Part shown: positions 1-38,891 of the stretch, piece by piece | How positions within the stretch are numbered: position 1 is the first letter of the stretch | Layout of the letters: every line of letters begins with the position of its first letter | DNA from: a virus | Lineage: Duplodnaviria; Heunggongvirae; Uroviricota; Caudoviricetes | Direction: 5' to 3' (one strand) | Virus record (IMG/VR): IMGVR_UViG_2576861092_000011 | Location: 1-38,891 of that record | DNA: 38,891 bases | Notes under the pieces: model-generated | Told to the model about the DNA's origin: nothing | Seen by the model: the letters and a program-made list of their open reading frames with translations, nothing else | Database searches by the model: none | Made by a program: the position numbers and the translations under genes

Positions 1-1158
1 ATGCTCACCGTTAAGCAGATTGAAGCAGCTAAGCCGAAAGAAAAACCATACCGCCTTCTCGATGGTAATGGCCTGTACCTTTATGTCCCTGTATCCGGGA
101 AAAAGGTATGGCAGCTTCGCTACAAGATTGACGGTAAGGAGAAAATCCTGACCGTCGGAAAATATCCGCTTATGACTTTGCAGGAAGCAAGGGATAAAGC
201 ATGGACCGCGAGGAAAGACATCTCGGTTGGCATCGATCCGGTAAAGGCGAAAAAGGCTTCGTCTAACAACAATTCATTTAGTGCGATTTACAAGGAATGG
301 TACGAGCACAAGAAGCAAGTCTGGTCAGTAGGCTATGCAACTGAACTTGCAAAAATGTTTGATGCCGACATTTTACCTATCATCGGCGGCCTTGAAATTC
401 AGGATATTGAGCCGATGCAACTGCTGGAAGTAATCCGCAGATTTGAAGATCGCGGTGCAATGGAGCGAGCCAACAAAGCCCGCAGAAGATGCGGCGAGGT
501 TTTCCGTTACGCTATTGTCACTGGTAGGGCTAAATATAACCCGGCACCTGACCTTGCTGACGCCATGAAGGGATACCGCAAGAAGAACTTCCCGTTTTTA
601 CCTGCCGACCAGATCTCGGCATTCAACAAAGCACTTGCAACATTTTCAGGAAGTATCGTATCGCTCATTGCCACCAAGGTTTTACGCTACACTGCCCTAA
701 GAACGAAAGAGCTTCGTTCCATGCTATGGAAGAACGTCGATTTTGAAAACAGGATTATCACCATCGACGCCAGTGTGATGAAGGGACGCAAAATTCATGT
801 GGTCCCGATGTCAGACCAGGTGGTTGAACTTCTCACTACGCTAAGCTCAATCACCAAACCAGTCTCAGAGTTTGTTTTTGCCGGGCGCAACGATAAGAAG
901 AAGCCAATCTGCGAGAACGCGGTATTGCTTGTGATCAAACAAATCGGCTATGAAGGTCTGGAAAGCGGTCACGGATTCAGGCATGAATTCAGCACGATTA
1001 TGAACGAGCACGAATGGCCTGCCGACGCCATTGAAGTGCAACTGGCACATGCCAACGGCGGTTCTGTACGTGGAATTTACAACCATGCTCAGTATCTCGA
1101 TAAGCGCAGAGAAATGATGCAGTGGTGGGCGGACTGGCTTGATGAAAAGGGGGAGTAA
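1..1158 (+). CDS. intS: P4-type tyrosine integrase (prophage integrase), 385 aa
   Basis: Full-length ORF. N-terminus MLTVKQIEAAKPKEKPYRLLDGNGLYLYV is typical of P4-family integrases; C-terminal HGFRHEF and IYNHAQY carry the catalytic H-x-x-R and Tyr. Matches my recollection of E. coli K-12 KplE1 IntS. Window begins at its ATG. Confidence 0.9.
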   Translation: MLTVKQIEAAKPKEKPYRLLDGNGLYLYVPVSGKKVWQLRYKIDGKEKILTVGKYPLMTLQEARDKAWTARKDISVGIDPVKAKKASSNNNSFSAIYKEWYEHKKQVWSVGYATELAKMFDADILPIIGGLEIQDIEPMQLLEVIRRFEDRGAMERANKARRRCGEVFRYAIVTGRAKYNPAPDLADAMKGYRKKNFPFLPADQISAFNKALATFSGSIVSLIATKVLRYTALRTKELRSMLWKNVDFENRIITIDASVMKGRKIHVVPMSDQVVELLTTLSSITKPVSEFVFAGRNDKKKPICENAVLLVIKQIGYEGLESGHGFRHEFSTIMNEHEWPADAIEVQLAHANGGSVRGIYNHAQYLDKRREMMQWWADWLDEKGE

Positions 1159-1348
1159 TTGGCATAGCCACACTGGAAACAAAAGAAGTTAATCTCTCAA
1201 AATACCAAATGATCAAGTTATATGATAACAGGCGTGAAAATATACATAGAATGACAGTCAACCGCTAGATAACATCTAGTTAGTCTATATAGATAATATC
1301 AACTAAATCTGATAGACTCCCGCTTCCCGTAGAATATGGATTTTTAGC
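1159..1348 (+). promoter_or_regulatory. AT-rich int-oac intergenic region, putative oac promoter, with short palindromes (CTAGATaacATCTAG, TCTATATAGA)
   Basis: 190 bp non-coding AT-rich stretch directly upstream of oac start; palindromes read directly from the sequence. No promoter elements assigned. Confidence 0.3.
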
Positions 1349-2416
1349 ATGAAACATATACAATCTTTAGATGGTGTGAGAGGTATTGCGGTGCTCATTG
1401 TAATGCTTTTTCATGCCAAAGTTTCAGGATTTTCTCTTGGTTGGTCTGGAGTTCCGCTGTTCTTTTGCTTATCTGGTTTCTTAATTACCTCAATCCTTAT
1501 CGAGGATAAAGACTCTGGTTTTAGTAACTATATTAAACGATTTCTTATAAATAGATCGCTTAGAATATTCCCGTTATTTTATGCTTACCTACTTGTTAAC
1601 TTTATTCTTCTAATTGCAACTGGGAAACCAACGGATGGTTATTTGTGGTTTATAACTTATCTACAAAACTATTATATAGGAATAAATGTTACAACACCTG
1701 GAATTTTGGGGCACACCTGGTCTCTTGCAGTGGAAGAACAATTTTACTGGCTTTGGCCTCTATTCATATTTTTCATAAACAAAAAGAATATGAATCTGAT
1801 TTTTATCATACTAATAATAACATCAAGTATATCAAGATATTTTATATTTCAAATCACTGATGGAAACCCATACATTGTAAATGTAACTCTTATCAGTTGC
1901 ATTGACATGTTAGTTCTTGGTGCTCTGTTTTCAAAGATAAAAGATGATAAGTACGCATATGAATCAGGATTTTTAACTTTTATAGCAGGTGTTGGGCTGG
2001 TTCTTAATGGAATAAATTCTGTTGGTCTTAATGCTTTTTGGAACCCTGTAGATTGGGCTGGGAAATGCTGGTATATGTTTACAGCGTTTGGGATGATTTT
2101 TTCATCTGCAATTTTTTTCATTTACAAGTGGAGTGTGCTAGGGAAAAAACAAATAATAACAAAAGCATTATCATTAAAGCCATTAACATTTACAGGAAAG
2201 ATAAGTTATGGTTTGTATATGTGGCATTTGCTGTGTTTTTCAATTGCAAACAAAATGTCCTCCTTGTTTGGGGTAAACAATAATGCTGTGATAATAGCAT
2301 GTGGGTTTGCTATCGCATATATAGTATCAATTGCATCATACTATCTTTTTGAAATACATTTTCTTAAATTAAAAAGAAAAACCAATAGAAATGAAGACAA
2401 TTTAGTTACAGTATAA
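1349..2416 (+). CDS. oac: Acyltransferase-3 family integral membrane protein, probable O-antigen O-acetyltransferase (lysogenic conversion)
   Basis: 355 aa, multi-pass hydrophobic; N-terminal motif LDGVRGIAVLIVMLFH typical of OafA/Oac acyltransferases. Markedly AT-rich versus flanking phage DNA. Sits between int and tailspike as in Sf6. Confidence 0.8.
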   Translation: MKHIQSLDGVRGIAVLIVMLFHAKVSGFSLGWSGVPLFFCLSGFLITSILIEDKDSGFSNYIKRFLINRSLRIFPLFYAYLLVNFILLIATGKPTDGYLWFITYLQNYYIGINVTTPGILGHTWSLAVEEQFYWLWPLFIFFINKKNMNLIFIILIITSSISRYFIFQITDGNPYIVNVTLISCIDMLVLGALFSKIKDDKYAYESGFLTFIAGVGLVLNGINSVGLNAFWNPVDWAGKCWYMFTAFGMIFSSAIFFIYKWSVLGKKQIITKALSLKPLTFTGKISYGLYMWHLLCFSIANKMSSLFGVNNNAVIIACGFAIAYIVSIASYYLFEIHFLKLKRKTNRNEDNLVTV

Positions 2417-2447
2417 AAATAGGGCGGGGAAACCGCCCTATTTTTAT
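2416..2447. terminator. Bidirectional Rho-independent terminator between convergent oac and tailspike
   Basis: Stem AGGGCGG / CCGCCCT with loop GGAAA, flanked by an A-run on one side and a T-run on the other (aaaat-agggcggggaaaccgcccta-tttttat). Confidence 0.75.
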
Positions 2448-4159
2448 CTATCCTCTCTCCACGCCTGCACGAAACATGTAACATTGATGTTTGATACTCC
2501 ATTTCCTGTGGTTGTATCATACACTCGAGCAATGGCAGTTCCACTGCTATGGTAAGTGTCAAAGCTCACTGCGTACTTGAATGGTGATGGCATAGTATTG
2601 GAGTGAAAATCTGGAACCGCCATTGCATATCTTGCATAGAATCCAAAGTTAATTATGTCTCCAGATTTTAAAGTAAGAATGTTTGTATAGTTAGGGGAGT
2701 TTGATATCTTCTCGTCAACACGTATTAGCCTCCCATTACCTTGGATAGTAATTACTGTGAATATTCGATTTGGATCATTGAGATAAACAACAGCTTCATC
2801 ACTGATAATTAGGTGACCTATTGTGCCATCGTCGTTGTAGATTTGAGGGTCGTTTATACGTACTACAGCGTTACCCCTAACCCGGAACAGGTAGGCATTT
2901 GCCCCTGCAGCGTTAACCCTGTTGAATGTCGGGGAGTTAAATGTAACCTCAGAACTAGAGGCGACCACGATAGCCTGGCTTCCTGCTGTAATTTTCCCGT
3001 TTGCAACGTCCATTTCGAAGTTAGGTTGATTAAATATGATTCCTCTTGAGTTCGTATCTATCTGCAGGAAATAAGCATTGGCGGACCCGTTATGTCCCAT
3101 GTTAAGCGCGTTGAATATCTGGTTGCTAGCGCCAGAAACTTTCACGGCATAAGCCGTCCAGTTTGCAACATAACACCCATTGAACACGTTTTGAATAATT
3201 GTTCCGTTACTGGATAGGTTAATCCCGATTCGGTTGTTATTGCACCTCATATTGTTATAAATATTTGAAAAATCAGCATATCCAGCGTTGTAACCAATAT
3301 CAAAGAAATCGAGATAAAGGTTGTTAAACTCACAGTTAACTGCCTTTCCGCAAAAAGACATGTCTATTCCGACCCCGCTACCAACAGGAGGACCGCCAGC
3401 AACAGATCCGTTAACTTGGAGATTCATGTTTGATATAGTAATCCCTCTAACGTCAGAGCCCTCAGGCTTTATTCCGATCGTGTTTATAGGAACGTTAACA
3501 ACTGTTGATGTTATGGATTCACCAGTTATGCTAGTTTTATTTTTTAACTCAAAATTACCGCTCCATACTCCATTAGGCACCTTCAGTAGACCATTGGCCT
3601 CACCTGTGGCAACGGCAATGTTGACAGGGTTTACGTTTTCATTTGTCGCCCCGTAACCACGGATATCACCAATTCTCTGATAGTCATCAACAGATATAAA
3701 ATCATGCACTGTCCTTCCATCGGTAATGCCAACCATGGAAGAACCTATTGATGATGCAAGACGCTGCTCAAGCTGATCCGGGTCGTACTTCAGTACATTC
3801 GGAAAATAAAACTGCTGCGCACCGTACGCATCATAAACAGCCATAGAATGGCCTTGCACGGTAACGAATTTGGCAATCTGTCCATTATATACAGGGTAAC
3901 CAGCAGCGTTAATGATGATTGGTTGCGAAACAGGAACGTGAGAGCCGTCTTCGCTCTCCATATAAACCTGAATCTGGTTTTCAGGATTTACCGGATCAGT
4001 GTCAATTTTTCCTATATAAATTTTGCCATTGGCAACCGCTTTAAAAGAACGTGCCATAGTGAAGAGTTGCGAAGGCATGCTTACCACAACATTTGCAGTG
4101 ATATCTGACATTTCATTGCTCCAGACGAATGATATGATGCAACCATGATGTGATTGCAT
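2444..4159 (-). CDS. Tailspike protein: P22 gp9-like N-terminal head-binding domain plus distinct beta-helix receptor-binding/O-antigen-depolymerase domain
   Basis: N-terminal ~110 aa ([46 protein letters not shown]...[15 protein letters not shown]...NVLKYDPDQ) closely matches the P22 gp9 head-binding domain; the rest is Asn/Gly/Ser-rich repetitive sequence typical of right-handed beta-helix. 3' part is AT-rich. Confidence 0.9.
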
Positions 4160-4232
4160 ACCAAAATGGTACTATTGAGTATTTATCCAGTAGGTTACGA
4201 TGCCATTCCACCCAACTGGTGAGGCATCAAGG

Positions 4233-4628
4233 ATGTACAGCAAATACGACGAGGCGCAGTTTCACTTGAGACTTCCGCATGAACTCCACGCGAAAATTAA
4301 ACAGCGCGCGAAGATGAATAAGAGGTAGCTGAACTCAGAGATAATTGCAGCGATTAAAGAATCATTGGCTAAACAAAGCTCTGCATCAGTTTACATTGAC
4401 GATGCAGAGCGTATGGCAGAACAACAATATGATATGGTTAAGAAATTGTCTTTGATACGCTCAAGGAGCTATATAAAAAAGACAGCAGCTAACCATCAGT
4501 TACGGAGGATTTATGCAAAGAGATATGCTGAATATTGCGTTCTACATATTTGGTTTTTGCACGTTCCTGGTGTTTGCGAAGCTATTCTGACAACGCATCA
4601 GACTTGGCACCCTGAGTCATGGCGTTAA
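4233..4628 (+). pseudogene. mnt: mnt-like ribbon-helix-helix repressor gene interrupted by in-frame amber codon (TAG at 4326..4328)
   Basis: From ATG 4233: MYSKYDEAQFHLRLPHELHAKIKQRAKMNKR-TAG-LNSEIIAAIKESLAKQSSASVYIDDAERMAEQQYDMVKK aligns with P22 Mnt (..PHFNFRMPMEVREKLKFRAEANGRSMNSELLQIV..NDAERLADEQSELVKK) in one frame; the stop replaces the conserved Ser. C-terminal reading extends into the 3' end of the ejection gene on the other strand. Confidence 0.55.
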
Positions 4629-6579
4629 TGGCCTTTTGCGCCTGCTGCATCGCTTTCTCAAACGCTGTTGATCCGCGTGGGGTGTTTGCCAGTCGGAGCA
4701 TTGCATTTCTGAATGGTTCGCTCTCATAGGCGCGAGTAAGAAGTCCGTAGCTTACTGCTGCGCCAGTTGTCGCCGGGTTCATTGCTGTCCCATATCCGAT
4801 AATGAACGGGATGGTTTGCTGCCCTGTTGGTGTTGTTACTGCCGCTTTTGCAGCCTGCTGCGTGGATTGCAGGTAGTTTTTCAATCCTTTCAGATAAGCA
4901 GCGTCCTGCCCCTTAAATGTGATGCCAGTCTGGTTTTGCAGGATGTTAAGCTGCCGAAGGAACTGGTCAGGGGATCCGCCAGATTTCTCCATCGCCTTTC
5001 CAATGATGCCATTGCGCATTTGCGCCCTGCCAACACGACCAACTGAGTTATACAGCGTCTTAATTTCCGATTTGTTCTTGCTGAATAGCATGTTGTTGAC
5101 AACTTCCGGCGTCAGGTCGCCTTTCATGAGAACATTCTTCAGCCTGGTATTCTTTAGTTTCGCCGCTTCGTCAGCGTAGACGGCATTGGCTTGCTGATAT
5201 TTACGGAGAGTATCGTTGCCAAGATTCTGACCAATGGCACCATTGATATCGTCAGTCATTGCCTTGTAAACGCGCTGAATGGCAGCATCGGAACGGTTTG
5301 GTAACACTGGTCGCTCACCCTTCACGTCCATTCTGAACTGGCTGCGCAGGTCGCTTAATTGCTTCAAATCCAGATTTACAGGACCATCAGGGCCAGCATT
5401 GCGAACAAGCTCATCACGATATGACTGAAGTTTTGAAATAGTCTCGTTATCAGCAACCTTACCAAGCTTCTGCAGGTTAGATATTTCTGTATCAATCTGC
5501 TGAATTGCTCGCGCAGGCTGAATGTTTACTCCAGCCATAGCATTCTGAACCTGTTCCAGTCGATTACCGGCGGCACGACGAATTCCTGATGTTTTCGCTT
5601 TAAGGCTGTCAATAACAACCGCTGGATCATACTCACCGAATTTATCAGCAAATCTCTGCACCAACTGGCTTCTCGCTTCCTGTTGCGTTGCTCTCATTCC
5701 GCTTGTGCCAGCCAGAGGGATATTTTCTGCTGTAGTCTGCGCCATTTTCCCGACGCGGGAGGTTGGTTGTAACAGGTCTGTGGTGTGCAGAGGAACTCCT
5801 TCACGCTCTGCAAATCTGATAGCCTGCTGCGCTTCTGGCGCGATAGCACCACGAACGCCACGATAAGTAGCACCTAATCCACGTCCGGCAGCGTTAATAG
5901 CACCGCCAGCAAGTACACCAACTCCTAAATCGGTGGCGAGTGCTTCCGCATCATCTTTCGCACTATTTGCAGCAAGTGATCCAACTGCGTTTTCTGCTAG
6001 AAGGCGAGTTGCCCCCTGAGCAATTCGACCAGCAAGTGTTGGTGCCTGTGCTGCCGCTCTCTCAACGCCAGCAGGAGTGAGGTAAGGCAATGCTTCAGCA
6101 AATACCCTTCCCTCTGTCGTTTGTGGAGTCAGCGCTCCTTGCTGAAGGCCAAAGTCCTGCTCTAATCCCTGCGTTGTTACTCGTGGCGCTGGTTGATATG
6201 TACCATCGCCAATACCGAGTTTACCGCCAGCCCATGCCGCCGCGCTTGTTACAGCATCGGCAACTGATGCAGGTATGTTTGCCACGTTCACGCCAGCCTG
6301 CACCAGTCCGCGACCAGTCTCTTTTACTGCTTCACCAAGATCAGACATAAATCCACTTTGCTGTGGTTGTTGCTGTGCTACTGGTTGTTGTGTCTCCACT
6401 GGCTGCACAGATGGCAATGGATAGGCAGCATAGAAAGCTTGCTTAGCCTGCTCTGCATTTTCTCCGGCTTGCGGGGCCACGACTTCATTGAAGTATTGCT
6501 CCTGAGCCTGCGCTTTTTGTTCTGGTGCTAACGCCTGATACTGTGGAGAGGCGATAACATCTTTCCATGCTTTAGCCAT
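4582..6579 (-). CDS. DNA ejection (pilot) protein, P22 gp16-like
   Basis: 665 aa; position immediately after gp20-like gene in the conserved P22 order 14-7-20-16; Ala/Gln-rich low-complexity composition typical of ejection proteins. Confidence 0.75.
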   Translation of the reverse strand: MAKAWKDVIASPQYQALAPEQKAQAQEQYFNEVVAPQAGENAEQAKQAFYAAYPLPSVQPVETQQPVAQQQPQQSGFMSDLGEAVKETGRGLVQAGVNVANIPASVADAVTSAAAWAGGKLGIGDGTYQPAPRVTTQGLEQDFGLQQGALTPQTTEGRVFAEALPYLTPAGVERAAAQAPTLAGRIAQGATRLLAENAVGSLAANSAKDDAEALATDLGVGVLAGGAINAAGRGLGATYRGVRGAIAPEAQQAIRFAEREGVPLHTTDLLQPTSRVGKMAQTTAENIPLAGTSGMRATQQEARSQLVQRFADKFGEYDPAVVIDSLKAKTSGIRRAAGNRLEQVQNAMAGVNIQPARAIQQIDTEISNLQKLGKVADNETISKLQSYRDELVRNAGPDGPVNLDLKQLSDLRSQFRMDVKGERPVLPNRSDAAIQRVYKAMTDDINGAIGQNLGNDTLRKYQQANAVYADEAAKLKNTRLKNVLMKGDLTPEVVNNMLFSKNKSEIKTLYNSVGRVGRAQMRNGIIGKAMEKSGGSPDQFLRQLNILQNQTGITFKGQDAAYLKGLKNYLQSTQQAAKAAVTTPTGQQTIPFIIGYGTAMNPATTGAAVSYGLLTRAYESEPFRNAMLRLANTPRGSTAFEKAMQQAQKAINAMTQGAKSDALSE

Positions 6580-7973
6580 TAATCACCCCATAGTGAAGAA
6601 AAGTTACTGCTGGCTGCTGGCTGTGATACCTGTGCAGGTTGAGATTGCTGCCGCTGAGATTTACCAACATTAACGTTATATTGTTGGTTGTAATTGTTGG
6701 TGTATTCCTGAATCTCACGAATCGACTGCTGCATAGCCTCCGGGCTTGAATAGTCAACCTGCGGCATCCCCTGAAAATACATCTTCGCTTCTGCAACGGT
6801 GTTAATACCACTGGCCCCCATGTCCCTTGCTGCCGCCACACCCTGATTCTGCATTCTGCCCTGAATACGCTGTGCTGAGTTATATAACTGGCGCTGCTCT
6901 TTTCCTGTTAATCGGCTGCGAACATCAGCACCAATTGCCGGGTTACCTGCGCCGCCGGTCATTCCTGTCATGAAATCGAGAGCAGAAGCGTCTGCATTTG
7001 CGATCGCGTCGATATCCTTCTTCATGGCATAGTTTTGTGCTGATGCAGACGATGTTGCAGGCGCTGCGATTGAACTGGCAGGAACGCGAACCATATTCCC
7101 CTCGTTGTCGACGCCTTCGTAGAACGCATTTGCCCCAGCGCCGTGAAGTTTCCCGCCAACCGTTACAGTTCTGCCATCTGATAACTGAACTGTACGCTCA
7201 TCATTCCCAGTGGTTCCTCTTGTTGACGCTCGCTGCATTGCCAAATCCTGCCCGCGTCGCGCAGTAGAAGCAGATAAATCCTGACCGCGCATCGTGATGT
7301 TCTGACCTCGTGCTGTTAGCGCCTCGCCAGCCTGATTGCTGCGGATTGTCTCTGCAAGTTTTCCGCGATCAATCTCACGCCCAACGATTCTGTCTTGCGC
7401 CTGAAAATATTGTTCTGGACCAAGTGCAGCCATTCCAAGGTGATCAACAAACTCTGTGAAACCTTGTGGATTTTGCTGATACATTTTCGCCACATCCAGA
7501 GGGTCTACTCCGGCACGAGTAAGCTCAGATGAGTTGTTCTGCAACCATGACATCATGGCTTCTGGAGATGAAGCTGCCAGTCTGGCACTTGCTGCCAGTG
7601 TGCCGACAGTGGAACGCTGGTCTTCATCGACAAATTTCATGCCGTTTCTTACAGCGTCAAACTGCTCAGGATACTGTGATGCCAGTTTTCGCATTGCATC
7701 GCGGTCACCAGATGTATATGCATCAGCATAAGCCTGCTGAAACTCTTGCTGTCGCTTCTGCTGATCCATCTGCTTATACATATCCATGACAGATGAAATG
7801 CCCTGCAAAGCCTGCAAGCCAACGTTATTACGTCCTGAACGCTCCATCTCGTTATTCTGTCGAATGTATGCAAGCGTGGCGTCTGCATCACTTGCTCTCG
7901 GAGCGTTGGAGTTCATGCCGCCTAACCCGGCAAGAAGCGCGCCTGAATTACCAGCCTGTTGCCATGTAGCCAA
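6579..7973 (-). CDS. DNA ejection protein, P22 gp20-like
   Basis: 464 aa (P22 gp20 is about 470 aa); synteny; start overlaps stop of upstream gene. Confidence 0.75.
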
Positions 7974-7985
7974 GAGACACCTCCA

Positions 7986-8645
7986 TTAAAAAAGTGAACC
8001 AAGAAGACCGACGCCAGCACCAATTGCTGTACCCCAACCAGGCATGATTGCAGTACCTGCAGCTGCACCTGCTGCCGCTCCACCCAAGGCGCTCTGAAAT
8101 CCTGATGGTTTATTCGCATTAGCCGCAGATGCTGCCGCCTGCTGTTGATACAATTGGCTGACGTTGTTGGCATAGTTCTGCCCGGCGTTTGCCTGACCTG
8201 TAAGAGCGCCAAGGCCGATATTTGCCAGATTGTTGTAGTTGTTCATCTGACCTGACAGCCAGTTTTGACCGAGTGTAGGTGCGATTGCTGCTAACTGGTT
8301 TCCTGTTGCTGTAGAGCCTAATCCACCCGTTGCCTCTGCTGCTGCCAGACTCTGGTAACGCGCCTGCCCTGCAAGGTCTTTGTACTGCTGGGAGTTGTAA
8401 TACTGGTTAAGCGCCTGACCTTGCCCCTGGAGAGAGGAAAGATTCTGCAACTGTGATACGTACTGCTGAGCGAGTGGCGTGAACGGTGCAAGGTTTTGCA
8501 TGTTCGTCTGCCACATTTCACGCTGCAATTCGATGCCCTTTTCAGTTGCGCGTGCCTGGGCTTTAGAACCGGAGTCGCTGCCGCCTTTCATATACCCATT
8601 CATGGGAAGCAATTTATTCTTGAAGCTTTCGCTAAGTACTAACAT
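7986..8645 (-). CDS. DNA ejection protein, P22 gp7-like
   Basis: 219 aa; synteny between gp14-like and gp20-like; Gln/Ala/Gly-rich with Gly-rich hydrophobic C-terminus. Confidence 0.7.
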   Translation of the reverse strand: MLVLSESFKNKLLPMNGYMKGGSDSGSKAQARATEKGIELQREMWQTNMQNLAPFTPLAQQYVSQLQNLSSLQGQGQALNQYYNSQQYKDLAGQARYQSLAAAEATGGLGSTATGNQLAAIAPTLGQNWLSGQMNNYNNLANIGLGALTGQANAGQNYANNVSQLYQQQAAASAANANKPSGFQSALGGAAAGAAAGTAIMPGWGTAIGAGVGLLGSLF

Positions 8646-9102
8646 TTATTAGCTCCTCATATTTCGAACGAGGTAATTGATAGAGGGTGATTCCTACCGG
8701 TTTTCCGTTACTCATGTACGCATCATCAAGGTGACCAACACGGGTAGCGCCAAGCAAACGGATAATTGCCCGTCCGTATTTCGTGGTGTCAGGAACCATG
8801 GTAATGCTGTTAAGGAATGGTGAGTTTTCGAGAAGCCATTTGCAGAATAATCGATGCCCTTGCAGTGCATATTCACCACGGAATCCGGGGTCGTACACCG
8901 CATGGCATTCAACAACGCTATGCCAGAAGTTACGCACTTCATGAACGCCAGCCAGCACTAATCCTTCGTAGATGCCGAGGTATACCGCATCAGGCTTGAT
9001 GTAGTATTTATCTCCACTGTCTACGATATTTCCCGTGTTTTCTGGATTGTTGAGGAATTCTGCAAGCTTCACCGGATTATCGATGAGCTTTATTTCCATC
9101 AC
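8632..9102 (-). CDS. gp14-like ejection/assembly protein
   Basis: 156 aa; positional equivalent of P22 gene 14 between the tail needle and gp7; assignment by synteny and size only. Confidence 0.55.
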
Positions 9103-9947
9103 TGCTCCGCAATGATTTTGATGGTTGTGGCAGTAAACGCCGCCCCATTTGACTGAATGGTTAACGTACTGCCATTTGTGGCAAGAAAGCCGTCTTTATC
9201 CACGCTGAAGAACGTAGCTAACAGGATGTTATCGGTTGTTGTAGCCGAGTTACGACTGCTTACCAGTGTGTCAGGAACAGAGCCGGAAAAGGTTAGCTGC
9301 ATTGATCTGTTGGCGGTTCCGCTGGGCCACGTCCCGACGATCGACAGCTTGAAGAACAAGGTTTTGTTCTCGTTGAACACAACCATCTTGTTGTTAACGG
9401 TGTCGAAGAATGGTGCCAACGAGCCGGATGACGGCGTGAGCGTTTTCAGCAGGCTAACAAGGTTGGTCGGTGCTGTCGGGATGGTTACAGATACACCAGA
9501 GTAAACAACCTCTGACTTCTTGCGTGTGGTTGCATACTCCAGAGCATCAATGCGCGTTTCATGGTCTGAAACCTGCGACTCCAGCGCCTGAACTCTGGTA
9601 TCAAGCGACGCAATATCGCTTTCATTCTGAGTGATTCGTGTTTCATGTTCCTGAAGAGTTGATTCTGCCTGGCTGATTCGCTCCTCATGATTAACAAGTG
9701 TTGCTTCCGCAGCAGAAATTCGTTGCTCATGATCAGCGAGAATCACATCCTGCTCATCGTTCCTGACTTGTGCATCATAAGCTCCCTGTCCGGCCTCGTT
9801 GGCCTTGTTAGCCACGTTACCAACATCAGTGCCCTGTGCGATAACGTAAAGCAGATACGACTGCGAGAAGATATTGCGTGGAAGAACTGATGTATCGAGC
9901 CGCGTAGCTTGGATGATTACCGGCACATTGAGATTCGAATCCGCCAT
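9099..9947 (-). CDS. Tail needle protein (P22 gp26-like N-terminus with longer C-terminal domain)
   Basis: N-terminus [43 protein letters not shown]...[18 protein letters not shown] matches P22 gp26; heptad-repeat coiled coil follows; 282 aa with extra C-terminal domain, as I recall for the Sf6 needle knob. Confidence 0.85.
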
Positions 9948-11365
9948 TACTCAATCCTTATCTGAGCGCCAGACAGAGTGACAGGTGACTTCGTGATAAC
10001 GCGCAATTTGAAACCAATGTTTTTCCTGATGCGCCCTACTCGCTTCCACAAAACACGCTTGTCGTAAACAAACGGTTCATTCTGCTCAATCATCTGCTCA
10101 CGCCCGTAATTGATGCCGTCAGTGGTTGCAGAGAGAAAAAGGCGGTCGGCGTACTGCGCAACGCCAGTTGACGATTCAACCTCAAGGTCGAACACTCTGG
10201 CGTTATCCGCTTTGAACAGTGGAGTAAACAGCAGGTGTTCCTGTTGCTTGTCGTACTGGCTGCTGATGTCGAATTGCAATTTCCCGGTCACGGACTCCAG
10301 CTTATCACCGCACGTTATCTGATTGCCTTCGTAAATGAAGTCGATAGCGCGGTACACATCGTCATACAGTCCCGTTTTCAACACACACCATTGCGGACCA
10401 TTGGCGCTTGAAGATGCGTCGTACACGAGAACATGGCGCGGAAGGTGGATAATCAGCAACTCATGAGCATCAAATCGCAGCGATTCCATCACACCATCAG
10501 CCAGTTCATCAGCAGTGTAGGAGCGGAGGATTTTCTCAATGCTCGCGCTGGCGATTGGTGATACCTGACCGGAGCCGATGATGTATACAGACGGCGCACC
10601 AGTTGCCGGATTGCTGATGAACGCATACGAATCAGCAAACGGCGTTTTGCAGTAAGTCCCGGCAATGCCTTTCTGCACCATCAGCGATGGCTGTGCGACA
10701 TACAAAGCGGCACCAACAGTGGTTGCACCAGTCAAGGAAAAATATTCAATCGTCGATGAACCAAAGCAGACGATGAAGTCTCGCCATGTTCCGATGCCGA
10801 TGATGCCGTCAGGCTGCGATTCTGCGCGATATTGTGCGCTGTATCTGTCAGGGTGCGATTCGTCTTCAGGGTCAGTAATGAACCATGAATCAGTTCCGTC
10901 TTTTGACCACGCATAACGCCCACGCAAGCGCGTAATGTCGCGGACTGAGCCTAACTCATACTGCGTGAATCCGCTGTCTGTAGGCCAGTTTGAGACGGTT
11001 TTAACCGTGCCATCATAGCGATACTCGACCAGTTGACCATTAACGCCTACCGCCTGTGATGTCCGACCATGTGCCATTGATACACGACCACTTCCGGCAA
11101 CATCACCGACTTCGCTTTCGCCCTTATACAGCTTGCCCCCGCACACGCGATAAACAGCACTCTGCGCCATGTTGTACTCGACGCCGCGAGATACGCCGTT
11201 CACATCAGAGCGTTTGGCAATGCCCGGGAATGAGCGAAGATATCCGCTGCTGTTGAGTATTTCTTTGGGTGTAGCCAGCATATTCACTGGCAGATAGTCG
11301 ATATAGTCGGCGTTTCGGAAATCTTTGCCGACACCTTTCATAAGCGGAAGTTGCTGAACCGGCAT
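9947..11365 (-). CDS. Tail hub protein, P22 gp10-like
   Basis: 472 aa, same length as P22 gp10; synteny between gp4-like and needle. Confidence 0.8.
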
Positions 11366-11374
11366 TTATTCACC

Positions 11375-11836
11375 TCACGTACTCGGATCATCTTTCTCGA
11401 TGTAAAACCGATTCCACGTAAACGCGCTTTTGTTACCACTACCGCGAGGCATATCATTTCGCCGCTCAAGTGGTGGTATTTTGGTTAAAGCGATACAGAT
11501 TGTCTGATATGCACTGTCAGCAGCGGTAAGGAGAGCGTCTGACGGCTGAATGACGTTATCCATGCACACTTGCACAGCGAGTTTCAAAGCGACGCCATCA
11601 TTTGCCCATGCAGGGATACCTGAATCATCGTCAGGTAACGGCATGATGCCGTTTTCTGTATCCGCAAACTGATATCCAAGCTCGATACCTTTCGCCTGCC
11701 ATGCTGCCATCATGTCTTCGAGGTCATTAATGGCATCTTCAATTGCCTGAGGGTCGGCATCTGTCAACGTGGCATTGGAATACAGCCCGGCTTTTCGTAA
11801 AGCCTTTAGAACGAGATCACCCTTCGTTTTCGCCAT
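11375..11836 (-). CDS. Tail adaptor protein, P22 gp4-like
   Basis: 153 aa; synteny immediately downstream of coat gene region. Confidence 0.75.
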   Translation of the reverse strand: MAKTKGDLVLKALRKAGLYSNATLTDADPQAIEDAINDLEDMMAAWQAKGIELGYQFADTENGIMPLPDDDSGIPAWANDGVALKLAVQVCMDNVIQPSDALLTAADSAYQTICIALTKIPPLERRNDMPRGSGNKSAFTWNRFYIEKDDPST

Positions 11837-12005
11837 CTTCTTCCGCCTTAGCCACTTTTTGCTTCGTTGCGGTTTCTTCAGGAGTTTTTACCCAGCCTTT
11901 TTTCAGGTGAGATTTAACTTCTTCGTCATCAACAATGATGTAATCGACAGCAAACTGACCAGAGGTGATCATGTTGCCCGGCTTATAGAGCATTGTTCGT
12001 GCCAT
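11817..12005 (-). CDS. Small hypothetical protein (62 aa) between coat and gp4-like genes
   Basis: ORF starting MARTMLYKPGNMITSGQF preceded by GGGAGAAG ribosome-binding site; acidic C-terminus. Start chosen by me from the RBS. Confidence 0.4.
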   Translation of the reverse strand: MARTMLYKPGNMITSGQFAVDYIIVDDEEVKSHLKKGWVKTPEETATKQKVAKAEEDGENEG

Positions 12006-12016
12006 TGTCTTCTCCC

Positions 12017-12041
12017 AATAAAAATGGGGCCGAAGCCCCAC
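12017..12041 (-). terminator. Rho-independent terminator/attenuator just after the coat gene
   Basis: Minus strand reads GGGGCTTCGGCCCC followed by ATTTTTATT, immediately 3' of the coat stop codon. Confidence 0.6.
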
Positions 12042-12046
12042 CAAAA

Positions 12047-13300
12047 TTACTGCCCGGCAATAACGATGCCCGTATATTCAGGAACCAGTACAGAGCAACC
12101 GTACAGAGTGGTGAAACGCGCAGTGGTTACGCCTTTGATGTGGTCGAAGGCGTAAGACATGATCAGCGTAGCGCCCTGCTCGGTGGTTGCCGTCATTACC
12201 TGTGGACCCTGACCAGTTGGGAACGCCAGTTTGCCGTACATCAGTTCAACAGAACCATCAGCCCAGAACAGGTTAGCCGGTGCGGCATTTTTGTTGAGAA
12301 TGGTGATTGCTGCGCTACTTGCCGCATTAGCATCAACGTTTGCATATGGACGGCTGGCGACATCCGCGTTGTCAGGCGGCAGAATTTTCGGGGAGATAGT
12401 TACTGTCGTTCCGCTAACTGCCAGAACGCGGAATACCTGCGGCTGCCCGGTGGTATCTTTGGTGATCTGGTGTACGGAATTCACCCCTGCGATGGTAAAT
12501 GCATCGCCAACCTGCAAGCCTTCAGAAGATACCGTAATGGTCCCCTGTCGGTTATCCACTGGCATATCGTTAGCATCTTTCGCTTCAACCTTGTGCGCAG
12601 GTGCTGCTGCCAGCGTAATGGAAGTTGCTGTACCCTTCGGAACACGACCAGAAATATCGGTCTTGTAGCTATCGAAGGACGCAACCGGAGGGATCTGCGC
12701 TTTTTCGTATGCTGTCAGGGTTGCGCCCTGAGCATAGGCACGGTGACCAAGCTCGCCAGCAAGGTCTTTATAGTTGAAGGGGTTCCAGAAAGAGCGGCGG
12801 TTGATACCCTGTGGTACCCCAATCGCCGTCATGGTGGCATCAATACCTGCCGCACAGTTCCACAAATCACGGCCCTGTGAACCAGTGGTTGAGTCAGCCA
12901 TTGTGATCACGTTAGTAGCACGCTGCGTGACCATGGAAATCAGGTCAGAGTCAATCTGTGCAGCAAGGCGCATGCCTGCGGCTCGACCAGCTTCAGTTTT
13001 ATGTTCCGGGTCACGCATTTCACGCGCATCCAGAGTGTACAGAATGTTTTTCGGCTCCTTGAACACTGAAGGAACAAGGCGCTGAACCAGTGCTGTTGGT
13101 GTTTTGCCGCTGAGATCGAGGCCTTCCTCAATGTTCATGTGGTAATGCTGCGGACGATACAGAACATCACCTGCTCGCTGCATTGCGGTATCACCGGGAC
13201 GGAATTTTTTAGCGTTACGGGAAACTACGCAGGCGGCCTCAAAGCCTTCAACGTAGTTTTCGAACATGATTTCAAGGTCTTTTGCTAATTGGTTAGCCAT
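12047..13300 (-). CDS. Major capsid (coat) protein, P22 gp5-like
   Basis: 417 aa; synteny after scaffold; conserved segments versus P22 coat (e.g. NLFWADGSVEL vs NVFWADDAIRI). Confidence 0.9.
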   Translation of the reverse strand: MANQLAKDLEIMFENYVEGFEAACVVSRNAKKFRPGDTAMQRAGDVLYRPQHYHMNIEEGLDLSGKTPTALVQRLVPSVFKEPKNILYTLDAREMRDPEHKTEAGRAAGMRLAAQIDSDLISMVTQRATNVITMADSTTGSQGRDLWNCAAGIDATMTAIGVPQGINRRSFWNPFNYKDLAGELGHRAYAQGATLTAYEKAQIPPVASFDSYKTDISGRVPKGTATSITLAAAPAHKVEAKDANDMPVDNRQGTITVSSEGLQVGDAFTIAGVNSVHQITKDTTGQPQVFRVLAVSGTTVTISPKILPPDNADVASRPYANVDANAASSAAITILNKNAAPANLFWADGSVELMYGKLAFPTGQGPQVMTATTEQGATLIMSYAFDHIKGVTTARFTTLYGCSVLVPEYTGIVIAGQ

Positions 13301-13318
13301 GCTTAATGCTCCGATAGG

Positions 13319-14212
13319 TTATTTTTTTGCCTTTTTAGCGGCGAAATACGGCGTCCAGTCACCAGTTTCCAGCGCCTTGGCTTTCAGTTTGTCGAGGTTA
13401 TTGATTACTGCGCCGTTGCTCCCCTTAACTGTCGGGGTCGTGGCTGCCGTGGTTTTTGCTTTTGGCATGATTCTGGCCTTCGATTCGATACGTTCCAGCA
13501 GACGACCGATTGCTACGGGGTTGGTAGCTTCTGCCAGTTGCTTGCGCAGTTCAGCGTTGCGACCGAGCGCCAGAACAACGATTTCCGGCTTCTCTGACTC
13601 AAACAGGATCGCGTTTTGTGTCTCGATGGGGATTTCCTCGAGTACGGCCTGCTCAGCTTCCTGATAGCCAGGAACTTTGAGAGCCTTAACACGTTGCTGA
13701 TATTTGGATAATCGCTCTTGATAGGCAGCCTGAATCTCCTGCTCCTTCTGCTTGCGAGCCATCTCCTGTTGCTGGTACTTGCCGTTATCCTCTGCCCACT
13801 TAGCCATGCGTTGCTGGTAGATTTCTTCATCGAAACCGATGTCCTCATCGTCCAGTTTTGGCATTCGCGGTGGTTGAGTGATTACCGGCTGCTGCTCGAC
13901 GGGTTTCTGAGACTGACGCATCAGCTCTTTCAGCTCGCGGTCTTTCTCTTTAATCGTCTTGCGCAGGTGTTTTACCAGTCCATGCTCTGCGCCATCTTCG
14001 CTGGTTGGCGAATCCAGCTTTTCGTCACCAAAGTAGAATTCCTGTTCTGATTCGTCGTCATCAGTTTCAGTAGCTTCCTCTGCATCATTGCCGGAGGACT
14101 CACTGCCATCTTCTGTTTCGACTTCTTCAGCCAGTTCGACATCGTCAGGAATCTGCTCTGACGCGTCGGTTTCGATTTCAACTTCTGGTGTGTTTTCTGC
14201 CATCTGGTCCAT
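13319..14212 (-). CDS. Scaffolding protein, P22 gp8-like
   Basis: 297 aa, highly charged (acidic N-terminus, Lys/Glu-rich helical C-terminus); position between portal and coat. Confidence 0.85.
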   Translation of the reverse strand: MDQMAENTPEVEIETDASEQIPDDVELAEEVETEDGSESSGNDAEEATETDDDESEQEFYFGDEKLDSPTSEDGAEHGLVKHLRKTIKEKDRELKELMRQSQKPVEQQPVITQPPRMPKLDDEDIGFDEEIYQQRMAKWAEDNGKYQQQEMARKQKEQEIQAAYQERLSKYQQRVKALKVPGYQEAEQAVLEEIPIETQNAILFESEKPEIVVLALGRNAELRKQLAEATNPVAIGRLLERIESKARIMPKAKTTAATTPTVKGSNGAVINNLDKLKAKALETGDWTPYFAAKKAKK

Positions 14213-14302
14213 TTGTTACCCCTGTTTACTCGATGTTCAGCCCATCGGAAGGCAATAGGGTGCCAGGCCTCATAAAGACAGCCATTGCACGTTATGGGTT
14301 AA

Positions 14303-16519
14303 TTACTGCTGTGGTTGTTGCTGAGTTGATTTTTGCAGGATGCTGCTGATGTCCATGCGCTGCGCATGGCCCTGTGCCTGACTTTTCAGGACAAGCTCTG
14401 CATCAGCACGGGCATTGTCTCCTTGCTGTTGCTGGAACTGTCCGAGCAGTTTCAGAGCCTCGCGGATATCAGATTTCTGCTGGCTATCGGCAGATGCGAG
14501 GATTTTCACAACGTTTGCCGCTGCAACCTGAGCATCCGTCTGTGCCTGGAATGCTTTAACCTGAATGGCTGCCTGTTCGTTCTGCGCTTTCTGCAATTCA
14601 GCCTGACCAGCAAGAAGCTGACCTTGCGCAGCAACCATAGCCGGATCTGGCTGACTGGCCTGTTGTTGTTTCGCCTGCTCAACCATCTGCTGTTCTTCAG
14701 GCGTTCTCGGCTTGATAACGCCAGACAGAAGCAACTGATTGCGGTTGTATTCTTTCAGGTCGTCCATCCCTTCGCCGTCCATATTGTCGAGAATCATCGA
14801 CGATACAAGGTCGTGCTTCGGCGTTCCTGGTGGGATAAGTGCCAGCATGGAAAGTAACGACTTAACCGTTGCGTCACGGCGAGTAGCGAACGACTGACCG
14901 ACATCGACGGTCACTTCATAGTTACCCTGCGAAAGGTCGTTAAGCGCGATAACCTGCCCTGTCTGACGGTCAACCACTTCACCAGTCATCAGCGCCACGT
15001 CATCGCTGCCGTCCTCATTAACGATACGCATCGGCGTATCGCTGCCATAGACTTCACGAGCCATAGAAAGCCACACAACGCCAGCGCGACGCATGGATTT
15101 AGCCATGTTGTCCATGTAGATATAGGACTGCGTGTCCATCCGGTTAAAGATGCTATCAACGGTATCGGTAGCGACGTTGCTCGGCATGTTCTCAAGCTGC
15201 GACGCACCTGTAATTTGCTGAATAGCCGTTCCGGTGTACTGCAATAGCCCGGCAAGAGCAGGCGGCATTTGTGTCGGAGGTGTATAACTGCTGACCTGAG
15301 CCTGCGCAGTAATATCTCCGTTTTTGTTTTTCAGACTTACCATCGGCAGGAACGCCGGGCGCTTTTTGTTGCGCTCCGCCCAATGAGTGGCGAGAGGACC
15401 AGGAATCATGTCAACATCAACTACAGGAATTCCATCACCGCCAGCCTGAGTAGCGTTATCTGCAATCATGGAAACCATCAGGTTCTCAAGACGCTGTGCA
15501 TCCATCGCTTTTGCTGCGTGGCCTTCGATTCGCTCCTGATTATCAACAAATGAGCGACGCCCATATACCGGGATGAGTGGAATATGTTCGCCCGGAATAC
15601 GCTTCGGTTCTTCCAGCCATTCAGCGCCAGACAGAAGACCGCAATAAACGCGGCGTTTCTTCACTGTCCGCTCACCGATCAGTTCGAATGAACCATCGGT
15701 TAGCTCGTCGACAATATCTTTGATTTGATCTTCATCATAGATTGCCGTTTCTCCGCTAACAGGGTTGCGCCATGCTGAGAGCTTCACCTTCTCTATGCGA
15801 ACTTCGTAGTAGCGTCCAACATAGATGGCATCAGGCGTTGACCAGTCATATTGAGTGCCAGTGTCATCACGAGAAAGACTTGCCGCGATGGAATCAGGGT
15901 ATTCAGCCTCGAACGCTTTAGGCGTCATGGAGAACATTTCCATAGCCCACATAGCATCAGAGCGGTCATATTGCTTGCTGTCCTGATCGAAGAAGACGCA
16001 TGTCGCCGGGTCGTAAACAGGAAGAAGGCTGATGCGTCGCTGCTCGTTACTCGGATCCATTTCATCTTCGTAATCAGCACACATGCGGAAACAACCGAAT
16101 CCGCCCGTTACAGCATCATCAAATGCGTTATCACACGCTTCGCCACCGGATGTTTCCTGATAATCAGCGCGGAATTTGCCGTTCATCTTTTCGGCTAACG
16201 CTTCCGATGCCTTGTCATCCTTCGGCCTGAATTTAACGCTGATGCGATTCTGTCGATACTCGCCAATGATGCGATCACATTCACGGGCAATCTTATTCAG
16301 TTCAAAACGCGGATAATGCTCAAACCTGCCTTCATCAAATGAGTAACCAGCGTTTGTGCTGCCTTCCCACTGTGCGCCGGACACCCTGACGAAACGTTGA
16401 GCCTCAATAATCTGCTCACGCATATCCTGCGTTGCTGACCAGGCATTATCAAAGTTGCACAGCACCTTGCGATGCCAGTCAGTCATCTTTCTATCATCAG
16501 CCATCATCCAACTCCGCAA
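14303..16519 (-). CDS. Portal protein, P22 gp1-like
   Basis: 738 aa; immediately downstream of large terminase; Gln-rich helical C-terminal barrel-like tail. Confidence 0.9.
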   Translation of the reverse strand: MRSWMMADDRKMTDWHRKVLCNFDNAWSATQDMREQIIEAQRFVRVSGAQWEGSTNAGYSFDEGRFEHYPRFELNKIARECDRIIGEYRQNRISVKFRPKDDKASEALAEKMNGKFRADYQETSGGEACDNAFDDAVTGGFGCFRMCADYEDEMDPSNEQRRISLLPVYDPATCVFFDQDSKQYDRSDAMWAMEMFSMTPKAFEAEYPDSIAASLSRDDTGTQYDWSTPDAIYVGRYYEVRIEKVKLSAWRNPVSGETAIYDEDQIKDIVDELTDGSFELIGERTVKKRRVYCGLLSGAEWLEEPKRIPGEHIPLIPVYGRRSFVDNQERIEGHAAKAMDAQRLENLMVSMIADNATQAGGDGIPVVDVDMIPGPLATHWAERNKKRPAFLPMVSLKNKNGDITAQAQVSSYTPPTQMPPALAGLLQYTGTAIQQITGASQLENMPSNVATDTVDSIFNRMDTQSYIYMDNMAKSMRRAGVVWLSMAREVYGSDTPMRIVNEDGSDDVALMTGEVVDRQTGQVIALNDLSQGNYEVTVDVGQSFATRRDATVKSLLSMLALIPPGTPKHDLVSSMILDNMDGEGMDDLKEYNRNQLLLSGVIKPRTPEEQQMVEQAKQQQASQPDPAMVAAQGQLLAGQAELQKAQNEQAAIQVKAFQAQTDAQVAAANVVKILASADSQQKSDIREALKLLGQFQQQQGDNARADAELVLKSQAQGHAQRMDISSILQKSTQQQPQQ

Positions 16520-18000
16520 GGTATGTTGTAGCTTGAGTAATCAATCTCTTTAGGATCTTTGATGTCTCGCATCTGTATTGCAAAACGCCTCATCATGTAG
16601 CCATAGCGAACAGCAGAAAGGATGTCGTCATTTAGCTTGACGATCTTCCCGTTCTCATCGCGGTGATACAGGCGAAACTCTTCAAAGAATGGCTCGCAGG
16701 TGTTAAATACCTTGAAACGACCGTCGAGCATCATGTCGCGTATCTCTGCTATCCCGGGTTCGACCGCATTACCTCCATCAGGCCATGTTGCATGATCTGG
16801 CAACATGTCGAACCCAGCGTCGGCGTATTGTTCCTTGAGCTGAGCGCCGCCTCCCTTTTCGTGCTGATGCCCGTCATGAGGCCAAGCCGTAGGGGTGTTT
16901 TTGCTCCATGCTTTAACAGCACTCCATGCCTCTGTCGCCTTCTTCTGTTTGGCCTTCCAGACGCGAGAAAGATAAATCACGTCCTCGTCTTTATCCCACC
17001 AAAGCTGGATGTGTGCCTGTGGGTGATCCCATCCGAAGTCCATTGCATTGATGACGTAGAAGTGATCAGGACACTCGAACGGCTGACACTTAATCGTCTC
17101 TTCCGGTATCTGGAAGATTCGACCGCTACCCATCGTAGGAATACCGCGAGCACGCGCCTCTCTCTCATGCTCAGGATAGGATGTGATGATTTGCTCTTTC
17201 TGCTCGTCGGTGTAGTGCTCAGCGTCATAGATGGTCATGTTGACCACTTTCTGCGACTTGCTGGGATTCTTCAGGAACTTGGTAACAACGTCAGACATCC
17301 CCATCAGCGGGGTAAACGTCAGAATTGAGAATTGCCCGTATTTGTTGGTACGGGTAAGACCTTCGCCATAAATGCTGTATGGTGGCTCTTCGTCAAACCA
17401 CACGCCGTGAATTGTGTCACCCTGCCAGCGTGCACGGCCTTGCGAATATGGTTTGAAGTAGCAGATTGAAATGCCATCTTCAACGCCATCAGCCGTGTGA
17501 TGCTTAACCAGAAGGTGATCAACAAGGTTCGGAAAGAAAGGAGACTTCTTCCAGCTAATGATGTCTTCTTTCGGTATGGAACCGTAGCCAGGCTCATCAT
17601 TCTCTTCGATACGACCGCACAGGATACGTTGAGTCGTTTTGGTTACCGTCTCGTTTGTCTCGCCGCCAATCCAGAAAACAACAGGCTCATAGAAACGCTT
17701 ACCTTTCCACTCTCCGCCATATTTACCATCAGCCGGATATCCTTTTGTTCCCGGATAACGCCCGGTAAGGTGAAACGCGACTTCGGCAGCACCAGTAAAT
17801 GACTTACCAAGCTGGTTACCAGCCATAAAACAGCGCTCTGGATAGTCATGCCCGGCGTCGATGAACTCACGCTGTTTGCTGTATGGCGTAAATTCATATA
17901 GCAGGTGTGTGTTCCGGTAGTTCTCTTCTTCTTCGAGTAGCTCGAGCAATTCGATTTGCTCTTCGTCGCTCAGGTTATCAAGAATCGCGTCCAGTTCCAC
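16504..18000 (-). CDS. Terminase large subunit, P22 gp2-like
   Basis: 498 aa; Walker-A-like GNQLGKS near N-terminus; overlaps the small-terminase stop. Confidence 0.9.
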
Positions 18001-18466
18001 GGTTGAATAGCTCCTTGATACGAGAGCATCGCTTATCGCGATCTCCCTTATCAGGTGTCACGTCTTCAACTTGCGACTGCTCTTTGAGGCCCAAATCACG
18101 GGCGATGATGTTAGCGTTGAGAAGGTCAGCGGCTGCGCCAGAGAATTTCTGGTCGTAGATGATGTCTTCCGCTCGTGATGTGACGTCAGAAAAACCTTCC
18201 ATTGACCGGAATGTTCCCCACGTTTGCCTGGTGATATCAAGGAAGGTACACAATCCTGAAATAGTCATGGCTCGCATCTTAGGGACGTTAGCCTTAATTA
18301 TTTCTCCCTGATATGAAAATACCTTACCCTCCCATAGCGGGTTATCATCAGCCCACTCGAAGTATTCACAACAAGCAGCCCACAGCGCCTCGGGCGATTC
18401 GAATTTAGGATTTCGCCCATGACTACTGCGGGCCTCCCAAAATCGGTTGCCCTTTGGTGCTGCCAT
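17978..18466 (-). CDS. Terminase small subunit, P22 gp3-like
   Basis: 162 aa; N-terminus [38 protein letters not shown] and C-terminus matching my recollection of P22 gp3. Confidence 0.85.
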
Positions 18467-18471
18467 ATTGA

Positions 18472-18960
18472 TTATTTCCCTTCTGTTTGCTTCCCAGCGG
18501 GGAACGAATCAACGCTGCCGCCGGAATAGCAGTCAAGATCAATTGCGACTTGTACCGCTTCTATCGCATTTTTGCCACAGTGCATGGCAGTGCGAGCAAT
18601 CAGCCCACCACTACCAATGGCGTAAGGTTCAACCTGTAGCGAAATACTCGCCCGCGTTTCGCCTTTCTCTTTTGAGATGATGTAAGCACGACCAGCACCG
18701 ATGATAGCAAGCGCTGTGAAAGAGAATGTCGGGAGAAATTCTGATGCATACGTCAGGTTATTCTTAAGCAGTTCCTGCAATTCCATCTCCGCGCCGCAAT
18801 CACCAGAACAACCTAATGCAACCACTTTACTGCCGCAAACCTCCCACCCAGATTCTGGCGGTGTGTAAATCTTTTGTTCTGTATACGAACACACAACATC
18901 ACCAGATGATGCCTGGGTGTCAGATGCCAGGGTCTTTCCATCCCATGCAATAGTGGTCAT
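18472..18960 (-). CDS. Ntn-hydrolase, HslV / 20S-proteasome beta-subunit-like peptidase (phage accessory gene)
   Basis: 162 aa. [23 protein letters not shown] puts Thr immediately after Met with the TTI..G...LASDT pattern; a Lys about 30 residues in; AIGSGG motif. These are the HslV/proteasome-beta hallmarks. Confidence 0.6.
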
Positions 18961-18961
18961 A

Positions 18962-19204
18962 TCATGCTCCGGTAGTGAACAGGTCTAACGCTTCCTTCGA
19001 TTTACGCACCGCTTCGATAGTGCGAGATGTGAAGTCTGGATTTGCACCGCCATCGTTGTAGTGCAACTTGAACAATTCCAGTTTCAGCTGGTCAGCACCA
19101 ATGAATGCAAAAGCTTCCTCTGCCGCTGAATTGTTCTTAGATAGCAGTCGGTAAATTTCTAACTTGAATTTCTGTTCTTCAGTCATGGGAATAATCTCTG
19201 CCAT
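18962..19204 (-). CDS. Small hypothetical protein (80 aa), P22 orf80 position
   Basis: ORF with GGAG RBS; stop abuts the start of the HslV-like gene, suggesting translational coupling. Confidence 0.5.
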   Translation of the reverse strand: MAEIIPMTEEQKFKLEIYRLLSKNNSAAEEAFAFIGADQLKLELFKLHYNDGGANPDFTSRTIEAVRKSKEALDLFTTGA

Positions 19205-19507
19205 TGTTGGCTCCGTTTATCCGTTAAAAGGGATATCAGTTAAGTTATCCCGTGCAGGGTATAAGCCATTGTCGAGACCACTCATTGAATGGCCTCTGCA
19301 ATAACCGATGTCTTTCCATCAGTCCGCCACCACAAAGAATCTTTTTTGCCATAAGGCAGGAGGTTCATCTTTCAGTGGCTGCCAGTGTTATTTCCCCACT
19401 TACTGGCTTGGGTTGCTTCGTGGTACTGCTGTTAATTAGTGACCAGAAATTAACTCCGGTTTCATTATCAAGCCCACCCGTAGATAGGCTTTGTAATGCC
19501 TACATGG

Positions 19508-19987
19508 TTAAATGATTTGCCAGTCTTCAGCCATCAGGTCGCCAATGGATGGAACCCATGTAGCAAGGCGGTTCTGTGAGTTTTTCAATACAAGCGTGTC
19601 ATTGAAAGTTGGCTCGCCAACATATTCGCCAAAGCCATAACCCAACGCAGACGCTAATTTTCCCCCTTTCACGAGATAAACAAACTGGTCTTTCCCATTC
19701 CATCCTGCCCGCTGCAAACTTTTGCCCTGTTTTAACGCTTCCATGGCAAGGCCGAAACTTAGCCCTGATACCGGACGATAAGCCTTTTCGAATACTTCTT
19801 TTGGACTCCAGCTAACGTAGCCATCAAAGCGATCGGTGTTAGGTTTTCCGCCATCCAGATATTCAACCAGATAGCCTTCGTCCTCGCCGTTTTCTCCGGC
19901 AGGAAGCTGCCAGCCACGAAAATCGTTATATGCCTGTCTCGTCATCGGAAAGGCGTTAATCAGTTTTACGCCAATATGCTGGGTCAT
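19508..19987 (-). CDS. DUF2829-domain protein (Tad2-like fold) with N-terminal extension
   Basis: C-terminal ..FGLAMEALKQGKSLQRAGWNGKDQFVYLV...DLMAEDWQII matches the DUF2829 signature as I recall it. Start set at internal ATG 19987 (AGGT RBS); the 200-aa track ORF upstream extension looks spurious. Confidence 0.6.
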   Translation of the reverse strand: MTQHIGVKLINAFPMTRQAYNDFRGWQLPAGENGEDEGYLVEYLDGGKPNTDRFDGYVSWSPKEVFEKAYRPVSGLSFGLAMEALKQGKSLQRAGWNGKDQFVYLVKGGKLASALGYGFGEYVGEPTFNDTLVLKNSQNRLATWVPSIGDLMAEDWQII

Positions 19988-20008
19988 AAAATTACCTATG
20001 CAGTTGGG

Positions 20009-20036
20009 AATAAAAAGCCCCGCAAATGCGAGGCTA
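20009..20036 (-). terminator. Rho-independent terminator after the lysis cassette
   Basis: Minus strand AGCCTCGCATTTGCGGGGCT followed by TTTTATT, between Rz stop and the DUF2829 gene start. Confidence 0.55.
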
Positions 20037-20209
20037 AATCCTGGTATTTGTAATGAACTGGCTCTTATCTCAACGCAGCCCCTTACCGCGCGCCATATGC
20101 TCAACTTCAAGCATCAGCAATGAGATGTTTAATCTGGATTCACTACGGAAGTGATCACCACCCTGTCTACAGAGCCAGATGTGAAGGATAATGAGTAAAA
20201 TTATCGCTA

Positions 20210-20647
20210 TCATCGAAGGCATTGCGTCCTGATGTACTCCTGCAGGTAGTTAACCTGCGCGGTTATCCTGTCGATTCCACTTCGGAGACGGTAATAATTG
20301 AGTTCAGCATCTGCTGTAAGTCCTGGGCTTTCTCCATCGCCCATGCTGCTGGCTCCGGTCGTTGACTTTGCACAGGTGGCGGCGACTTGCAGGCGCTTAC
20401 GACCAGCAGAAACATCAGCACGGAGACTTTCGATAGTCGCGTTAGCATCAGCAAGCTCCTTTGTGTATCTGGCGTCGAGTTCTGCTACATCACGTTGACG
20501 CTTCTGCATGTCAGCGATTATGGATGTGGCCTTATCGCGCTGCTCTTTATAGGCGATGGCGTTATCACGGTAATGATTAACAGCCCATGACAGGCAGACG
20601 ATGATGCAGATAACCAGAGCATAAATAATCGCGGCGACTCTGCTCAT
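20210..20647 (-). CDS. Rz: Rz i-spanin
   Basis: 145 aa; N-terminal TM segment [31 protein letters not shown] very close to lambda Rz; follows endolysin with overlap. Confidence 0.85.
20263..20454 (-). CDS. Rz1: Rz1 o-spanin lipoprotein, embedded in +1 frame within Rz
   Basis: Signal peptide plus lipobox (LLVVSAC) followed by Pro-rich segment, nested in Rz as in lambda. Confidence 0.7.
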
Positions 20648-21120
20648 ACCTCAATCTCTCTGACCGTTCCGCCAGCTTCTTTGAATTTTGCAATCAGGCT
20701 GTCAGCCTTATGCTCGAACTGACCATAACCAGCACCCGGCAGTGAAGCCCAGATATTGCTGCAACGGTCGATTGCCTGACGGATATCACCGCGATCAATC
20801 ATCGGTAAAGCGCCACGCTCTTTAATCTGCTGCAATGCCACAGCGTCCTGACTTTTGGGAGAGAAGTCTTTCAGGCCAAGCTGCTTGCGGTAGGCATCCC
20901 ACCAACGGGAAAGAAGCTGGTAGCGTCCGGCGGCTGTTGACTTGAGTTTGGGGTTTAGCGTGACAAGTTTGCGAGGGTGATCGGAGTAATCAGTAAATAG
21001 CTCTCCGCCTACAATGACGTCATAACCATGATTTCTGGTTTTCTGACGTCCGTTATCAGTTCCCTCTGACCACGCCAGCATATCGAGGAACGCCTTACGT
21101 TGATTATTGATTTCCACCAT
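20644..21120 (-). CDS. R: Endolysin, lambda R-type lytic transglycosylase
   Basis: 158 aa; matches my recollection of lambda R almost residue-for-residue ([39 protein letters not shown]...). Confidence 0.9.
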
Positions 21121-21427
21121 CTTCTACTCCGGCTTTTTTAGCAGCGAAGCGTTTGATAAGCGAACCAATCGAGTCAGTACCGATGTAGCCGATAAACACG
21201 CTCGTTATATAAGCGAGATTGCTACTTAGTCCGGCGAAGTCGAGAAGGTCACGAATGAACCAGGCGATAATGGCGCACATCGTTGCGTCTATTACTGTTT
21301 TTGTAAACGCACCGCCATTATATCTGCCGCGAAGGTACGCCATTGCAAACGCAAGGATTGCCCCGATGCCTTGTTCCTTTGCCGCGAGAATGGCGGCTAA
21401 CAGGTCATGTTTTTCTGGCATCTTCAT
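21104..21427 (-). CDS. S: Holin, lambda S-type (dual-start MKM motif)
   Basis: 107 aa; matches recalled lambda S sequence ([34 protein letters not shown]...), three TM segments. Confidence 0.9.
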
Positions 21428-21940
21428 GTCTTACCCCCAATAAGGGGATTTGCTCTATTTAATTAGGAATAAGGTCGATTACTGATAGAACAAATCCAGG
21501 CTACTGTGTTTAGTAATCAGATTTGTTCGTGACCGATATGCACGGGCAAAACGGCATGAGGTTGTTAGCGCAACCTCTTGCCACCCGCTTTCACGAAGGT
21601 CATGTGTAGAAGGCCGCAGCATAACTATCACTGATGAATCCAGGATAGCCAGTGGCTACGGCTCAGTTTGGGTTGTGCTGTTGCTGGTCGGCGATGACGC
21701 CTGTACGCATTTGGTGATCCGGTTCTACTTCCGGCATTCGCTTAATTAGCCAAATACTCTTAACGTTGCGTTGTGATGGTCGGTGCTGAACTCCGACTCA
21801 GGGTTGTAGCAAGCCCCGCAAAGCGCGCACTACTGTAGTTGCGGCACATCAGCCTGTGCATTCATCACAACGGTAAGAGCACTCGGTGCATTTAAGCCAA
21901 GCCCCATAAGGGAGAATGCTCTTACCTGTTGCACAGACAT

Positions 21941-21996
21941 AAAAAATCCAGAAACCGTTATGCAGGCTCTAACTATTACCTGCGAACTGTTTCGGG
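21941..21996 (-). terminator. tR'-like terminator of the late leader (6S-like RNA)
   Basis: Minus strand CCCGAAACAGTTCGCAGG...CCTGCATAACGGTTTCTGG followed by ATTTTTTAT; arrangement as in the lambda pR' leader. Confidence 0.6.
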
Positions 21997-22139
21997 ATTG
22001 CATTTTGCAGACCTCTCAGCCTGCGATGGTTGGAGTTCCAGACGATACGTCGAAGTGACCAACTAGGCGTAATCGGTAGTAAGAGCCGCCTCTTTTCATC
22101 TCACTACCACAACGAGCGAATTAACCCATCGTTGGGTCA

Positions 22140-22168
22140 AATTTACCCAAGTTTATTCAAAAAGTCAA
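22140..22168 (-). promoter_or_regulatory. Late promoter pR' (-35 TTGACT, 17-bp spacer, -10 TAAATT) with downstream AACGAT pause/qut element
   Basis: Minus strand TATTGACTttttgaataaacttgggTAAATTtgacccAACGATggg, about 45 bp after Q stop, same layout as lambda pR'/qut. Confidence 0.6.
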
Positions 22169-22210
22169 TATTATGCCGTTAATATGTTGCCATCCGTGGC
22201 AATCATGCTG

Positions 22211-22834
22211 TTAACGTGTGACCGCATTCAAAATGTTGTCTGCGATTGACTCTTCTTTGTGGCATTGCACCACCAGAGCGTCATACAGAGGCTTAACAGT
22301 GCGTGACCAGGTGGGTTGGGTAAGGTTTGGTATTAGCATCGTCACAGCGCGATATGCTGCGCTTGCTGGCATCCTTGAATAGCCGACGCCTTTGCATCTT
22401 CCGCACTCTTTCTCAACAACTCTCCCCCACTGCTCCGTTTTGGCTATATCAACCGCACGGCCTGTACCGTGGCAATCTCTGCATCTTGCACCCGGCGTCG
22501 CGGCACTACGGCAATAATCCGCATAAGCGAATGTTGCGAGCACTTGCAGTACCTTTGCCTTAGTATTTCCTTCGAGCTTTGCCACACCACGGTATTTCCC
22601 CGATACCTTGTGTGCAAATTGCATCAGATAGTTGATAGCCTTTTGTTTGTCGTTCTGGCTGAGTTCGTGCTTACCGCAAAATGCAGCCATCCCGAATCCG
22701 GCCTGTGATTGTGCCATCCCCATAGCAGCCATCACATCAGTACCGGAAAGAGAGTCAGAAGCCGTAGCCCGTGGTGAGTCGCTCATCATCGGGCTTTTTG
22801 GCGAATGAAATTTAGCTACGCTTTCGAGTCTCAT
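22211..22834 (-). CDS. Q: Late-gene antiterminator Q (lambda type)
   Basis: 207 aa; matches recalled lambda Q ([29 protein letters not shown]..., Cys-rich zinc-binding region). Confidence 0.9.
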
Positions 22835-23496
22835 GCGCCTTCTCCCTGTACATGAATCAATGTGAGGTTTCCGCAGAACACTGCGCCGGTATCGATATAC
22901 ATCTGGTTGGCAAACTTGAGTGGTTTCACTGCTGGCGTATGACCAAAGATGAACGTGTCCGCTCCTTTGATTTCTTTCACGATCCCGTCTTGTGAGTTGC
23001 TGATTCGTTCGCGGTTCCAGATTACCTGCTGATGATCAACTGGCTTTCCAAATTCGTATTCGTCACAAGGATAATCGGCGTGGCAGATGACATATTTTTT
23101 ACCTTCGCTCGCCAGTTCGATGATTAACGGAAGTTCATCTACTTTATGGGCAAGAGCTTTAGCCAGAATTTCTTTGTCGTAATCGAGATTAAAGAACCAG
23201 CCACCGCCATTAAACAGCCAGTGATTGACGTTTCCACGCTCTGATAAGCCATCAATCATCATTTGCTCATGGTTTCCACGTACAGCTCTGAACCAGGGGA
23301 ATGTGATTAATTCCAGGCATTCGACGTTCTCTGTACCGCGATCAACCAAATCGCCAACCGAGATAAGCAGGTCTTTTTTGGTGTCGAATCCTATCGTCTC
23401 CAGTTTTTTCATCAGGTTCGTGTAGCATCCGTGCAGATCGCCAACTACCCAAATATTTCGGTATTTGCTGCCATCAATTCTTTCGTAATAGCGCAT
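22831..23496 (-). CDS. ninI: Ser/Thr protein phosphatase (lambda PPase / NinI-like)
   Basis: Start set at [25 protein letters not shown]; metallophosphatase motifs GDLHG, GDLVDRG, GNHE; 221 aa like lambda orf221. Confidence 0.85.
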
Positions 23497-23680
23497 CTCT
23501 TTCACTCCATCCGCGATGAACCATGAGAACGTCGTTGACGATGGCGTGCATTTTCCCGTCTTTATCATCAACGTATTTTCTGACCGTACCGCGACTACAT
23601 TTCAGTCTGCGTGCTACTTCTGTCTGGTTTCCGTATGCTTCAACGAGCATGTCTGGAATGGTTTTTACTGAGAACGTCAT
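23474..23680 (-). CDS. ninH: NinH-like small DNA-binding protein
   Basis: 68 aa, same size and position as lambda NinH; HTH-like segment. Confidence 0.75.
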
Positions 23681-24288
23681 GCGGCCTCACTTCTGCTATT
23701 TCGCAGGTCTTTGAGTTTCTGTTGGTACTCTGCCTTGATCGCCTTGCACTCTTCGATAGTCCAGCGATGGCGGTTATGGTTTGATTCGATTTCGTCTACT
23801 GCTTCCTGCCCGATGCGATTAATCAGTTCGACGCGATACGGAACGAGATTTCCGCTTTTGTGCTGGTTGCACACCACGCATTGCTTGTGAATATTGCGTT
23901 CATCAAATCGGAGTTGAGGTGCCGCAGCAGTTGTCCGGTAATGTCCGGCATCCCACTGAGCAGACGTGAGCGTTCCGCACGAGATACATGGTAAGTCGCG
24001 GTCTCTTTCTCTGATGAAGGCGTTTACGGCTTGTTGGGCTTGTTTAATCCAGTAACTGCGGGGCTTTAAGGCGAGTTTTCGAATCTTAAGTTTATCTTTC
24101 TGTTTCTGCTCCTCTCGTCGTCGTTTCTTCTCTGCTGCTTTTTCCGCTTTTTCGCGTTCTTTACTTCGTCGTTCGAGTGCTATCTTGGTTCCACACTCTG
24201 GAGAGCACCACCACTGATTAGCGAATGCAGGGTGAAACCATTCCCGACATTCATCGTTTTTACATCGTCTTCGCGCTGGTTTAGCCAT
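23677..24288 (-). CDS. ninG: NinG (Rap)-like recombination endonuclease
   Basis: 203 aa, Cys-rich N-terminus, basic Lys/Arg/Glu stretch; size and position of lambda NinG. Confidence 0.8.
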
Positions 24289-24457
24289 CGTCTTCTTCCT
24301 CGTACATTGAGCTATTCGGATCGCTCATCAGTTCTGCGCAGCAGTGCTCACACACGTGAACTTCCAGCACATGCAGCTTCTTACCGCAGTTAGCGCACGT
24401 TAAAGCCCGCTCGACGCTTTCTTTCTGGTATTGAAGGGATTGGGATGGGCTAAGCAT
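24281..24457 (-). CDS. ninF: NinF-like small protein (58 aa)
   Basis: Not in ORF track (<60 aa); translation [58 protein letters not shown]; stop overlaps ninG start. Confidence 0.7.
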
Positions 24458-24839
24458 TATTGGCGTCCTGCATCATGAGAAAGACAATCATGGCGGCACG
24501 GAGTGGATTGTCATATGCGACACCAACATTCGGTCCGGCATCATCAAGCAAGTCCCTTGCGTTGTCTGTAGCGCACGGCATTGAGGGATTGTCTAAAATT
24601 ATGCTGATGTTGTTTTCAGTGATAATCGGCCATGCGTCTGCTGGGTTTGCGCATGGGTTAAAGGATCCGCGCTCAACCTCTACTTCAACTGCGTCTCCGT
24701 TTACAATGTCTCCCTCAAATGAGATAAACACCATCGCGCCATTCTCACCTTCTTTGTAATCCGGTGATCCGTTATGAATGGCTTCGAATACCGCCACGTT
24801 AATTTCAAAATCACTTAACTGTGAATAATCCATTGTCAT
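24450..24839 (-). CDS. nin-region protein of unknown function (NinX position)
   Basis: 129 aa from [20 protein letters not shown]; ATGA overlap with upstream gene stop; positional analogue of P22 ninX. Confidence 0.55.
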
Positions 24840-25012
24840 TTCCTCGCACGATGTCTTAGCCACCGGATATCCCACAGGTGAGCCGTGTAGTTGAAGGTTT
24901 TTACGTCAGATTCTTTTGGGATTGGCTTGGGTTTATTTCTGGAGCGTTTCGTTGGAAGGTATTTGCAGTTTTCGCAGATGATGTCGGTGATGCTTCGTCG
25001 CTGTCGCCTCAT
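24836..25012 (-). CDS. ninE: NinE-like small basic protein (58 aa)
   Basis: [58 protein letters not shown]; Arg-rich with KP.KP and WLR..ARK features I associate with NinE-family proteins. Confidence 0.55.
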
Positions 25013-25536
25013 GCTGCCCTCCTGACGCCCTGCCCGATCGCCATCAATGCCGCTTTGGATACAGTAGTAAACATCCGTCGAGGACTGATGAACGGTCGCC
25101 AAATCAGCAGCATTGAGCCTTTGCTGTTTCCCTTCTTCTCCAGCCCTGTCGATGGTTCGATAAAATTAATCCGTCCATCAGTGATGATGCGAACTTCGTC
25201 AACACTCTCCAGAGCCTTGTTGAACCATCCGACTGACATATCCTCTGGCACAAGCATCACTACCGTCTGTCGCTGTTGTATGCACTGCTCAGCGGCTTTT
25301 TCCACCCACGGCCTGATATTGCTGTACGGTGGGTTATTCCAGATTGCCCCGTGGCTTATCCACTCAGAATTTAGCGCGTCGTCGGCCTCAGTTAACCAGT
25401 GAGCGCACAGAGCATTTTTGTCGCTCGCTGCCGAATCCAGCCAGAATCCAAACTCAATATCCAGTGCATCAAAAAGCCAAAGCGGCGTTTGCCAGCAGTC
25501 CTTGTCGTGTGCTGGCGTATTTGATTTGATAGTCAT
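25009..25536 (-). CDS. Orphan DNA N6-adenine methyltransferase (phage Dam family)
   Basis: 175 aa from [22 protein letters not shown]; catalytic NPPY motif (WNNPPYSN); ATGA overlap with ninB stop; no adjacent restriction gene. Confidence 0.8.
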
Positions 25537-25973
25537 GCTGCCCGATCTCCCCATCGCGCTTTCCATTCGAGAGCCAGTCGCGCTTCGTCTGACCACTTAA
25601 CGCCACGTTCTGTACCGAATGCCTGTATAAGCTCTAATAGCTCCGCAAATTCGCTTACACGCATCCTGCTGGTTGACTGGCCTATTACCACAAAGCCATT
25701 CCCGGCAAGGTTAGGAACAACGTCCTGCTGCTTTAATGCTGCTGTAAACACACACTTCCAGCTTTCTGCATCCAGCCAGCGCCCATGCCATTCAACCTGA
25801 CGAGAGACGTCACCAAGGCAAGCCCAAAGCTTTCGATTCTGGTCTAAGCTGCGGTTGCGTTCCTGAATGGTTACTACGATTGGTTTGGTTGGGTCTGGAA
25901 GAATTTGCTGTACTGCGTGAATAGCGTTTTGCTGATGTGCTGGAGATCGAATTTCAAAGGTTAGTTTTTTCAT
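25533..25973 (-). CDS. ninB: NinB-like recombination protein (Orf)
   Basis: 146 aa from MKKLTFEIRSPAHQQNAIHAVQQILPDPTKPIVVTIQERNRSLDQNRKLWA, matching recalled lambda NinB. Confidence 0.85.
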   Translation of the reverse strand: MKKLTFEIRSPAHQQNAIHAVQQILPDPTKPIVVTIQERNRSLDQNRKLWACLGDVSRQVEWHGRWLDAESWKCVFTAALKQQDVVPNLAGNGFVVIGQSTSRMRVSEFAELLELIQAFGTERGVKWSDEARLALEWKARWGDRAA

Positions 25974-26049
25974 GACTTCCCTCTCCCCCAAATAAAAAGG
26001 CCTGCGATTACCAGCAGGCCTGTTATTAGCTCAGTGATGTGGATGGTCA

Positions 26050-27486
26050 TCAGAATCCTCCTTTCTTCTTGGATTGCGGTTCCTCGCGTTCACGGCGGCG
26101 CATTTCAGCAGACTGTTGGTCTGTGTCATAAATAGCGCCATTTGCCTGAATGCAATACACCGTGCCGGTATTGCCATGACGATTGAGACGAAGGATTAGT
26201 TCGGTTTCACCAGGTGGAACACTGTCATCAAAAGCACCTTCACGATGGATCCCCACCCAATAATCGCAATCCTGTTCAATCTGCCCTGTATCTCGTGAGT
26301 CACTTGGTAATGGGCGTTTATTGGTTCGGCTTTCCAGTGCGCGGTTAAGCTGTGTCAGAAGCACAACAACGCAATCAAGCTCTTTGGCAAGGTTCTTCAG
26401 TCCTTTGGTGATCATGCCGTAAGCAAGGTCGTTGCGATCGGCCTTTTCAGCGGTCATTAGTGTCAGGTAATCGACCAGAATCATGCCAACACATCCTTTT
26501 TCTCGCTTGATTCGACGGCTTTCGCTGACGATTTGAGCCAGAGATAATCCCGGCGTGTCGTCGATGTAAAGCAGGTCGATTTCACTCAAGCGATTGGCTG
26601 TTTCGATCGCCCTGTTGAAGTCACCATCGTAATCACCCTGATAGCCGTCATCAGCGTCATTTGTCGCCGGAAGGTAAAAAATATTCGGGTTAACACCAGA
26701 CTTCTGCCCTACCAGTTTTTCCAGTATCTGGTCACCTGGCATTTCAAGGCTGAACATAAGAGCGGGCTTTTTCTCATGCACTGCGCAGTTGATTGCCATC
26801 TGGCTGTATAGCGTCGTTTTCCCCATCTTAGGGCGAGCACCAATGACAAACAGAGAGCCTTTCACCAGACCTTTCGGTGACAGCATCCTGTCCAGCGATG
26901 GGATACCTGTGCTCATTCCTCGTTGTTCGCCTGATGGGTCAAATCGCTTCTCAAGGTCGCTAACCCAGTCTTCCATGACCTCACCAAATGAGCGAAGGCC
27001 GCGACGCGATCCGGTTTTTGCATGGTCTGTCAGTTGCGTGAAAATCGCCTGAATAGCTTCGTACTTCTGCGTTGCAGTCATTCCGTTGCGGGAATAGAGC
27101 AATTCCGTCGCTTCAGTCATGCGGTTGATGGCGTAGCGTTCCATTGCAGTTTCACGAACCTGCATTGCATAGGCAACGATGTTTGCGGCGCTTGGCGTGT
27201 TCTTTGCGATCTCAGCGATATAAGCAAAACCGCCAACAGACGCCGTTAACGATTTACGCTCCAGTTCATCGAAAAGCGTCAGGCCATCTACTGGCTTTTG
27301 CTCCCGGTGCATTCTGGTTATTTCTTCGAAAAGGATTTTGTGTGGTCGGCTGTAAAATGAATCAGGCTTCAACATCGCCAGAACTTTCTGGACGCGCTCA
27401 CTGCTGTCATCATCCAGAAGCAATCCACCAATCACCGCCTGCTCTGCCTCGATGCTATGGGGCGGCGCATAAAAATTATCGGTCAT
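26050..27486 (-). CDS. Replicative DNA helicase, DnaB family (P22 gp12-like)
   Basis: DnaB N-terminal domain and RecA-like core with Walker A (GARPKMGKT). Start set at ATG 27486 (GAGGGTGA RBS); a GTG at 27501 is possible. Confidence 0.85.
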   Translation of the reverse strand: MTDNFYAPPHSIEAEQAVIGGLLLDDDSSERVQKVLAMLKPDSFYSRPHKILFEEITRMHREQKPVDGLTLFDELERKSLTASVGGFAYIAEIAKNTPSAANIVAYAMQVRETAMERYAINRMTEATELLYSRNGMTATQKYEAIQAIFTQLTDHAKTGSRRGLRSFGEVMEDWVSDLEKRFDPSGEQRGMSTGIPSLDRMLSPKGLVKGSLFVIGARPKMGKTTLYSQMAINCAVHEKKPALMFSLEMPGDQILEKLVGQKSGVNPNIFYLPATNDADDGYQGDYDGDFNRAIETANRLSEIDLLYIDDTPGLSLAQIVSESRRIKREKGCVGMILVDYLTLMTAEKADRNDLAYGMITKGLKNLAKELDCVVVLLTQLNRALESRTNKRPLPSDSRDTGQIEQDCDYWVGIHREGAFDDSVPPGETELILRLNRHGNTGTVYCIQANGAIYDTDQQSAEMRRREREEPQSKKKGGF

Positions 27487-28366
27487 CGTGTTCACCCTCA
27501 CGAACTTTCAGGTAGGTATTATCGTTAAGCAGGAAATCAAATCCCTTTTTGTGCCAGACAGTTCCGCGTTGATGGTTTGGACGCTCTTCGAACATCCATC
27601 GACAATTTTCGCCTACGTAGCTCAAATAATTTCTCCAGTCCTGCATCGTGAACCCATGCCCGTCAAGCTGGCGGGTTATCACTCCGGCTTTGCGCCAGAA
27701 CGTTCGGATCTGGTTTTTACGCTTGTCATTCAGTGCGCGGATTCTTGGCGCTTCAGGAAGGATTTCGTGGTAAGCATCGACAACATCCTGACAGCTGACG
27801 GAAGTTTTTTTCTTGTCAGACTTTTTGTCTGCTGTGGCACTCTCTAATACGTCAGTATTAGAGATATTATTTATATTATTGTTTATGGACAACCGTTGGA
27901 CAACCGTTGGACAATCTCCGCTGAGAGCCGCGACATTACTGGTGTTTGCGTTGGACAACCGTTGGACAACCGTTGGACAATTTTTTGCCTGAAAATCGTC
28001 ATATTTAACGATTGTAAACAGGCTAAATTTCTTCCCCATCGAGCAAATATTAAGCATCCCTTTCGACTCAAAAGTCCGTAATAAGCTCCGAACTTTGTTG
28101 TCGGGGATGAATGTTTCTCTGACCAGCGACGGGCGTCCAGTTATCATCTGACCGCGATCAACAGTTATCGGACCGATATCCGTATTGACGACAGTAGATT
28201 CGTGATTAGCCTTGAGGATTAAGTGAAGCCAAAGATGTACTGCCTGAGAGTCCTTATAGAGCCTGCTGTCCATAAACTGGCGGTGTATAGAGACATACCC
28301 CATACTGGATGCCTCCTGATGTTGTACAGGGTTATGCCTGTAATCAGCTAACTTAACGACGCCCAT
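27476..28366 (-). CDS. Replication initiator protein (lambda O-like) containing the origin iterons
   Basis: 296 aa downstream of cII and upstream of helicase; iteron cluster and AT-rich segment lie inside the ORF as in lambda ori. Confidence 0.8.
   Translation of the reverse strand: MGVVKLADYRHNPVQHQEASSMGYVSIHRQFMDSRLYKDSQAVHLWLHLILKANHESTVVNTDIGPITVDRGQMITGRPSLVRETFIPDNKVRSLLRTFESKGMLNICSMGKKFSLFTIVKYDDFQAKNCPTVVQRLSNANTSNVAALSGDCPTVVQRLSINNNINNISNTDVLESATADKKSDKKKTSVSCQDVVDAYHEILPEAPRIRALNDKRKNQIRTFWRKAGVITRQLDGHGFTMQDWRNYLSYVGENCRWMFEERPNHQRGTVWHKKGFDFLLNDNTYLKVREGEHDDR
27855..27981. repeat. Replication origin: two clusters of 11-bp iterons (GGACAACCGTT x2.6 each) plus adjacent AT-rich region
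   Basis: 27887..27915 and 27953..27981 each read GGACAACCGTTGGACAACCGTTGGACAAT; AT-rich tract at 27855..27886 (tattagagatattatttatattattgtttat). Confidence 0.75.
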
Positions 28367-28548
28367 GTTTCACTCCTGCTTTGGCTAGTCTGTAAACACC
28401 AACAAGGCGCTCTGCGAACGCCCTGTTATTTGCTGCGGCTACCACTAATCCCTCAGGTGAATCAGAGTGTCGAATCTCTTCTTTTTCCTGGTATTTCTTA
28501 CGACGTTTTGTCATAATTACTCCTGTGGATTGATCCAGTCTTTCTACA

Positions 28549-28827
28549 TCAGGCCTCGAAGAATTCGCCGTTCTTCGGGGCTTTTTCTTTTGTCAGCATT
28601 CTGGCTACTTTCTTAGCCAGTTCCGCCAACTCCTCGTCTTCAACACCCCATTCAAGAACAGCCAGAAGCATTCCCATTTTTGGGATGAAGCTGTCTTTCC
28701 ATCGCGAAATTTGCGATTCATTAATCCCTAACGCGTCGGCAACCTTTCGCTGGCCACGTACAGCAATTCGATTCAGGATGTTGCTTGTAATTGCATTCGC
28801 TTTCTTGCGAGTACTTGTAAGTTGCAT
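28549..28827 (-). CDS. cII: CII-like transcriptional activator (P22 c1 / lambda cII family)
   Basis: 92 aa; ..SQISRWKDSFIPKMGMLLAVLEWGVEDEELAELAKKVARMLT.. closely matches lambda CII. Confidence 0.85.
   Translation of the reverse strand: MQLTSTRKKANAITSNILNRIAVRGQRKVADALGINESQISRWKDSFIPKMGMLLAVLEWGVEDEELAELAKKVARMLTKEKAPKNGEFFEA
28553..28590 (+). terminator. Rho-independent terminator on the strand antisense to the cII 3' end (OOP-like antisense RNA terminator)
   Basis: Plus strand GCCTCGAAGAA-ttcgccg-TTCTTCGGGGC (about 11-bp stem) followed by TTTTTCTTTT, inside the 3' end of cII on the opposite strand, as for lambda oop. Confidence 0.5.
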
Positions 28828-28886
28828 ATGTAAGTATTTCCTTAACTAATAAGAAGTTATGCGCATCAACTTATGCGCGTTGTATT

Positions 28887-28929
28887 CCCGCATTTCGGCG
28901 GGAATGAGGACCATGACTGTTAAAGAGCG
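28887..28929 (-). promoter_or_regulatory. nutR: boxA (CGCTCTTTAACA) followed by boxB hairpin (CCCGCCGAAATGCGGG)
   Basis: On the minus strand downstream of cro; boxA and boxB are identical to the nutL copy upstream of N. Confidence 0.65.
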
Positions 28930-28935
28930 GTGTTA

Positions 28936-29130
28936 CTATTTGTTTTTCTTGTTGCTTGGGAAAGGACGAACTTCCTCTCCAATCACACTGCCATCAGGCT
29001 TTACCGTAACCATAATGTTACGACCTGCCAGAATGGCCTTGCTGATAGCGCACTGGATTACACCAAAGTCACTGGCTGCTTTAGCCTGTCCATGGATTTT
29101 GGCGTAATCGGCAAGTGTCATTCGAATCAT
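28936..29130 (-). CDS. cro: Cro repressor
   Basis: [62 protein letters not shown] aligns with lambda Cro; GGAGAG RBS; divergent from cI. Confidence 0.8.
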
Positions 29131-29160
29131 ATGCACTCTCCGTTATTAACCATGAACAAA

Positions 29161-29225
29161 GAATACTACAGGTATTCAAAGCAATCAATACTCAGGGTAT
29201 TTTTAGTTTAAGTACCTTAGCTATT
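29161..29225. promoter_or_regulatory. OR operator region (PR/PRM): palindromic sites AATAC-N5-GTATT
   Basis: GAATACtacagGTATTC (29161..29177) and AATACtcaggGTATT (29188..29202) are perfect dyads; a weaker third site at about 29211..29225. cI ATG has no Shine-Dalgarno, compatible with a leaderless PRM transcript. Confidence 0.55.
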
Positions 29226-29236
29226 AGAATTAAGCT

Positions 29237-29953
29237 ATGGAAAATAAAAAATCACTGACGACAGAACAGCTCGAAGACGCTAAGCGGCTTAAGGCTTTGT
29301 ATGAGTCAAAAAAGAAAGAATTGGGAATAACCCAATACTCAATCGCTGATGAACTGGGTATCACCCAAGGAGCGGTAGGGCATTATCTTAATGGCAGAAA
29401 CGCGCTAAATGTTGAGGTCGCATCTGGTTTTGCACGTTTGTTGCAAGTCTCAATTGCTGATTTTAGCCAGTCAATTGCTGCCAAGGTTGCAGAACAGGCA
29501 GAAAGCCTTAAGAGCGATGCCAACGTAAGGTATGCAGGGGAATACAGAGCAGGAAAGAGGTATCCGGTGTTAAGCAGTATCCAGGCTGGCTCGTGGTGTG
29601 AAGCATGCGAACCATACACCATTAAAGACATAGATGTTTGGCTTGAGTCTGACGCGCATATTCAAGGTAATGCGTTTTGGCTTAAAGTGGAAGGTGATTC
29701 AATGACGGCACCGGTTGGGTTAAGCATTCCAGAGGGAACATTCGTTCTTTTCGATACCGGAAGGGAGGCGATCAACGGCAGCTTGGTCATAGCAAAACTT
29801 TCTGACTCTAACGAAGCAACATTCAAGAAGCTGATAATCGACGGCGGAAATAAATACCTCAAGGGACTTAATCCTGCATGGCCTCTCGTGCCAATCAATG
29901 GAAACTGCAAGATTATAGGCGTTGCAATTGAGACAAAACTCAGACTGGTTTGA
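29237..29953 (+). CDS. cI: CI repressor (HTH plus S24 LexA-like autopeptidase domain)
   Basis: 238 aa; N-terminus similar to lambda CI (..LTTEQLEDAKRLKALYESKKKELGITQ..); C-terminal ..AFWLKVEGDSMTAP.. and ..FKKLI.. match the S24 Ser/Lys peptidase signature. Confidence 0.9.
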   Translation: MENKKSLTTEQLEDAKRLKALYESKKKELGITQYSIADELGITQGAVGHYLNGRNALNVEVASGFARLLQVSIADFSQSIAAKVAEQAESLKSDANVRYAGEYRAGKRYPVLSSIQAGSWCEACEPYTIKDIDVWLESDAHIQGNAFWLKVEGDSMTAPVGLSIPEGTFVLFDTGREAINGSLVIAKLSDSNEATFKKLIIDGGNKYLKGLNPAWPLVPINGNCKIIGVAIETKLRLV

Positions 29954-29971
29954 TCACGCAAGGGGGCGCTT

Positions 29972-30340
29972 ATGGTTGGAACCGCTATAGCAAGCTTTTT
30001 GGGGATGTTGGCAATCTCAACAATTTACGGCTTAGCGCATGCTTTTATTGCGAAATCTCTATCAGAAAAAATAAGCCAGGCTTGGGCGCATAGATCAGCT
30101 CGTTTCATGATTCTAGTTGTCATAGCAATACAAGGGATATCTGCATTTATCCTCTATGGATCAAGCTTATACCTATTGTATCAAGGCGCGACATTTACGC
30201 CTTACACCAGTGATTACGGAACTCTATACGATGGTAGTGAAGACATCACTGTGGCTTGGATCGTCTTTGGTTTATCTATGGCCGTGTCTGTTGTAGCAGA
30301 CATCATTAAGGTAATTCTCGTCTTAACCTTCGCTGACTAA
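29972..30340 (+). CDS. Small integral membrane protein co-transcribed with cI (rex/sie position); candidate superinfection-exclusion or abortive-infection factor
   Basis: 122 aa with 3-4 predicted hydrophobic helices; strong RBS AGGGGG; 18 bp after cI stop on the same strand. Confidence 0.6.
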   Translation: MVGTAIASFLGMLAISTIYGLAHAFIAKSLSEKISQAWAHRSARFMILVVIAIQGISAFILYGSSLYLLYQGATFTPYTSDYGTLYDGSEDITVAWIVFGLSMAVSVVADIIKVILVLTFAD

Positions 30341-30427
30341 CCTATAATCCCGGCAGCAATAGCTATCGGGATCCACTTCACATATCCCGCATAAAAAGCA
30401 CTGAACAAGCAGACACCGAAAAAAATA

Positions 30428-30512
30428 AATATCCTTTGTATTCATTTGCTTATCATTATTTCACCAAAAATAAATACCTTGGGTATTTACACAATAAAAT
30501 ACCTACAGTATT
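30428..30512. promoter_or_regulatory. OL operator region (PL): AATAC-N5-GTATT sites
   Basis: AATACcttggGTATT (30473..30487), AATACctacaGTATT (30498..30512), weaker AATATccttttGTATT (30428..30442); same half-sites as OR. Confidence 0.55.
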
Positions 30513-30560
30513 CTTTAGCCATCAGCAGGACGCTGGAAGCCAAACGGAACAGATTGGCAG

Positions 30561-30600
30561 GCTCTTTAACATTGATGGGATTGTCCCGCCGAAATGCGGG
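30561..30600 (+). promoter_or_regulatory. nutL: boxA (GCTCTTTAACA) and boxB hairpin (CCCGCCGAAATGCGGG)
   Basis: Upstream of N on the plus strand; same boxA/boxB as nutR. Confidence 0.65.
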
Positions 30601-30708
30601 AACCAAAGAGTAGTTGGCTTTGGGGTGACGTGAAGTGCAGCTGCACGACGGCAACCGGAAGATAAGCACCCGGCGCGTCACCGCCAAAGTCAATCATCGG
30701 AGGTCAAC

Positions 30709-31008
30709 ATGACAGTAGTCATTACATATCTGGCTGACGATAACGCCAGAAATCGCCGCAGAGCACGCAGACAGGCTCAACGTGAACAGGCAATGCAAGA
30801 ACAGCGACTGGCGCGAAAAATTGCGCTAAAGCTCTCTGGTTGCGTCAGAGCAGATAAAGCAGCATCACTCGGAAGCCTTCGCTGCAAGAAGGCAGAAGAA
30901 GTCGAGAGTAAACAGAATCGTATTTACTACCGCAAGCCACGCAGTGAAATGGGTGTGACTTGTGTTGGTCGCCAGAAAATGAAATTAGGCAGCAAACCAC
31001 TTATTTGA
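30709..31008 (+). CDS. N: N-like transcription antiterminator
   Basis: 99 aa; N-terminal arginine-rich motif (DDNARNRRRARRQAQREQA); C-terminus ..NRIYYRKPRSEMGVTCVGRQKMKLGSKPLI resembles lambda N C-terminus. Confidence 0.8.
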   Translation: MTVVITYLADDNARNRRRARRQAQREQAMQEQRLARKIALKLSGCVRADKAASLGSLRCKKAEEVESKQNRIYYRKPRSEMGVTCVGRQKMKLGSKPLI

Positions 31009-31016
31009 GGTGAGAT

Positions 31017-31175
31017 ATGAACATGAATGTATCTTTAACAAAATCATTGCTTGCCAGTCGTGGATTAAAGATGAAACCAACAAAAAGTTATAAAAACGGC
31101 AGTCGATGCTACTCAGTTTCAGGATGGAGCGGAGAGTACACAATCAAAGGTATTTTGTGGCAGTTAGGATTTTGA
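31017..31175 (+). CDS. Small hypothetical early protein (52 aa)
   Basis: Below ORF-track cutoff; ATG preceded by GAGGTGA RBS; first of three tandem small ORFs after N. Confidence 0.4.
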   Translation: MNMNVSLTKSLLASRGLKMKPTKSYKNGSRCYSVSGWSGEYTIKGILWQLGF

Positions 31176-31208
31176 TGATTCTTTTGGCAGCAAGACACAG
31201 AGGTGAAT

Positions 31209-31343
31209 ATGAACGCAGTTGAGTTTACAAAATGGATGGCAGAGCAAGATATCACAGGAGCCGACGAAAAGGCTGTGTACTACATGGCTATGCTATGGAT
31301 TCACAAAGCAAAAGAGGCTGCAAATGCTCTTGGAGGTGAGTGA
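31209..31343 (+). CDS. Small hypothetical early protein (44 aa)
   Basis: ATG preceded by identical GAGGTGA RBS; stop overlaps start of next ORF by 1 nt. Confidence 0.4.
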   Translation: MNAVEFTKWMAEQDITGADEKAVYYMAMLWIHKAKEAANALGGE

Positions 31344-31531
31344 TGAAAGTAAAAATAACTGCTTCTAATACCAGTTTTGTAAGTGTTGGTGATATTACAG
31401 AAGTAATAACAAATCATGATGGAACACAAGTTATGTGGTCTGATTTCTGTAAAAGATATGAGCGAGTTAGTTGGTGTAAACTCGTATGGGGCGTCGAATA
31501 CGAAGAATTACCTGAAATGCATGACGAATAA
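31343..31531 (+). CDS. Small hypothetical early protein (62 aa)
   Basis: ATG 31343 with GGAGGTGA RBS; translationally coupled to upstream ORF. Confidence 0.5.
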   Translation: MKVKITASNTSFVSVGDITEVITNHDGTQVMWSDFCKRYERVSWCKLVWGVEYEELPEMHDE

Positions 31532-31626
31532 GCACTGTGTATTCATTCCAACGAGTGAATACACGGAGCAATGTCGCTCGTAACTAAACAGGAGCCGACT
31601 TGTTCTGATTATTGGAAATCTTCTTT

Positions 31627-31652
31627 GCCCTCCAGTGTGAGGGCTTTTTTAT
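31627..31652 (+). terminator. Rho-independent terminator within the PL operon
   Basis: GCCCTCcagtgtgAGGGC followed by TTTTTTAT. Confidence 0.6.
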
Positions 31653-31716
31653 ATGCATACCAATAACGCTTCACTCGAGGCGTTTTCGTTATGCAATCAA
31701 ACAGAAGGAGCATCCT

Positions 31717-31887
31717 ATGCAACAGTTCGCTATTGCAGGGGCGGCATCGGTTCGCCCTTTCAACCCGATTTTATCGGTACAGCATTCACGAAAAAATATT
31801 TTAACCGGAGCAGACTTTAAACAACCAAGAATGAAAAGTTTGCTCGAAAAGCTTTGGGATATTTTGAAACAACAAGGCCGTCCATGA
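31717..31887 (+). CDS. cIII: CIII-like protein (putative FtsH inhibitor), 56 aa
   Basis: MQQFAIAG.. vs lambda CIII MQYAIAGW..; central amphipathic helix KSLLEKLWDILKQ resembles the CIII core; AGGAG RBS. The longer 91-aa track ORF would run through the terminator and is rejected. Confidence 0.55.
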   Translation: MQQFAIAGAASVRPFNPILSVQHSRKNILTGADFKQPRMKSLLEKLWDILKQQGRP

Positions 31888-31968
31888 GTTTTACAGATAA
31901 CTGGTCAGACGAAGAATTCATTCGTCAGATGAACAAAATGCTCAATCAGCACAAAGAACAGGAGAAAG

Positions 31969-32280
31969 ATGATGATTCTGACTCTGAATGATAAGCGTGA
32001 AATATCGCAAATAATCGCAAGTTTTACTGATGAAGATTACGAACGAATCAACAGTGAAGTTGATCGCCTCTGCAAACGTTGCGACCCAATAAGCGAAATG
32101 CTTCGCTCATATAAACCAGATGAACACACTAAGGACGCTATCGACTGGCTGGAAGATGATGACTGTAACTATCAGGAAAAAGCCGCTGAATGGTTCTGGG
32201 ATGCAATAACCGAAAGAGTTAAGGCTGAATATGCCTTCGCAATATTCAAACGCAGACACATTTTTGGAGAAGCAGCATGA
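31969..32280 (+). CDS. Hypothetical acidic protein (103 aa) immediately upstream of recT; positional analogue of anti-RecBCD genes
   Basis: AGGAG RBS; ATGA overlap with recT start. Function inferred from position only. Confidence 0.5.
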   Translation: MMILTLNDKREISQIIASFTDEDYERINSEVDRLCKRCDPISEMLRSYKPDEHTKDAIDWLEDDDCNYQEKAAEWFWDAITERVKAEYAFAIFKRRHIFGEAA

Positions 32281-33179
32281 GCAATATCGTTGAATTCGTT
32301 AAACAGCAGGAGCAGTTATTCTGCGGAGCATTGACTGAACAGACGGTGACATGGGCTAAGGAAAGCCAGTTTGCAATTCAGTATTTCCAGAAAAACGATT
32401 ACCTGGCTAAAACGGCACTGGCAAATCCAACCAGCGCACAGAACGCCATCATCAATGTTGCGGCGATCGGCATCACCTTAAATCCTGCCAGCAAACTGGC
32501 TTATCTGGTTCCGCGCGACGGCATGGTGTGCCTTGATATCAGCTATATGGGATTGCTACATATTGCAATGGAGTCTGGTGTTATCTCATGGGGTCAGGCA
32601 AAACTTGTTCATGCTAACGATACCTATGAGTCAAACGGGCTTGATAAAGCACCAACCCATAAATACAACGCCTTCGGTGATCGTGGTGATATCGTTGGCG
32701 TTTACTGCACAGTTAAGACGCCAGCAGGTGATTATCTAACGGAAGAGATGAGTCTGGCTGAAATTGAGGCTGTAAGGAAAACAAGCAAGGCAGCATTCAG
32801 CGATAAAGGACCATGGGTAAATCACTGGAATGAGATGGCGCGAAAGACGGTCGTAAAGCGTGCAAGCAAGTATTGGCCTAAGGCATCACGTCTTGATAGT
32901 GCTATTCACGTACTAAACGAAGAAGAAGGTGTATGGACTGAACCAGTTATGCCGCACAAATCAGAGGAAGATATCCGCGAAGATGAACGGAAACTCCAGC
33001 AGGAAATAACGGATAAAGCACAACTTCTTTGTGATGAAATGGCTCAGGCAGAAAACATGGATGATTTGAAGCGATATTTTGCAGAAGCATATCGCCTGAC
33101 ATCTGGAATGAAATTGCAGCAGAACGTACAAGCCATTTACATAGAATGCAAAGCGAAACTGGAGGTTGCCAGTGAGTAA
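32277..33179 (+). CDS. recT: RecT-family single-strand annealing recombinase
   Basis: 300 aa; ..KGPWVNHWNEMARKTVVKRASKYWP.. matches the conserved RecT motif (NGPWVTHWEEMAKKTAIRRLFKYLP in Rac RecT). Confidence 0.85.
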   Translation: MSNIVEFVKQQEQLFCGALTEQTVTWAKESQFAIQYFQKNDYLAKTALANPTSAQNAIINVAAIGITLNPASKLAYLVPRDGMVCLDISYMGLLHIAMESGVISWGQAKLVHANDTYESNGLDKAPTHKYNAFGDRGDIVGVYCTVKTPAGDYLTEEMSLAEIEAVRKTSKAAFSDKGPWVNHWNEMARKTVVKRASKYWPKASRLDSAIHVLNEEEGVWTEPVMPHKSEEDIREDERKLQQEITDKAQLLCDEMAQAENMDDLKRYFAEAYRLTSGMKLQQNVQAIYIECKAKLEVASE

Positions 33180-33654
33180 ACTGTATGAAATTGCCAATGA
33201 ATACGCAAAATTGATGGATTCAGATTTAGAGCCAGAGATGATTGCTGACACAATAGAAGGCATGGAAGGAGAATTTACCGATAAAATAGAGCAACTTCTC
33301 GCCATTATTAAAAATGAATCTGGTTATGCTGAACGCCTCAAGGAAGAGGCAAAGTCACTAAATGAGCGAGCCGCAGTAATTCAAAATAAGATTGACAGCA
33401 TTATGGCGTATATAGCGTCATCGCTTGAAATGGTTGGCAAGAAAAAGATTAGAGCAGGTATTCACCAGGTAACAATCCGCAAAACGTCAGAAACTGTAGA
33501 AATCATCGACTCAAGCGCCCTTCCTCCTGAATACGTTGAGTTCGAAACAACAATTAAAGCCGACAAGTTGGCAATCAAGCACCAACTAAAAGCAGGAATA
33601 AATATCCCCGGCGCTCAACTCAAGGTTGGGAAACCTTCACTTCTTATCAAATAA
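33172..33654 (+). CDS. Sipho_Gp157-family protein (partner of RecT-type recombinases)
   Basis: 160 aa from a GTG start with GGAGG RBS; N-terminal acidic helix, central coiled coil, C-terminal beta-rich ..PPEYVEF....KADKLAIKHQLKAGINIPGAQL.. fits my recollection of the Gp157 family. Confidence 0.55.
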   Translation: MSKLYEIANEYAKLMDSDLEPEMIADTIEGMEGEFTDKIEQLLAIIKNESGYAERLKEEAKSLNERAAVIQNKIDSIMAYIASSLEMVGKKKIRAGIHQVTIRKTSETVEIIDSSALPPEYVEFETTIKADKLAIKHQLKAGINIPGAQLKVGKPSLLIK

Positions 33655-33665
33655 CGGTATCGACT

Positions 33666-33980
33666 ATGAAAAAGACTCCATGGGAGAAATGGGAAGTCGA
33701 TTTCTTGCGCGAAGTGGCGGCGACAATGCCAGTTGAAGTTATCGCTGAAAAACTGGAAAGGACTGAAAAAGCAGTAATGGCGAAAGCAACAAGGATTGGA
33801 GCTGACATTGTTAGCCGACTTCGTGGAAGACGCTGGACAAGAGCCGAAGTATCACTTTTCGGTAAGTTCTCCGCAGAAGAAATAGCAATTGCAACCTGCC
33901 GCTCAATTTATTCAGTAAGAGCTATGCGATACAAGCTAAAAAAACTCGATGAAGAAAGAGCAGGCATACGAATAAATTAA
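33666..33980 (+). CDS. Hypothetical protein (104 aa) with two tandem HTH-like repeats
   Basis: Two similar segments beginning W-x-x-x-EV/VD and containing EEIA-like helices; basic C-terminus. Confidence 0.5.
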
Positions 33981-34157
33981 CAAAGAGGAATTAATCATGA
34001 GAGGACTTGCTTACAATCCCGGCATTCTTCCGGCAGAAATGATTATTCGCCAACGCGTAAAGCCAATGCCATCGAGAGAGGAATTACTTAAGAGAAATTC
34101 TTTTCCTTCAGTGAATCAAAACAAATATCTGAATGCGATGTGGCGGAGTGGGAAGAA

Positions 34158-34589
34158 ATGAAACAAATGTCACTAATTGAGATGGATGGTTTTCTGAAAG
34201 GTAAATGCATCCCACGAGATTTAAAGGTTAACGAAACAAACGCTGAATATCTGGTGCGTAAATTTGCTGAAGCGGAGTCCAAGTGCGCGGCGCTGGCGGC
34301 GGAGAATGCGGGGCTGAAGTCTGGCGCTATGGACGAAATCAAGGTTATCAACCGTGGAGGTCAGGCATATTGCGTAAAAGATGGAGTGCGAGTTAATCCC
34401 ATGTATGCAAGAGGGTGGAATGACTATCGCGCAAAGTCTCTGCAATCAGACACCCCAGCCACCGATGCTTTCCTGGCTGAAATTCGTGCACAGGGGGTTG
34501 AGATGTTTGCTGACAATCTGTTGTGTCCAGACCTTGATGGCACTATCCGTGACTTTGCTGCCCAGCTTCGCAAAGGAGGCAACCAGTGA
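34158..34589 (+). CDS. Hypothetical protein (143 aa)
   Basis: ORF in early-left operon; start set at ATG 34158 (ATGA overlap with a possible 54-aa upstream micro-ORF at 33997..34161). Confidence 0.5.
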
Positions 34590-35230
34590 GTAACCGTTTT
34601 TACATGATGTGCTTGCGTGAAACTGTGGGTAATAACGCCTCATTCCATTGCCATAACGGCAATGGTTACAGTTCTGATATCGATCGCGCTCATGTTTACA
34701 CGCTGGAAGAAGCCCAAAAAGCCTGGAATTGTGGGCGAGATATCGATCAGCCTGTTTGCGCTGATAGCGTGGATGCAATGGCAGTGTGGCACGTTGATTG
34801 CCAGTACATCCCTACAGAAAGCCTGATTGAGTCAGATTGCACTGCGTATGTGGCCTACAAAAAAGGTAGCTGGAACGGCAACGATGTTTACTGGCTTCAA
34901 CACGGTGGATTGCCAACAGATGACTTCAGTAAAGCGACCATCTTTAGCGTCGCCAACAAAAACGAACCAGGAATAGTTTGGTTGCCATTTTCCATTGCTG
35001 ATGCAGCAAAGCGCAGGACGTTCAATATCAATAACTTTAACCGCAGAACAATGGTTCAGGGCGCAGGTTTGGTCATGCCTGACTGGTTGAAAGAGCAGAA
35101 CAGAAGAAAGAAGTCGCGAAGCGGGAAGGTGCGTTGGAATTGTCCGCATTGCGGAAAAATCTCCTGGCAGTACAGCCCATATGATTTTGAAGGCTGTAGT
35201 GATTACAACTGTGAAGGATGGCGAGAATGA
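34586..35230 (+). CDS. Hypothetical Cys-rich protein (214 aa) with C-terminal zinc-ribbon-like CxxC...C..C
   Basis: GTG start with AGGAGG RBS; C-terminus ..WNCPHCGKISWQYSPYDFEGCSDYNCEGW.. Confidence 0.5.
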   Translation: MSNRFYMMCLRETVGNNASFHCHNGNGYSSDIDRAHVYTLEEAQKAWNCGRDIDQPVCADSVDAMAVWHVDCQYIPTESLIESDCTAYVAYKKGSWNGNDVYWLQHGGLPTDDFSKATIFSVANKNEPGIVWLPFSIADAAKRRTFNINNFNRRTMVQGAGLVMPDWLKEQNRRKKSRSGKVRWNCPHCGKISWQYSPYDFEGCSDYNCEGWRE

Positions 35231-35760
35231 CAATTGACTATCAGGCACTGCGTGATGCGGCAGAAGCAATAAAAATAGCAGCCACACCACAAAAATTGCT
35301 GGCATTTCGTATGAAGGTCACACCTCAGGTTGTGCTGGCACTACTGGATGAACGGGAAAGGAACCAGCAATACATCAAATCCCGCGACCAGGAGAACGAG
35401 GAAATTGCGCTAACGGTAGGGAAGCTGCGCGTTGAGCTGGAAGCAGCAAAAAAGCGCATAGCAGAACTGGAAGCCGAACCTGTAAGCCAAACTTACAAGT
35501 TGAGCGAGCTATCGGGCAACTCTCCGGTAACTCCGGATGGTTGGATAAGCTGTAGTGATCGAATGCCTGAAAAGGGCCAGAACGTGCTTATTTCGGTGAA
35601 TTTCGATAGCTCTCTGGTTGAACCGCTAATATGCTCGGCACGCTATACCGGGAGCACCTTCCGGCGCGGAGCTGCAACGGTTAAGCCGGGTAACGGTATT
35701 GAGCAAGCAACTCACTGGATGCCGCTGCCAGAACCGCCGCAGGAGGTTAACCGTGGCTAA
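35227..35760 (+). CDS. Ea22/Ead-like protein with C-terminal DUF551 domain
   Basis: Coiled-coil centre then ..DGWISCSDRMPEKGQNVLI....ATHWMPLPEPP.., the DUF551 signature common in lambdoid early-left regions. Confidence 0.6.
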   Translation: MTIDYQALRDAAEAIKIAATPQKLLAFRMKVTPQVVLALLDERERNQQYIKSRDQENEEIALTVGKLRVELEAAKKRIAELEAEPVSQTYKLSELSGNSPVTPDGWISCSDRMPEKGQNVLISVNFDSSLVEPLICSARYTGSTFRRGAATVKPGNGIEQATHWMPLPEPPQEVNRG

Positions 35761-35830
35761 CCTGCAACTTGCCGTCAAAGGTGAATAACAATCCTCGCAC
35801 TCGCGGGGATTTCTTTTATATGGGGATAAT

Positions 35831-36631
35831 ATGACCATCCACTTTCACGGCAGCCCAATATGGGGTGATGAGCATGCCCATACAGATATGCTGATTAAAG
35901 CCCTTTACCGTGATGGTGGGGCTTTTGTTTCATTTGCCAGACCAGAGCAGATGAAAAAGATTGCCATGTTCCCTTGTGATATACGCCTTGATAACGGTGC
36001 TTTTAGCGACTGGATGAAAGCATTAAAGAAAGGCACTCCGGTAGACTGGAGTAAGAGACGAGCAAAATTCTACGACTTTGTTGGGAAGTGGTTCAGCAGA
36101 ATTGAATGGTTTCTTATACCTGACGTTATCGAAGGGACAGAGGCAGAAAACGACGAGCAGATTGAGTTGGTTCCTGATTGGCTAAAATCAAAAGCGGTTC
36201 CGGTCTGGCATACCGACGAATCAATTGAACGTCTTTTACGCCTTTCTGGCAAATTTGAATGGGTGGCGATTGGATGCTGCGGCCCACACAGGCACATACG
36301 CTCTAAATGGTGGGAACAGAGAATGGATGAAGTTTTCACTGAGCTTTATATCAATCGTAATTTGAAAGTGAAAATTCATGGTCTTCGAATGCTCGACGTG
36401 AGAGTTCTTGGTATGTATCCGTTCGCCAGTGCGGATTCTACTAATGTTGCTGTTAACGTACCGAAGACAGAGAAGCGATTTCCTGAGATTACCGACAAAC
36501 TGGCACGTACAGCTGTACTTCGCGCTGCTATTGAAAAGGTGCACCCGCCATCGATATCAGCATGGGTAGACAGAAAGATGAGAGAGCCGGCGCAAGCCGG
36601 TTTTTTATTTGAATTCACCGACGCCGCTTAA
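35831..36631 (+). CDS. Hypothetical protein (266 aa), function unknown
   Basis: Good RBS (GGGGA); largest unassigned early-left ORF; no confident family recognised by eye. Confidence 0.55.
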   Translation: MTIHFHGSPIWGDEHAHTDMLIKALYRDGGAFVSFARPEQMKKIAMFPCDIRLDNGAFSDWMKALKKGTPVDWSKRRAKFYDFVGKWFSRIEWFLIPDVIEGTEAENDEQIELVPDWLKSKAVPVWHTDESIERLLRLSGKFEWVAIGCCGPHRHIRSKWWEQRMDEVFTELYINRNLKVKIHGLRMLDVRVLGMYPFASADSTNVAVNVPKTEKRFPEITDKLARTAVLRAAIEKVHPPSISAWVDRKMREPAQAGFLFEFTDAA

Positions 36632-36688
36632 TGCGGATTTCTTTTATATGAACTCGCTACGGCGAGTTTTGTTTTATGGAGATGATAA

Positions 36689-36856
36689 ATGCACTTCCGA
36701 GTCACAGGTGAATGGAATGGAGAGCCATTCGACAGGGTTATCGAAGCAGAGGACATCAACGACTGCTATAACCACTGGATGATATGGGCGCAGATAGCAC
36801 ATGCAGACGTAACCAATATTCGAATTGAAGAACTGAAAGAACACCAAGCCGCCTGA
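36689..36856 (+). CDS. Small hypothetical protein (55 aa)
   Basis: Below track cutoff; ATG with GGAG RBS; stop lies within the downstream terminator stem. Confidence 0.35.
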   Translation: MHFRVTGEWNGEPFDRVIEAEDINDCYNHWMIWAQIAHADVTNIRIEELKEHQAA

Positions 36857-36869
36857 TGGCGGTTTTTTA
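36848..36869 (+). terminator. Rho-independent terminator at the end of the early-left operon
   Basis: GCCGCCtgatGGCGG followed by TTTTTTAT. Confidence 0.65.
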
Positions 36870-36878
36870 TTGCCTGAT

Positions 36879-36894
36879 TTGCAGGTTCGATTCC
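36879..36894 (+). other. 16-nt tRNA-like fragment (TTGCAGGTTCGATTCC), resembling a tRNA T-arm, upstream of torI
   Basis: Exact match to the T-stem/loop region of tRNA-Arg(CCU) (argW) as I recall it; not a complete tRNA. Confidence 0.45.
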
Positions 36895-36913
36895 CTATTC
36901 GGAGATAGCACTC

Positions 36914-37114
36914 ATGCAACACGAACTACAACCTGATTCACTGGTTGATTTGAAATTCATCATGGCTGATACTGGCTTTGGTAAAACCTTCATCTATGAT
37001 CGGATTAAGTCCGGCGACCTGCCAAAAGCCAAAGTTATCCACGGGCGAGCAAGATGGTTATATCGTGACCATTGTGAATTCAAAAATAAGCTCTTAAGCC
37101 GCGCCAATGGGTAA
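36914..37114 (+). CDS. torI: Excisionase / recombination directionality factor, TorI-like (AlpA/HTH_17 family)
   Basis: 66 aa MQHELQPDSLVDLKFIMADTGFGKTFIYDRIKSGDLPKAKVIHGRARWLYRDHCEFKNKLLSRANG; winged-helix excisionase pattern; matches my recollection of E. coli TorI at the prophage end distal to intS. Confidence 0.85.
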   Translation: MQHELQPDSLVDLKFIMADTGFGKTFIYDRIKSGDLPKAKVIHGRARWLYRDHCEFKNKLLSRANG

Positions 37115-37182
37115 AATAGCGGGTAAAATATTTTTCACATCTAAAAAATACCATTCCAATCAATCCCCTGCCGCGCCAAGTA

Positions 37183-37202
37183 GATGTCTGCAGGGGACAC
37201 CA
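37183..37202 (+). other. Putative attR core: copy of the 3' end of tRNA-Arg (argW)
   Basis: GATGTCTGCAGGGGACACCA; the last 15 nt equal the recalled argW 3' end including CCA, 18 of 20 overall. Lies between torI and host DNA. Confidence 0.55.
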
Positions 37203-37643
37203 GATACCCTTCAAACGAAATCTACCTTCACCCCGTAAAAGATGGGTTTGGCAGCACACTTGCCTTATATCTACTCATTTTTACTGCAACAGGTTGAAAT
37301 CTCAGCACTGTCAGAAAGCGCTGATGACTAAACAGCCCTGGGCCGGGCGATGTAACCATCACACAGAATCCTGATAGCGAAATATGGCGTGACTCGATAC
37401 TTCACTCCGCAATGCATTCCTTGATGAATTCGCAGGACCGTGATACACGGGACAGGTCACTGAATGACGACAATGTCCTGGAAATCAGCGAACCGCGCAT
37501 CTGAAGTACATTTGAGCGACTGTACCAGAACATGAATGAGGCGTTTGGATTAGGCGATTATTAGCAGGGCTAAGCATTTTACTATTATTATTTTCCGGTT
37601 GAGGGATATAGAGCTATCGACAACAACCGGAAAAAGTTTACGT

Positions 37644-38891
37644 CTATATTGCTGAAGGTACAGGCGTTTCCATAACTATTTGCTCGCGTTTTTTACTCAA
37701 GAAGAAAATGCCAAATAGCAACATCAGGCAGACAATACCCGAAATTGCGAAGAAAACTGTCTGGTAGCCTGCGTGGTCAAAGAGTATCCCAGTCGGCGTT
37801 GAAAGCAGCACAATCCCAAGCGAACTGGCAATTTGAAAACCAATCAGAAAGATCGTCGACGACAGGCGCTTATCAAAGTTTGCCACGCTGTATTTGAAGA
37901 CGGATATGACACAAAGTGGAACCTCAATGGCATGTAACAACTTCACTAATGAAATAATCCAGGGGTTAACGAACAGCGCGCAGGAAAGGATACGCAACGC
38001 CATAATCACAACTCCGATAAGTAATGCATTTTTTGGCCCTACCCGATTCACAAAGAAAGGAATAATCGCCATGCACAGCGCTTCGAGTACCACCTGGAAT
38101 GAGTTGAGATAACCATACAGGCGCGTTCCTACATCGTGTGATTCGAATAAACCTGCATAAAAGACAGGAAAAAGTTGTTGATCAAAAATGTTATAGAAAG
38201 ACCACGTCCCCACAATAAATATGACGAAAACCCAGAAGTTTCGATCCTTGAAAACTGCGATAAAATCCTCTTTTTTTACCCCTCCCGCATCTGCCGCTAC
38301 GCACTGGTGATCCTTATCTTTAAAACGCATGTTGATCATCATAAATACAGCGCCAAATAGCGAGACCAACCAGAAGTTGATATGGGGACTGATACTAAAA
38401 AATATGCCGGCAAAGAACGCGCCAATAGCATAGCCAAAAGATCCCCAGGCGCGCGCTGTTCCATATTCGAAATGAAAATTTCGCGCCATTTTTTCGGTGA
38501 AGCTATCAAGCAAACCGCATCCCGCCAGATACCCCAAGCCAAAAAATAGCGCCCCCAGAATTAGACCTACAGAAAAATTGCTTTGCAGTAACGGTTCATA
38601 AACGTAAATCATAAACGGTCCGGTCAAGACCAGGATGAAACTCATACACCAGATGAGCGGTTTCTTCAGACCGAGTTTATCCTGAACGATGCCGTAGAAC
38701 ATCATAAATAGAATGCTGGTAAACTGGTTGACCGAATAAAGTGTACCTAATTCCGTCCCTGTCAACCCTAGATGTCCTTTCAGCCAAATAGCGTATAACG
38801 ACCACCACAGCGACCAGGAAATAAAAAAGAGAAATGAGTAACTGGATGCAAAACGATAGTACGCATTTCTGAATGGAATATTCAGTGCCAT
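37644..38891 (-). CDS. cscB: Sucrose:H+ symporter (LacY-family oligosaccharide permease), host gene
   Basis: 415 aa, 12-TM MFS pattern; matches my recollection of E. coli CscB (MALNIPFRNAYYRFASSYSFLFFISWSLWWSLYAIWLKG...). Window ends at its start codon. Confidence 0.85.
   Translation of the reverse strand: MALNIPFRNAYYRFASSYSFLFFISWSLWWSLYAIWLKGHLGLTGTELGTLYSVNQFTSILFMMFYGIVQDKLGLKKPLIWCMSFILVLTGPFMIYVYEPLLQSNFSVGLILGALFFGLGYLAGCGLLDSFTEKMARNFHFEYGTARAWGSFGYAIGAFFAGIFFSISPHINFWLVSLFGAVFMMINMRFKDKDHQCVAADAGGVKKEDFIAVFKDRNFWVFVIFIVGTWSFYNIFDQQLFPVFYAGLFESHDVGTRLYGYLNSFQVVLEALCMAIIPFFVNRVGPKNALLIGVVIMALRILSCALFVNPWIISLVKLLHAIEVPLCVISVFKYSVANFDKRLSSTIFLIGFQIASSLGIVLLSTPTGILFDHAGYQTVFFAISGIVCLMLLFGIFFLSKKREQIVMETPVPSAI

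Follow-up and report, generated by a model that had tools for sequence, protein, structure and literature searches.

An apparently complete P22-like prophage at the argW (KplE1) site of Escherichia coli, with integrase and excisionase genes at opposite ends

In Escherichia coli K-12, the integrase gene intS and the excisionase gene torI bracket only the 10.2-kb prophage remnant KplE1 (CPS-53). The locus analyzed here raises the question of what the same two genes enclose when they lie on the same strand at opposite prophage ends, 35.7 kb apart. The window, which is the whole 38,891-nt stretch of viral record IMGVR_UViG_2576861092_000011, had been read in a first-pass annotation as an intact P22-like prophage occupying the KplE1 site. 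We consider it about 90% probable that positions 1-37202 represent an integrated temperate P22-like podovirus (Lederbergvirus; Sf6/HK620/CUS-3/Kapi1 group) in the 3' end of argW in E. coli, minus ∼176 bp of its attL end. The exact mosaic is new, while the layout and the argW site were already known from experiments on KplE1 and HK620 and from descriptions of Sf6, CUS-3, and Kapi1.

The left end of the window is an intS-type tyrosine integrase gene (1-1158, plus strand) whose 385-aa product contains Arm-DNA-bind_3, Phage_int_M, and Phage_integrase domains. The gene is 96.2% identical to K-12 intS across 1156 nt, and the protein is 98 to 99% identical to the integrases of K-12 (IntS, 99%), Sf6 (99%), HK620, CUS-3, and Kapi1. 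At the right end, torI (36914-37114, plus strand) encodes a 66-aa recombination directionality factor (RDF), or excisionase, that is 100% identical to TorI of K-12, Sf6, HK620, and Kapi1 and to residues 1-66 of PDB entry 1Z4H. No excisionase-like ORF adjoins int, where the next gene encodes an acyltransferase, so the two genes do not form a lambda-style int-xis pair. In contrast, P22 carries an adjacent int-xis pair in the lambda-style order attP-int-xis, a different integrase with no detectable match to this one, and another integration site. The order torI-attP-intS that had been predicted for the circularized phage is supported by the Sf6 and HK620 virion genome records, which annotate exactly this int-attP-TorI arrangement; in HK620, the TorI counterpart is named hkaC, and excision and integration promoters are annotated. 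A conserved recombination module has been described in KplE1, HK620, Sf6, and CUS-3, in which int and RDF transcription are uncoupled, and TorI-dependent excision by IntS has been demonstrated on KplE1 and HK620 substrates (Panis et al. 2010, PMC2951348). KplE1 is the experimentally dissected version of this module. The Kapi1 paper likewise places attP between int and xis, an arrangement that leaves one gene at each prophage end (Pick et al. 2022, PMC8787464). The opposite-end layout is real, but it has already been described for this phage group.

The right junction was located from attR (37115-37202, plus strand), which consists of the phage P arm and the 15-bp core CTGCAGGGGACACCA (37188-37202). 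The core is the 3' end of argW, corresponding to pawZ in K-12, and both core and P arm match attP of Sf6 and HK620. From upstream of torI through pawZ, window positions 36864-37202 are 97.3% identical to K-12, and the similarity to KplE1 ends exactly at 37202, the last base of the argW core. We reconstructed the empty site by joining yfdC-argW to window positions 37203-37502 and searched for it in 5426 complete E. coli genomes. The rebuilt site gave one uninterrupted match with 100% coverage and 99.7% identity and was found at a coverage of at least 80% in 1415 of these genomes. Because it occurs naturally in one piece, position 37202 is the exact right end, and the assignment to the KplE1 site is confirmed. 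The torI-attR junction with the same host flank is present in 372 complete genomes. The remainder of the window (37203-38891, minus strand) is host rather than prophage DNA from the argW-distal side, with a DUF4942 gene remnant (∼37412-37561) and the sucrose permease gene cscB (37644-38891) where K-12 has dsdC.

The left junction lies outside the window. Because position 1 is the A of the int ATG, coordinate 1 is the edge of the window and not of the prophage, and the int promoter, attL, and argW are all upstream. In relatives, the att core ends 161 nt 5' of the int ATG, and in sister prophages L009 and L006, argW lies directly 5' of the same int. The att core is seen at the right end in the window itself and at the left end in the sister prophages that carry the same int. 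The exact start at the int ATG is the one feature that might suggest a free phage genome wrongly joined to host DNA during assembly or extraction of the window. We find such an artefact barely credible, since the change from phage to host sequence falls exactly at the att core, the joined flanks rebuild a natural empty site, and the same junction recurs in the complete genomes counted above.

Three terminator-like hairpins (36581-36606, 36650-36669, and 36846-36865, plus strand) lie immediately 5' of torI, in a region with 6 terminator-like sites versus 1.2 expected. An exact 16-nt copy of the argW T arm, TTGCAGGTTCGATTCC (36879-36894, plus strand), is located 19 nt 5' of the torI ATG and overlaps the cII-activated integration promoter annotated in HK620. 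Readings of this copy as a relic or as an additional att core were considered and set aside; it is conserved family-wide, being found in K-12 KplE1, Sf6, HK620, Kapi1, and an O166 prophage. The CUS-3 GenBank record stops at the position of this copy.

Apart from the two ends, the window matches the CPS-53 remnant over 86 bp only, and KplE1 carries gtr genes and is without virion, lysis, replication, and immunity genes. That K-12 has these ends flanking remnant DNA of an unrelated kind, and that P22 relies on its own lambda-style int-xis pair, could be taken to mean that the int and torI ends came from a resident KplE1-like remnant and that an unrelated P22-like genome was inserted or recombined between them. 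Such a composite is highly improbable, as the virion genomes of Sf6, HK620, and Kapi1 carry the int-attP-torI module joined to the same neighbors, a tailspike/conversion gene by int and ea genes by torI, and the window contains a single integrase and has neither another att core nor another excisionase.

What lies between the ends is, as had been proposed, a full set of virion, lysis, replication, and immunity genes. The virion cluster (2444-18466, minus strand) contains all 13 genes in the P22 order 3-2-1-8-5-4-10-26-14-7-20-16-9, each with a full-length PHROG match and 92 to 100% amino acid identity to a reference. This order, the P22 head-binding domain on the tailspike, and the best DNA matches of the window, which are Lederbergvirus phages, bear out the description as P22-like. 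The terminase is P22 type: TerS (17978-18466; 162 aa) has a full-length match to phrog_606 and shares 99% identity with that of the O166 prophage, while TerL (16504-18000; 498 aa) is 100% identical to the O166 protein and 92% identical to P22 gp2 over residues 1-485. The portal (14303-16507), scaffold (13319-14212), and coat (12047-13300) proteins are full length and 99% identical to those of Kapi1; identity to CUS-3 is also 99% for portal and scaffold and is 94% for coat. A small ORF (11817-12044) separates coat from two tail hub/adaptor genes, gp4-like (11375-11836; 100% to CUS-3 gp4) and gp10-like (9947-11365; 98 to 99% to gp10 of every coliphage compared and 93% to that of P22). These are followed by a gp26-like tail needle with knob (9099-9947; 98% to Sf6 gp26) and by four ejection/assembly proteins with full-length PHROG matches, namely gp14-like (8632-9102; 95% to Kapi1), gp7-like (7986-8645) and gp20-like (6579-7973), both 99 to 100% identical to the O166 prophage, and gp16-like (4582-6579; 99% to Sf6). 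With TerS and TerL of the P22 family type, a short-tailed virion and headful (pac) packaging are predicted.

The lysis, late control, and replication genes are all on the minus strand. The lysis cassette (20210-21427), 97 to 100% identical at the amino acid level to those of Sf6, HK620, and CUS-3, encodes holin S (21104-21427; MKM dual start), endolysin R (20644-21120), Rz (20210-20647), and an embedded, lipobox-bearing Rz1 (20263-20454). The accessory genes that separate lysis from packaging functions (18472-20222) comprise orf162, a DUF2560-like orf80, orf50, and a gene (19508-20110) whose 200-aa product ends in a Tad2-like domain (PF11195 over residues 118-200, E = 1.5e-21). The late leader region (21428-22210; pR', qut, and tR') is a lambda orf-64-like variant. 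A search for tRNA genes and Rfam RNAs across the window found none. The absence from the late leader of the tRNA-Asn and tRNA-Thr genes carried by Sf6 and Kapi1 was considered as a possible deletion of something essential and rejected, the leader being a lambda-type variant. The Q antiterminator (22211-22834) is 99 to 100% identical to those of HK620 and Kapi1 and 98% identical to that of P22. The nin region, which extends to 25991, encodes the NinI phosphatase (22831-23496), NinH, NinG, NinF, a NinX-like protein, NinE (24836-25012), and NinB (25533-25991). A phage N6-adenine methyltransferase gene lies at 25009-25596 (TIGR01712 over the full length); an antisense ORF inside it (24878-25402; full-length phrog_37455 match) most likely reflects a spurious family. 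The DnaB-like helicase P (26050-27501) and the initiator O (27476-28366) are each 99% identical to their Sf6 counterparts, and the origin iterons TGGACAACCGT, in two clusters of three (27886-27984), coincide with the rep_origin annotated in Sf6.

The immunity region (28549-30512) is of the HK620 type, with 98.6% nucleotide identity to HK620 over 1921 bp and 100% and 98% identity for cI and cro, respectively. It comprises cII (28549-28827, minus strand), cro (28936-29130, minus strand), the OR operators (∼29160-29226), cI (29237-29953, plus strand), an hkaS-like ORF (29972-30340, plus strand), and the OL operators (∼30428-30512). The operators are repeats of AATACnnnnnGTATT, and CI carries S24 autopeptidase motifs. 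The early-left operon (30709-33654, plus strand) begins with N (30709-31008; 100% to CUS-3) and includes small ORFs, orf103, a cIII-like gene (31717-31887), RecT (32277-33179; 100% to Kapi1), and a Gp157/Gam-like gene (33166-33654; 95% to Kapi1). The window holds the lambdoid series of N, cI/cro/cII, O/P, nin, and Q, then S-R-Rz. Beyond the operon, ea-type accessory genes (33666-36856, plus strand) encode Ead/Ea22, DUF551, a phrog_887-like protein of 266 aa, and others, up to a conserved 55-aa ORF (36689-36856, plus strand). A PADLOC search of ten accessory ORFs returned no matches to defense systems.

Every essential gene is uninterrupted and full length, with 92 to 100% amino acid identity to Sf6, HK620, CUS-3, Kapi1, P22, or a sister prophage. 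When all reference ORFs were compared with the window by tblastn, no hidden pseudogene besides mnt was found; other stops fell in off-frame or antisense ORFs or upstream of true starts and were dismissed. The mnt pseudogene (Arc/Mnt family; 4233-4491, plus strand) is disrupted twice, by a TCG-to-TAG nonsense mutation (4326-4328) and by the loss of one nucleotide from an A run near 4443. Both lesions are evident in a 98%-identical alignment to sister prophage L009, whose intact mnt encodes 86 aa with Pfam Arc and Repressor_Mnt matches. No arc or ant gene is present in the window. Judged by these comparisons, the mnt relic is a dispensable accessory gene and the only decayed gene found. The prophage is apparently complete, and the description "intact" seems to hold for every essential gene and to fail for the accessory mnt.

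The mnt pseudogene shows that some mutational decay has occurred, and its two independent inactivating mutations imply time under relaxed selection. They are what would be expected of a recently immobilized cryptic prophage that looks complete and yields no infectious particles, through missense or regulatory lesions or a damaged attL; attL lies beyond the window, and the exact mosaic is missing from isolated-phage records. Among the phage and complete-genome collections, neither window positions 1-25000 nor 25001-38891 is covered to 80% or more by any record. We nevertheless consider a cryptic state unlikely. Compared with working phages, the essential ORFs show no interruption or shortening, and the operators, origin iterons, attR, and terminators are all conserved. 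Moreover, without ant and arc, which the viable phages Sf6 and HK620 also lack, Mnt would have nothing to act on here. An integrated temperate phage accords with the gene identities, gene completeness, and attR junction, all of which are directly observed, and alignment to K-12 KplE1 shows both ends to be related.

The prophage combines segments of several relatives. With Sf6 (NC_005344), it shares the int-attP-TorI module; gp16, gp26, gp10, O, P, cII, and NinG/H/I at 94 to 100% amino acid identity; the Dam methyltransferase, S, R, and Rz in the same range; an acyltransferase conversion gene convergent to the tailspike; and the lack of an ant/arc immI region. It differs from Sf6 in the type of coat, scaffold, portal, and terminase, in immunity (434-like in Sf6), in having a tailspike receptor domain and acyltransferase that are unrelated at close range, and in the IS911 element that Sf6 carries. 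HK620 (NC_002730) has an identical cI with its cro and operators, the same int-attP-torI module, and matching Q and P; however, it has Sf6-type head genes, a different tailspike (710 aa), a Sak4-like recombination module instead of RecT, and an O-antigen polymerase-like moron in place of the acyltransferase. Kapi1 (MT813197) and CUS-3 (CP000711) also integrate at argW, and their coat, scaffold, portal, and gp4 are 94 to 100% identical to those here, but both have an Sf6-type terminase, a full immI region (arc and ant), P22-like immunity, and different tailspikes (792 and 981 aa). P22 (NC_002371) shares the virion gene order, terminase type, and tailspike head-binding domain and differs in its gtrABC conversion genes and full immI region. 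The practical value of these assignments is for annotation, in that they give exact boundaries, immunity type (HK620), and packaging type (P22); they add little to basic biology.

We infer regulation, inducibility, receptor, and modification chemistry by analogy, in a life cycle drawn by homology with HK620, Sf6, KplE1, and lambda. With attP between torI and intS in the circle, integration would set intS by attL and torI by attR. In the lysogen, OR and OL would be held by the HK620-type CI repressor, and SOS induction would cause CI to cleave itself and open pL and pR. N-antiterminated transcription from pL would then run past the three terminators to reach torI, which is the final early-left gene, while IntS would be expressed from an autoregulated promoter of its own that overlaps attL. 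TorI, IntS, and IHF would carry out recombination between attL and attR within the 15-bp core. The circle would be replicated by O and P from the iterons within O, the late operon switched on by Q, and Kapi1/CUS-3-type heads filled by the P22-type terminase through a headful mechanism before S, R, Rz, and Rz1 bring about lysis. The beta-helix tailspike would bind, and probably cleave, a surface polysaccharide, and the adjacent acyltransferase may modify the glycan targeted by the tailspike in the lysogen.

The only unusual part of the prophage is this last pair of genes. The first (1349-2416, plus strand; 355 aa, GC content of 32%) encodes an Acyl_transf_3 family O-acyltransferase (PF01757 over residues 5-331; phrog_3333 O-acetyltransferase) and is presumed to be an O-antigen-modifying lysogenic-conversion gene, positioned like oac of Sf6. 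Its product is 100% identical to an NCBI protein from an E. coli draft genome, and no nucleotide match was found among the 5426 complete E. coli genomes. The tailspike gene (2444-4111, minus strand; 555 aa) encodes a P22 head-binding domain (PF09008 over residues 1-113, E = 2.7e-66) and, C-terminal to it, a rarely encountered receptor domain of the right-handed beta-helix type. The AF2 model shows the beta-helix across residues 140-555, with block-mean pLDDT values mostly of 80 to 95, and Foldseek matches include the Sf6, HK620, P22, and CBA120 tailspikes. Truncation was suspected from the 632 positions of the PHROG profile and rejected; homologues are 542 to 555 aa long and the modeled beta-helix is complete. 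Searches of the complete E. coli genomes and of phage records did not turn up the pair of low-GC acyltransferase and beta-helix tailspike. The pair may indicate an unusual O-antigen or serotype-conversion specificity and could be useful to phage host-range catalogues. We give even odds to the idea that the acyltransferase gene and the tailspike receptor domain (1349-3760) are a mobile two-gene cassette that recognizes and modifies the same glycan and moves as a unit between unrelated tail architectures; if so, the surface polysaccharide that this prophage targets and converts would be one that neither the complete E. coli genomes nor the sequenced phages represent. The two genes recur as a convergent pair and diverge in step, with identities of 100% and 100% in L009 and of 85% and 70% in L011. 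A Trabulsiella prophage also has a convergent pair (77% and 73%), in which the N terminus fused to the receptor domain is that of a T7-type fiber.

The ORF map switches strand twice, once near 2430 and again at 29180, as in a lambdoid prophage when reading starts at the integrase. About 55 ORFs were annotated with PHROGs and Pfam and compared by tblastn with the reference phages Sf6, HK620, CUS-3, and Kapi1, Salmonella phage P22, and one sister prophage. The virion genes follow the P22 order, lysis, replication, and immunity genes are present, and a single real pseudogene was found. Phenotypic features and attL, which lies outside the window, apart, every testable feature of P22-like phages and of the IntS-TorI module was present. 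We conclude that a genuine and seemingly intact P22-like prophage occupies argW, as the first-pass annotation had proposed for positions 1 to 37202.

TerS and TerL are P22 type (TerL is 92% identical to P22 and 100% identical to a sister prophage from O166:H15), and portal, scaffold, coat, and gp4 are of the CUS-3/Kapi1 type at 94 to 100% identity, with only the CUS-3 coat below 99%. gp10 is 98 to 99% identical to that of every coliphage compared, the knobbed gp26 needle and gp16 are Sf6 type (98 to 99%), and gp14, gp7, and gp20 are 95 to 100% identical to Kapi1 or the O166 prophage. The lysis genes S (with an MKM dual start), R, Rz, and Rz1 (with a lipobox) all match reference phages at 97 to 100%, and the late control gene Q matches HK620 and Kapi1 at 99 to 100%. 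Replication genes O and P are 99% identical to Sf6, and two clusters of three TGGACAACCGT iterons (27886 to 27984) coincide with the annotated Sf6 origin. For immunity, cI and cro are 100% and 98% identical to HK620, cI retains LexA-type self-cleavage motifs, and OR and OL each carry repeated AATACnnnnnGTATT operators.

Sf6, Kapi1, and the O166 prophage carry tRNA-Asn and tRNA-Thr genes in the late-operon leader, whereas the leader here (21669 to 21938) has neither and contains lambda orf-64-like sequence in their place. Between the lysis and terminase genes, a 200-aa ORF (19508 to 20110, minus strand) has a C-terminal Tad2-like domain (PF11195/DUF2829, Thoeris anti-defence 2) and is a possible anti-defence gene. 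A 174-aa ORF at 24878 to 25402 (plus strand) matches phrog_37455 end to end and lies antisense to an N6-adenine methyltransferase gene (25009 to 25596); this family is probably made up of antisense ORFs mistaken for genes.

The pseudogene, which emerged when all reference ORFs were aligned to the window, is an Arc/Mnt-family repressor gene between gp16 and the tailspike gene (4233 to 4491, plus strand). It carries a TCG-to-TAG nonsense mutation at 4326 to 4328 and a 1-nt deletion near 4443; L009, a sister prophage in a Logan assembly, retains an intact 86-aa copy. The window contains no arc or ant gene, and the viable phages Sf6 and HK620 likewise lack a working immI region. Therefore, the mnt lesion is not expected to matter, though it does show some decay of the element. 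The loss of arc and ant leaves what was once the Pant/Omnt region immediately upstream of the tailspike gene.

Both ends of the element align with K-12 KplE1, the relationship that the earlier reading had put forward. Window 1 to 1158, which starts at the int ATG, is 96.2% identical at the nucleotide level to K-12 intS and encodes arm-binding, central, and catalytic domains. Window 36864 to 37202 is 97.3% identical to a K-12 stretch that starts 50 bp before torI and extends through pawZ, a 15-bp piece of argW marking the KplE1 attR. Besides these ends, 86 bp is the sole further match to the 10.2-kb K-12 remnant. TorI (66 aa) has the same sequence as its counterparts in K-12, Sf6, HK620, and Kapi1 and as PDB 1Z4H. 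Left of the core (37188 to 37202), the sequence ..CAAGTAGATGT CTGCAGGGGACACCA is very similar to the attP P arm of Sf6 and HK620; on the other side, host DNA (GATACCC..) stands in place of the phage P' arm (TTTATCAG..). An empty site rebuilt from yfdC-argW of a sister prophage and window 37203 to 37502 was found as a single unbroken match (100% coverage, 99.7% identity), and at coverage of at least 80% in 1,415 of 5,426 complete E. coli genomes, so the right end at 37202 is exact. In 372 further genomes, torI-attR is joined to the window's own host flank. L009, which is 97.8% identical to window 1 to 9093, has a tRNA-Arg(CCU) ending in this core, 161 nt ahead of the int ATG, and the O166:H15 prophage has the same argW-core-int arrangement. 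By this spacing, the whole prophage would be about 37.4 kb.

Beyond attR, the host flank holds a DUF4942 remnant and cscB; K-12 has dsdC there. The host DNA separating attR from cscB (37203 to 37643) includes the DUF4942 gene fragment, which is annotated in other genomes and points to a remnant of an older island in the variable DNA adjoining argW. Crossing the core is a small ORF (37107 to 37238, plus strand) with homologs in HK620 (hkaB) and Sf6 (gene 17). Because host sequence replaces its 3' end in the prophage, this ORF is likely to be spurious or to be expressed from the circular form alone. Separately from the true att core, 16 nt of the argW T-arm (TTGCAGGTTCGATTCC, 36879 to 36894) are repeated exactly at a position 19 nt before the torI ATG. 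This copy is conserved in K-12 KplE1, Sf6, HK620, Kapi1, and the O166 prophage; in the GenBank record of CUS-3 it is labelled "attR core" and forms the end of the entry, and for that reason torI is missing there. A 266-aa ea-region ORF (35831 to 36631, plus strand) matches phrog_887, labelled queuine tRNA-ribosyltransferase; the ORF itself is named TolA in some records and had no match in Pfam, NCBIfam, or PADLOC.

The proposed circular order torI-attP-intS, with the excisionase and integrase flanking attP, agrees with the Sf6 and HK620 genome records, which annotate it, and with the Kapi1 paper, in which int and xis flank attP and hence lie at opposite prophage ends (Pick et al. 2022, PMC8787464). 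P22, in contrast, has the order attP-int-xis. The KplE1 module shows high conservation across CUS-3, HK620, Sf6, and other prophages, and its int and RDF transcription is uncoupled (Panis et al. 2010, PMC2951348); a 2012 TorI paper reports it in many argW (pro)phages. The first-pass interpretation is correct, but the layout was already published. Three terminator-like hairpins precede torI (36581, 36650, and 36846). By homology, CI would occupy OR and OL until SOS-induced self-cleavage, and N-antiterminated leftward transcription would pass through the recombination and ea genes and the hairpins into torI. IntS would be expressed from a promoter of its own that is autoregulated and overlaps attL, as demonstrated for KplE1 (Panis et al. 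2010, PMC2951348), and TorI, IntS, and IHF would recombine the 15-bp cores to form the circle.

What is new is the mosaic, of a well-known phage kind, rather than the split int/torI layout. Megablast against 50,697 phage records matched only Lederbergvirus and lambdoid relatives (Kapi1, vB_EcoP-720R6, IME10, CUS-3, Sf6, HK620, and HK140), each over part of the window. Neither these records nor the 5,426 E. coli genomes included one covering at least 80% of either searched half. Because its relatives cover it only in part, the element is a new combination of familiar modules.

The only uncommon feature of the prophage is its tailspike and acyltransferase cassette. Window 1159 to ~3760 had no megablast match among the complete E. 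coli genomes, and the tailspike beyond its first 233 residues had none in the phage records. A large protein database contains an identical 555-aa tailspike, one of 59 sequences clustered at 90% identity, and its homologues of 542 to 555 aa indicate that the protein is full length. PDB sequence relatives cover the head-binding domain only; an AF2 model (12 homologues) predicts a confident right-handed beta-helix for residues 140 to 555, and Foldseek matched the model to the Sf6, HK620, P22, and CBA120 tailspikes. The neighboring gene encodes a predicted 355-aa Acyl_transf_3 O-acyltransferase (32% GC) that has an identical counterpart in an E. coli draft genome; like the tailspike receptor domain, this gene is absent from the 50,697 phage records. 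Among other Logan-assembly prophages, L012 has a 58%-identical tailspike without an adjoining acyltransferase. The convergent pair recurs in the P22-like prophages L009 and L011 (in L011, tailspike 85% and acyltransferase 70%) and in a Trabulsiella prophage (77% and 73%), where the receptor domain sits on a T7-type fiber N-terminus. We regard the pair as a rare allele of the familiar pairing of a tailspike with an O-antigen-conversion gene, known from Sf6 and P22.

Follow-up and report, generated by a model that had tools for sequence, protein, structure and literature searches.

An integrase-proximal tailspike receptor domain and putative O-antigen acetyltransferase form a shared block in a P22-like Escherichia coli prophage

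Introduction

Do the acyltransferase gene and the tailspike receptor domain at the integrase-proximal end of a P22-like prophage belong together, one product recognizing a host surface polysaccharide and the other altering it, or are the two genes simply neighbors? Modification by a temperate phage of its own receptor is a textbook principle that dates from Sf6, P22 and epsilon15. Here we examined the locus in the IMG/VR record IMGVR_UViG_2576861092_000011 (38,891 nucleotides, referred to as the window) and compared it with phage records, bacterial genomes, and sequence and structure databases.

Results

Layout of the locus and site of integration

The integrase gene, which marks the int-proximal end of the prophage, is followed by the acyltransferase gene, a terminator and the convergent tailspike gene, at the attP-proximal end of a P22-like genome (Table 1). 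In a near-identical public prophage (L001), the integrase adjoins tRNA-Arg (argW), yfdC and mlaA of E. coli, and the sequence of this flank agrees fully (100% identity) with E. coli chromosomes in which yfdC, mlaA and tRNA-Arg are annotated. The window is best explained as an E. coli prophage of a temperate, P22-like (Lederbergvirus-type) phage with the tRNA gene argW as its integration site. When positions 1100-4400 were searched by megablast against 50,697 phage records and 5,426 complete E. coli genomes, only the edge of the integrase gene and the 5' third of the tailspike gene were matched, and the acyltransferase and receptor cargo was found in neither collection.

Table 1. Features of the integrase-proximal end of the prophage (positions in the window).
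Feature	Coordinates	Strand	Basis
Tyrosine integrase, 385 aa	1..1158	+	Pfam PF00589, PF22022, PF13356
AT-rich spacer (34.2% GC) 5' of the acyltransferase gene	1159..1348	+	
Acyltransferase-3 (AT3-only) integral membrane protein, 355 aa; putative O-antigen O-acetyltransferase	1349..2416	+	
Bidirectional intrinsic terminator	2410..2449	both	direct folding
Tailspike aa 115-555: linker, right-handed parallel beta-helix receptor-binding domain, C-terminal beta-sandwich	2444..3769	-	
Tailspike aa 1-114: P22 gp9-type head-binding (virion anchor) domain	3770..4111	-	PF09008
Block in common with a Trabulsiella T7-type-fibre prophage: acyltransferase, terminator, tailspike from stop to codon ~148	1341..3670		blastn

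The acyltransferase gene encodes an AT3-only protein

The acyltransferase matched the Pfam family PF01757 (Acyl_transf_3) end to end, over profile positions 2-325 of 326 (E 4.5e-25; 88.8 bits against a gathering cut-off of 31 bits), as well as phrog_3333, labelled 'O-acetyltransferase' (E 1.3e-39). The catalytic motifs described for AT3 proteins are R/K-X10-H in TM1 and RXXR in the first cytoplasmic loop (PMC9558356). Among 20 homologues including Sf6 Oac, the residues R11-X10-H22, FFxxSG (38-43), R69-x-x-R72 (here R69-S-L-R72), E129 and S286-Y-G288 were invariant. The protein has about 9-10 hydrophobic segments, and its AlphaFold model is all-helical (pLDDT 88.6, pTM 0.88). A Pfam search detected neither a second domain nor a fused SGNH domain. 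The sequence had no match in the PDB, and the fold had none at E<=0.001; the highest-probability fold match, to human HGSNAT with acetyl-CoA (8vlg), was weak (probability 0.57, E 0.33, TM 0.32). Among NCBIfam models only SucT was hit, below threshold (24 bits against a cut-off of 1275). By analogy with Sf6, the acetylated substrate would be the O-antigen. About 86 contig-bearing E. coli and E. albertii genomes encode the 355-aa protein. Truncated and frameshifted alleles of the gene occur, indicating that it is dispensable. Slipped-strand phase variation was considered but dropped: in L012, the one allele whose frameshift was examined, the +T insertion lies outside any homopolymer run.

The acyltransferase gene is the GC minimum of the prophage

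The initial annotation had described the acyltransferase gene as conspicuously AT-rich compared with the rest of the prophage, and a sliding-window calculation, which it had proposed as a check, bore this out. GC content is not uniform across the region: at 31.9% GC, compared with 47.4% for the whole window, the gene constitutes the lowest-GC 1068-bp window of the entire sequence (mean 47.5%, sd 3.9). Such a value could reflect nothing but the Ile/Leu/Phe/Asn/Lys-rich composition of a membrane protein, with no foreign origin involved; Ile, Leu and Phe together make up 34% of the protein, and when it was re-encoded with the codon usage of 20 core prophage genes, composition alone lowered the expected GC from 47% to 41.4%. 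The observed value, however, lies a further 9.4 points down, about 5.5 sd of the observed-minus-expected spread of the same 20 core genes, and GC3 is 26% compared with 44-54% in the neighboring genes. Codon choice accounts for most of the deficit, and re-encoding contradicts a pure membrane-protein effect. In addition, the gene and its orthologues occupy unrelated phage backbones with sharp homology borders, and an origin in amino acid composition only strikes us as very improbable. The low GC of this gene points to a foreign origin.

The claim that the 3' two-thirds of the tailspike gene is AT-rich as well stood in part. This portion has 42.0% GC, which is weakly low (7th percentile among windows of the same size; codon-level deficit of 3.8 points, about 2.2 sd), but it does not contrast with the P22-like 5' third (43.3% GC; deficit of 2.6 points) or with the next 467 bp (41.1%). 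Since the two parts are so similar, the domain boundary is unmarked by GC.

A candidate promoter and a shared bidirectional terminator

A candidate extended -10 element, TGATAGACT, lies at 1310-1318, with a possible -35 hexamer (TAGATA) at 1290-1295; this type of element had no other match in the window. At the equivalent site 5' of orthologous genes, TGATAGACT in locus L002 and TGATAAACT in locus L003 align with this element, while the remaining spacer is at background identity (~40%). A generic promoter scan gave no excess over shuffled sequences. From this conservation, we infer that the candidate promoter may drive the acyltransferase gene.

At the other end of the gene, direct folding supported the proposal that the two convergent genes share a bidirectional terminator. 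In this hairpin, a 5-nt loop closes a 15-bp main stem whose core is GGGCGG/CCGCCC. A5 and T5 flank the hairpin on opposite sides, and it overlaps both stop codons (TAA at 2414-2416 on the plus strand and at 2446-2444 on the minus strand). Its folding energies on the two strands are -24.0 and -25.2 kcal/mol (z -6.8 and -6.1), and none of 200 shuffled sequences was as stable. The GGGCGG...CCGCCC stem is kept in L001, L002 and L003. The hairpin escaped a scan for consensus terminators, probably because its stem takes up the T-run. The acyltransferase gene thus has two features of a moron, its own terminator and a deviant composition, and for the third, a promoter, the conserved TGATAGACT element is the only candidate.

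The tailspike joins a P22-type anchor to a rare beta-helix domain

The tailspike start had been placed at 4159; we replaced it with the ATG at 4111 (555 aa), which has a GGAG ribosome-binding site, yields the N-terminus MSDITAN as in P22 and Sf6, and agrees with the public gene call P0001. As the initial annotation stated, the first ~110 codons are P22 gp9-like: PF09008 (Head_binding) matched aa 2-114 (E 2.7e-66), and sequence searches of the PDB returned the N-terminal domains of Sf6 gp14 (7sg7, E 9e-64) and P22 (8tvr, E 7e-50), with alignment to both tailspikes confined to aa ~1-140. At the DNA level, the anchor part, and only that part, is 85-95% identical to IME10, Sf101, HK620 and many E. 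coli prophages.

The remainder of the protein had no sequence match in the PDB, and no sequence similarity to the P22 endorhamnosidase domain was detected, in line with the statement that the receptor part is unrelated to that of P22. With tblastn against the 50,697 phage records, the beta-helix core had no match even at E<=5; only the last ~80 aa of the receptor domain were matched, by Dickeya Limestone-type tailspikes. The domain is rare, with 23 representative clusters among 1.84 billion proteins. Structure prediction and comparison, another check that had been suggested, gave a monomer model with a beta-helix of the depolymerase type. Several of the top structural neighbors are capsule depolymerases of Acinetobacter and Klebsiella phages, and O-antigen tailspikes (CBA120 TSP2 and Sf6) are equally good neighbors. 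The model indicates that the receptor domain is probably a depolymerase, with a predicted fold that would suit a hydrolase, a lyase or a mere binder alike. E366, in an FEMD motif, is the only invariant acidic residue in a 25-member family alignment, and a catalytic role for it is a guess. The best PHROG family reaching into the beta-helix is phrog_8280, 'tail spike protein with colanic acid degradation activity' (aa 1-469, E 4.9e-108); about 286 of its 364 bits are also reached by families that cover the anchor only.

Acyltransferase, terminator and receptor domain recur as one block

Window positions 1341-3670 aligned by blastn with positions 11037-8706 of a Trabulsiella odontotermitis prophage (L003, JNGI01000178.1, which matches IMG/VR contig L013) at 69.7% DNA identity. 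By segment, identity is 68.5% in the acyltransferase gene, 65.5% in the intergenic region and 69.7% in the receptor domain, compared with 37-39% in the flanks; the borders at 1341 and 3670 are sharp, and outside them identity falls to background (~40%). The same gene pair is present in a second P22-like phage (tailspike 85%, acyltransferase 70% identical), and the block was also found in several E. coli prophages and IMG/VR contigs; a scan of genome contigs found three Morganella copies only. The idea of a horizontally exchanged unit of receptor and modification genes, put forward in the initial annotation, therefore gains its support from these comparisons and not from tailspike GC.

Across the receptor-domain family, an O-antigen-type modification module (an AT3 gene or gtrABC, intact or decayed) lies just downstream in 9 of the 11 distinct loci or locus groups. 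The gtrABC genes are known O-antigen glucosylation systems. They follow receptor-domain relatives at 52-72% identity (L004, L014, L017, L018), and in L017, where the relative is 72% identical, homology stops at the tailspike stop codon. One locus with the receptor domain lacks a modification gene (L005). Conversely, L007 combines a 57% identical acyltransferase relative with a tailspike in which tblastn detected no match to the present receptor part. Judged by these alignments, the receptor domain, terminator and acyltransferase share a history as one exchangeable block, and its two halves also recombine independently of each other.

Discussion

We consider it likely that the locus is a horizontally exchanged module of receptor recognition and receptor masking that confers serotype conversion and superinfection exclusion. 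The tailspike would be fixed to the virion by its P22-type N-terminal domain, and the beta-helix domain would bind, and probably cleave, a host surface polysaccharide, most likely the O-antigen, which is the receptor indicated by gtrABC next to receptor-domain relatives. In the lysogen, the acyltransferase gene is probably read from its own promoter and would be stopped at the shared terminator; as in other members of its family, the enzyme would move acetyl from cytoplasmic acetyl-CoA to periplasmic O-antigen. If the parallel with Sf6 Oac holds, the tailspike would no longer be able to use O-antigen carrying this modification as a substrate. The prophage would then convert the serotype of its host, shut out superinfecting phages with the same specificity, and lose fewer of its progeny on lysogen debris. 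For Sf6, acetylation is reported to block the Sf6 endorhamnosidase and to give superinfection immunity (PMC9558356, a review).

The two genes might instead be adjacent without being coupled. In that case the slot that separates the tailspike gene from the integrase gene, where the late operon ends, would simply be the usual landing site for morons, and an acyltransferase inserted there could help the host through antigenic variation or defence against other phages while leaving the phage's own tailspike unaffected. The cargo of this slot does vary among sister prophages, from gtr genes (L004) to nothing (L005) to the 57% identical acyltransferase relative, which in L007-L009 accompanies receptor parts without a tblastn match to the present one; acyltransferase relatives also exist as a lone gene in a Rouxiella chromosome and within an Enterobacter prophage remnant, and seroconversion genes are generally found near int-att (PMC8787464). 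However, in Trabulsiella, in a prophage of a different type, the pair and its terminator have been kept, with equal divergence, although the slot there lies between tail fibre and holin with no adjacent integrase, and the 9 of 11 loci with a downstream modification module have it whatever the backbone. With these observations, we regard mere adjacency as unlikely.

A different receptor is less probable still. The tailspike could recognize a capsule or exopolysaccharide (K antigen, colanic acid) or ECA, with the acyltransferase modifying that polymer. P22-like phage CUS-3, with a K1 capsule endosialidase as tailspike and a capsule O-acetyltransferase, would be a precedent, and the colanic acid label of phrog_8280 and the capsule depolymerases among the top structural neighbors point the same way. 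AT3-only proteins also act on ECA, exopolysaccharides and other glycans (PMC9558356). The phrog_8280 label is inherited, however, and its score comes mostly from the anchor; the O-antigen tailspikes are equally good structural neighbors; and the relatives followed by gtrABC argue for O-antigen. We therefore retain a receptor and receptor-masking module directed at O-antigen as the preferred reading.

A bolder form of it is that the block is a self-contained receptor/anti-receptor cassette, which travels whole between unrelated temperate phage types and between genera, here represented by a P22-like podovirus in E. coli and a prophage with a T7-type fibre in Trabulsiella. It would recombine within the tailspike gene at the anchor/receptor junction, and beside close relatives of the receptor domain gtrABC could take the place of the anti-receptor half, with the switch at the terminator. 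We put this forward tentatively, at somewhat less than even chances; if true, one O-antigen would be masked in two chemically different ways.

If the O-antigen module is as proposed, the prophage would both read and rewrite one E. coli O-antigen. The serotype of the lysogen, in its chemistry and to antibodies, would then depart from the prediction made from its O-antigen gene cluster, and phages of the same specificity would be resisted, which bears on genome-based serotyping and on the choice of phages or tailspikes for diagnostics or therapeutics. The present receptor domain and acyltransferase occur in none of the 50,697 phage records, and the rarity and absence of the receptor domain make it a candidate reagent for an O-antigen beyond those of known tailspikes. 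The recurrence of the block in another type of phage would be a clean natural example of the co-transfer of a receptor-binding function and its mask.

Comparison with known systems

The backbone is that of the E. coli Lederbergviruses IME10, HK620, Kapi1 and Sf101; across 45-60% of the virion and replication genes, identity to these phages is 94-96%, and in the N-terminal 114 codons of the tailspike it is 85-95%. Kapi1 integrates at argW and modifies the O-antigen (PMC8787464). The Trabulsiella prophage is the closest cross-genus copy of the block, with a receptor domain 79% and an acyltransferase 73% identical to ours, a conserved terminator, and an acyltransferase orthologue of 33% GC within a locus of 53-56% GC; it differs in that its receptor domain carries a T7-type tail-fibre anchor (PF03906) at the N-terminus and its block lies between T7-type terminase and lysis genes, not beside an integrase. 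In P22, epsilon34 and BTP1-type gtrABC modules, O-antigen modification is encoded immediately downstream of the tailspike and convergent with it, as here, but by a three-gene glucosylation system where the present locus would rely on acetylation by a single AT3 protein.

The nearest parallel is Sf6, in which int (gene 16), oac (gene 15), a terminator and the tailspike gene (gene 14) have the same order, strands and position at int/attP-argW. Both acetyltransferases are AT3-only (333 aa in Sf6, 355 aa here) with R-X10-H, FFxxSG and RXXR, both tailspikes consist of a P22-type head-binding domain followed by a beta-helix, and a hairpin terminator separates the convergent genes in both. The sequences, in contrast, are far apart: BLASTP aligned the present protein with Sf6 Oac at 29% identity over 85 N-terminal residues only (E 1e-4), Sf6 was absent from the best 25 of the 75 phage records matched by tblastn with the acyltransferase, and the receptor domains share only a generic fold (12-14% identity, Foldseek E ~5e-6). 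Sf6 oac has 41.8% GC compared with 31.9% here, and its host is Shigella flexneri, not E. coli. By these comparisons, the acyltransferase and receptor domain are not orthologues of their Sf6 counterparts. The arrangement itself has been described (PMC10408124, PMC8787464). As judged from the alignments, then, an arrangement of the Sf6 type is known, the sequences that fill it here are new, and the same block stands in an unrelated prophage of another genus.

Organization of the acyltransferase-tailspike region

The initial annotation had placed the tailspike start at 4159. This was not upheld, since a GGAG ribosome-binding site can be read directly before the ATG at 4111, and the product of this start has the N-terminus MSDITAN, as in P22 gp9 and Sf6 gp14, and a length of 555 aa that agrees with the public gene call P0001. 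Among phage families, the acyltransferase also matched phrog_3333, annotated 'O-acetyltransferase' (E 1.3e-39).

Features of the window (positions of the whole stretch)
Feature	Position	Strand	Remarks
Tyrosine integrase	1-1158	+	PF00589, PF22022, PF13356; first gene
AT-rich spacer	between integrase and acyltransferase		GC 34.2%
Candidate extended -10 element	1310-1318		TGATAGACT, 9 nt, upstream of acyltransferase
Acyltransferase ORF, 355 aa	1349-2416	+	PF01757, E 4.5e-25, end-to-end profile match
Hairpin between the two stop codons	2410-2449	both	15-bp main stem, GGGCGG/CCGCCC core, A5 and T5 flanks
Tailspike maximal ORF	2444-4159	-	convergent with acyltransferase
Arc/Mnt-type ribbon-helix-helix gene, broken	4233-4493	+	between tailspike and gp16 homologue
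S24/HTH repressor gene	29237-29953		
Second, milder low-GC stretch	30001-33500		38.6-39.8% in three 500-bp windows; downstream of the repressor gene, before RecT and Gp157 genes; four small ORFs without Pfam match
LacY-family sugar/proton symporter, last ORF	37644-38891	-	PF01306, E 1e-193

The hairpin bore out the proposed bidirectional terminator common to both genes, with a folding energy of -24.0 kcal/mol (z -6.8) on one strand and -25.2 kcal/mol (z -6.1) on the other, and no shuffle equally stable. A pattern scan for terminators did not pick it up, probably due to the T-run being absorbed into the stem. The candidate extended -10 element is kept upstream of all three acyltransferase genes compared while the remaining spacer is not conserved, which suggests that the acyltransferase may have an autonomous promoter.

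Relative to the copy in a near-identical E. coli prophage (L001), where the gene is intact (86 aa, 5619-5879), the Arc/Mnt-type gene is interrupted by a stop codon (TAA, 4326-4328) and lacks one nucleotide at 4442, and no antirepressor gene lies beside it. The symporter ORF is probably host chromosome, as the csc sucrose locus adjoins argW; if so, the right end of the prophage is located before ~37.6 kb and the window is partly non-prophage.

Base composition

The GC content of the whole window is 47.4%, and that of the acyltransferase gene (31.9%; GC3 26%) is lower than in any other 1068-bp window (47.5% on average, sd 3.9). Tailspike residues 115-555 have 42.0% (7th percentile among equal-size windows), residues 1-114 have 43.3%, and the following 467 bp have 41.1%. 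In order to separate codon from amino-acid effects, the proteins were re-encoded by applying the codon usage of 20 core genes of the prophage. The expected GC was 41.4% versus 32.0% observed for the acyltransferase (-9.4 points, ~5.5 sd of core genes), 45.9% versus 42.1% for the receptor part of the tailspike (-3.8 points, ~2.2 sd), and 45.9% versus 43.3% for its anchor part (-2.6 points). The acyltransferase is indeed conspicuously AT-rich, as first described; for the 3' part of the tailspike, also called AT-rich, the deficit is real but small, and GC leaves no mark at the domain boundary.

The tailspike

The first ~110 codons, described as P22 gp9-like, correspond to the P22 head-binding domain (PF09008, residues 2-114, E 2.7e-66), and the sequence matches in the PDB, to Sf6 gp14 and P22 gp9, end near residue 125-140. 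The AlphaFold model of residues 114-555 (pLDDT 89.3) shows a right-handed parallel beta-helix followed by a beta-sandwich at the C-terminus, its Foldseek neighbours being Sf6, CBA120 TSP2 and Klebsiella depolymerases (E ~5e-6); this fold discriminates neither hydrolase from lyase nor O-antigen from capsule. The receptor-domain family is small (23 representative clusters in 1.84 billion proteins) and promiscuous in anchors, which include P22 head-binding, TSP1/Gp66-type, T7 tail-fibre, tail-collar and endosialidase-type N-terminal domains. Of the acidic residues, E366 alone is invariant in 25 family members; it lies in an FEMD motif, and a catalytic role for it would be a guess. Residues ~472-552 (2444-2690) are 39% identical to the C-termini of Dickeya Limestone-type phage tailspikes (LIMEstone1, PP35, XF4), and this ~80-residue module seems to be exchanged independently of the beta-helix.

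The acyltransferase

An alignment including Sf6 Oac shows R11-X10-H22, FFxxSG (38-43), R69-x-x-R72, E129 and S286-Y-G288 to be invariant, and R/K-X10-H and RXXR are functionally essential motifs of AT3 (PMC9558356). Sf6 Oac, to which it is 29% identical over 85 residues, is no orthologue of this protein. The structure model is all-helical (pLDDT 88.6); there was no solved AT3 structure for comparison, and the best fold match, human HGSNAT, was non-significant.

An otherwise identical prophage (L012, 6360-7425) carries a +T frameshift at window-equivalent 1666, outside homopolymer runs, and the 90% protein cluster (P0121) has many short members (83-266 aa), some from 35-497 kb contigs; the gene therefore seems to have been inactivated repeatedly. 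Relatives occur in an Enterobacter prophage remnant and, in Rouxiella sp. (L024, 7001-8077; 56%), as a solitary gene of the chromosome. The Rouxiella gene is flanked by rhomboid (glpG-like) and rhodanese (glpE-like) genes and adjoins mal genes, and the 7 kb to each side contain no called phage genes.

A block shared between phage types

A public contig (97.8% identical) puts the element beside E. coli yfdC, mlaA and tRNA-Arg, and across about half its length the backbone matches the Lederbergviruses IME10, E212 and Kapi1 at 94-96% identity. The cargo was not found in 50,697 phage records or 5,426 complete E. coli genomes, where matches were limited to the edge of the integrase and the 5' third of the tailspike; it is present in draft genomes of E. 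coli and E. albertii and in three IMG/VR contigs.

A Trabulsiella odontotermitis prophage, which encodes a terminase of T7 type and an SLT-domain internal protein, has the receptor domain (79% identical) joined to a fibre anchor of T7 type, and an orthologous acyltransferase (73% identical; 33% GC within a 53-56% GC locus) lies downstream of and convergent with the fibre gene. DNA identity is 37% upstream of 1341, 68.5% in the acyltransferase, 65.5% in the intergenic terminator, whose stem is conserved, 69.7% in the receptor domain and ~40% beyond ~3700. This equal divergence with sharp borders indicates a single unit of common history. A second P22-like phage has the same pair (tailspike 85%, acyltransferase 70% identical). 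The block comparison supports, as the best explanation, the proposed horizontally exchanged cassette of a receptor domain and a putative modifying enzyme, and conservation of the block across phage types is a modest but clean addition.

Partners also change. The receptor domain is followed by gtrABC in L017 (receptor domain 72% identical to that of this prophage, and likewise for the values below), where DNA homology ends exactly at the tailspike stop codon, and in Enterobacter cancerogenus (L014, L018-L020; 61-65%), by gtrAB and a different GtrC-sized gene in the P22-like L004 (61%), by decayed gtr genes in E. coli (L021-L023; 52%), and by nothing in L005 (58%). L015 and Morganella (L027, L028), with receptor domains at 41-43%, have a distant AT3 gene nearby. 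Conversely, L007-L009 have an acyltransferase with 57% identity in the same int-proximal slot, next to a tailspike with a receptor part without tblastn match to that of the window. An O-antigen-type modification module adjoins the receptor domain in nine of the 11 loci or locus groups with this family. Three recombination junctions stand out, at the anchor/receptor-domain boundary (aa ~115-148), the terminator and the modification-gene start.

Three copies of a receptor-domain relative (41-43%; L027-L029) occur in the genome of Morganella morganii H1r, all at contig ends, and a distant AT3 gene lies within ~2.5 kb of two copies. The L004 tailspike/gtr hairpin (7655-7700, GGGGCCTATATGGCCCC) is near-identical to the Sf6 oac/tailspike terminator (2944-2959, GGGGCCATATGGCCCC), and the flanking genes differ; terminators may act as recombination joints.

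Discussion

Beyond the gene anatomy, folds, motifs, terminator, deviant composition and shared block demonstrated here, a mechanism can be proposed by analogy with the AT3 family and Sf6 (PMC9558356): the acyltransferase would acetylate the O-antigen of the lysogen, the tailspike would neither bind nor cut the acetylated polymer, and the outcome would be seroconversion and exclusion of phages of the same specificity.

Seroconversion genes are located near int-att (PMC8787464), and adjacency as mere co-location in a moron hot-spot is unlikely given the block comparison. Capsule or colanic acid as receptor, to which the phrog_8280 label 'colanic acid degradation' points, is quite improbable; that score comes mostly from the anchor. 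The gtrABC partners are the best indirect argument for O-antigen as the receptor. That the low acyltransferase GC is purely compositional is highly improbable, being refuted by codon re-encoding.

Overall, the initial annotation was essentially correct, apart from the tailspike start and the weak tailspike GC signal. The region is a receptor and putative conversion module, a new example of the well-known Sf6/P22 type, with a rare receptor domain and a divergent AT3 enzyme.

Follow-up and report, generated by a model that had tools for sequence, protein, structure and literature searches.

One of the closest known systems is that of phage P22, whose Mnt repressor is reportedly encoded in an immI region of the order mnt-arc-ant (Sauer et al. 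1983) and is represented by the structures 1MNT and 1QEY. An orphan mnt is present in the ant moron of the phages ST64T, ST104 and L (PMC2629481; Zaworski et al. 2020, PMC8022706), and whether such an orphan gene is functional or a remnant was left undecided (PMC2629481, PMC8022706). In addition, Villafane et al. 2008 (PMC2629481) considered that the ant moron of P22 and the repressors encoded in it might have a role in expressing the tailspike. This report describes an orphan mnt gene at 4233-4492 of a P22-like prophage, which very probably is an ordinary pseudogene with two independent inactivating lesions, and compares it with the copies of its relatives.

The DNA studied here, hereafter called the window, is the whole stretch of 38,891 nucleotides from the IMG/VR record IMGVR_UViG_2576861092_000011. 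A P4-type integrase gene (1-1158, plus strand) is located at its left end and the last gene (37644-38891, minus strand) encodes a host oligosaccharide MFS transporter of the lacY/cscB-like type (415 aa; TIGR00882, 8.8e-179), so the window represents a P22-like (Lederbergvirus) prophage that is integrated in an E. coli-type chromosome and is arranged as in E. coli W (tRNA-Arg/intS). The left end of the E. coli W prophage has the same layout as the window, that is, tRNA-Arg, intS, acyltransferase, tailspike, "Arc family DNA-binding protein" and gp16. Between int and the tailspike gene lies an AT-rich gene (1349-2416, plus strand, GC about 0.32) of the acyltransferase family, presumably for O-antigen modification and lysogenic conversion; relatives have other acyltransferases or gtrA/gtrB-type genes at this position. 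The tailspike gene (2444-4111, minus strand), with a P22 gp9-type N-terminal head-binding domain, is divergent from mnt (4233-4492, plus strand), which was delimited from three-frame translations and from the intact ORFs of IME10 and Sf101. The gene of the gp16-type DNA ejection (transfer) protein (4582-6579, minus strand), assigned by the annotation of relatives, is convergent with mnt. The ORF chain of structural and early genes is uninterrupted and the prophage looks otherwise intact over this chain and the about 8 kb compared directly. The closest phage records are IME10 and Sf101 (97.6-97.8% identity over 4100-4600). The gp16 gene is mosaic among these phages, encoding 665 aa in the window, E. 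coli W and H1, 797 aa in IME10 (L001, 3484-5877) and 911 aa in Sf101 (L002, 3412-6147), the longer forms of IME10 and Sf101 having an extra N-terminal segment of the lytic transglycosylase type, and the Sf101 sequence departs directly after the mnt stop codon, which marks a recombination boundary.

The start of the tailspike gene is ATG 4111-4109 (MSDITANVV), which is preceded by GGAG and matches P22 gp9 and the RefSeq annotation of relatives; an in-frame upstream ATG at 4159 was rejected by comparison with the starts of P22 gp9 and of the RefSeq relatives. Consequently, the control region between tailspike and mnt, aligned to P22, IME10, JEP4 and VSe13, is 121 bp long (4112-4232) and not 73 bp as given in a first-pass annotation of this DNA, which had also taken the spacer and mnt as the sole remains of an immunity-I region; a conserved 25-codon ORF at 4513-4590 lies between tailspike and gp16 as well. 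That annotation was right in finding no arc/ant partner. The proteins Arc, Ant, SieA and Orf59a of P22 and the ant-type proteins of CUS-3, Kapi1, JEP4 and VSe13 were used as tblastn queries, and no homologue of arc, ant, sieA or orf59a was detected in the 38.9 kb window (E > 0.1 throughout; the best match of arc, E = 0.18, lies elsewhere in the window). Homologues of the ant, KilA, Rha and BRO types were likewise not found in the window by tblastn, the tailspike gene follows directly after the operator, and the 121-bp spacer is too small for arc or sar. Thus the window has no ant under Mnt and no arc or sar as in a P22-type immI, while it has what defines an ant moron, an insert between the gp16 and tailspike genes which is transcribed against the late operon and is variable in content. 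The inserts of relatives at this position include an HNH endonuclease, KilA/Rha genes, arc-ant and other short ORFs.

The protein encoded by the intact relatives IME10 and Sf101 consists of 86 aa, with an N-terminal ribbon-helix-helix (RHH) and a C-terminal Mnt tetramerisation helix. It matches Pfam Arc (PF03869, 7.7e-15, residues 7-49) and Repressor_Mnt (PF11423, 8.9e-15, residues 57-82) as well as the PDB entries 1mnt (P22 Mnt N-terminal domain, 3.4e-19) and 1qey (tetramerisation domain, 1.7e-8), and is 48.8% identical to P22 Mnt over 93% of its length. In the window, the beta-strand motif x-F-x-L/F-R-x-P and the helix B start G/N-R-S-x-N-S-E are recognizable, with the Ser codon being TAG, and the C-terminal coiled-coil tetramerisation domain (DAERxAxxQSxxVKKxVFDTLKxLYKK) is still encoded but split over two frames by a deletion. 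The assignment of an Mnt homologue starting at ATG 4233 is hence confirmed by the matches of the intact relative and by an alignment over the whole length once the frameshift is corrected, and even the 31-residue fragment upstream of the TAG still scores as Arc (5e-05). The relatives' protein WP_000287053.1 is annotated as "Arc family DNA-binding protein" or, wrongly, as "partition protein ATPase", and the RefSeq records of Sf101 (NC_027398), P22 (NC_002371), ST64T and ST104 call the mnt product a "partition protein ATPase" or a "putative chromosome segregation ATPase". The "partition protein ATPase" labels are a propagated misannotation of an 83-97-aa ribbon-helix-helix repressor. The annotated Sf101 gene (L002, 3101-3394) starts further upstream, at another ATG, and so encodes 97 aa.

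Read from ATG 4233, the frame gives MYSKYDEAQFHLRLPHELHAKIKQRAKMNKR up to a TAG at 4326-4328 and LNSEII... beyond it, so that alignment and translation place an amber codon (TCG to TAG, plus strand) at codon 32, which belongs to the loop preceding helix B in the RHH fold. It replaces the Ser of R-S-x-N-S-E, which is conserved in all eight aligned homologues including P22 Mnt and P22 Arc, just as had been proposed. Among 88 related copies pulled from IMG/VR by a degenerate 30-mer, the codon for Ser32 is TCG in 87 and TAG in one. The second lesion was overlooked at first: a one-base deletion (AAAA to AAA, 4443-4446, plus strand) at the boundary of codons 71 and 72 causes a -1 frameshift. Where relatives have GTT AAG AAA ATT GTC TTT GAT, the window has GTT AAG AAA TTG TCT TTG AT; the deletion is absent from all of the six relatives compared, and IME10 and Sf101 are one base longer over the same stretch. 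Consequently, frame 1 (4233-4445) contains mnt codons 1-71, whereas the final 14 codons and the stop are read in frame 3 (4448-4492), the homologous C-terminus VFDTLKELYKKDSS* sitting in frame +2 and ending at TAA 4490-4492. Furthermore, the window has three private missense changes as compared with relatives, 4322 AAC to AAG (N30K), 4356 GAA to AAA (E42K) and 4429 TCT to TAT (S66Y), whose bases are found in none of 60 relatives of the same length.

An uninterrupted frame for an Mnt protein of about 83-88 residues is therefore absent from the window copy, owing to the TAG and the frameshift. The single frame running to 4628 that had been assumed earlier does not exist as such, since one A is missing at 4443-4445 and the true C-terminus ends at 4490-4492; the C-terminal extension supposed to run over the ejection gene results from the frameshift and is an artefact, an out-of-frame read-through. 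In the same way, the 87-codon ORF starting with TTG at 4365-4628 was ruled out as a gene, since it is out-of-frame read-through beyond the missed frameshift. In annotation, the window mnt should be flagged as a pseudogene and the TTG ORF 4365-4628 should not be called.

As to other occurrences, an exact-protein look-up with the truncated 42-aa ORF gave no record and no second copy of the exact window haplotype was present in the collections searched. None of 5,426 E. coli genomes contained a TAG-bearing 62-mer as an exact match, in a search which a TAG allele with one further difference would escape. E. coli matches which aligned over 501 and not 502 bases were considered, but the deletion is absent from them. 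The TCG to TAG change itself is found again in an IMG/VR sequence (L047, IMGVR_UViG_3300045988_132863) and an ENA metagenome contig (L097, ERZ772969 NODE-1088), which show no difference between them over 14 kb (100% identity) and share about 96% identity with the window. Their local haplotype differs from that of the window by three differences within 30 nt, and the amber codon is their only lesion, with no frameshift and none of the missense changes of the window. A scan with a TAG-bearing 30-mer gave one metagenome contig, identical to L047, and no species-representative genome. The amber codon of these two loci either arose a second time independently, at a hot spot or under selection, or is an old allele that recombination has transferred, in two lineages altogether.

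The lesions are most likely real and specific to mnt. The gene has five private or rare changes in 260 bp against 12 in 2,259 bp of the flanks, that is, 3.7-fold more (Fisher p = 0.025, with small counts), and none of the four substitutions in mnt are synonymous against six of the eight private changes in gp16 (p = 0.03, again with small counts), in which the remaining two are conservative. Moreover, when about 8 kb were aligned to six relatives, no net frame-changing indel other than the missing A was found. Relaxed constraint in the window mnt, that is, gene-specific decay, fits these data best. The rival that survives best, a sequencing or assembly artefact in which mnt is intact in the strain itself and the TAG as well as the missing A were introduced by error, is improbable. 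It draws on the position of the deletion in an A-run, a shortened homopolymer being a typical error of 454, Ion Torrent and nanopore sequencing, and on the absence of the exact haplotype of the window from every other sequence searched. However, it needs five clustered errors within 260 bp with no net frame-changing indel in the other 8 kb or so, the predominance of synonymous changes in gp16 is a signature of selection and not of random error, and the recurrence of TCG to TAG in an independent metagenome lineage makes the mutation biologically attainable.

Whether the orphan state itself explains the decay can be judged from the relatives. The unit of tailspike, palindrome and mnt occurs in the prophages of 413 of 5,426 complete E. 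coli genomes, and mnt is full length in 84 of the 87 evaluable related copies, the exceptions being the amber lineage L047/L097 and a fusion by deletion in L046 (IMGVR_UViG_3300029577_000273). In the latter, mnt is fused in frame after codon ~67 to an unrelated coding sequence by deletion or rearrangement. What looked like shortened alleles (78 and 79 aa, and also those of L175 and L180) proved to be loci cut off at their ends and were discarded. Among the intact copies, 32 variants are synonymous (49.3 sites) and 30 are non-synonymous (208.7 sites), which gives a pN/pS of 0.22 (binomial p = 1e-8), and the annotation of several E. coli chromosomes includes the identical protein WP_000287053.1. 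The orphan mnt is kept by purifying selection in this clade, so orphan status alone does not make the gene dispensable. It had been suggested that the decay is tied to the absence of the antirepressor, but the layout without ant and arc is the usual one in the clade and the gene is full length and constrained there, so the absence of ant is no explanation of the decay. Among the relatives, an HNH endonuclease gene lies between the tailspike gene and the mnt control region in E. coli 357900 (L098, 993-1502) and in Kapi1 (L093, 743-1243). The prophage of E. coli 357900 is otherwise badly degraded, gp16 being gone and the helicase and erf genes being fragments, while its mnt still encodes an intact WP_000287053.1.

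The second rival is adaptive loss, in which the inactivation of mnt was selected, for example by de-repressing transcription toward the tailspike or by altering the expression of the 25-codon ORF. The fact that all five changes are non-synonymous or disruptive and that the identical nonsense mutation lies on a different haplotype in L047/L097 would be in line with it. But broken alleles are rare (about 3/87) and the intact ones are under purifying selection; besides, two knock-outs are redundant under selection for loss whereas they are expected under drift after a first hit, and a recurrence in only two lineages among a few dozen possible nonsense sites may be due to chance or a mutational hot spot. 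Adaptive loss is thus highly improbable. The last rival, a conditional gene whose amber codon is read by a suppressor tRNA (e.g., supE) and whose frame is corrected by slippage to give regulated, low-level Mnt, has next to no chance even though the same amber recurs as the only lesion in L047/L097, because the -1 frameshift lies at a non-slippery site (GTT AAG AAA TTG, with no X XXY YYZ heptamer), three A in a row are much too few for slippage during transcription, the window contains neither a tRNA nor a suppressor gene, 84 of 87 relatives have an ordinary TCG and an unbroken frame, and the extra private missense changes fit drift and not a maintained recoding device. Programmed frameshifting was likewise rejected, T AAG AAA T not being slippery, and the suppressor-dependent gene offered earlier falls as well, since the frameshift downstream would still cost the last 15 residues of the tetramerisation helix. 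A decaying pseudogene is accordingly the best of the three options that the first-pass annotation had left side by side, and it is strengthened by the second lesion and the three private missense changes.

The control region of 121 bp is homologous to the Omnt/Pant/Pmnt region of P22, with which it has the octamer CTCAATAG (minus strand) in common, and is near-invariant in 79 loci. On the minus strand, P22 reads ...TATATT CTCAATAG GTCCACGGTGGAC..., that is, the -10 of Pant followed by the mnt operator, and the window reads ...TAAATA CTCAATAG TACCATTTTGGTA.... Directly after the octamer, at the position of the P22 mnt operator (GTCCAC-G-GTGGAC), the window has a 13-bp palindrome, TACCA-AAA-TGGTA (4159-4171), which is presumed from this position to be the Mnt operator. 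The distance from its centre to the equivalent of the Pmnt -35 is 10 bp, the same as in P22. As an exact match the palindrome is unique in the window. It occurs once per related locus, always beside mnt, and phages with an Mnt of 63-68% identity still have it between mnt and the start of the tailspike gene. Its alleles are TACCG..CGGTA, TACCA..TGGTA and TACCG..TGGTA, the first two of which preserve or restore the symmetry. In scanning IMG/VR for the palindrome, only copies beside mnt and a tailspike gene were used; the many other matches were unrelated and due to chance, among them two copies separated by 515 bp in contigs that lack mnt. The recognition strand, Q-F-H-L-R here and H-F-N-F-R in P22, is in line with a different half-site; in an attempt to follow the co-variation of recognition strand and operator, no clear operators were discernible by eye in CUS-3 and Kapi1.

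By homology only, the equivalent of Pmnt on the plus strand would consist of the hexamers TTGAGT (4175-4180) and TACGAT (4196-4201) with a 15-nt spacer, and that of Pant on the minus strand of the degenerate hexamers ATGGCA (4206-4201) and TAAATA (4185-4180), likewise separated by 15 nt. The sequence TGgTACTAT (4167-4175), which overlaps the palindrome, may be an extended -10. A consensus scan found no strong sigma-70 site in the spacer and called none of these candidate promoters, and a scan for promoters and terminators gave a single promoter-like site, at chance level, inside the tailspike start. Folding of the leader RNAs gave no significant structure, either for mnt (4196-4245, z = -1.8) or for the tailspike gene (z = -1.3). 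The mnt leader has an inverted repeat, GATGCC...GGCATC (4199-4228), with an inner CACC/GGTG pair, which covers the likely SD (GAGG, 4221-4224) and is near-invariant even where the flanks of relatives differ, the variation being in the central CAACT "loop". This repeat could be an RNA hairpin or a second protein site. In JEP4 and VSe13 (L003/L004, 2950-3000), the tailspike leader beside the mnt operator is homologous to the gene 9 leader of P22 (CACCGTAGCCATGCTGCGGC...), and in P22 (L091, 1085-1110 and 1195-1222) this leader is present twice, flanking a short segment downstream of the ant terminator. The repeated P22 leaders look like "boundary sequences" at which the content of the ant moron may be exchanged or deleted.

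Downstream of mnt, the 25-codon hydrophobic ORF MQRDMLNIAFYIFGFCTFLVFAKLF (4513-4590, plus strand) is preceded by GGAGG at 4504-4508 and shares 9 nt with the 3' end of gp16. All 50 related loci carrying the segment have it as an open frame of exactly 25 codons, with 12 non-synonymous, mostly conservative, and nine synonymous variants, and there is no Pfam match. The ORF probably encodes a small membrane peptide co-transcribed with mnt.

By homology with P22, intact Mnt would be made from the prophage and bind the palindrome as a tetramer, and it may control the divergent region of mnt and the tailspike gene by autoregulation of Pmnt and/or by keeping leftward transcripts from entering the tailspike gene. 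An action in trans, on incoming phages with matching operators, is conceivable too. In the window, translation would end at the TAG of codon 32 after 31 residues, comprising the beta-strand and helix A, so that helix B and the tetramerisation helix would be missing and no ribbon-helix-helix dimer would form; the deletion at codon 71/72 would by itself destroy the tetramerisation helix. Because of this downstream frameshift, no functional full-length Mnt could be made even in an amber-suppressing host. After the first hit, whichever it was, neutral drift would have let the gene gather the three private missense changes, the order of mutations being a matter of inference. It is plausible that the loss was tolerated because, with no antirepressor present, the loss of Mnt could not induce the prophage.

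A bolder reading, unlikely but worth stating, is that the unit of orphan mnt, palindrome and tailspike is a maintained regulatory module and not a relic of immI, in which Mnt would gate tailspike transcription or confer immunity in trans against relatives carrying ant, and in which the Ser32 amber on two unrelated haplotypes would reflect recurrent selection for, or a hot spot of, loss. The unit is conserved across Mnt proteins down to about 63% identity and is subject to purifying selection. Under the preferred reading of an ordinary pseudogene, the window copy is a contrast case, namely, an orphan mnt without selection which has gathered only non-synonymous and disruptive changes, and the conserved orphan module of the relatives is a more interesting object than the broken copy. 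The several hundred intact copies in E. coli, with a pN/pS of about 0.22 and a conserved operator-like palindrome that faces the tailspike gene, bear on the question raised in the P22 literature of whether mnt without arc and ant is functional or a remnant, and the natural allele with amber codon and frameshift, compared with WP_000287053.1, provides a simple test system.

When the known systems are compared, the locus resembles P22 in that the protein, with the frameshift corrected, has the same two domains (RHH and tetramerisation helix) at 48.8% identity, in that mnt is located between gene 16 and gene 9 and is oriented against the late operon, and in that the upstream region has CTCAATAG and a 13-bp palindrome at the place of Omnt. 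It differs from P22 in that arc, ant, sar, sieA and orf59a are absent and mnt abuts the tailspike leader, in that the palindrome is TACCnAAAnGGTA in the window and GTCCACnGTGGAC in P22, and in that the hexamers equivalent to Pant are degenerate and mnt is broken twice. The likeness to ST64T, ST104 and phage L lies in the interval between gene 16 and the tailspike gene, which holds just an mnt homologue and one short ORF. However, these are Salmonella phages with an Mnt about 49% identical, and the E. coli clade has its own 25-codon ORF; the purifying selection on its intact members argues for function, whereas the window copy is a true remnant. The nearest are the prophages of E. coli W and H1 and the phages IME10 and Sf101 (WP_000287053.1), which are 97.6-98.6% identical in nucleotide sequence over 4100-4600 and have the same layout of int, acyltransferase/gtr, tailspike, mnt and gp16, but whose protein is an intact 86 aa while the window has the S32 amber, the one-base deletion, N30K, E42K and S66Y. 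Overall, the window mnt belongs to a known repressor family, has been inactivated twice, and lies in a genomic arrangement that is both known and common.

Follow-up and report, generated by a model that had tools for sequence, protein, structure and literature searches.

The closest relative of solved structure of the protein considered here is the Tad2 of SPO1 (Gp34.65; structures 8SME, 8SMF, 8SMG and 8WJE), a single-domain protein of 89 amino acids encoded by a lytic Bacillus myovirus. This factor binds gcADPRs and inhibits Thoeris of type I, though not of type II, and in its pocket 1''-3' gcADPR is held by van der Waals contacts with W25 and W73 and by polar contacts with N26 and D79 (bioRxiv 10.1101/2023.05.01.538930). 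The proteins of the ModTad2 clade, represented by ModTad2 of a Myroides odoratus prophage (8V3E, 9EIB), are instead sponges of His-ADPR that block type II, but not type I Thoeris, while type IV Thoeris is blocked by neither SPO1 Tad2 nor ModTad2. In addition, HgmTad2 (AcrIIA7; 8KBI–8KBM), SptTad2 and SaTad2 also bind cyclic dinucleotides, cGG and cGAMP in the case of HgmTad2, by means of an insertion of 35–41 residues between β2 and β5; in SPO1 Tad2 this insertion is much shorter and none of the cyclic nucleotides assayed was bound. The characterized members of the family that were encountered are all single-domain proteins, the only addition being the short helical head (48 aa, two helices) of pdAcrIIA7 (9KZR).

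Counter-defence modules can also be combined in one polypeptide, and functional fusions of sponges have been documented in Pasteurella phage Pm86 (Acb4–Tad2) and in Ab09 gp59 (Acb4–Sequestin). Acb4 corresponds to the CBASS sponge family PF13876 (bioRxiv 10.1101/2024.12.30.630793) and Sequestin to PF21825, a sponge of 3'cADPR whose discovery was due to its Pfam fusions with Tad2 and Acb4 (bioRxiv 10.1101/2025.07.12.664507). Another composite protein is RyR Tad, i.e., gp68 of Pectobacterium phage vB_PatP_CB1, a gcADPR sponge reported in June 2026; in its crystal the N-terminal domain forms a strand-swapped dimer, with β1 inserted in the partner protomer, and a fragment consisting of residues 1–86 alone has no activity against type I Thoeris (bioRxiv 10.64898/2026.06.04.730250). 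Finally, an anti-signalling hotspot of Escherichia phage N4, in which gp49 and gp48 are located, has been described in a 2026 preprint.

The gene with which these systems are compared here is found in a stretch of 38,891 nucleotides (hereafter, the window; IMG/VR record IMGVR_UViG_2576861092_000011) which represents a P22-like (Lederbergvirus-type) E. coli prophage in reverse orientation. It occupies positions 19508–19987 of the minus strand as a complete coding sequence of 159 amino acids plus stop, with the ATG at 19987–19985, the TAA at 19510–19508 and a Shine–Dalgarno-like AGGT (19994–19997, minus strand) 7–8 nt upstream of the ATG. These are exactly the coordinates given by the original prediction, which had been made from the letters alone and whose quoted peptide strings are found in the translation. 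A longer frame of 200 amino acids starting with a TTG at 20110 was discarded, because it crosses the terminator hairpin described below and all homologs, as well as RefSeq, begin at the ATG. The product is 99% identical to an NCBI protein (P0001) labelled "DUF2829 domain-containing protein" and equals in length WP_000191869.1, a coding sequence at the corresponding position in related E. coli prophages; it is covered over its full length by PHROG 872 (E 3e-69); across the gene region the best phage record is Escherichia phage HZ41, with 97.9% identity over 1.1 kb. PADLOC returned no match for the gene, an outcome to be expected of a counter-defence gene and also of one not involved in defence, and literature queries by protein accession retrieved nothing.

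The gene lies within a series of minus-strand genes that begins with the lysis cassette, consisting of holin (21427–21104), endolysin (21120–20644) and Rz with embedded Rz1 (20647–20210), followed by an ORF of 50 aa (20222–20070) between Rz and a hairpin; beyond the gene come a DUF2560 gene (19204–18962), a 162-aa HslV-like ORF (18960–18472), a gp3-type small terminase (18466–17978) and the large terminase (18000–16504). The hairpin, found by a consensus scan at 20007–20035 (minus strand), resembles an intrinsic terminator in having an 8-bp stem with six GC pairs, a loop ATTT and a T-tract; read from 20035 to 20007 it is AGCCTCGC-ATTT-GCGGGGCT followed by TTTTTATT, and its folding energy (−16.4 kcal/mol, z −4.2) was equalled by none of 200 shuffles. 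It separates the lysis cassette, which ends with Rz and the small ORF, from the two-domain gene, so that the placement of the latter after a lysis cassette terminator, as originally proposed, is borne out at the level of a sequence prediction. A search of the minus strand between 18900 and 20700 for sigma-70-like promoters gave none; in view of the terminator, of this lack of a promoter and of the presence upstream of a Q-type antiterminator gene, the two-domain gene is probably transcribed late, in a Q(gp23)-antiterminated read-through shared with the structural genes. If protection is needed early, a counter-defence gene would not usually be placed in the late operon.

The C-terminal half of the protein had been assigned by the original prediction to DUF2829, the fold of the Tad2 proteins, and a profile search had been indicated as the way to verify it. 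This search was clearly positive: PF11195 (Tad2-like, formerly DUF2829) matches residues 77–159 (19511–19759, minus strand) over profile positions 2–73 of 73 with E 7.8e-22 and 78 bits, the gathering cut-off being 25 bits. Among PDB sequences the closest solved protein is SPO1 Tad2 (8SME/8WJE; E 1.8e-26, 95 bits), which aligns with residues 76–159 without gaps and with 41 of 84 positions identical (49%), and ModTad2 comes second (E 4.7e-20, 75 bits, 38/85 identical or 45%); the matches with SptTad2 and HgmTad2/AcrIIA7 are far weaker and involve only the N-terminal part. In the gap-free alignment W25, N26, W73 and D79 of SPO1 Tad2 correspond to W96, N97, W144 and D150, the codons of W96–N97 (GWNG motif) being located at 19697–19702 and those from W144 to D150 (W..PS..D) at 19538–19558, both on the minus strand. 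All of 72 full-length two-domain homologs share W96, W144 and D150, while the conservation of N97 among them is 90% or more. In the AF2 model of the entire protein (mean pLDDT 91.6, pTM 0.68) the domain is predicted to adopt the Tad2 fold, in which an N-terminal helix precedes an antiparallel sheet whose loops contain helices. Judging from profile, pairwise homology to validated Tad2 proteins, modelled fold and ligand-contact residues, a genuine Tad2/DUF2829 domain makes up the C-terminal half, and the gene can be named with confidence, on this homology, as that of a Tad2-family sponge.

As to the ligand, the segment between the two pocket tryptophans is informative. Their spacing is 48 residues, equal to that of SPO1 Tad2, and the insertion reads YGFGEYVGEPTF here versus FGFGEYINEPVF in SPO1, with the motif YGFGEY..EP.F matched by FGFGEY..EP.F in SPO1 Tad2, whereas the insertion of ModTad2 is unrelated in sequence. 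In HgmTad2 the tryptophans correspond to W21 and W87, and the large insertion characterizing the subgroup that binds cyclic dinucleotides is absent at a spacing of 48. Since the Tad2 proteins that bind CBASS dinucleotides need the long insertion and the one found here is short and of the SPO1 type, the Tad2 domain is unlikely to bind these dinucleotides and rescue from CBASS through this domain is not expected. The function of type I gcADPR sponge appears the most likely one, the choice between type I and type II ligands depending mainly on the SPO1-like insertion and on the better score obtained with SPO1 Tad2.

The protein differs from SPO1 Tad2, with which it shares Pfam family, pocket residues, tryptophan spacing and insertion motif, in that it belongs to the late operon of a temperate P22-like coliphage and carries an additional N-terminal domain of 75 residues (residues 1–75; 19763–19987, minus strand). 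This part had been described at the outset as an unassigned segment of about 75 aa for which a structure prediction was advisable. Residues 1–77 match nothing in Pfam, even at E≤10, and a search of PDB sequences with a profile of the domain yielded only matches at chance level, while the model is that of a confidently folded, small, β-rich unit (β-β-α-β-β-α); thus the segment is indeed a separate domain having its own predicted fold and no family assignment. No family match was found, by sequence or by fold, with Acb2/Tad1, Acb4, Sequestin, Lockin, Acb5 or TadIV-1, and Lockin, Acb5 and TadIV-1 were set aside as possible identities on account of their published descriptions. The head of pdAcrIIA7 was likewise discarded as a relative, since it consists of two helices whereas the N-domain is β-rich. 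This head alters the activity of pdAcrIIA7, and the N-terminal domain might similarly change the assembly of the Tad2 tetramer or the access to its pockets.

The N-domain is very widespread. Searched with its profile, 1.84 billion cluster representatives yielded 2,923 proteins at E≤1e-3, each standing for a cluster at 50% identity, of which 1,377 reach E≤1e-10; these proteins have 73–354 aa and carry the domain at either end. Out of 50,697 phage records, tblastn detected it in 137, with Escherichia, Vibrio, Klebsiella, Pseudomonas, Acinetobacter and Rhizobium among the hosts, as well as in crAss-like phages and in a Clostridium phage, and proteins of 73–86 aa consisting of the lone N-domain are encoded by Erwinia phage phiEaP8 as well as by long contigs. 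When the best 142 representatives were searched against Pfam, the accompanying domains turned out to be Tad2-like (51), PF21825 (40) and PF13876 (15), with single cases of the Acb2/Tad1 hairpin, AP2 and HNH. Domain parsing of the same 142 proteins labelled the flanks as Tad2 (43), Sequestin (28) or Acb4 (11), with triple combinations in which the flank comprises Sequestin plus Tad2 (4) or Acb4 plus Sequestin (4); 36 flanks received no label, several of them resembling frameshifted junk, and 26 proteins, having no flank of at least 40 aa, look stand-alone. With RyR Tad, discussed below, the set of partners comprises Tad2, Sequestin, Acb4, the Acb2/Tad1 hairpin and RyR Tad.

The association of N-domain and Tad2 found in the prophage is not a one-off fusion but a large conserved architecture, which accounts at full coverage for more than 100 clusters. 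These include gp49 of phage N4 (EF056009, 34003–34485; 160 aa, a member of PHROG 872), which has an N-domain about 54% identical to the present one and, behind it, a Tad2-like domain that spans residues 83–159; unlike the gene considered here, however, it belongs to another phage family and to another slot, beside the vRNAP gene. By GenBank numbering it adjoins gp48, an Acb4 gene, and an identification of gp49 itself as an Acb4 fusion was rejected because Pfam assigns Acb4 to GenBank gp48, gp49 being N-domain plus Tad2. An experimental characterization of gp49 as a two-domain protein was not found in the searchable literature. The fusions of Pm86 and Ab09 gp59 likewise combine counter-defence modules in one chain, but both their modules are known sponges with demonstrated ligands, whereas here only Tad2 belongs to a known sponge family.

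The N-domain is also related to RyR Tad. Residues 3–72 of gp68 align with it by hhalign with a probability of 96.8% (E 2.3e-10), 70 columns showing 30% identity, its model resembles, in a Foldseek search of BFVD, an RyR-domain protein of Yersinia phage TG1 (E 1.2e-4, TM 0.76), and on one metagenomic contig the two parts are split, an ORF for an 86-aa N-domain lying 27 nt upstream of an ORF for a 117-aa RyR-domain protein. By these comparisons, the N-domain is homologous to the N-terminal domain of RyR Tad. Both proteins consist of this domain followed by a sponge, which in the dimeric RyR Tad is a gcADPR sponge having a helical RyR-repeat fold and not that of Tad2. On the other hand, neither the RGW motif nor the DGGKxN loop, which the prophage protein contains and which are nearly invariant elsewhere, is present in the N-domain of gp68, so that the inactivity of its isolated N-terminal fragment need not transfer to the domain of the prophage protein.

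Taken as a whole, these data make it quite probable, largely by analogy with characterized systems, that the gene is expressed late and that its product counteracts Thoeris, being a protein whose Tad2 tetramer sequesters a TIR-derived signal, probably gcADPR, and whose N-domains pair by strand swap. By analogy with SPO1 Tad2, the Tad2 domain (residues 77–159) would form a homotetramer with pockets between protomers; these pockets, built from W96, N97, W144 and D150, would enclose the ADP-ribose-derived messenger produced by the Thoeris TIR proteins (ThsB), most probably the 1''-3' or 1''-2' gcADPR of type I Thoeris, and the ThsA effector would not be switched on. The N-domain would be an independent and highly conserved module that probably pairs by β-strand swapping and that may either brace the oligomer of the sponge or add a second binding activity. 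Two points that speak against this reading are that Thoeris is uncommon among E. coli and that few complete E. coli genomes (37 of 5,426) contain the exact gene.

Other readings of the Tad2 domain are less probable to different extents. The domain could sequester another TIR product, either His-ADPR, as does ModTad2 in type II Thoeris, or a different NAD-derived signal, and type II rather than type I Thoeris would then be the system countered; indeed, its identity with ModTad2 is little below that with SPO1 Tad2 and all four contact residues (W, N, W, D) are common to both clades. Against His-ADPR stand the higher score of SPO1 Tad2 (95 vs. 75 bits) and the SPO1-like insertion, that of ModTad2 being unrelated, yet these differences are small and a ModTad2-like ligand, albeit rather unlikely, retains some weight. 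That the protein is an AcrIIA7-type anti-CRISPR binding tracrRNA seems scarcely credible. AcrIIA7 was the name under which DUF2829 proteins were initially described, a head-less AcrIIA7 binds tracrRNA according to a 2026 paper, and the homolog of phage Huey carries the annotation "anti-CRISPR protein"; however, the similarity with AcrIIA7/HgmTad2 extends over only some 30 residues (E 1e-6 to 5e-6), the insertion is short and the long extended domain of AcrIIA7 is missing, the inhibition of Cas9 by HgmTad2 was not reproduced by another laboratory and full-length pdAcrIIA7, which bears its head at the N terminus, is inactive. Moreover, E. coli is not known to possess type II CRISPR-Cas, and the anti-CRISPR label borne by close homologs in some phage records is probably misleading. 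Hardly more probable is the absence of any counter-defence role, the protein acting, for instance, as a regulator in the phage or binding nucleotides during its late development, as might be suggested by its placement in the late operon and by a weak PHROG match (phrog_643, "transcriptional regulator", E 6e-5); this reading is at odds with the dispensable and variable nature of the slot among close relatives, with the invariance, in the two-domain homologs, of residues that form the pocket in a validated sponge and with the fact that, aside from the one AP2 and the one HNH match, the fusion partners recognized in the best 142 representatives are sponges.

A more substantial, though still doubtful, alternative concerns the N-domain, which might be an anti-defence effector in its own right, i.e., a further sponge or a small signal-cleaving enzyme, the whole protein being in this case a dual-specificity inhibitor comparable to the Acb4–Tad2 and Acb4–Sequestin fusions. 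The fusion of the N-domain to Tad2, Sequestin, Acb4, the Acb2/Tad1 hairpin and RyR Tad invites the same reasoning, from fusion to known sponges, that yielded Sequestin; furthermore, 26 of the best 142 proteins are apparently stand-alone and the copies of phiEaP8, L012 and L017 have no sponge neighbour. The domain is also more conserved than Tad2 (mean pairwise identity 0.67 vs. 0.57), with 23 of its 75 residues (about 30%) conserved at 90% or more, many being W, Y, N, D or S like those lining the Tad2 pocket, and its conservation across very distant hosts suggests an invariant target. On the other hand, the fragment 1–86 of gp68 is inactive on type I Thoeris and has a dimerization role in the crystal, the N-domain is net acidic (−3) whereas the pockets of known sponges are usually basic, and neither Pfam nor the PDB offers a match to any known sponge. 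That the N-domain constitutes a new and very widespread counter-defence module, acting on a messenger beyond that of Tad2 or cleaving the signal, is to be regarded as a tentative proposal.

The original prediction had placed the gene in an accessory slot, and between the lysis cassette and DUF2560/terminase there is indeed such a slot, which runs from Rz/orf65 to DUF2560, is dispensable and variable in close relatives and houses other sponge genes in Sf6, Huey and the prophage of E. coli 55989. In Sf6 it contains only a gene of the Acb4 family (gene 66, PF13876), in Huey both an N-domain–Tad2 gene and an Acb4 gene (PF13876) and in the E. coli 55989 prophage the present gene together with Acb4 (PF13876), the latter on ~415 bp that are absent here. 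Since the slot of these relatives holds the CBASS sponge Acb4, either alone or adjoining this gene, it can be considered a sponge hotspot. The exact gene occurs in 37 of 5,426 complete E. coli genomes; a further eight match it at less than 80% coverage, and the two listed among these eight match only the half coding for the N-domain. The first 80 residues of Kapi1_043 (173 aa) and of Huey CDS64 (166 aa) are almost identical to those of the present protein, but their tryptophan spacings of 62 and 55, respectively, imply Tad2 insertions longer than that found here, where the spacing is 48. Within the two-domain family there are 57 pairs in which the N-domains are at least 0.85 identical while the C-domains fall below 0.55, compared with three pairs displaying the reverse. 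As far as sequence comparison can tell, different Tad2 cassettes have been swapped in behind the N-domain.

A Tad2 homolog is in itself ordinary, the DUF2829 label is already present in RefSeq and N4 gp49 has the same architecture; what lifts the gene beyond this is the very common N-terminal partner, behind which Tad2 variants are exchanged in the manner of cassettes, short, medium and long insertions following a nearly identical N-domain in P22-like phages. The slot of these phages thus behaves as a sponge hotspot that contains N-domain–Tad2, Acb4, both or neither. Four or five sponge families have the N-domain as one of their most frequent partners; as it has no Pfam entry, it was missed by the Pfam-based screen of sponge-fused families that found Sequestin. 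Should it turn out to be an effector, the additional messenger could be, e.g., His-ADPR, N7-cADPR or a cyclic oligonucleotide, and the N-domain would work alone in many phages and in combination with Tad2, Sequestin, Acb4, Acb2/Tad1 or RyR Tad in others; the gene would then encode a dual-specificity inhibitor of which the N-domain is the constant part, the sponge cassettes being exchanged behind it. The N-domain is in any case a cheaply testable candidate, be it for a new family of signal-binding proteins or for a general device of sponge oligomerization.

The Tad2-like gene is separated from DUF2560 by a spacer of 303 bp (19205-19507), and it is at the site of this spacer that relatives hold a gene for the CBASS sponge Acb4 (PF13876); compared with the prophage of E. 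coli 55989 (L005, 1506-2222), the window lacks the stretch of ~415 bp that carries this gene. The interval between Rz and DUF2560 thus behaves in P22-like phages as a hotspot for signal-sponge genes. An ORF of 50 aa, hydrophobic at its N-terminus (20070-20222, minus strand), overlaps the end of Rz and has no match in Pfam; a small ORF is annotated at this position both in Sf6, as gene 65, and in Kapi1, as a signal-peptide protein.

In two close relatives, Kapi1_043 (L003:1809-2330, phage Kapi1) and CDS0064 of phage Huey (L001:997-1497), the N-domain is almost unchanged and the Tad2 insertions are much longer than in the window, the distance between the two pocket tryptophans being 62 and 55 residues, respectively, as opposed to 48. 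The spacing in Kapi1_043 approaches that of HgmTad2, in which cyclic dinucleotides are bound by the insertion, and by analogy the long-insertion variants of Kapi1 and Huey may bind ligands of this type. The N-domain also occurs in three-module combinations, in which it is joined either by Sequestin and Tad2 or by Acb4 and Sequestin (proteins of alignment A3), and in a split form, found on a metagenomic contig (L016:2501-3141), where an 86-aa N-domain ORF is followed after 27 nt by a 117-aa ORF for the RyR domain. Several partner segments in the same alignment, such as the C-terminal parts of P0245, P0254/P0288, P0357 and P0367, have no known match and could represent further undiscovered sponge modules.

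Between DUF2560 and the small terminase is wedged a 162-aa ORF starting with MTTIAWDG (18472-18960, minus strand), which matches PHROG 1040, “peptidase HslV family” (E 2.8e-37), and looks, by sequence, to be a proteasome-beta/Ntn-hydrolase-like gene; neither Pfam, PDB sequences nor PADLOC gave a match, and no gene of equal size is annotated at the equivalent position in the Kapi1 and E. coli 55989 loci.

At the ends of the window lie int (1-1158, plus strand), an excisionase-like region (about 36.6-37.2 kb) and, as the final gene, a LacY-family sugar symporter (37644-38891, minus strand; PF01306, E 1e-193). The DNA of the latter is near-identical to that of a “sucrose permease” adjoining tRNA-Arg in induced-prophage records, and the gene is probably host flank, namely cscB at argW, so that the window would be made up of an integrated prophage and a single gene of the host; no tRNA was found within it by ARAGORN. 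The O-antigen acetyltransferase gene (1349-2416, plus strand) and the adjoining tailspike gene (2444-4159, minus strand) form the serotype-conversion arrangement usual in P22-like and Sf6-like phages.

Finally, a 266-aa ORF of the early region (35831-36631, plus strand) matches PHROG 887, “queuine tRNA-ribosyltransferase” (E 3e-102), and no Pfam model. It may encode a DpdA-like enzyme of 7-deazaguanine DNA modification, an identity that, if true, would imply an anti-restriction function.

Follow-up and report, generated by a model that had tools for sequence, protein, structure and literature searches.

We propose that the dam gene of this prophage is, very probably, the standard orphan GATC-specific Dam of lambdoid phages, which would act during lytic growth by supplementing a limiting host Dam. 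The window (that is, the whole stretch of 38,891 nucleotides that was analysed) holds a P22-like prophage whose early region resembles that of lambda and which adjoins the host gene cscB. An earlier note on this DNA, made from the letters alone, had pointed to an adenine methyltransferase gene at 25009-25536 with an NPPY motif and an ATGA overlap with ninB; these observations are confirmed, on the minus strand. Its wider interpretation stands in part: an orphan NPPY methyltransferase in a slot of the nin region and coupled to its neighbour is supported, and an unreadable specificity and the status of a moron are not. The features on which the argument draws are as follows.

25009..25536, minus strand: dam, open reading frame for a 175-aa N6-adenine methyltransferase (PF05869/TIGR01712, M.EcoVT2Dam type)
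25324..25335, minus strand: codons AAC CCA CCG TAC of motif IV (N68-P69-P70-Y71), read from the sequence and lying in invariant columns
25533..25536, minus strand: ATGA junction of the dam start and the ninB stop, the same in VT2-Sakai and lambda
25009..25012, minus strand: ATGA junction of the ninE start and the dam stop, read from the sequence, with ninE confirmed by profile
25533..25973, minus strand: ninB (orf), recombination mediator, lambda-type allele, 146 aa from the ATG at 25973 (PF05772, 184 bits)
24836..25012, minus strand: ninE (PF05322, 148.6 bits), conserved in the window, VT2-Sakai and lambda
24450..24839, minus strand: ninX-family gene, ATGA-coupled to ninE (PF10765, 60.2 bits)
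25998..26021, minus strand: strong intrinsic terminator just upstream of ninB (8-bp stem with 6 GC pairs, T tract)

The dam reading frame runs from an ATG at 25536 to a TGA at 25009. A longer mechanical frame from a GTG at 25596 was rejected, because profile alignments begin at residue 2-4 and the abundant homologues have 175 residues, which together mark the ATG at 25536 as the true start. An antisense frame of 174 aa on the plus strand (24878..25402) was set aside, given that dam and ninE fully account for the coding strand.

Profile comparisons place the protein among the small phage Dam enzymes. It matches Pfam PF05869 'Dam' at 217.9 bits (cut-off 28.1; residues 4-169 on profile positions 1-167 of 169) and the NCBIfam equivalog TIGR01712 phage_N6A_met at 262.8 bits (cut-off 97.05; residues 2-168 on profile positions 1-165 of 165), scores that lie far above chance and make dam a full-length member of this family; it also matches PHROG 111. 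In an alignment of 68 dam homologues of 59-86% identity (A2), N68-P69-P70-Y71 is invariant, and D34 and A36 of L33-D-S-A-A-S38, together with T17-P18 of W15-Q-T-P18, are invariant or near-invariant, so that the protein has both the catalytic (D/N)PPY motif IV and a conserved SAM-binding region. Within a hairpin at residues 121-140, G121, R122, F125, N137, K139 and G140 are conserved. The earlier identification of an NPPY N6-adenine methyltransferase is borne out by the PF05869 and TIGR01712 matches and by the invariant NPPY. The family is broad, with 8814 representatives at the 50% identity level.

The accompanying label of 'Dam-family' is apt in that the Pfam family is itself named 'Dam', but it does not extend to kinship with the host enzyme. 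The profile for host-type Dam (PF02086, alpha class) gave no match to the dam protein, which is a single catalytic domain (family size about 165-185 aa) without a separate target-recognition domain and without the inserted DNA-recognition domain of host-type Dam. Whereas EcoDam, T4 Dam and DpnM are alpha-class enzymes of PF02086, the window protein falls in PF05869 and, by these profiles, is not homologous to host Dam at family level. Its fold appears nearer to gamma-class enzymes than to host-type Dam; the figures in the comparison table are 10.3 for PCIF1, 9.5 for M.TaqI, 9.1 for M.BseCI, 8.9 for MmeI, 8.6 for CamA, about 8 for Type I HsdM subunits, 8.1 for EcoDam, 7.2 for T4 Dam and 7.0 for DpnM. 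A sequence search of solved structures with the dam protein returned nothing significant (best E = 0.14, to unrelated proteins).

The target can be assigned through a close relative. The dam protein is identical to the Dam of VT2-Sakai (BAA94133, M.EcoVT2Dam) at 173 of 175 residues (99%), the sole differences (I60V and N106S) are conservative, and positions 60 and 106 are outside the invariant and near-invariant (at least 90%) lists of alignment A2. In a methylome paper (PMC6602927), M.EcoVT2Dam is 'known to target' 5'-GATC-3' (citing Radlinska & Bujnicki 2001), and GATC is predicted for copies that are 99% identical to it. Given the 173/175 identity to an enzyme reported there as GATC-specific, there is a strong case that the dam product is a SAM-dependent m6A methyltransferase with GATC as its target. 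The earlier note had held that the target could not be read from the sequence, which is true of the motif alone but not of this near-identity.

M.EcoVT2Dam shares with the window enzyme its length of 175 aa, the position between ninB and ninE and the ATGA junctions, and the two genes are 98.3% identical in nucleotide sequence. The phages themselves differ: VT2-Sakai is an Stx2 phage with its own ninB allele upstream of dam, whereas the window holds a P22-like podovirus prophage without stx that has the lambda ninB allele. The VT2 dam gene is also present in Phi24B, Min27, HK97, SfI and mEp213, with a close homologue in 933W, and the VT2-Sakai record annotates its similarity to HP1 Orf13 and to M.T1 of phage T1. 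The Dams of phage T1 and Haemophilus phage HP1 likewise belong to PF05869/TIGR01712, are small and have no target-recognition domain, yet they are distant in identity (30-35% to the window protein for T1-like phages) and stand in other genomic contexts than window dam, T1 being virulent and HP1 P2-like.

As the dam protein has no target-recognition domain, and as non-specific adenine methyltransferases occur in E. coli and Serratia phages (PMC7556043; PMC6602927 Table 3), a relaxed or other specificity (for example, non-specific adenine methylation) has to be weighed. We consider it very improbable: those enzymes belong to PF01555 (N6_N4_Mtase) and one of them, phiP27 NP_543076, has no significant similarity to the dam protein, M.EcoVT2Dam, at 99% identity, is reported to be specific for GATC, and in strains with two copies no extra adenine motif was attributed to M.EcoVT2Dam (PMC6602927). 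Kinship with the non-specific PF01555 methylases was rejected on a BLASTP comparison with phiP27 NP_543076, which aligns only the PPY region (E = 0.15), and Hia5-type enzymes are of a different class from dam. The M.EcoGI/GII type, phiP27 NP_543076 and Serratia PhiOS31_p25 are likewise orphan N6-adenine methyltransferases carried by temperate phages of enterobacteria, but M.EcoGI/GII-type enzymes differ from dam in being PF01555 proteins of about 350 aa encoded downstream of Q, near stx and the lysis genes.

The surroundings of dam are those of an ordinary nin region. Past the replication genes the order is ninB, dam, ninE, ninX, ninF, ninG, ninH, phosphatase and Q, and in lambda it is ninB-ninC-ninD-ninE. 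Alignment shows the window ninB to be almost identical to that of lambda and the VT2-Sakai ninB to be divergent; in a comparison of the three (window, VT2-Sakai and lambda), the window has the ninB allele of lambda and the dam allele of VT2, and ninE is shared by all, with mosaic junctions that coincide exactly with the ninB stop and the ninE start, a pattern that we read as classic mosaicism. Lambda ninC (PAPS-reductase-like) and ninD use the same insertion point and overlapping start and stop codons, and their proteins are unrelated to dam.

We sorted 80 IMG/VR loci with lambda-type ninB by the content of the interval from ninB to ninE. The slot held dam in 38 loci, was empty in 32 (ninE following 0 or 18 bp after ninB), held ninD alone in 6 and ninC-ninD in 3, and was truncated in the remaining locus. 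The gene had been described earlier as replacing ninC and ninD; this is correct relative to lambda, but the slot is polymorphic, with dam as its most frequent filling rather than an odd replacement, and dam and ninC can coexist, as in E. coli ST540 (L003 1628..3607; hits H74 and H75), where the order is ninB-dam-ninC-ninE. Similarly, the tight coupling to ninB that had been claimed is visible in the ATGA overlap but amounts to no special tie, since nin regions in general show such overlaps (PMC8022706). Dam and NinE domains are joined in some database proteins of 233-235 aa (P0001, with 41 member sequences, and P0023), which probably arise where the dam stop codon in the ATGA has been lost or where gene calling ran across the junction.

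None of the genes around dam (those for NinB, NinE, NinX, NinF, NinG, NinH, the phosphatase and Q) is a restriction gene, and the NinB and NinE flanks recur in 244 phage records. No adjacent gene encodes a cognate endonuclease, as would be expected of a Type II restriction-modification system; among the unassigned prophage ORFs that were scanned with Pfam, PHROGs, NCBIfam and PADLOC (a part of the ORFs of the window), no restriction or defence partner was found, and the top PADLOC models for the dam protein are 'orphan methyltransferase'. The earlier statement that the enzyme has no cognate restriction gene is supported to this extent.

The status of a moron fares differently. A crude consensus scan, which weak promoters could escape, gave no promoter upstream of dam or ninB, its only two matches lying inside ninX, and no terminator was found after dam, so that the gene has no promoter and terminator of its own; it is joined by ATGA to its neighbours at both ends and a tR2-like terminator precedes ninB. 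We therefore do not retain the earlier description of dam as a moron and, from this arrangement, regard it as an operon-embedded mosaic cassette and not as an autonomous unit. The aligned stretch of the terminator at 25998..26021 is identical to the corresponding lambda sequence, and we take this terminator to be tR2. With such a terminator upstream of ninB, dam should be a delayed-early lytic gene in an antitermination-dependent transcript.

Observations on phage Phi24B, whose dam is of identical length, bear on the state in which the enzyme would be made. Expression of Phi24B dam changes significantly on prophage induction, and it was an antiserum against lysogen cultures that first revealed its product (PMC3342100), which leaves room for some expression in the prophage state or for spontaneous induction. 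A role as a prophage-expressed epigenetic moron (that is, an enzyme made in the lysogen that adds GATC methylation and stabilises lysogeny or alters host expression) could draw on the lysogen-culture antiserum, on the suggestion by the authors of that work that Phi24B Dam may supplement the host Dam needed for stable 933W lysogeny (PMC3342100), and on the finding of up to 5 dam copies per E. coli genome. Nevertheless, we hold it to be unlikely, given that the scan gave nothing promoter-like ahead of dam or ninB, that dam lies behind a tR2-like terminator with ATGA coupling at both ends, that Phi24B expression shifts with induction (such that the lysogen-culture signal may come from spontaneously induced cells) and that GATC is methylated by the host in any case.

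For the preferred reading, as a lytic supplement to host Dam, the following course can be envisioned. The delayed-early transcript from pR would read dam after N-type antitermination past the tR2-like terminator, and translation would be coupled from ninB into dam and from dam into ninE, so that the enzyme would be made in lytic growth and not while the lysogen is quiescent. As a small, single-domain, SAM-dependent enzyme, it would methylate N6 of the adenine in GATC. During fast phage replication host Dam may become limiting, and its supplementation by the phage Dam is the most likely role; the extra activity would leave progeny DNA fully GATC-methylated before packaging, which could protect it from MboI/DpnII-type restriction in the current cell and in the next host, as well as from MutH at un- or hemimethylated sites, and would make the phage independent of host Dam.

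Published work is in line with this role. Dam leaves the virion DNA of P22 and lambda under-methylated, 'possibly because replication outstrips modification' (PMC8022706), for high-copy DNA the endogenous Dam is rate-limiting (bioRxiv 10.1101/2020.06.22.160242) and an anti-restriction function is ascribed to phage Dams (same preprint); together, these reports lead us to favour a supplement to host Dam. GATC methylation also has costs, namely sensitivity to enzymes of the DpnI type and triggering of systems of the retron-Sen2 type, and phage Dams can trigger a retron toxin-antitoxin system (bioRxiv 10.1101/2020.06.22.160242). As E. coli already has a Dam, the benefit in the usual host is not obvious, and authors in the field describe the function of phage Dams as 'still not well understood' (PMC7556043).

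The base composition of the prophage was considered in the same context. GATC occurs at 90 sites in the window against 193 expected under a second-order Markov model (observed/expected 0.47). Under the same model CTAG has 11 sites (0.27) and GGCC a ratio of 0.49, and GATC and CTAG are the most under-represented 4-bp palindromes of the window. Avoidance of GATC in enterophages is attributed to MutH, and overproduction of Dam suppresses MutH incision. It is conceivable that the main benefit of dam lies in disabling or evading methyl-directed mismatch repair while the phage replicates and recombines, and not in resistance to restriction, in that full methylation, reached quickly, would keep MutH from nicking and allow recombination between diverged mosaic partners. 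The position of dam among the recombination genes ninB/orf and ninG/rap (ninG lying about 0.7 kb downstream) and the roughly two-fold depletion of GATC in the phage region fit this idea. We rate it as possible, if doubtful: nin regions are mosaic in their gene order, and many have the slot empty or filled with unrelated genes, which makes adjacency weak evidence, and GATC is depleted equally with and without dam. The latter comparison drew on 55 loci of at least 12 kb with lambda-type ninB (22 with dam and 33 without) and gave no relaxation of GATC avoidance in dam carriers (median 0.51 versus 0.51, Mann-Whitney p = 0.78, with loci that are non-independent and undergo fast mosaic exchange). 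Carriage of dam has left no compositional trace, which is weak evidence either way.

Outside the nin region, the window has the following features.

1..1158: tyrosine integrase
1349..2416: Acyl_transf_3 family gene
2444..4159: tailspike, for which Pfam gives only the P22 head-binding domain
34140..34589, plus strand: ORF of 149 aa
34586..35230, plus strand: ORF of 214 aa
35831..36631, plus strand: DpdA-like guanine transglycosylase, 266 aa (PHROG 887 'queuine tRNA-ribosyltransferase')
37644..38891: host cscB, a sucrose/LacY-family transporter gene, at the end of the window

The Acyl_transf_3 gene is probably an O-antigen acetylase and a serotype-conversion moron; upstream of it there is no GATC cluster of the Dam/OxyR type (compare P22 gtrABC), the only GATC there being at 1211. 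The two ORFs of 149 and 214 aa are adjacent in the early left operon and match only PHROGs 614 and 2457, to which no function is assigned, and neither has a Pfam, NCBIfam or PADLOC match.

The DpdA-like ORF takes the distal position in the leftward early operon, about 10 kb from dam. It has no Pfam, NCBIfam, PADLOC or PDB-sequence match, and its DNA is 98.4% identical to that of a phage HK106 gene; as Hutinet et al. 2019 (Supplementary Data 1) include HK106, with SfI, among the DpdA-only phages, the gene is already catalogued. A gene of the Vut_1/YhhQ type (preQ0 transporter family) is found within about 0.6 kb on the same strand in 14 of 80 DpdA-like loci. One fusion protein of 460 aa (P0285 type) joins an N-terminal DpdA-like part, 76% identical to the window ORF, to a PF05869 Dam domain at the C-terminus, which shares 49% identity with the window dam protein; it occurs on four independent contigs (L085 6001..7383, and L086-L088), and its gene directly follows one of the Vut_1/YhhQ type with a 4-nt overlap. 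A second DpdA-like-Dam fusion lies at L124 9983..11701. A general association of Dam with DpdA-like enzymes was rejected, a Dam domain being present within 10 kb in only 4 of the 80 loci, one of them fused, and the connection is retained as an occasional fusion. Some phage DpdA enzymes act at GA (PMC10484667), and Dam acts at GATC, which makes modification of adjacent bases conceivable, and the natural fusions give a hint of joint action; that dam cooperates with the DpdA-like enzyme in two layers of DNA modification, possibly on adjacent bases, nonetheless seems to us to have only a slim chance of being correct.

Other fusions of the Dam domain were observed in the database proteins. PF05869 is joined to a C5-cytosine DNA methylase (PF00145) in P0137, P0139, P0147 and P0242 and to a PAPS-reductase/NinC-like domain in P0195, and in P0140, P0157, P0152 and P0162 the regions fused to it have no Pfam match. 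The joining of PF05869 to DNA-modifying enzymes fits a module for DNA modification or anti-restriction, and the P0195 fusion may hint that NinC, the alternative occupant of the nin slot, also acts in DNA modification.

The gene is common. NCBI already lists a protein with exactly this sequence of 175 aa as 'phage N-6-adenine-methyltransferase'; 244 phage records carry dam at 95-99% nucleotide identity (mEp213, SfI, VT2-Sakai, Min27 and numerous Stx phages among them), as do 1566 of 5426 complete E. coli genomes (about 29%), in up to five places per genome, and more distant relatives are present in 1862 of 50,697 phage records. Since the slot is empty in 32 of the 80 loci, dam is dispensable, and the host owns a Dam; one could thus regard the gene as a selectively neutral passenger or an inactive remnant of nin mosaic exchange. 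To this we give very little credence, because the reading frame is undamaged and retains every residue that is invariant in the family, because the sequence is conserved at 95-99% across those 244 phage records and 1566 E. coli genomes in a family as large as that described above (8814 representatives), and because the near-identical VT2 enzyme is reported to be active (PMC6602927). In all, dam as found here is an already known, standard accessory gene of lambdoid phages.

The assignment to the M.EcoVT2Dam type also changes how activity could be assessed. The earlier note had proposed comparing the methylomes of a lysogen and a cured strain, with the absence of a new methylated motif as refutation. 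The Dam of the E. coli host methylates GATC, so that no new motif would be expected in a dam+ lysogen even if the phage enzyme were active; in such a host, the comparison is uninformative on activity and cannot refute it.

In summary, for this window the finding matters little, as dam is a textbook accessory gene of lambdoid phages that NCBI annotates under that name. The value of the re-examination is corrective: GATC is assigned as the target, the gene is neither a moron nor a special partner of ninB, and the methylome comparison would be misleading in a dam+ host.

Follow-up and report, generated by a model that had tools for sequence, protein, structure and literature searches.

The described origins that come closest to the locus reported here are the putative origins of phages L / ST64T, Sf6 and HK620. 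According to the phage L paper, six imprecise repeats of TGTCCAACGGA (11 bp) in L gene 18 constitute the likely origin, and genetic work cited there places the origin within the replication-gene region (PMC8022706). In the searchable literature, we found no experimental, mapping or binding study of this 11-bp iteron origin class. Among other systems, lambda O binds its iterons and opens an AT-rich region (Tsurimoto & Matsubara 1981, cited in PMC8022706; PMC3349717; PMC12663957), P22 gp12 is a DnaB-type helicase (Wickner 1984, likewise cited in PMC8022706), and oriL of SPP1 comprises repeats in direct orientation together with an AT-rich unwinding element inside gene 38, which encodes the binder gp38, with a DnaB-family helicase as partner (PMC6316719).

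The locus lies in a stretch of viral DNA of 38,891 nucleotides (hereafter the window), in an initiator gene that is 99% identical to genes of HK75, ECP1, mEp234 and Sf6. In Sf6, where the gene has 98.9% DNA identity to that of the window, the feature annotated as "rep_origin, putative" maps onto positions 27886-27981 of the window, and the homologous stretch in the phage L record is likewise annotated as a putative rep_origin. The origin call made here is thus already known, with the site annotated in Sf6 and L and the 11-bp repeat published. The putative origins of L / ST64T, Sf6 and HK620 are the same element as that in the window, with nothing essential different. Phage L, whose gp18 is 82.5% protein-identical, has the 11-bp core, the 3+3 layout, the AT tract and the palindrome in common with the window, and its units differ at positions 1 and 10-11 (TTGTCCAACGG in the window vs. 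ATGTCCAACGG in phage L). The AT tract and the palindrome go unnamed in the rep_origin notes of the L, Sf6 and HK620 records and in the origin passages of the phage L paper.

Layout of the repeats, the AT-rich tract and the palindrome

Six 11-bp repeats with the core TGTCCAACGG lie in the middle of the minus-strand initiator ORF (nt 387-485 of 891), at the position annotated as rep_origin in relatives (Table 1). A 30-nt block, TGGACAACCGTTGGACAACCGTTGGACAAT, is present in two exact copies (27886-27915 and 27952-27981) whose starts are 66 bp apart, i.e., 6 × 11 bp or 22 codons, and TRF returned two arrays with an 11-bp period and 100% matches, at 27886-27914 (2.6 copies) and 27949-27980 (2.9 copies). 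A preliminary description of this DNA had placed two iteron clusters about 37 bp apart in the middle of the initiator gene, next to an AT-rich tract, and in all three respects it was correct: the arrays are separated by 36-37 bp when the truncated third unit GGACAAT is counted (44 bp between perfect 11-mers). It did, however, allow only two units per cluster where there are three, the third of each cluster retaining the TTGTCCA core, and its start coordinate of 27855 cuts through a 24-bp palindrome that belongs to the same element. Exact GGACAACCGTT occurs four times in the 38.9-kb window, always within these repeats, against 0.01 copies expected by chance (none of 100 shuffles gave four), and a scan of the whole window found no further copies of the 11-mer outside them.

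Table 1. Features of the initiator gene, the putative origin within it and the adjoining helicase gene (window coordinates; repeat and tract sequences as on the coding strand).
Feature	Position	Strand	Details
Replication initiator gene	27476..28366	-	891-nt ORF, 296 aa; phage L / Sf6 gp43 / HK022 gp54 class
N-terminal winged-helix-like domain (aa 21-130)	27977..28306	-	AlphaFold model pLDDT 75-95; putative iteron-binding domain
Iteron cluster A	27948..27980	-	contiguous 11-bp units TTGTCCAACGG, TTGTCCAACGG, TTGTCCAACGC; encodes C130-N139
Interdomain linker (aa 131-189)	27800..27976	-	contains every origin element
Inter-cluster spacer	27915..27947	-	33 bp; length fixed, sequence hypervariable
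Iteron cluster B	27882..27914	-	TTGTCCAACGG, TTGTCCAACGG, TTGTCCATAAA (last cut to core); encodes C152-I161
A-rich, AT-rich tract	27865..27884	-	AAACAATAATATAAATAATA, 20 bp, 5% GC; putative DNA-unwinding element
Perfect palindrome	27841..27864	.	24 bp, TCTCTAATAC-TGAC-GTATTAGAGA, arms and centre 10+4+10
C-terminal domain (aa 190-296)	27479..27799	-	pLDDT 74-93; putative helicase-recruiting domain
DnaB-type replicative helicase gene, P22 gp12-like	26050..27486	-	Pfam DnaB 3.5e-31, DnaB_C 3e-60

Read in the coding direction, the repeats are followed by the tract of 5% GC and then by the palindrome. At the tract, the GC content of 40-nt windows drops to a local minimum of 22-27%, and the palindrome, treated as single-stranded DNA, is predicted to form a hairpin on either strand, of -7.6 kcal/mol (z = -7.0) on one and -7.5 kcal/mol (z = -6.4) on the other. 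A promoter scan picked out TGGACA-18-GACAAT in each cluster, a weak match (9/12), and the number of sites did not exceed that in shuffled sequence. No RNA family in Rfam matched positions 26000-30500 at E ≤ 1. The units of this phage show an internal dyad, GTTG-GA-CAAC, which is absent from the HK022, Klebsiella and Chronis-type units, and no dyad is conserved across lineages.

The initiator protein and its counterparts in other systems

The initiator protein matches PHROG 345 ("replication initiation O-like") along its full length (E = 2e-84). No Pfam family exceeded the cut-off for this protein, DnaD among them, and a PDB sequence search returned no matches. PF04492 (Phage_rep_O) gave no match at E ≤ 1 to either residues 1-129 or the whole protein, in a search whose positive controls, lambda O and P22 gp18, scored 5.7e-36 and 6.9e-38, and hhalign detected no relationship to lambda O (probability 0.3%). 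The gene is located downstream of cII (28549-28827; PF05269, 1.8e-42), and the order cII, small ORF, initiator, DnaB helicase is that of P22-like and lambdoid phages; the helicase gene overlaps the initiator gene by 11 nt, with its ATG at 27486, in agreement with the coordinates of Sf6 gene 44. The gene had been called O-like beforehand, and by its position and putative role it is, but its DNA-binding domain has no homology to that of lambda O that sequence comparison could detect.

A first structure model, built on a shallow alignment (14 sequences of at least 72% identity), gave a pLDDT below 50 for the N-terminal domain; a second, built on 47 diverse sequences, is the basis of the domain values in Table 1. 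Residues 131-187, between two confident domains, had a pLDDT below 50 in both models, and the stretch encoded by the repeats coincides with this low-confidence linker and is probably disordered. When the N-domain model was submitted to Foldseek, all matches were weak (E ≥ 0.02) and most were winged-helix DNA binders, including RepA_N plasmid initiators; together with the predicted model, these scores suggest a winged-helix-like fold. Structures 4pt7 and 4pql, which we take to be RepA_N N-terminal domains, were among the matches. RepA_N plasmids of Gram-positive bacteria have their iterated origin in the middle portion of repA, but the structural similarity to their initiators is weak (E about 0.1) and comes without a PDB sequence match, and they are plasmids, not phages. 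Two "DnaD-like" families, PHROG 2514 (7.8e-24) and PHROG 186 (2.9e-16), match residues 18-188 of the initiator, and in tblastn the N-domain shares 27-32% identity with annotated DnaD-like proteins from phages of Staphylococcus, Lactobacillus and Bacillus; the matches in phages of Gram-positive hosts carry the label "DnaD-like helicase loader" or "replisome organizer".

The likeness to lambda lies in the arrangement. In both, the origin is inside the initiator gene, in the early right operon downstream of cII; repeats are followed by an A-rich tract and then by a palindrome whose centre measures 4 nt (12+4+12 in lambda, 10+4+10 in the window); and the N-terminal domain and the repeats act as one specificity module. 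However, lambda has four dyad-symmetric iterons of 18-20 bp, spaced 20, 24 and 23 bp, whereas the window has two triplets of contiguous 11-bp direct repeats; the N-domain of lambda O belongs to the Phage_rep_O family and that of the window initiator does not; and lambda uses the loader P to borrow host DnaB, whereas the partner here is the phage's own DnaB-type helicase. A specificity distinct from that of lambda had been proposed from the iteron sequence, and the difference goes further than this, extending to an N-domain outside PF04492 and to contiguous 11-bp repeats in place of spaced 18-20-bp dyads.

P22 is closer in some respects, having the same gene order, a DnaB-type helicase partner (gp12) and an initiator that also matches PHROG 345 along its whole length (E = 6.7e-88); its origin, in the linker region of gene 18, likewise has an A-rich tract and, after it, the palindrome CCCCCT-AA-AGGGGG. 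A direct hhalign comparison of the initiator C-domain with the gp18 C-terminus was weak (probability 7%, E = 0.005). The N-domain of gp18, in contrast, is of the lambda O type, as its PF04492 score shows, and P22 has four dyad iterons of about 20 bp with lambda spacing; the phage L paper reports an identity of only 25% between P22 gp18 and L gp18, which is a relative of the window protein (PMC8022706). SPP1 resembles the window in having its origin in the gene of the binding protein and in using a DnaB-family helicase, and differs in having a separate loader, gp39, and a second origin (PMC6316719); the N-domain similarity on this side is distant, the 27-32% having been measured to annotated DnaD-like proteins of Staphylococcus, Lactobacillus and Bacillus phages.

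Variation and covariation among relatives

We compared about 115 relatives of 37-99% identity; viral contigs supplied mostly near-identical loci, and the useful diversity came from genome contigs. CCA cores stand at offsets 0, 11, 22, 66, 77 and 88 in 61 of 63 distinct relatives, which cover 37-99% protein identity and come from Escherichia, Salmonella, Klebsiella, Yersinia, Erwinia, Pantoea and others, and the start-to-start distance of the clusters is 66 bp in every locus except in one lineage (L105/L106), which has a 12-bp period and another cluster spacing. Because this lineage departs from it, the 11/66 geometry is not absolute. The sequences flanking the cores are lineage-specific and identical in both clusters of a locus, i.e., the clusters change in concert. 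In a set of 53 close relatives, little or no variation is seen at unit positions 1-9 and none in the A-rich tract and the palindrome, whereas 33% of sites vary in the spacer as compared to 7.5-9% in the two domains. An AT-rich tract was found at the equivalent place in all relatives compared.

The type of iteron core tracks the sequence of an initiator helix (aa 89-101) across lineages: TGTCCAAC is found with DNKV[KR]SLLR, TTACCAGCA with DRVQYLLRKF and GTGCCAACA with DR[VI]KYLLNKF; the determinants predicted within this helix are R93/S94 against Q/Y. In HK022, whose type of unit is TTACCAGCARA, the N-domain and the iterons both differ while the palindrome and the C-domain are nearly identical, so the N-domain and its iterons appear to move as one module. 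Cluster number varies as well. Initiator alleles of three lengths occur naturally (274, 296 and 318 aa); they are set apart by entire 66-bp modules and have one, two or three clusters, the 22-aa insertions and deletions falling in the linker. One- and three-cluster alleles came only from prophages or uncultivated viral contigs; none was from an isolated phage among the 12 best matches listed for each allele, the isolated phages there all being of two-cluster length.

The palindrome has changed in a different manner. Across 15 distinct variants, all 10 pairs have changed on both sides and 97.3% of the cells remain paired, and the resulting covariation score of 0.865 was reached by none of 500 shuffles (slid controls ≤ 0.2). 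As a whole, the comparison of relatives strongly supports a function of the repeats and their neighbours at the DNA level.

A putative replication origin and the alternatives

The repeats, the A-rich tract and the palindrome very likely form a replication origin in the linker-coding part of the initiator gene. Origin iterons inside this gene had been proposed at the outset, and the proposal agrees with the rep_origin annotations in Sf6 and L, the published L repeat and the fixed phasing, as well as with the concerted change of the clusters, their covariation with the N-domain and the conserved neighbouring elements. Cumulative GC skew, which had been suggested as a check, does have its minimum at about 27-30.5 kb; because gene orientation also switches in this region, at about 29.2 kb (cro/cI), the skew does not discriminate.

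We propose that the initiator would be made from the early rightward operon and that its N-terminal winged-helix-like domains would bind the six repeats. Because the units have no conserved internal dyad, the domains probably bind singly and head-to-tail, with roughly one monomer to each helical turn; binding of a dimer to a dyad was not adopted, as the dyad of this phage's units is missing in HK022, Klebsiella and Chronis-type units. The nucleoprotein complex would then strain and open the adjoining A-rich tract, and the C-terminal domain, which may be of the same type as that of P22 gp18, would bring the phage's own DnaB-type helicase, the product of the next gene, onto the opened DNA, after which host primase and polymerase would take over. 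The least certain step concerns the palindrome. It may be a structure-specific origin element, forming a hairpin or cruciform that aids opening, helicase loading or priming, and we hold this view only tentatively; it is suggested by the retention of pairing through at least 15 variants and by the presence of palindromes at the equivalent place in the origins of lambda and P22.

Alternatively, the palindrome could be a terminator or attenuator of antisense (+ strand) transcription or could form a hairpin within the mRNA of the initiator. A consensus scan did find 27841-27864 plus the following TATTATTTAT to be terminator-like on the + strand, and an antisense-strand "terminator" feature in the phage L record (source unstated) spans the equivalent position. 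However, the stem is AT-rich, with 3 of 10 pairs G-C, the tail is a mixture of A and T instead of a T run, and no convincing antisense promoter was found upstream (5 promoter-like sites vs. 3.1 ± 1.6 expected). Only 1 of 150 pair cells holds a G-T pair (G-U in the tool's RNA notation), as would be expected if both DNA strands, or a duplex dyad, were constrained, and this near-total Watson-Crick pairing disfavours constraint on a single RNA. With palindromes in the same place in the lambda and P22 origins, we consider a role in transcription or in the mRNA unlikely. As a candidate origin element, the covarying palindrome would be an under-studied one, and bacterial defences are beginning to be seen to target phage origins (PMC12663957). 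LmuB of Lamassu shows enrichment at the lambda origin, and palindromes reportedly trigger it (PMC12663957); structured origin DNA could also be what replication-sensing defence systems detect.

The repeats themselves might be initiator sites for autoregulation, copy control or a roadblock/rolling-circle switch, with replication starting elsewhere. Plasmid iterons have control roles. In SPP1, a second set of repeats, oriR, is also bound by gp38, and it has been proposed that this binding makes forks stall (PMC6316719). Yet the 11-mer has no other copy in the window, the AT-rich tract and the palindrome always directly follow the repeats, as at the proven lambda origin, and the genetics cited in the phage L paper put the origin in the replication-gene region (PMC8022706), all of which makes a purely regulatory role decidedly improbable.

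A role of the repeat in the protein is more improbable still. The peptide CPTVVQRLS is present at residues 130-138 and 152-160, bearing out the earlier observation that the iterons encode PTVVQRLS twice, and it could be a functional peptide repeat for which the DNA periodicity is incidental; a peptide pair is indeed kept as a pair in all relatives. However, 11 bp is not a multiple of three, so that the three units of each cluster are read in three frames to yield one peptide, and for this reason the repeated peptide is, as we read the sequence, a passive by-product of the DNA repeat in the low-confidence linker and not a protein repeat. Moreover, the peptide varies between lineages (CPTVVQRLS, VPADYQQIT, VPTECQQSA, CPADVQPVS, NPKEIQGKS) whereas neither the DNA geometry nor the CCA core changes, the segment is predicted to be disordered, and alleles with one, two or three copies occur. 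That the repeats are a neutral, functionless product of replication slippage or unequal recombination is hardly credible: the copy-number variants of whole 66-bp modules show that unequal recombination happens at the locus, but the geometry persists down to 37% protein identity, and the cores show no variation, in contrast to the spacer separating them, which is four times more variable than the domains on either side.

As a putative origin, the site offers a clean natural experiment in which a DNA signal and a protein-coding sequence occupy the same bases. It sits exactly in the predicted disordered linker, where the 11-bp helical period overrides codon periodicity; its repeats and the predicted recognition helix evolve together, and whole 66-bp modules are gained and lost. 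The lineage-specific pairs of iteron and helix could serve as a ready table from which to predict whether lambdoid, P22-like and Stx prophages are compatible in replication.

Anatomy of the probable origin within the initiator gene

The window is that of a mosaic P22-like/lambdoid coliphage, with its best overall matches to IME10, E212 and Kapi1 (∼96% identity over parts of the query), and the repeats lie in an operon of the lambdoid early-right type, which is read from the minus strand. Direct reading of positions 27400–28500 confirmed the claim of the preliminary description that iterons inside the initiator gene encode a repeated peptide: the repeats, at window positions 27886–27981, fall within the minus-strand ORF, and CPTVVQRLS occurs at residues 130–138 and 152–160. 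Tandem Repeats Finder returned two arrays of 11-bp period with 100% matches (27886–27914 and 27949–27980), and a repeat finder located a 30-nt block twice with zero mismatches and a start-to-start distance of 66 bp. The two clusters are thus real, but each holds three units rather than two. An 11-bp unit is not a whole number of codons, and successive units of a cluster therefore fall in three different frames (TGT CCA ACG / GTT GTC CAA CGG / TTG TCC AAC), so that each cluster encodes one peptide of 9–11 residues instead of three short repeats. The exact 11-mer first reported occurs four times in the window, all within these repeats (0.01 expected from shuffles); with two mismatches allowed its count in the window was at chance level, indicating that there are no dispersed copies. 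The AT-rich tract described beside the repeats is present, and the element as a whole extends 14 bp further left than had been delimited. Promoter-like matches within the clusters were at chance level, an Rfam search of the region gave no match, and cumulative GC-skew, which had been proposed as a check, yielded a signal confounded by gene orientation.

Features of the initiator region and its neighbourhood
Feature	Position	Strand	Remarks
cI-like repressor	29237–29953	plus	
cro-like gene	28936–29136	minus	in operon
cII		minus	in operon; PF05269, 1.8e-42
Terminator-like hairpin	28551–28593	plus	strong; 14 pairs then T run; antisense to cII 3' end
53-aa ORF	28353–28514	minus	PHROG 1331; between cII and initiator; 14-nt overlap with initiator start
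Initiator	27476–28366	minus	296 aa; after 53-aa ORF
Cluster 1 units (coding strand)	27948–27980	minus	TTGTCCAACGG, TTGTCCAACGG, TTGTCCAACGC
Cluster 2 units (coding strand)	27882–27914	minus	TTGTCCAACGG, TTGTCCAACGG, TTGTCCATAAA
30-nt block	27886–27915 and 27952–27981		TGGACAACCGTTGGACAACCGTTGGACAAT
AT tract	27865–27884		AAACAATAATATAAATAATA; 5% GC; regional GC minimum; 3' of repeats in coding direction
Perfect palindrome	27841–27864		TCTCTAATAC-TGAC-GTATTAGAGA; after repeats in coding direction
DnaB-type helicase gene		minus	after initiator, 11-nt overlap; Pfam DnaB and DnaB_C

The site itself is already known. Genes 99% identical to that of the initiator occur in HK75, ECP1, HK106, mEp234, IME10 and Sf6, and the rep_origin feature of the Sf6 record (AF547987), annotated as 'putative; repeat region reminiscent of the phage lambda origin; similar to phage HK620', transfers to window positions 27886–27981. 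In phage L (82.5% protein identity) the homologous site is annotated 'putative origin of replication', and the genome paper of that phage names the 11-bp repeat, present in six copies, as the likely origin (PMC8022706). The origin proposed in the preliminary description coincides with a putative one annotated in near-identical phages, and we consider it highly probable that the site is an origin bound by the N-domain of the initiator. No experimental mapping or binding study of this L/Sf6-type origin class was found in the searchable literature. Our analysis adds the strict 11/66-bp phasing with a hypervariable spacer, copy-number variants of the repeat module, covariation of the repeats with the predicted recognition helix, and a strongly covarying palindrome, all of which are refinements of a known kind rather than a new kind.

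Two neighbouring features were also observed. A small ORF of 147–165 nt is annotated at the position of the 53-aa ORF in every relative examined; its Sf6 counterpart, gene 42, is annotated as an HK97 gp53 homologue. The plus-strand hairpin, which had no Rfam match, corresponds in position to the terminator of oop RNA, which is known in lambda and is annotated in P22.

Variation of repeats and spacer among relatives

Initiator loci were collected from annotated phages, 80 viral contigs and one-genome-per-species bacterial assemblies (31 loci), at 37–99% protein identity to the window, and were positioned relative to the conserved KYD[DE][FY]Q motif that closes the N-domain. The comparison gave evidence that selection acts on the DNA. 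A CCA core recurs at offsets 0, 11, 22, 66, 77 and 88 in 61 of 63 distinct relatives, with lineage-specific flanks (TTGTCCAACGG, ATGTCCAGCCG, ATTACCAGCAA, AGTGCCAACAG, AAATCCAAGGA). Within a genome the two clusters share one variant, and the two encoded peptides therefore change together (CPTVVQRLS, CPADVQPVS, VPADYQQIT, VPTECQQSA or NPKEIQGKS). The core type also tracks the sequence of a predicted helix at aa 89–101: TGTCCAAC occurs with DNKV[KR]SLLR, TGTCCAGCC with DRVK[SA]LLRKF, TTACCAGCA with DRVQYLLRKF, and GTGCCAACA with DR[VI]KYLLNKF. HK022 differs from the window in N-domain and repeats while its palindrome and C-terminal half are nearly identical, indicating that the N-domain and its repeats are exchanged as one unit.

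Among 53 distinct close relatives of the gene (≥94% identity), unit positions 1–9 are nearly constant, with changes at 2 of 54 positions; variation within units falls mostly at positions 10–11, and none of the 41 positions in the AT tract and palindrome varies. In the 33-bp inter-cluster spacer, 33% of sites vary, as compared to 7.5–9% in the two protein domains; its length is thus fixed and its sequence free, the hallmark of a constraint on distance or helical phase.

Natural alleles of 274, 296 and 318 aa (277 versus 299 aa in Salmonella) differ in steps of exactly one 22-codon module (66 bp) and hold one, two or three clusters (e.g., loci L064 and L062; among the collected proteins, P0001–P0022 are 318 aa, P0032–P0042 are 274 aa and P0094 is 277 aa). 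One- and three-cluster forms came only from bacterial genomes or uncultivated viral contigs; among the best 12 matches listed per allele, no isolated phage had either form, all being of two-cluster length. More distant relatives (25–45% identity) often show peptide repeats in this position, with a spacing of 11 or 22 residues.

Two loci, from Silvania hatchlandensis (L105) and a Leclercia MAG (L106), have a 12-bp rather than 11-bp repeat period in the initiator linker, with ATTACCA units at offsets 49, 61, 73 and about 117, 129, 141 (cluster spacing ∼68 bp versus 66 bp elsewhere), and their units consequently fall in a single frame (NYQP/NYQE/DYQ). Enterobacterial-type initiator genes were also encountered in an assembly labelled Chryseobacterium sp. 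18061 (Bacteroidota; L090, 85% identity) and in a 501-bp contig labelled Catenulispora yoronensis (Actinomycetota; L116, 57% identity); these labels probably reflect contamination or mislabelling, not real host range.

Initiator family

The AlphaFold model, built from a diverse 47-sequence alignment, has two confident domains (aa 21–130, pLDDT 75–95; aa 190–296, pLDDT 74–93) joined by a segment (aa 131–187, pLDDT <50) that is exactly the part encoded by the repeats, AT tract and palindrome together with a Lys-rich tail. The predicted N-domain has a helix-helix-beta-hairpin layout, and its Foldseek matches, although weak (E ≥ 0.02), were mostly winged-helix DNA binders, including RepA_N plasmid initiators; a PDB sequence search with the initiator returned no match. 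Pfam Phage_rep_O did not match the initiator even at E ≤ 1 (controls: lambda O, 5.7e-36; P22 gp18, 6.9e-38), and hhalign against lambda O gave a probability of 0.3%. The phage L genome paper gives L gp18 as 15% identical to lambda O and 25% to P22 gp18 (PMC8022706). PHROG 345 is matched at full length by both P22 gp18, which has a lambda-type N-domain, and the window initiator, and PHROG 2514 is matched by the N-domain of the latter and by the C-terminal half of lambda O. Judged by such profiles, which show domain shuffling, lambdoid initiators appear to be two-domain mosaics (PHROG 345, 2514 and 277 matches): lambda O would be lambda-type in both domains, P22 gp18 would join a lambda-type N-domain to a gp12-helicase-type C-domain, and the window initiator an L-type N-domain to the latter. 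In PHROG 2514 members, an L-type N-domain seems to be joined to a C-domain of lambda type. The term 'O-like' thus fits the position and presumed role of the gene but, given the Pfam, hhalign and PHROG results, is wrong as a statement of homology of the DNA-binding domain.

Palindrome and proposed mechanism

A perfect or near-perfect 24-nt palindrome (10+4+10) is found in every relative at a fixed offset 3' of the AT tract, in at least 15 different sequences (loci L001–L007 and L086–L117). In an alignment of these 15 variants, 97.3% of cells are paired, and each of the 10 pairs has changed on both sides, with 48 cells of this kind; the covariation score of 0.865, as compared to at most 0.20 with partners slid, was matched by 0 of 500 shuffles. 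G-T pairs (G-U in the RNA notation of the tool) account for 1 of 150 cells, the T and A at the two central positions never change, and the flanks ATA and GTG show full or near-full conservation. Modelled as single-stranded DNA, both strands form hairpins of about −7.5 kcal/mol (z = −6.4 and −7.0). The near-exclusive Watson-Crick pairing argues for a constraint acting on DNA (both strands or a duplex dyad), not on one RNA, and the variety of its sequences points to a structure, not to one fixed sequence recognised by a protein. A consensus scan, and an antisense-strand 'terminator' feature spanning the equivalent position in the L record, suggest instead that the palindrome and the T-rich run following it form a weak antisense terminator, but this is improbable: the stem is rich in A and T, the tail mixes the two bases, and no convincing promoter for antisense transcription is present.

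These comparisons establish the anatomy of the site, its conservation, and the covariation of repeats with N-domain. The analogy with lambda O and P22 gp18/gp12, together with the geometry of the units, suggests that winged-helix domains of the initiator occupy the six 11-bp direct repeats, one to each helical turn. Binding is probably head-to-tail, since the internal dyad in the units of the window phage is absent in other lineages; such a mode would resemble the way PhoB binds the 11-bp direct repeats in pho boxes. The two triplets, at their 66-bp distance, may then be brought into one complex, the A-rich tract beside them would melt, and the C-domain would deliver the phage DnaB-type helicase. 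The site differs from the lambda origin in the architecture of its repeats, the family of its initiator and the helicase partner. In lambda, a 12+4+12 palindrome lies ∼42 bp beyond the last iteron; in P22, the A-rich tract is directly followed by CCCCCT-AA-AGGGGG, whose end coincides exactly with that of the annotated rep_origin. The three lambdoid origin classes thus share the same succession of repeats, A-rich tract and palindrome.

Follow-up and report, generated by a model that had tools for sequence, protein, structure and literature searches.

A probable pO-oop-tO unit with a predicted antisense OOP RNA between cII and the replication genes of a P22/Sf6-like lambdoid phage

The plus strand of a phage DNA sequence of 38,891 nucleotides, termed here the window (the whole stretch of DNA which was analysed), carries at positions 28489..28591 what is very probably the pO-oop-tO unit of a P22/Sf6-like lambdoid phage; its product would be an RNA antisense to cII, with a lambda-like mechanism by analogy. 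Sequence comparisons confirmed the assignment of the element to the lambdoid OOP family, which is already known in close relatives, and they supported homology of the arrangement with that of lambda, beyond mere similarity. An OOP RNA is predicted for this phage, and activity of pO in this particular context is what we infer. The initial annotation of the region had suggested an arrangement similar to that of lambda OOP RNA; this was borne out by a complete match (33/33) to the pO/oop box, by the annotation "oop" at the homologous place in P22, and by the detection of the RNA in P22 and BTP1.

The window represents a P22-like (Lederbergvirus-type) lambdoid phage. Over positions 28300..28900 the identities were 99.3% to mEpX2, 98–99% to IME10, Sf6 and HK542, and 96% to HK620 over the shared part. 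The early-right operon is encoded on the minus strand, in the order cro, cII, 53-aa ORF, O-like gene and DnaB-like gene, and the oop element (28489..28591, plus strand) is situated between cII and the replication genes, in the direction opposite to the pR operon. A cI-type repressor with HTH_3 and Peptidase_S24 domains is encoded at 29237..29953 (plus strand) and Cro at 28936..29136 (minus strand). The predicted target of OOP, a cII or P22 C1-type transcriptional activator of 92 aa (28549..28827, minus strand), matched the Pfam family Phage_CII (PF05269) in full length (E = 1.8e-42; residues 1–91 of 92, profile positions 1–91 of 91), and its counterparts are labelled cII/C1-like in the records of mEpX2, Sf6 and HK620. 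The O-like or gp18-like replication initiator (27476..28366, minus strand) contains internal iterons, TGGACAACCGTTGGACAA, at about 27886..27981; in the same three records its counterpart is labelled "DNA replication protein O", with a rep_origin inside the gene. A DnaB-like helicase follows at 26050..27501 (minus strand).

The promoter pO was located by homology to lambda and P22. Its extended -10 element, TG-t-CATAAT (28509..28517, plus strand; TG extension at 28509..28510, hexamer CATAAT at 28512..28517), is identical to the tttgtCATAAT upstream of the oop start in lambda. A candidate -35 element, TGGTAT (28489..28494, plus strand), lies 17 bp upstream of the -10 hexamer and agrees with TTGACA in two of six positions; it is the positional homologue of TGGTCA in the annotated P22 oop promoter. 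Since the -35 element has only these two matches, pO was not listed by a generic sigma-70 consensus scan, which required at least four of six matches in each hexamer. The initial annotation had found no clean -35/-10 and had proposed a promoter prediction as a check; the remark was correct for the -35 and incorrect for the -10 element, and the check was negative with the consensus scan and positive by homology to the lambda and P22 promoters. By homology to the +1 of lambda OOP, the predicted start of the transcript is at about G28525. When read on the minus strand, the CAT of the -10 hexamer is the start codon ATG of the 53-aa ORF; in lambda the same bases supply the ATG of O. The upstream context 28489..28539 is common, at 100%, to HK97-like and Stx2a phages, for whose oop only similarity-based statements were found in the literature (PMC5488031).

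The -10 element is part of a conserved lambdoid box of 33 bp (28507..28539), which also takes in the next rightward gene's ribosome binding site and ATG together with the first 15 nt of OOP, and which is at the same time a mosaic boundary sequence. In the window the box reads tttgtCATAATtactcctGtggattgatccagt; its minus strand agrees in all 33 positions with the consensus ACTGGATCaATCcACAGGAGTaATTATGaCAAA, by which Hayes et al. located oop in lambdoid phages including P22, ES18, HK620 and Sf6 (PMC3349717), and no chance match was obtained in 100 shuffles. The counterpart in lambda is tttgtCATAATgactcctGttgatagatccagt, the G of which is the +1 of OOP (lambda 38675). According to our count, 29 of the 33 bases are identical to lambda, and so are 13 of the first 15 transcribed bases. 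The box overlaps the Sf6 feature "bsq5; boundary sequence", which by our mapping of coordinates falls at about 28507..28539 of the window. Across the start site a CTG-N10-CAG palindrome (28522..28537) forms a weak LexA-box-like element. A position weight matrix built from E. coli SOS boxes gave it 10.0 bits; the corresponding site in lambda scored 15.0 bits and the training sites 15.6 bits or more. For lambda, PMC5869508 cites a LexA site located in oop-pO.

Alignment with lambda, P22, Sf6, HK620 and ES18 led to the prediction of an OOP RNA of approximately 63–66 nt (28525..28590, plus strand). Homology to lambda places the 5' end at G28525, and in P22 the small-RNA reads start at the position corresponding to 28528; the 3' end is predicted within the U-run near 28590, at about +66. 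Minimum free energy and centroid structures both contained a small hairpin at the 5' end, GUGGA...UCUAC with an inner stem of 3 bp (28525..28547, plus strand), for which no convincing covariation was found. An open reading frame beginning with the 5' GTG of OOP does not exist, the frame being GTG GAT TGA. As a separate observation, a plus-strand ORF of 49 aa extends over 28467..28616, antisense to two conserved genes.

The existence of such an RNA in relatives is documented. From Salmonella infected with P22, an RNA of 63 nt, "P22C-oop", was obtained by small-RNA sequencing (PMC13397905), and our comparison showed that its first 30 nt are identical to window positions 28528..28557 and that it ends in the homologous U-run. 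The transcriptome of prophage BTP1 includes an annotated OOP(BTP1) ncRNA, antisense to cII at its 3' end (Owen et al. 2020, PMC7067206); no OOP coordinates were found in the supplementary files. The BTP1 DNA equals the window over 28528..28593, and a single mismatch, at +3, is present in the transcribed region. Both phages in which the RNA was detected differ from the window by a better -35 element, TGGTCA, and by an orf48-type upstream region. A scan of 27000..30500 against Rfam, with E values up to 10, gave only matches at chance level, namely ctRNA_p42d on the terminator (E = 1.4) and sX13 (E = 2.3). In a control with Rfam 15, no family matched the oop of lambda or P22 themselves at the gathering threshold; a missing match in the window is uninformative, since Rfam is without an OOP model.

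The terminator tO was identified by a terminator scan, by folding and by comparison with shuffled sequences. It is a stem-loop of 14 bp with a 5-nt loop, UCGCC (28551..28583, plus strand); according to the scan the 14 pairs are without interruption and are followed by TTTCTTTTGT. Six G-C pairs were counted by the scan, and a reading of the pair list showed three of the 14 to be G-U. The U-rich tail TTTCTTTT occupies 28584..28591 (plus strand), and the oop reads of P22 stop in the homologous run. The initial annotation had placed a strong plus-strand terminator inside the last codons of cII, which proved to be correct: the cII stop codon is at 28549..28551, so that hairpin and T-run fall within the last 13 codons plus stop; the stem, however, which had been given as about 11 bp, is longer. 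A scan of both strands ranked it as the longest terminator-like stem of the whole window (38.9 kb). When the dinucleotide composition was preserved, the expectation for stems of at least 14 bp with a T-run was 0.03 per shuffle, and two of 100 shuffles reached this length. The RNA 28525..28593 as a whole folded with -27.2 kcal/mol (z = -5.08), and none of 200 shuffled sequences folded as well.

These properties belong to one strand. The sense (minus-strand) fold of tO was weaker, at -13.2 kcal/mol (z = -2.1), and the hairpin is not followed by a T-run on the minus strand; owing to the three G-U pairs, the hairpin is strong only in plus-strand RNA. A function of tO as a bidirectional terminator, or as a terminator of the pR operon, was considered and rejected, because the sense fold is weak and the T-run is missing there. 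The coding constraint of the cII tail was taken into account by synonymous recoding. When the amino acids were kept, 0.3% of the recodings folded as well on the antisense strand as the actual sequence (observed -20.0 kcal/mol, mean of recodings -10.0 kcal/mol); for lambda and P22 the same test gave 0.18% and 4%, respectively.

A degenerate version of the box was matched by more than 120 loci in IMG/VR, of which 114 had enough flanking sequence to be analysed; roughly 38 unique OOP sequences were collected in this way. All 114 possessed a hairpin with a T-run, starting 58–74 nt after +1, in the 3' end of a cII-like gene, and in all of them the stop codon of this gene was at +23 to +26 of the RNA, whichever gene followed; the gene after the box was O, a 48-aa DUF2740 ORF or a 53-aa ORF. 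Among these loci 15 distinct hairpin sequences were present. MAFFT aligned RNAs of the window type and the P22 type without gaps and left their 3' arms one base out of register, and for this reason stem pairs were compared directly. Between the window and the P22 allele, five stem pairs are changed on both sides and the pairing is kept, while the C-terminal residues of cII/C1 are APKNGEFFEA in the window and PQDCGNSFEA in P22. The terminator structure is maintained across divergent cII alleles, which points to selection on the RNA. The unit is common: a search of 5,426 complete E. coli genomes found at least 80% of its 105 bp in 468 of them.

The overlap of OOP with cII amounts to about 42 nt (28549..28590) and consists of the stop codon and the last 13 codons (TKEKAPKNGEFFEA, then stop); the stop codon corresponds to +25 of the RNA, and the 3' portion of about 42 nt is perfectly complementary to the 3' end of cII mRNA. 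The following sequence of events may be envisaged. RNA polymerase would start at about G28525, from an extended -10 promoter that shares bases with the next gene's ribosome binding site and ATG on the other strand. It would move leftward, in opposition to the pR transcript, and halt at the 14-bp hairpin and U-run within cII, giving a non-coding RNA of about 63–66 nt which could pair through its 3' portion of about 42 nt with the end of the cII message. By analogy to lambda, the OOP-cII duplex would lead to RNase III-dependent decay of the cII message, as was described by Krinke and Wulff (1987, 1990; as cited in PMC13397905, PMC2327240 and PMC5869508); for the phage in the window this step is proposed from the lambda precedent. 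Less CII/C1 should result in less pRE-driven synthesis of repressor, and the decision would be biased to lytic growth. Head-on firing of pO against pR may, in addition, affect how much transcription reaches the O-like gene and its origin. In lambda itself the physiological contribution of OOP can be minor, e.g., after SOS induction (PMC2327240).

The overlap is shorter than in lambda and is almost wholly sequestered in the terminator hairpin, and pairing kinetics may therefore differ from those of lambda. Considering that the segment complementary to cII is locked in the terminator hairpin, that the 5' domain is only a hairpin of 23 nt and that there is almost no -35 element in the context of the window, OOP RNAs of the P22/Sf6 type could perhaps act differently from that of lambda, although this is improbable on balance. 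Expression might then be conditional and, e.g., require an activator or the release of a weak site of LexA/DnaA type at +1. The main effect might also be exerted by interference of convergent promoters on the gp18/gp12-type replicon, or on targets in trans (outer-membrane vesicles were reported to contain P22 oop RNA), rather than by RNase III cleavage of cII mRNA.

Several other explanations of the locus have to be weighed against a cII-antisense RNA. Interference of pO with pR could set the level of read-through to the 53-aa ORF, to the O-like gene and to the origin (transcriptional activation of ori), the RNA then being a by-product with little antisense role. Data from lambda are in line with such a function, since a mutation in the -10 of pO lowered plasmid copy number and altered the directionality of replication, while changed levels of oop RNA did neither, and direct interference between convergent polymerases was proposed by the authors (PMC3985674); the short and hairpin-locked overlap in the window would also fit. 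Yet interference does not exclude an antisense role, which is established experimentally in lambda, and in all of the 114 loci the terminator lies inside cII, with the stop codon at +23 to +26, and not in the intergenic gap. Such a placement is predicted for an antisense RNA and is unnecessary for interference alone, and a locus serving interference only is considered unlikely. Much less probable is the notion that no RNA is made at all, the hairpin being a by-product of coding for the C terminus of cII or a stability element at the 3' end of the sense mRNA, and the box being a ribosome binding site with ATG plus a recombination boundary. The poor -35 element, the labelling of the box as a boundary sequence in Sf6, the combination of all three kinds of downstream genes with all cII types across the box, and the moderate folding which synonymous recodings of the tail already attain (mean -10 kcal/mol) could all be cited in its favour. 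It would leave unexplained, however, why the actual sequence folds among the best 0.3% of its synonymous recodings, why the G-U pairs and the T-run work on the plus strand only, and why the changes between alleles are compensatory and double-sided; the box continues for 24 nt past the ATG into the transcribed region (28515..28538), for which a ribosome binding site alone is insufficient, and in P22 and BTP1 a sequence that is the same or nearly identical was seen to yield RNA.

The third explanation concerns the small gene next to cII. A minus-strand ORF of 55 aa at 28347..28514 had been put forward in the initial annotation as the competing explanation; the ORF actually comprises 53 aa and extends over 28353..28514. 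It is preceded by a strong Shine-Dalgarno sequence (AGGAG, 7 nt before the ATG) and its end overlaps the start of the O-like gene by 14 nt. The product matched PHROG 1331, a family of unknown function, over its full length (E = 5.3e-36), no Pfam match was obtained for it, and it belongs to the family of HK97 gp53, Sf6 gp42 and ES18 gp58. By these matches the ORF is a real conserved phage gene and a neighbour of the predicted OOP RNA, and both coexist. That the feature at 28347..28514 would be the functional element, and the region nothing but a protein-coding gene, is hardly tenable, although the gene itself is genuine. Its 5' side ends at 28514, upstream of the RNA start at 28525, and the terminator is outside of it; the ATG and Shine-Dalgarno sequence share bases with the -10 of pO on the other strand, and these -10/ATG bases are all that ORF and oop have in common. 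Moreover, the same oop unit occurs in phages which lack the 53-aa ORF (lambda) or carry another ORF in its place (P22 orf48, DUF2740). The gene and the antisense RNA were thus a false alternative.

The significance of the assignment is mainly in annotation, and a new biological question is not opened by it. Most GenBank records of Sf6/HK620-like phages lack the oop unit, as does the annotation of E. coli prophages; in E. coli genomes the bases of oop are labelled only "CII family protein | hypothetical protein". A correct annotation of oop prevents misreading of the terminator or of the small ORF, and it marks a control point of lysis and lysogeny as well as a recombination boundary.

Lambda OOP is among the closest known systems: it is transcribed from pO as an RNA of 77 nt which ends at tO (lambda 38675..38599). 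Its antisense position between cII and the replication genes, convergent with pR, is the same as in the window, and so are the -10 sequence tttgtCATAAT overlapping the ATG of the next gene, the intrinsic terminator inside the 3' end of cII, and the CTG-N10-CAG palindrome at the start site. Differences are seen in the length of the RNA (77 nt in lambda, about 66 nt in the window) and in the hairpin at its 5' end, which is much smaller in the window; in the overlap with cII, which is 52–55 nt in lambda (PMC3349717; also given in PMC5869508) and about 42 nt in the window; in the -35 element, TTGAGT in lambda and the weaker TGGTAT in the window; in the next gene, which is O in lambda and the 53-aa ORF in the window; and in the LexA-like site, with 15 and 10 bits, respectively. 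The sequence of the terminator is unrelated to that of lambda, because the cII allele of the window is of the P22 C1 type.

A further close system is the oop of P22, for which Backhaus and Petri (1984) are cited in PMC13397905. In the RefSeq record NC_002371 the homologous 29-bp promoter with -35 and -10 (32346..32374) bears the label "oop; similar to phage lambda", and the hairpin that corresponds to tO is entered as the terminator of oop. Gene order is the same (c1, oop, small ORF, the O-like 18 and the DnaB-like 12), as are hairpin geometry, the U-run and the length of cII/C1 of 92 aa; by our comparison, +4 to +33 of the RNA are identical. Differences are seen in the inner half-stem of the terminator, with its five compensated pairs, in the loop and the C1 tail, and on the upstream side, where P22 has orf48 (DUF2740) and the window has the 53-aa gene of PHROG 1331; the different -35 elements, TGGTCA in P22 and TGGTAT in the window, result from these different upstream genes. 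BTP1 has the transcribed region and terminator of the window, except at +3, together with a P22-like upstream region including the -35 element. The cII-orf-O regions of Sf6, HK620, mEpX2 and HK542 are 96–100% identical to the window across the locus; Sf6 and HK620 have CCG in place of CTG in the palindrome. The GenBank records of these phages are without an oop annotation, Sf6 showing only the "bsq5 boundary sequence" and HK620 nothing at this place, whereas the oop locus of Sf6, HK620 and ES18 had already been catalogued with the 33-bp box (PMC3349717).

The conserved 33-bp box that contains the start of the antisense OOP RNA and the -10 element of its promoter pO (window 28507..28539) is a mosaic joint. 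Among loci L007-L126, which carry this box, the gene downstream is either O directly, the 48-aa DUF2740 gene orf48 or a 53-aa ORF of PHROG 1331, and each of the cII/terminator classes (lambda-type, HK022-type, window-type and P22-type) was seen with all three of them. The annotation of the box in Sf6 as "boundary sequence bsq5" agrees with this combining of cII classes and downstream genes. In the window the downstream position is occupied by the 53-aa ORF (28353..28514, minus strand), which encodes a basic protein starting with MTKRRKKYQEKEE; it is kept across many lambdoid phages (PHROG 1331) and has no Pfam family. The same slot is filled in P22 by orf48, a gene unrelated to it. PHROGs and RefSeq label orf48 as "tail protein", a name which is implausible, since the gene sits in the replication module.

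The CTG-N10-CAG palindrome at the start of oop varies in its left half: at the position homologous to window 28522..28524, Sf6 (L002) and HK620 (L003) carry CCG in place of CTG, as does a small group of IMG/VR loci (6 of 126 box instances). This exchange would abolish a LexA half-site, which suggests that not all phages bearing the box keep pO under LexA control. Of all positions in the window, the near-palindrome TATTGAGTATTTATCCAGTA at 4173..4192 scored highest as a LexA-like box (about 15 bits by a matrix built from E. coli SOS boxes). It lies upstream of a P22-type tailspike gene (2444..4159, minus strand; Pfam Head_binding), 14 bp from where that gene starts. On the other side of the near-palindrome, at a distance of about 40 bp, a short putative ORF begins with ATGTACAGCAAATACGAC at ~4234 on the plus strand; this ORF was judged by eye to be Arc/Mnt-like. 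Rather than binding LexA, the near-palindrome may act as an operator in an immI-like region.

A terminator scan of the window also listed the 10-bp inverted repeat TCTCTAATACGTCAGTATTAGAGA at 27841..27864 (plus strand), inside the O-like gene. It was rejected as a terminator; the repeat and the AT-rich run following it adjoin four iterons of the TGGACAACCGTTGGACAA type (27886..27981) in the same gene, and together these elements are arranged as in a lambda-type origin.

The 5' end of cII in the window carries TTGCGAGTACTTGT (28805..28818), the counterpart of the C1/CII binding site, of the type TTGC-N6-TTGC, and of the pRE promoter that are annotated in both Sf6 and HK620. This match supports the identification of the gene as cII.

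Follow-up and report, generated by a model that had tools for sequence, protein, structure and literature searches.

The window, by which we mean the whole 38,891-nucleotide stretch of DNA that was analysed, contains a lambdoid immunity region that reads, in the leftward sense, cII (minus strand), cro, OR, cI, hkaS, OL/PL, a nutL-like region and N. The annotation of phage HK620 has the identical order cI-hkaS-OL/PL-nutL-N. Our subject, hkaS, appears in the list of open reading frames at 29972-30340 on the plus strand and encodes 122 residues. It lies among the following features.

28936-29136, minus strand: cro of the HK620-type immunity module, an open reading frame whose product is 97% identical to HK620 Cro; homologous loci match Pfam Cro.
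29162-29201, no strand assigned: OR operators, two clear palindromes found by pattern scan (AATACTACAGGTATT at 29162 and AATACTCAGGGTATT at 29187), matching OR1-OR3 of the HK620 annotation.
29225-29230, plus strand: putative PRM-like -10 hexamer TAGAAT, 6 nt 5' of the cI ATG, from reading of the sequence.
29237-29953, plus strand: cI repressor, 238 aa, with HTH_3 and Peptidase_S24 matches, phrog_4, 99.6% identical to HK620 cI.
29960-29966, plus strand: Shine-Dalgarno sequence AAGGGGG of hkaS, inside the 18-nt cI-hkaS spacer TCACGCAAGGGGGCGCTT and 5 nt 5' of the ATG.
29972-30340, plus strand: hkaS, encoding a predicted inner-membrane protein of 122 aa with three transmembrane helices, phrog_6534 (open reading frame, profile match, hydropathy, AlphaFold2 and conservation).
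30347-30372, plus strand: stable RNA hairpin directly 3' of the hkaS stop codon (-13.7 kcal/mol, z=-3.7), with no U-tract.
30420-30446, no strand assigned: AT-rich block, labelled tIMM in HK620, containing the operator-like pattern match AATATCCTTTGTATT (30428-30442).
30473-30514, plus strand: OL operators (palindromes at 30473 and 30498) and, overlapping them, a PL-like promoter (-35 TTTACA at 30486, 17 nt, TATTCT), from pattern and promoter scans and the HK620 annotation.
30709-31008, plus strand: N antiterminator, phrog_271, first gene of the PL module and outside the cro-cI-hkaS unit.

A preliminary description of this locus had reported a 122-aa reading frame 18 nt after cI, on the same strand and with a strong ribosome-binding site. 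Its coordinates proved exact: the cI stop codon TGA occupies 29951-29953 and AAGGGGG occupies 29960-29966. It had also recognised the position as that of rex, between cI and OL/PL, and we agree, as the operators at 30473 and 30498 and the PL-like promoter lie downstream, and the interval between cI and OL in lambda holds rexA-rexB.

We assigned TAGAAT as a PRM-like -10 element by its likeness to lambda PRM. Because no Shine-Dalgarno sequence could be read 5' of cI and this hexamer lies 6 nt from the ATG, the cI message is probably leaderless, like that of lambda, in which case hkaS would be the sole Shine-Dalgarno-led cistron of the PRM message. From the 18-nt gap, the strong Shine-Dalgarno sequence, the lack of any promoter-like site detected on the plus strand between cI and hkaS and the presence of a hairpin or terminator before OL/PL, we infer that hkaS is co-transcribed with cI; expression in lysogens, like any anti-phage activity or mechanism discussed below, is likewise putative. 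Since transcription from both PL and PR leads away from hkaS, it is well supported by the layout that hkaS would be expressed only from PRM and PRE, that is, in lysogens and during establishment.

The hairpin at 30347-30372 was not called as an intrinsic terminator by terminator prediction. The AT-rich block at 30420-30446 is invariant in a five-way alignment of diverged loci and was found in 91 of 98 loci; we rejected its HK620 label tIMM as an indication of an intrinsic terminator, as the block does not fold (-0.6 kcal/mol, z=0.28). A 40-aa open reading frame at 30323-30445 (minus strand) was likewise rejected as a gene, its frame stopping after 10 codons in the Salmonella locus despite the conserved DNA block. 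A scan of positions 28000-31500 against Rfam gave no matches; the svsR sRNA described in the literature concerns the 3' end of cI in another prophage (PMC12803456). The G+C content of hkaS (42.0%) is slightly below that of its neighbours (cI 45.3%, window 47.4%). Elsewhere in the same prophage, a gene for an Acyl_transf_3 acyltransferase, which we count as another conversion gene, adjoins int.

That the reading frame is a real gene is confirmed by its conservation and not by its length: about 2.3 random open stretches of at least 122 codons are expected in the window, so that length is no proof. The product matches phrog_6534 over its full length (E=1.7e-78), residues 1-122 aligning with profile positions 1-122, and is 97.5% identical to HkaS of phage HK620 (AAK28867). 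Proteins of 96-98% identity and of the same length and position are found in HK620, mEpX2, HK630, HK140 and several Stx2c/EHEC phages, and more distant homologues, all of 122 aa, are 81% (Hafnia-type), 59% (Salmonella) and 55% (Buttiauxella) identical. By sequence, then, the gene is already catalogued as hkaS of the HK620 immunity module, a point that the preliminary description had missed; this identity supplies a name and not a function, the annotation being everywhere 'unknown' or 'hypothetical'. The frame is intact in all 81 related loci, and the listed E. coli records give it as a CDS. Three database clusters carry 5' frameshifts (P0006, P0008 and P0009), and these hold 1-2 sequences each against 45-525 in the intact clusters. 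The gene is under purifying selection, with a dN/dS of 0.14-0.20 and synonymous sites that are saturated in comparison with the Salmonella homologue; non-synonymous change is about four times faster in HkaS than in cI.

Beyond its own family, HkaS has no recognisable relatives in the collections searched. An exhaustive HMM (HMMER) search of 1.84 billion protein representatives revealed no distant relatives and returned, besides a repeat artefact, a fragment and one further full-length cluster, and a word-indexed sequence search retrieved family members only. A 5949-aa protein (P0013) was dismissed as an outside relative, since its score is an artefact of nine repeat copies, each contributing about 7 bits against the loop motif. 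Phrog_6534 was the sole match in PHROGs. Pfam gave nothing above family threshold (two sub-threshold matches only), neither NCBIfam nor a sequence search of the PDB gave any match, and no family of the PADLOC-DB 2.0 defence-system models was matched at E ≤ 1. Fold searches with the predicted model were non-specific, with no match to a characterised exclusion or defence protein.

Comparison with individual exclusion proteins gave the same answer. A likeness to RexB or SieB had not been recognised by eye, and profile comparison bears this out, with hhalign probabilities of 0.3% for RexB (and no Pfam RexB match at E ≤ 1) and 0.04% for P22 SieB (no Pfam match). For T4 Imm, for which a Pfam family exists, no match of such a family was seen at E ≤ 1. 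The hhalign probability against P22 SieA, which is of type A and was the sole type compared, was 0.25%; SieA has three types, of which B and C share under 30% identity with the P22 protein (PMC10883804). Homologues of sieA, sieB, rexAB and gtrA were absent from this phage in a search of the window. In the literature searched, which leaves aside the original HK620 genome paper, we found no functional study of HkaS. The homology and structure search that the preliminary description had proposed thus located the family (hkaS, phrog_6534) but no relative of known function, and the HkaS family is an orphan of Enterobacteriaceae prophages.

The association of hkaS with cI is strikingly regular. Among 81 loci, cI lies directly upstream in each of the 80 for which upstream DNA is available, always with tight spacing (about 17-20 nt from the end of cI to the hkaS ATG, or 20-23 nt counted from the last aligned cI codon, stop included). 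Of 5426 complete E. coli genomes, 146 carry this type of cI, at 147 places; both numbers are the same for hkaS, and a joint cI-hkaS query was covered in all 146. About 1 in 37 complete E. coli genomes (2.7%), from many sources, therefore carry the HK620-type immunity module. A single genome among 185,579 species representatives carries hkaS. IMG/VR contains 112 copies, the best 80 of which are 96-99% identical. In the database searches, the family was limited to immunity modules of Enterobacteriaceae prophages.

Diverged loci delimit the inherited unit. Relative to the window, the Salmonella and Hafnia loci have N proteins that are 19-35% identical, whereas Cro is 79-82% and cI 81-95% identical. 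Given that N and the genes for replication and recombination vary among loci carrying cro-cI-hkaS while Cro and cI are kept, the unit is cro-cI-hkaS, and recombination joints are found on both sides of it. Accompanying the immunity module, hkaS is found in podovirus-type, HK97-type, lambda-type and Stx phages. In Buttiauxella the pairing is kept at 60% identity for cI and 55% for HkaS, with operators of a different sequence type, and a canonical intrinsic terminator lies directly 3' of hkaS, ahead of OL/PL. As read from its sequence, this locus is the clearest picture of a putative cI-hkaS operon.

Other phages fill the same slot, immediately 3' of cI, in different ways.

P22, HK629, VSe13 and mEp213: empty.
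Klebsiella phage KPP5665-2: empty.
mEp332 and phi458: a protein of about 345 aa with one transmembrane segment.
Stx phage Lyz12581Vzw: a methyltransferase.
epsilon34: two small open reading frames (gp45 and gp44).
lambda: rexAB.
BTP1: bstA (from the literature).

The content of the slot in the sampled phages is heterogeneous, ranging from nothing to soluble proteins, a methyltransferase and single-transmembrane proteins. The closest cI outside the family, that of Serratia phage OS31 (71% identical), has no open reading frame in this position. Because the slot is empty in OS31 and with several other cI types, comparison of the loci indicates that hkaS is dispensable cargo and not part of the genetic switch. 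Mosaic diversity is known to be concentrated in the cI-N interval, a hotspot (PMC8585504), and hkaS has the character of its cargo, namely variable content between cI and OL/PL that is co-directional with cI. The two characterised cargos of the slot, lambda rexAB and BTP1 bstA, are both anti-phage (PMC8585504) and share synteny, presumably exploiting the strong repressor promoter (PMC8585504; PMC5322425). The preliminary description had stated that proteins encoded here are typically superinfection-exclusion or abortive-infection factors. Indeed, rexAB and bstA agree with this; the heterogeneity of the sampled slots does not, and we regard the statement as a reasonable prior and not as a rule.

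Hydropathy predicts three transmembrane segments in HkaS, at approximately residues 2-27, 45-70 and 93-121. An AlphaFold2 model built on a six-sequence alignment (mean pLDDT 91.4) has helices at 2-29, 31-38, 41-74 and 89-121, with a small beta-hairpin near residues 78-86. The predicted segments, all on the plus strand, are as follows.

29975-30052, plus strand: first transmembrane segment (residues 2-27; hydropathy, AlphaFold2), the most variable, with one helical face kept and 9 of 27 positions invariant.
30053-30103, plus strand: predicted cytoplasmic loop (residues 28-44; hydropathy, AlphaFold2) with K28, K33, R41 and R44 and a short helix at 31-38.
30104-30181, plus strand: second transmembrane segment (residues 45-70; hydropathy, AlphaFold2, alignment), with the invariant Q54 in mid-membrane.
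30182-30247, plus strand: predicted periplasmic loop (residues 71-92), QGATFTPYTSDYGTLYDGSEDI, an acidic, Tyr-rich beta-hairpin with AlphaFold2 strands at approximately 78-86.
30248-30334, plus strand: third transmembrane segment (residues 93-121; hydropathy, AlphaFold2, alignment), in which D110 and K113 are invariant and the C-terminal ILVLTFAD is nearly so.

The lysine and arginine residues outside the helices are all in the first loop (K28, K33, R41 and R44), and the second loop, on the other side, holds all four acidic residues (D81, D87, E90 and D91). By the positive-inside rule, which is established knowledge, the 4:0 distribution of Lys/Arg favours an N-out/C-in orientation, and HkaS is thus predicted to have a periplasmic N-terminus and a cytoplasmic C-terminus. 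The preliminary description had envisaged three to four hydrophobic helices and had suggested a topology prediction; a polytopic membrane protein is indeed what is predicted, with three helices, not four, and an N-out/C-in topology by both hydropathy and AlphaFold2. In the model, the 17-residue loop is exposed to the cytoplasm, the chain ending in LVLTFAD right after the third helix with no tail, and the hairpin QGATFTPYTSDYGTLYDGSED is exposed to the periplasm.

Conservation peaks in the periplasmic hairpin and in the C-terminal half of the third helix (DIxKxILVLTFAD) and is lowest in the first helix. Twelve of the 22 positions of the periplasmic loop are invariant in members down to 55% identity, and three polar residues within helices, Q54, D110 and K113, are invariant. 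Substitutions among 84 E. coli-type copies (those of 83 loci and of the window) are conservative; in the hairpin loop they affect a single position out of 22, and we saw no sign of diversifying selection there.

From these observations, we tentatively propose, at somewhat less than an even chance, that HkaS is a lysogen-expressed exclusion factor at the inner membrane, most likely one that blocks genome entry. As inferred from the layout, hkaS would be transcribed with cI from PRM, and additionally from PRE during establishment, and translated from its own strong ribosome-binding site. In the inner membrane the product would form a bundle of three helices, with its N-terminus in the periplasm and its C-terminus in the cytoplasm, and would protect the lysogen, and hence the prophage, from other phages at the cytoplasmic membrane. 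Its periplasmic hairpin and helix surfaces might make contact with the ejection or tape-measure proteins with which the incoming phage forms a channel or, alternatively, HkaS might occupy an inner-membrane host protein that those proteins need.

We favour a block of entry because the predicted protein has almost no cytoplasmic part with which to sense infection and no partner gene, and because its best-conserved exposed element would face the periplasm, where ejection and tape-measure proteins meet the inner membrane. The precedents of P22 SieA, and also of DicB, speak for it, and T4 Imm and HK97 gp15 act likewise, by interfering with genome entry. SieA of P22, an inner-membrane protein of 162-164 aa with three predicted transmembrane helices, blocks DNA injection alone, and escape from it involves changes in the ejection proteins gp16 and gp20 (PMC10883804); DicB, a prophage protein acting through the host, blocks inner-membrane receptor proteins (PMC6832061). 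We also count for an exclusion role that this phage has no homologue of sieA, sieB, rexAB or gtrA.

Several observations weigh against a block of entry. The entry blockers cited are mostly encoded outside the immunity module (P22 sieA adjoins the ejection-protein genes), whereas hkaS travels with the immunity module and not with the virion module; both characterised cargos of the slot work by abortive infection; and the periplasmic loop has no sign of diversifying selection. Against an exclusion role in general, HkaS has no sequence or fold relation to any exclusion or defence protein.

A more specific version of this proposal, which we consider possible but doubtful, is that HkaS represents a new family of membrane immunity proteins that work alone, have no sensor and would recognise incoming ejection or tape-measure proteins within the bilayer. 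Such recognition can be likened to that of the toxin by the immunity proteins of pore-forming colicins. If true, approximately 2.7% of E. coli, including Stx-phage lysogens, would be protected against a defined set of phages by a mechanism that is invisible to any homology or fold search.

The slot itself raises a serious rival, unlikely though we consider it, because it is common to the abortive-infection systems rexAB and bstA (PMC8585504): latent HkaS might oligomerise upon infection by another phage and, as a pore or ion leak, abolish the membrane potential and abort the growth of that phage, in the manner of RexB without RexA, of SieB, or of a holin set off by the transient depolarisation during injection. 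The predicted architecture (three transmembrane helices, N-out/C-in, 122 aa) is that of a class I holin, for example S105 of lambda, the invariant Q54, D110 and K113 place polar or charged residues inside helices, and linkage to the immunity module and not to the virion module is as expected for defence against unrelated phages. Yet HkaS has neither a RexA-like partner nor a cytoplasmic domain to sense infection, is unlike RexB or SieB in sequence, and lacks the charged C-terminal tail of a holin, and its gene lies outside the lysis cassette. Moreover, a constitutive pore former expressed from the strongest lysogenic promoter needs a safeguard, and none was seen.

Immunity proteins of pore-forming colicins are inner-membrane proteins of about 110-180 aa with three to four transmembrane helices, and the architecture of HkaS resembles that of the E1/Ia type. 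This likeness suggests a lysogenic-conversion factor that is not aimed at phages at all: HkaS could provide immunity to a membrane-active toxin or modulate a host transporter, the envelope stress response or a colonisation trait. Such a role, which we judge rather improbable, is in keeping with the Acyl_transf_3 acyltransferase as another conversion gene in the same prophage, with the occurrence of the module in complete E. coli genomes of many origins (2.7% of them), and with the history of bstA, which was first described through virulence phenotypes (PMC5322425). It fits poorly with the lack of homology to immunity or transporter-regulator families in Pfam and NCBIfam, with the lack of a toxin gene linked in the module and with the restriction of the family to prophage immunity modules.

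The unbroken 1:1 linkage to one cI lineage (147 places in E. coli, 80 viral loci) could also be read to mean that HkaS serves the cycle of its own phage, tuning induction, lysis timing or re-infection of the siblings of the lysogen. RexAB is reported to assist the lysogenic-to-lytic switch (bioRxiv 10.1101/2021.04.19.439022). We find this explanation distinctly improbable: related repressors (Serratia OS31, at 71%; mEp213; the P22 type) manage without hkaS, the predicted protein offers hardly any cytoplasmic surface for contact with CI, Cro or DNA, and linkage is to be expected regardless, since recombination joints flank the module. Finally, a chance or decaying reading frame, to which the roughly 2.3 random frames expected in the window and the few frameshifted entries might point, is hardly credible in view of the low dN/dS with saturated synonymous sites, the intact frame in 81 of 81 loci and its annotation as a CDS in E. 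coli, the strong Shine-Dalgarno sequence, the confident AlphaFold2 model and the small size of the frameshifted clusters.

Should HkaS exclude phages, as we tentatively propose, an orphan single-gene membrane system would join RexAB and BstA in a repressor-linked defence hotspot and would partly explain the resistance of about 1 in 37 E. coli genomes, including EHEC lysogens of Stx2c phages, with a bearing on phage typing and on host range in phage therapy. Its three helices and 20-residue periplasmic hairpin would then make it a tractable model of how a membrane protein arrests genome entry. Should it have no phage phenotype, hkaS would be another conserved prophage gene lacking an assigned role. 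Its merits are its small size, its frequency in E. coli and the ease of testing it.

Among known systems, lambda RexB shares with HkaS the slot and strand relative to cI, a polytopic inner-membrane character and a similar size (RexB has 144 aa), and it is co-transcribed with cI in lysogens, as we deduce for HkaS. RexB differs in having four hydrophobic segments in the same hydropathy scan that gives three for HkaS, and in needing RexA, whereas HkaS has no partner (the cI-hkaS gap is 18 nt, and the window encodes no RexA homologue). P22 SieA corresponds to the predicted HkaS as a stand-alone, prophage-expressed inner-membrane protein with three predicted transmembrane helices and small extramembrane parts (PMC10883804). 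Unlike HkaS, it is 162-164 aa long and is encoded beside the ejection-protein genes under its own promoter; furthermore, its specificity is for P22-like phages, whereas hkaS spreads with the immunity module across virion types. SieB is different again in that sieB lies in the PL operon with its own promoter, hkaS being upstream of PL.

Class I holins of the lambda S105 type are proteins of about 100-130 aa with three transmembrane helices and an N-out/C-in topology, all of which are predicted for HkaS as well. In contrast to HkaS, they carry a charged cytoplasmic C-terminal tail and are expressed late, from a gene that precedes the endolysin in the late operon, and no Pfam holin family matched HkaS. 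The genetic arrangement of BstA in BTP1 is similar to that of HkaS, the gene lying directly 3' of cI in a P22-like prophage with conserved architecture, and BstA is highly expressed in lysogeny (PMC5322425, PMC8585504). BstA, however, is described as localising to sites of phage DNA replication and as acting by abortive infection with a DNA-based self-immunity element, whereas HkaS is predicted to be a small integral membrane protein. Placed beside these systems, hkaS is a sequence-orphan example of repressor-linked prophage cargo, and a sensible candidate exclusion factor more than a surprise.

The start of cI (window 29225-29237) has no Shine-Dalgarno sequence, and a -10 hexamer, TAGAAT, ends 6 nt upstream of its ATG; together these suggest that the cI mRNA is leaderless, as it is in lambda. 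If so, translation of hkaS, the gene for a predicted three-TM inner-membrane protein that begins 18 nt after the cI stop codon, would far exceed translation of cI from the message that the two share. Directly 3' of the hkaS stop codon lies a stable hairpin (window 30347-30372; -13.7 kcal/mol, z=-3.7) that lacks a U-tract; at the equivalent place, the Buttiauxella homologue is followed by a canonical terminator (L018 2890-2918).

Two further features lie between hkaS and OL/PL or overlap the end of the gene:
30420-30446: AT-rich block AAAAAATAAATATCCTTTGTATTCAT, annotated in HK620 as the terminator tIMM
30323-30445, minus strand: 40-aa hydrophobic ORF, convergent with hkaS and overlapping its end

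The AT-rich block is unchanged in the E. coli, Salmonella and Hafnia loci despite diverged flanks. Folding of the block gave no stable structure (-0.6 kcal/mol, z=0.28), and AATATCCTTTGTATT within it matches the operator pattern, the next operator lying 45 bp downstream. The Buttiauxella locus is without the block, and its operators differ. The block may be a distal CI site, not a terminator. The minus-strand ORF is probably not a gene, because in the Salmonella locus a stop codon interrupts its reading frame after 10 codons.

Among the database matches to HkaS, P0006, P0008 and P0009 begin in an overlapping +1 ORF (MITQGGAYGWNRY...; window 29950-30093) and then enter the hkaS frame; these clusters, of 1-2 sequences each, represent either sequencing errors or rare alleles that carry a frameshift. 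P0013, a giant metagenomic repeat protein of 5949 aa, contains nine copies of SATFQTYSSGYTTLY...W, which is similar to the motif of the HkaS periplasmic hairpin. As each copy scores only ~7 bits, we judged the match to be a repeat-summing artefact, and we record the common motif as a curiosity.

Elsewhere, the interval between cI and OL/PL holds other cargo:
L015 2325-3362 (mEp332) and L102 2213-3259 (phi458): ~345-aa protein
L104 2118-2886 (epsilon34): two small ORFs, gp45 and gp44

A single TM segment lies in the middle of the ~345-aa protein, which matches no Pfam family; its gene lies 22-25 nt downstream of a cI type other than that of the window. Stx2a phages carry repressors related to this cI type. 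The gp45 and gp44 ORFs are directly downstream of the epsilon34 repressor, and gp44 has a C-terminal TM anchor.

A second lysogenic-conversion locus of the hkaS-bearing prophage is found at window 1-4159, where three genes are clustered:
1-1158: integrase
1349-2416: Acyl_transf_3 acyltransferase, 355 aa, multi-pass
2444-4159, minus strand: tailspike

The acyltransferase gene probably serves in lysogenic conversion by modifying the O antigen. In the interval that separates the tailspike from the gp16-like ejection protein (window 4160-4630), the sole ORF, of 87 aa, resembles Mnt weakly (E=9.5e-4), a match that falls short of the Pfam cut-off. This interval contains no sieA homologue, whereas in P22 the equivalent interval is occupied by sieA and immI.
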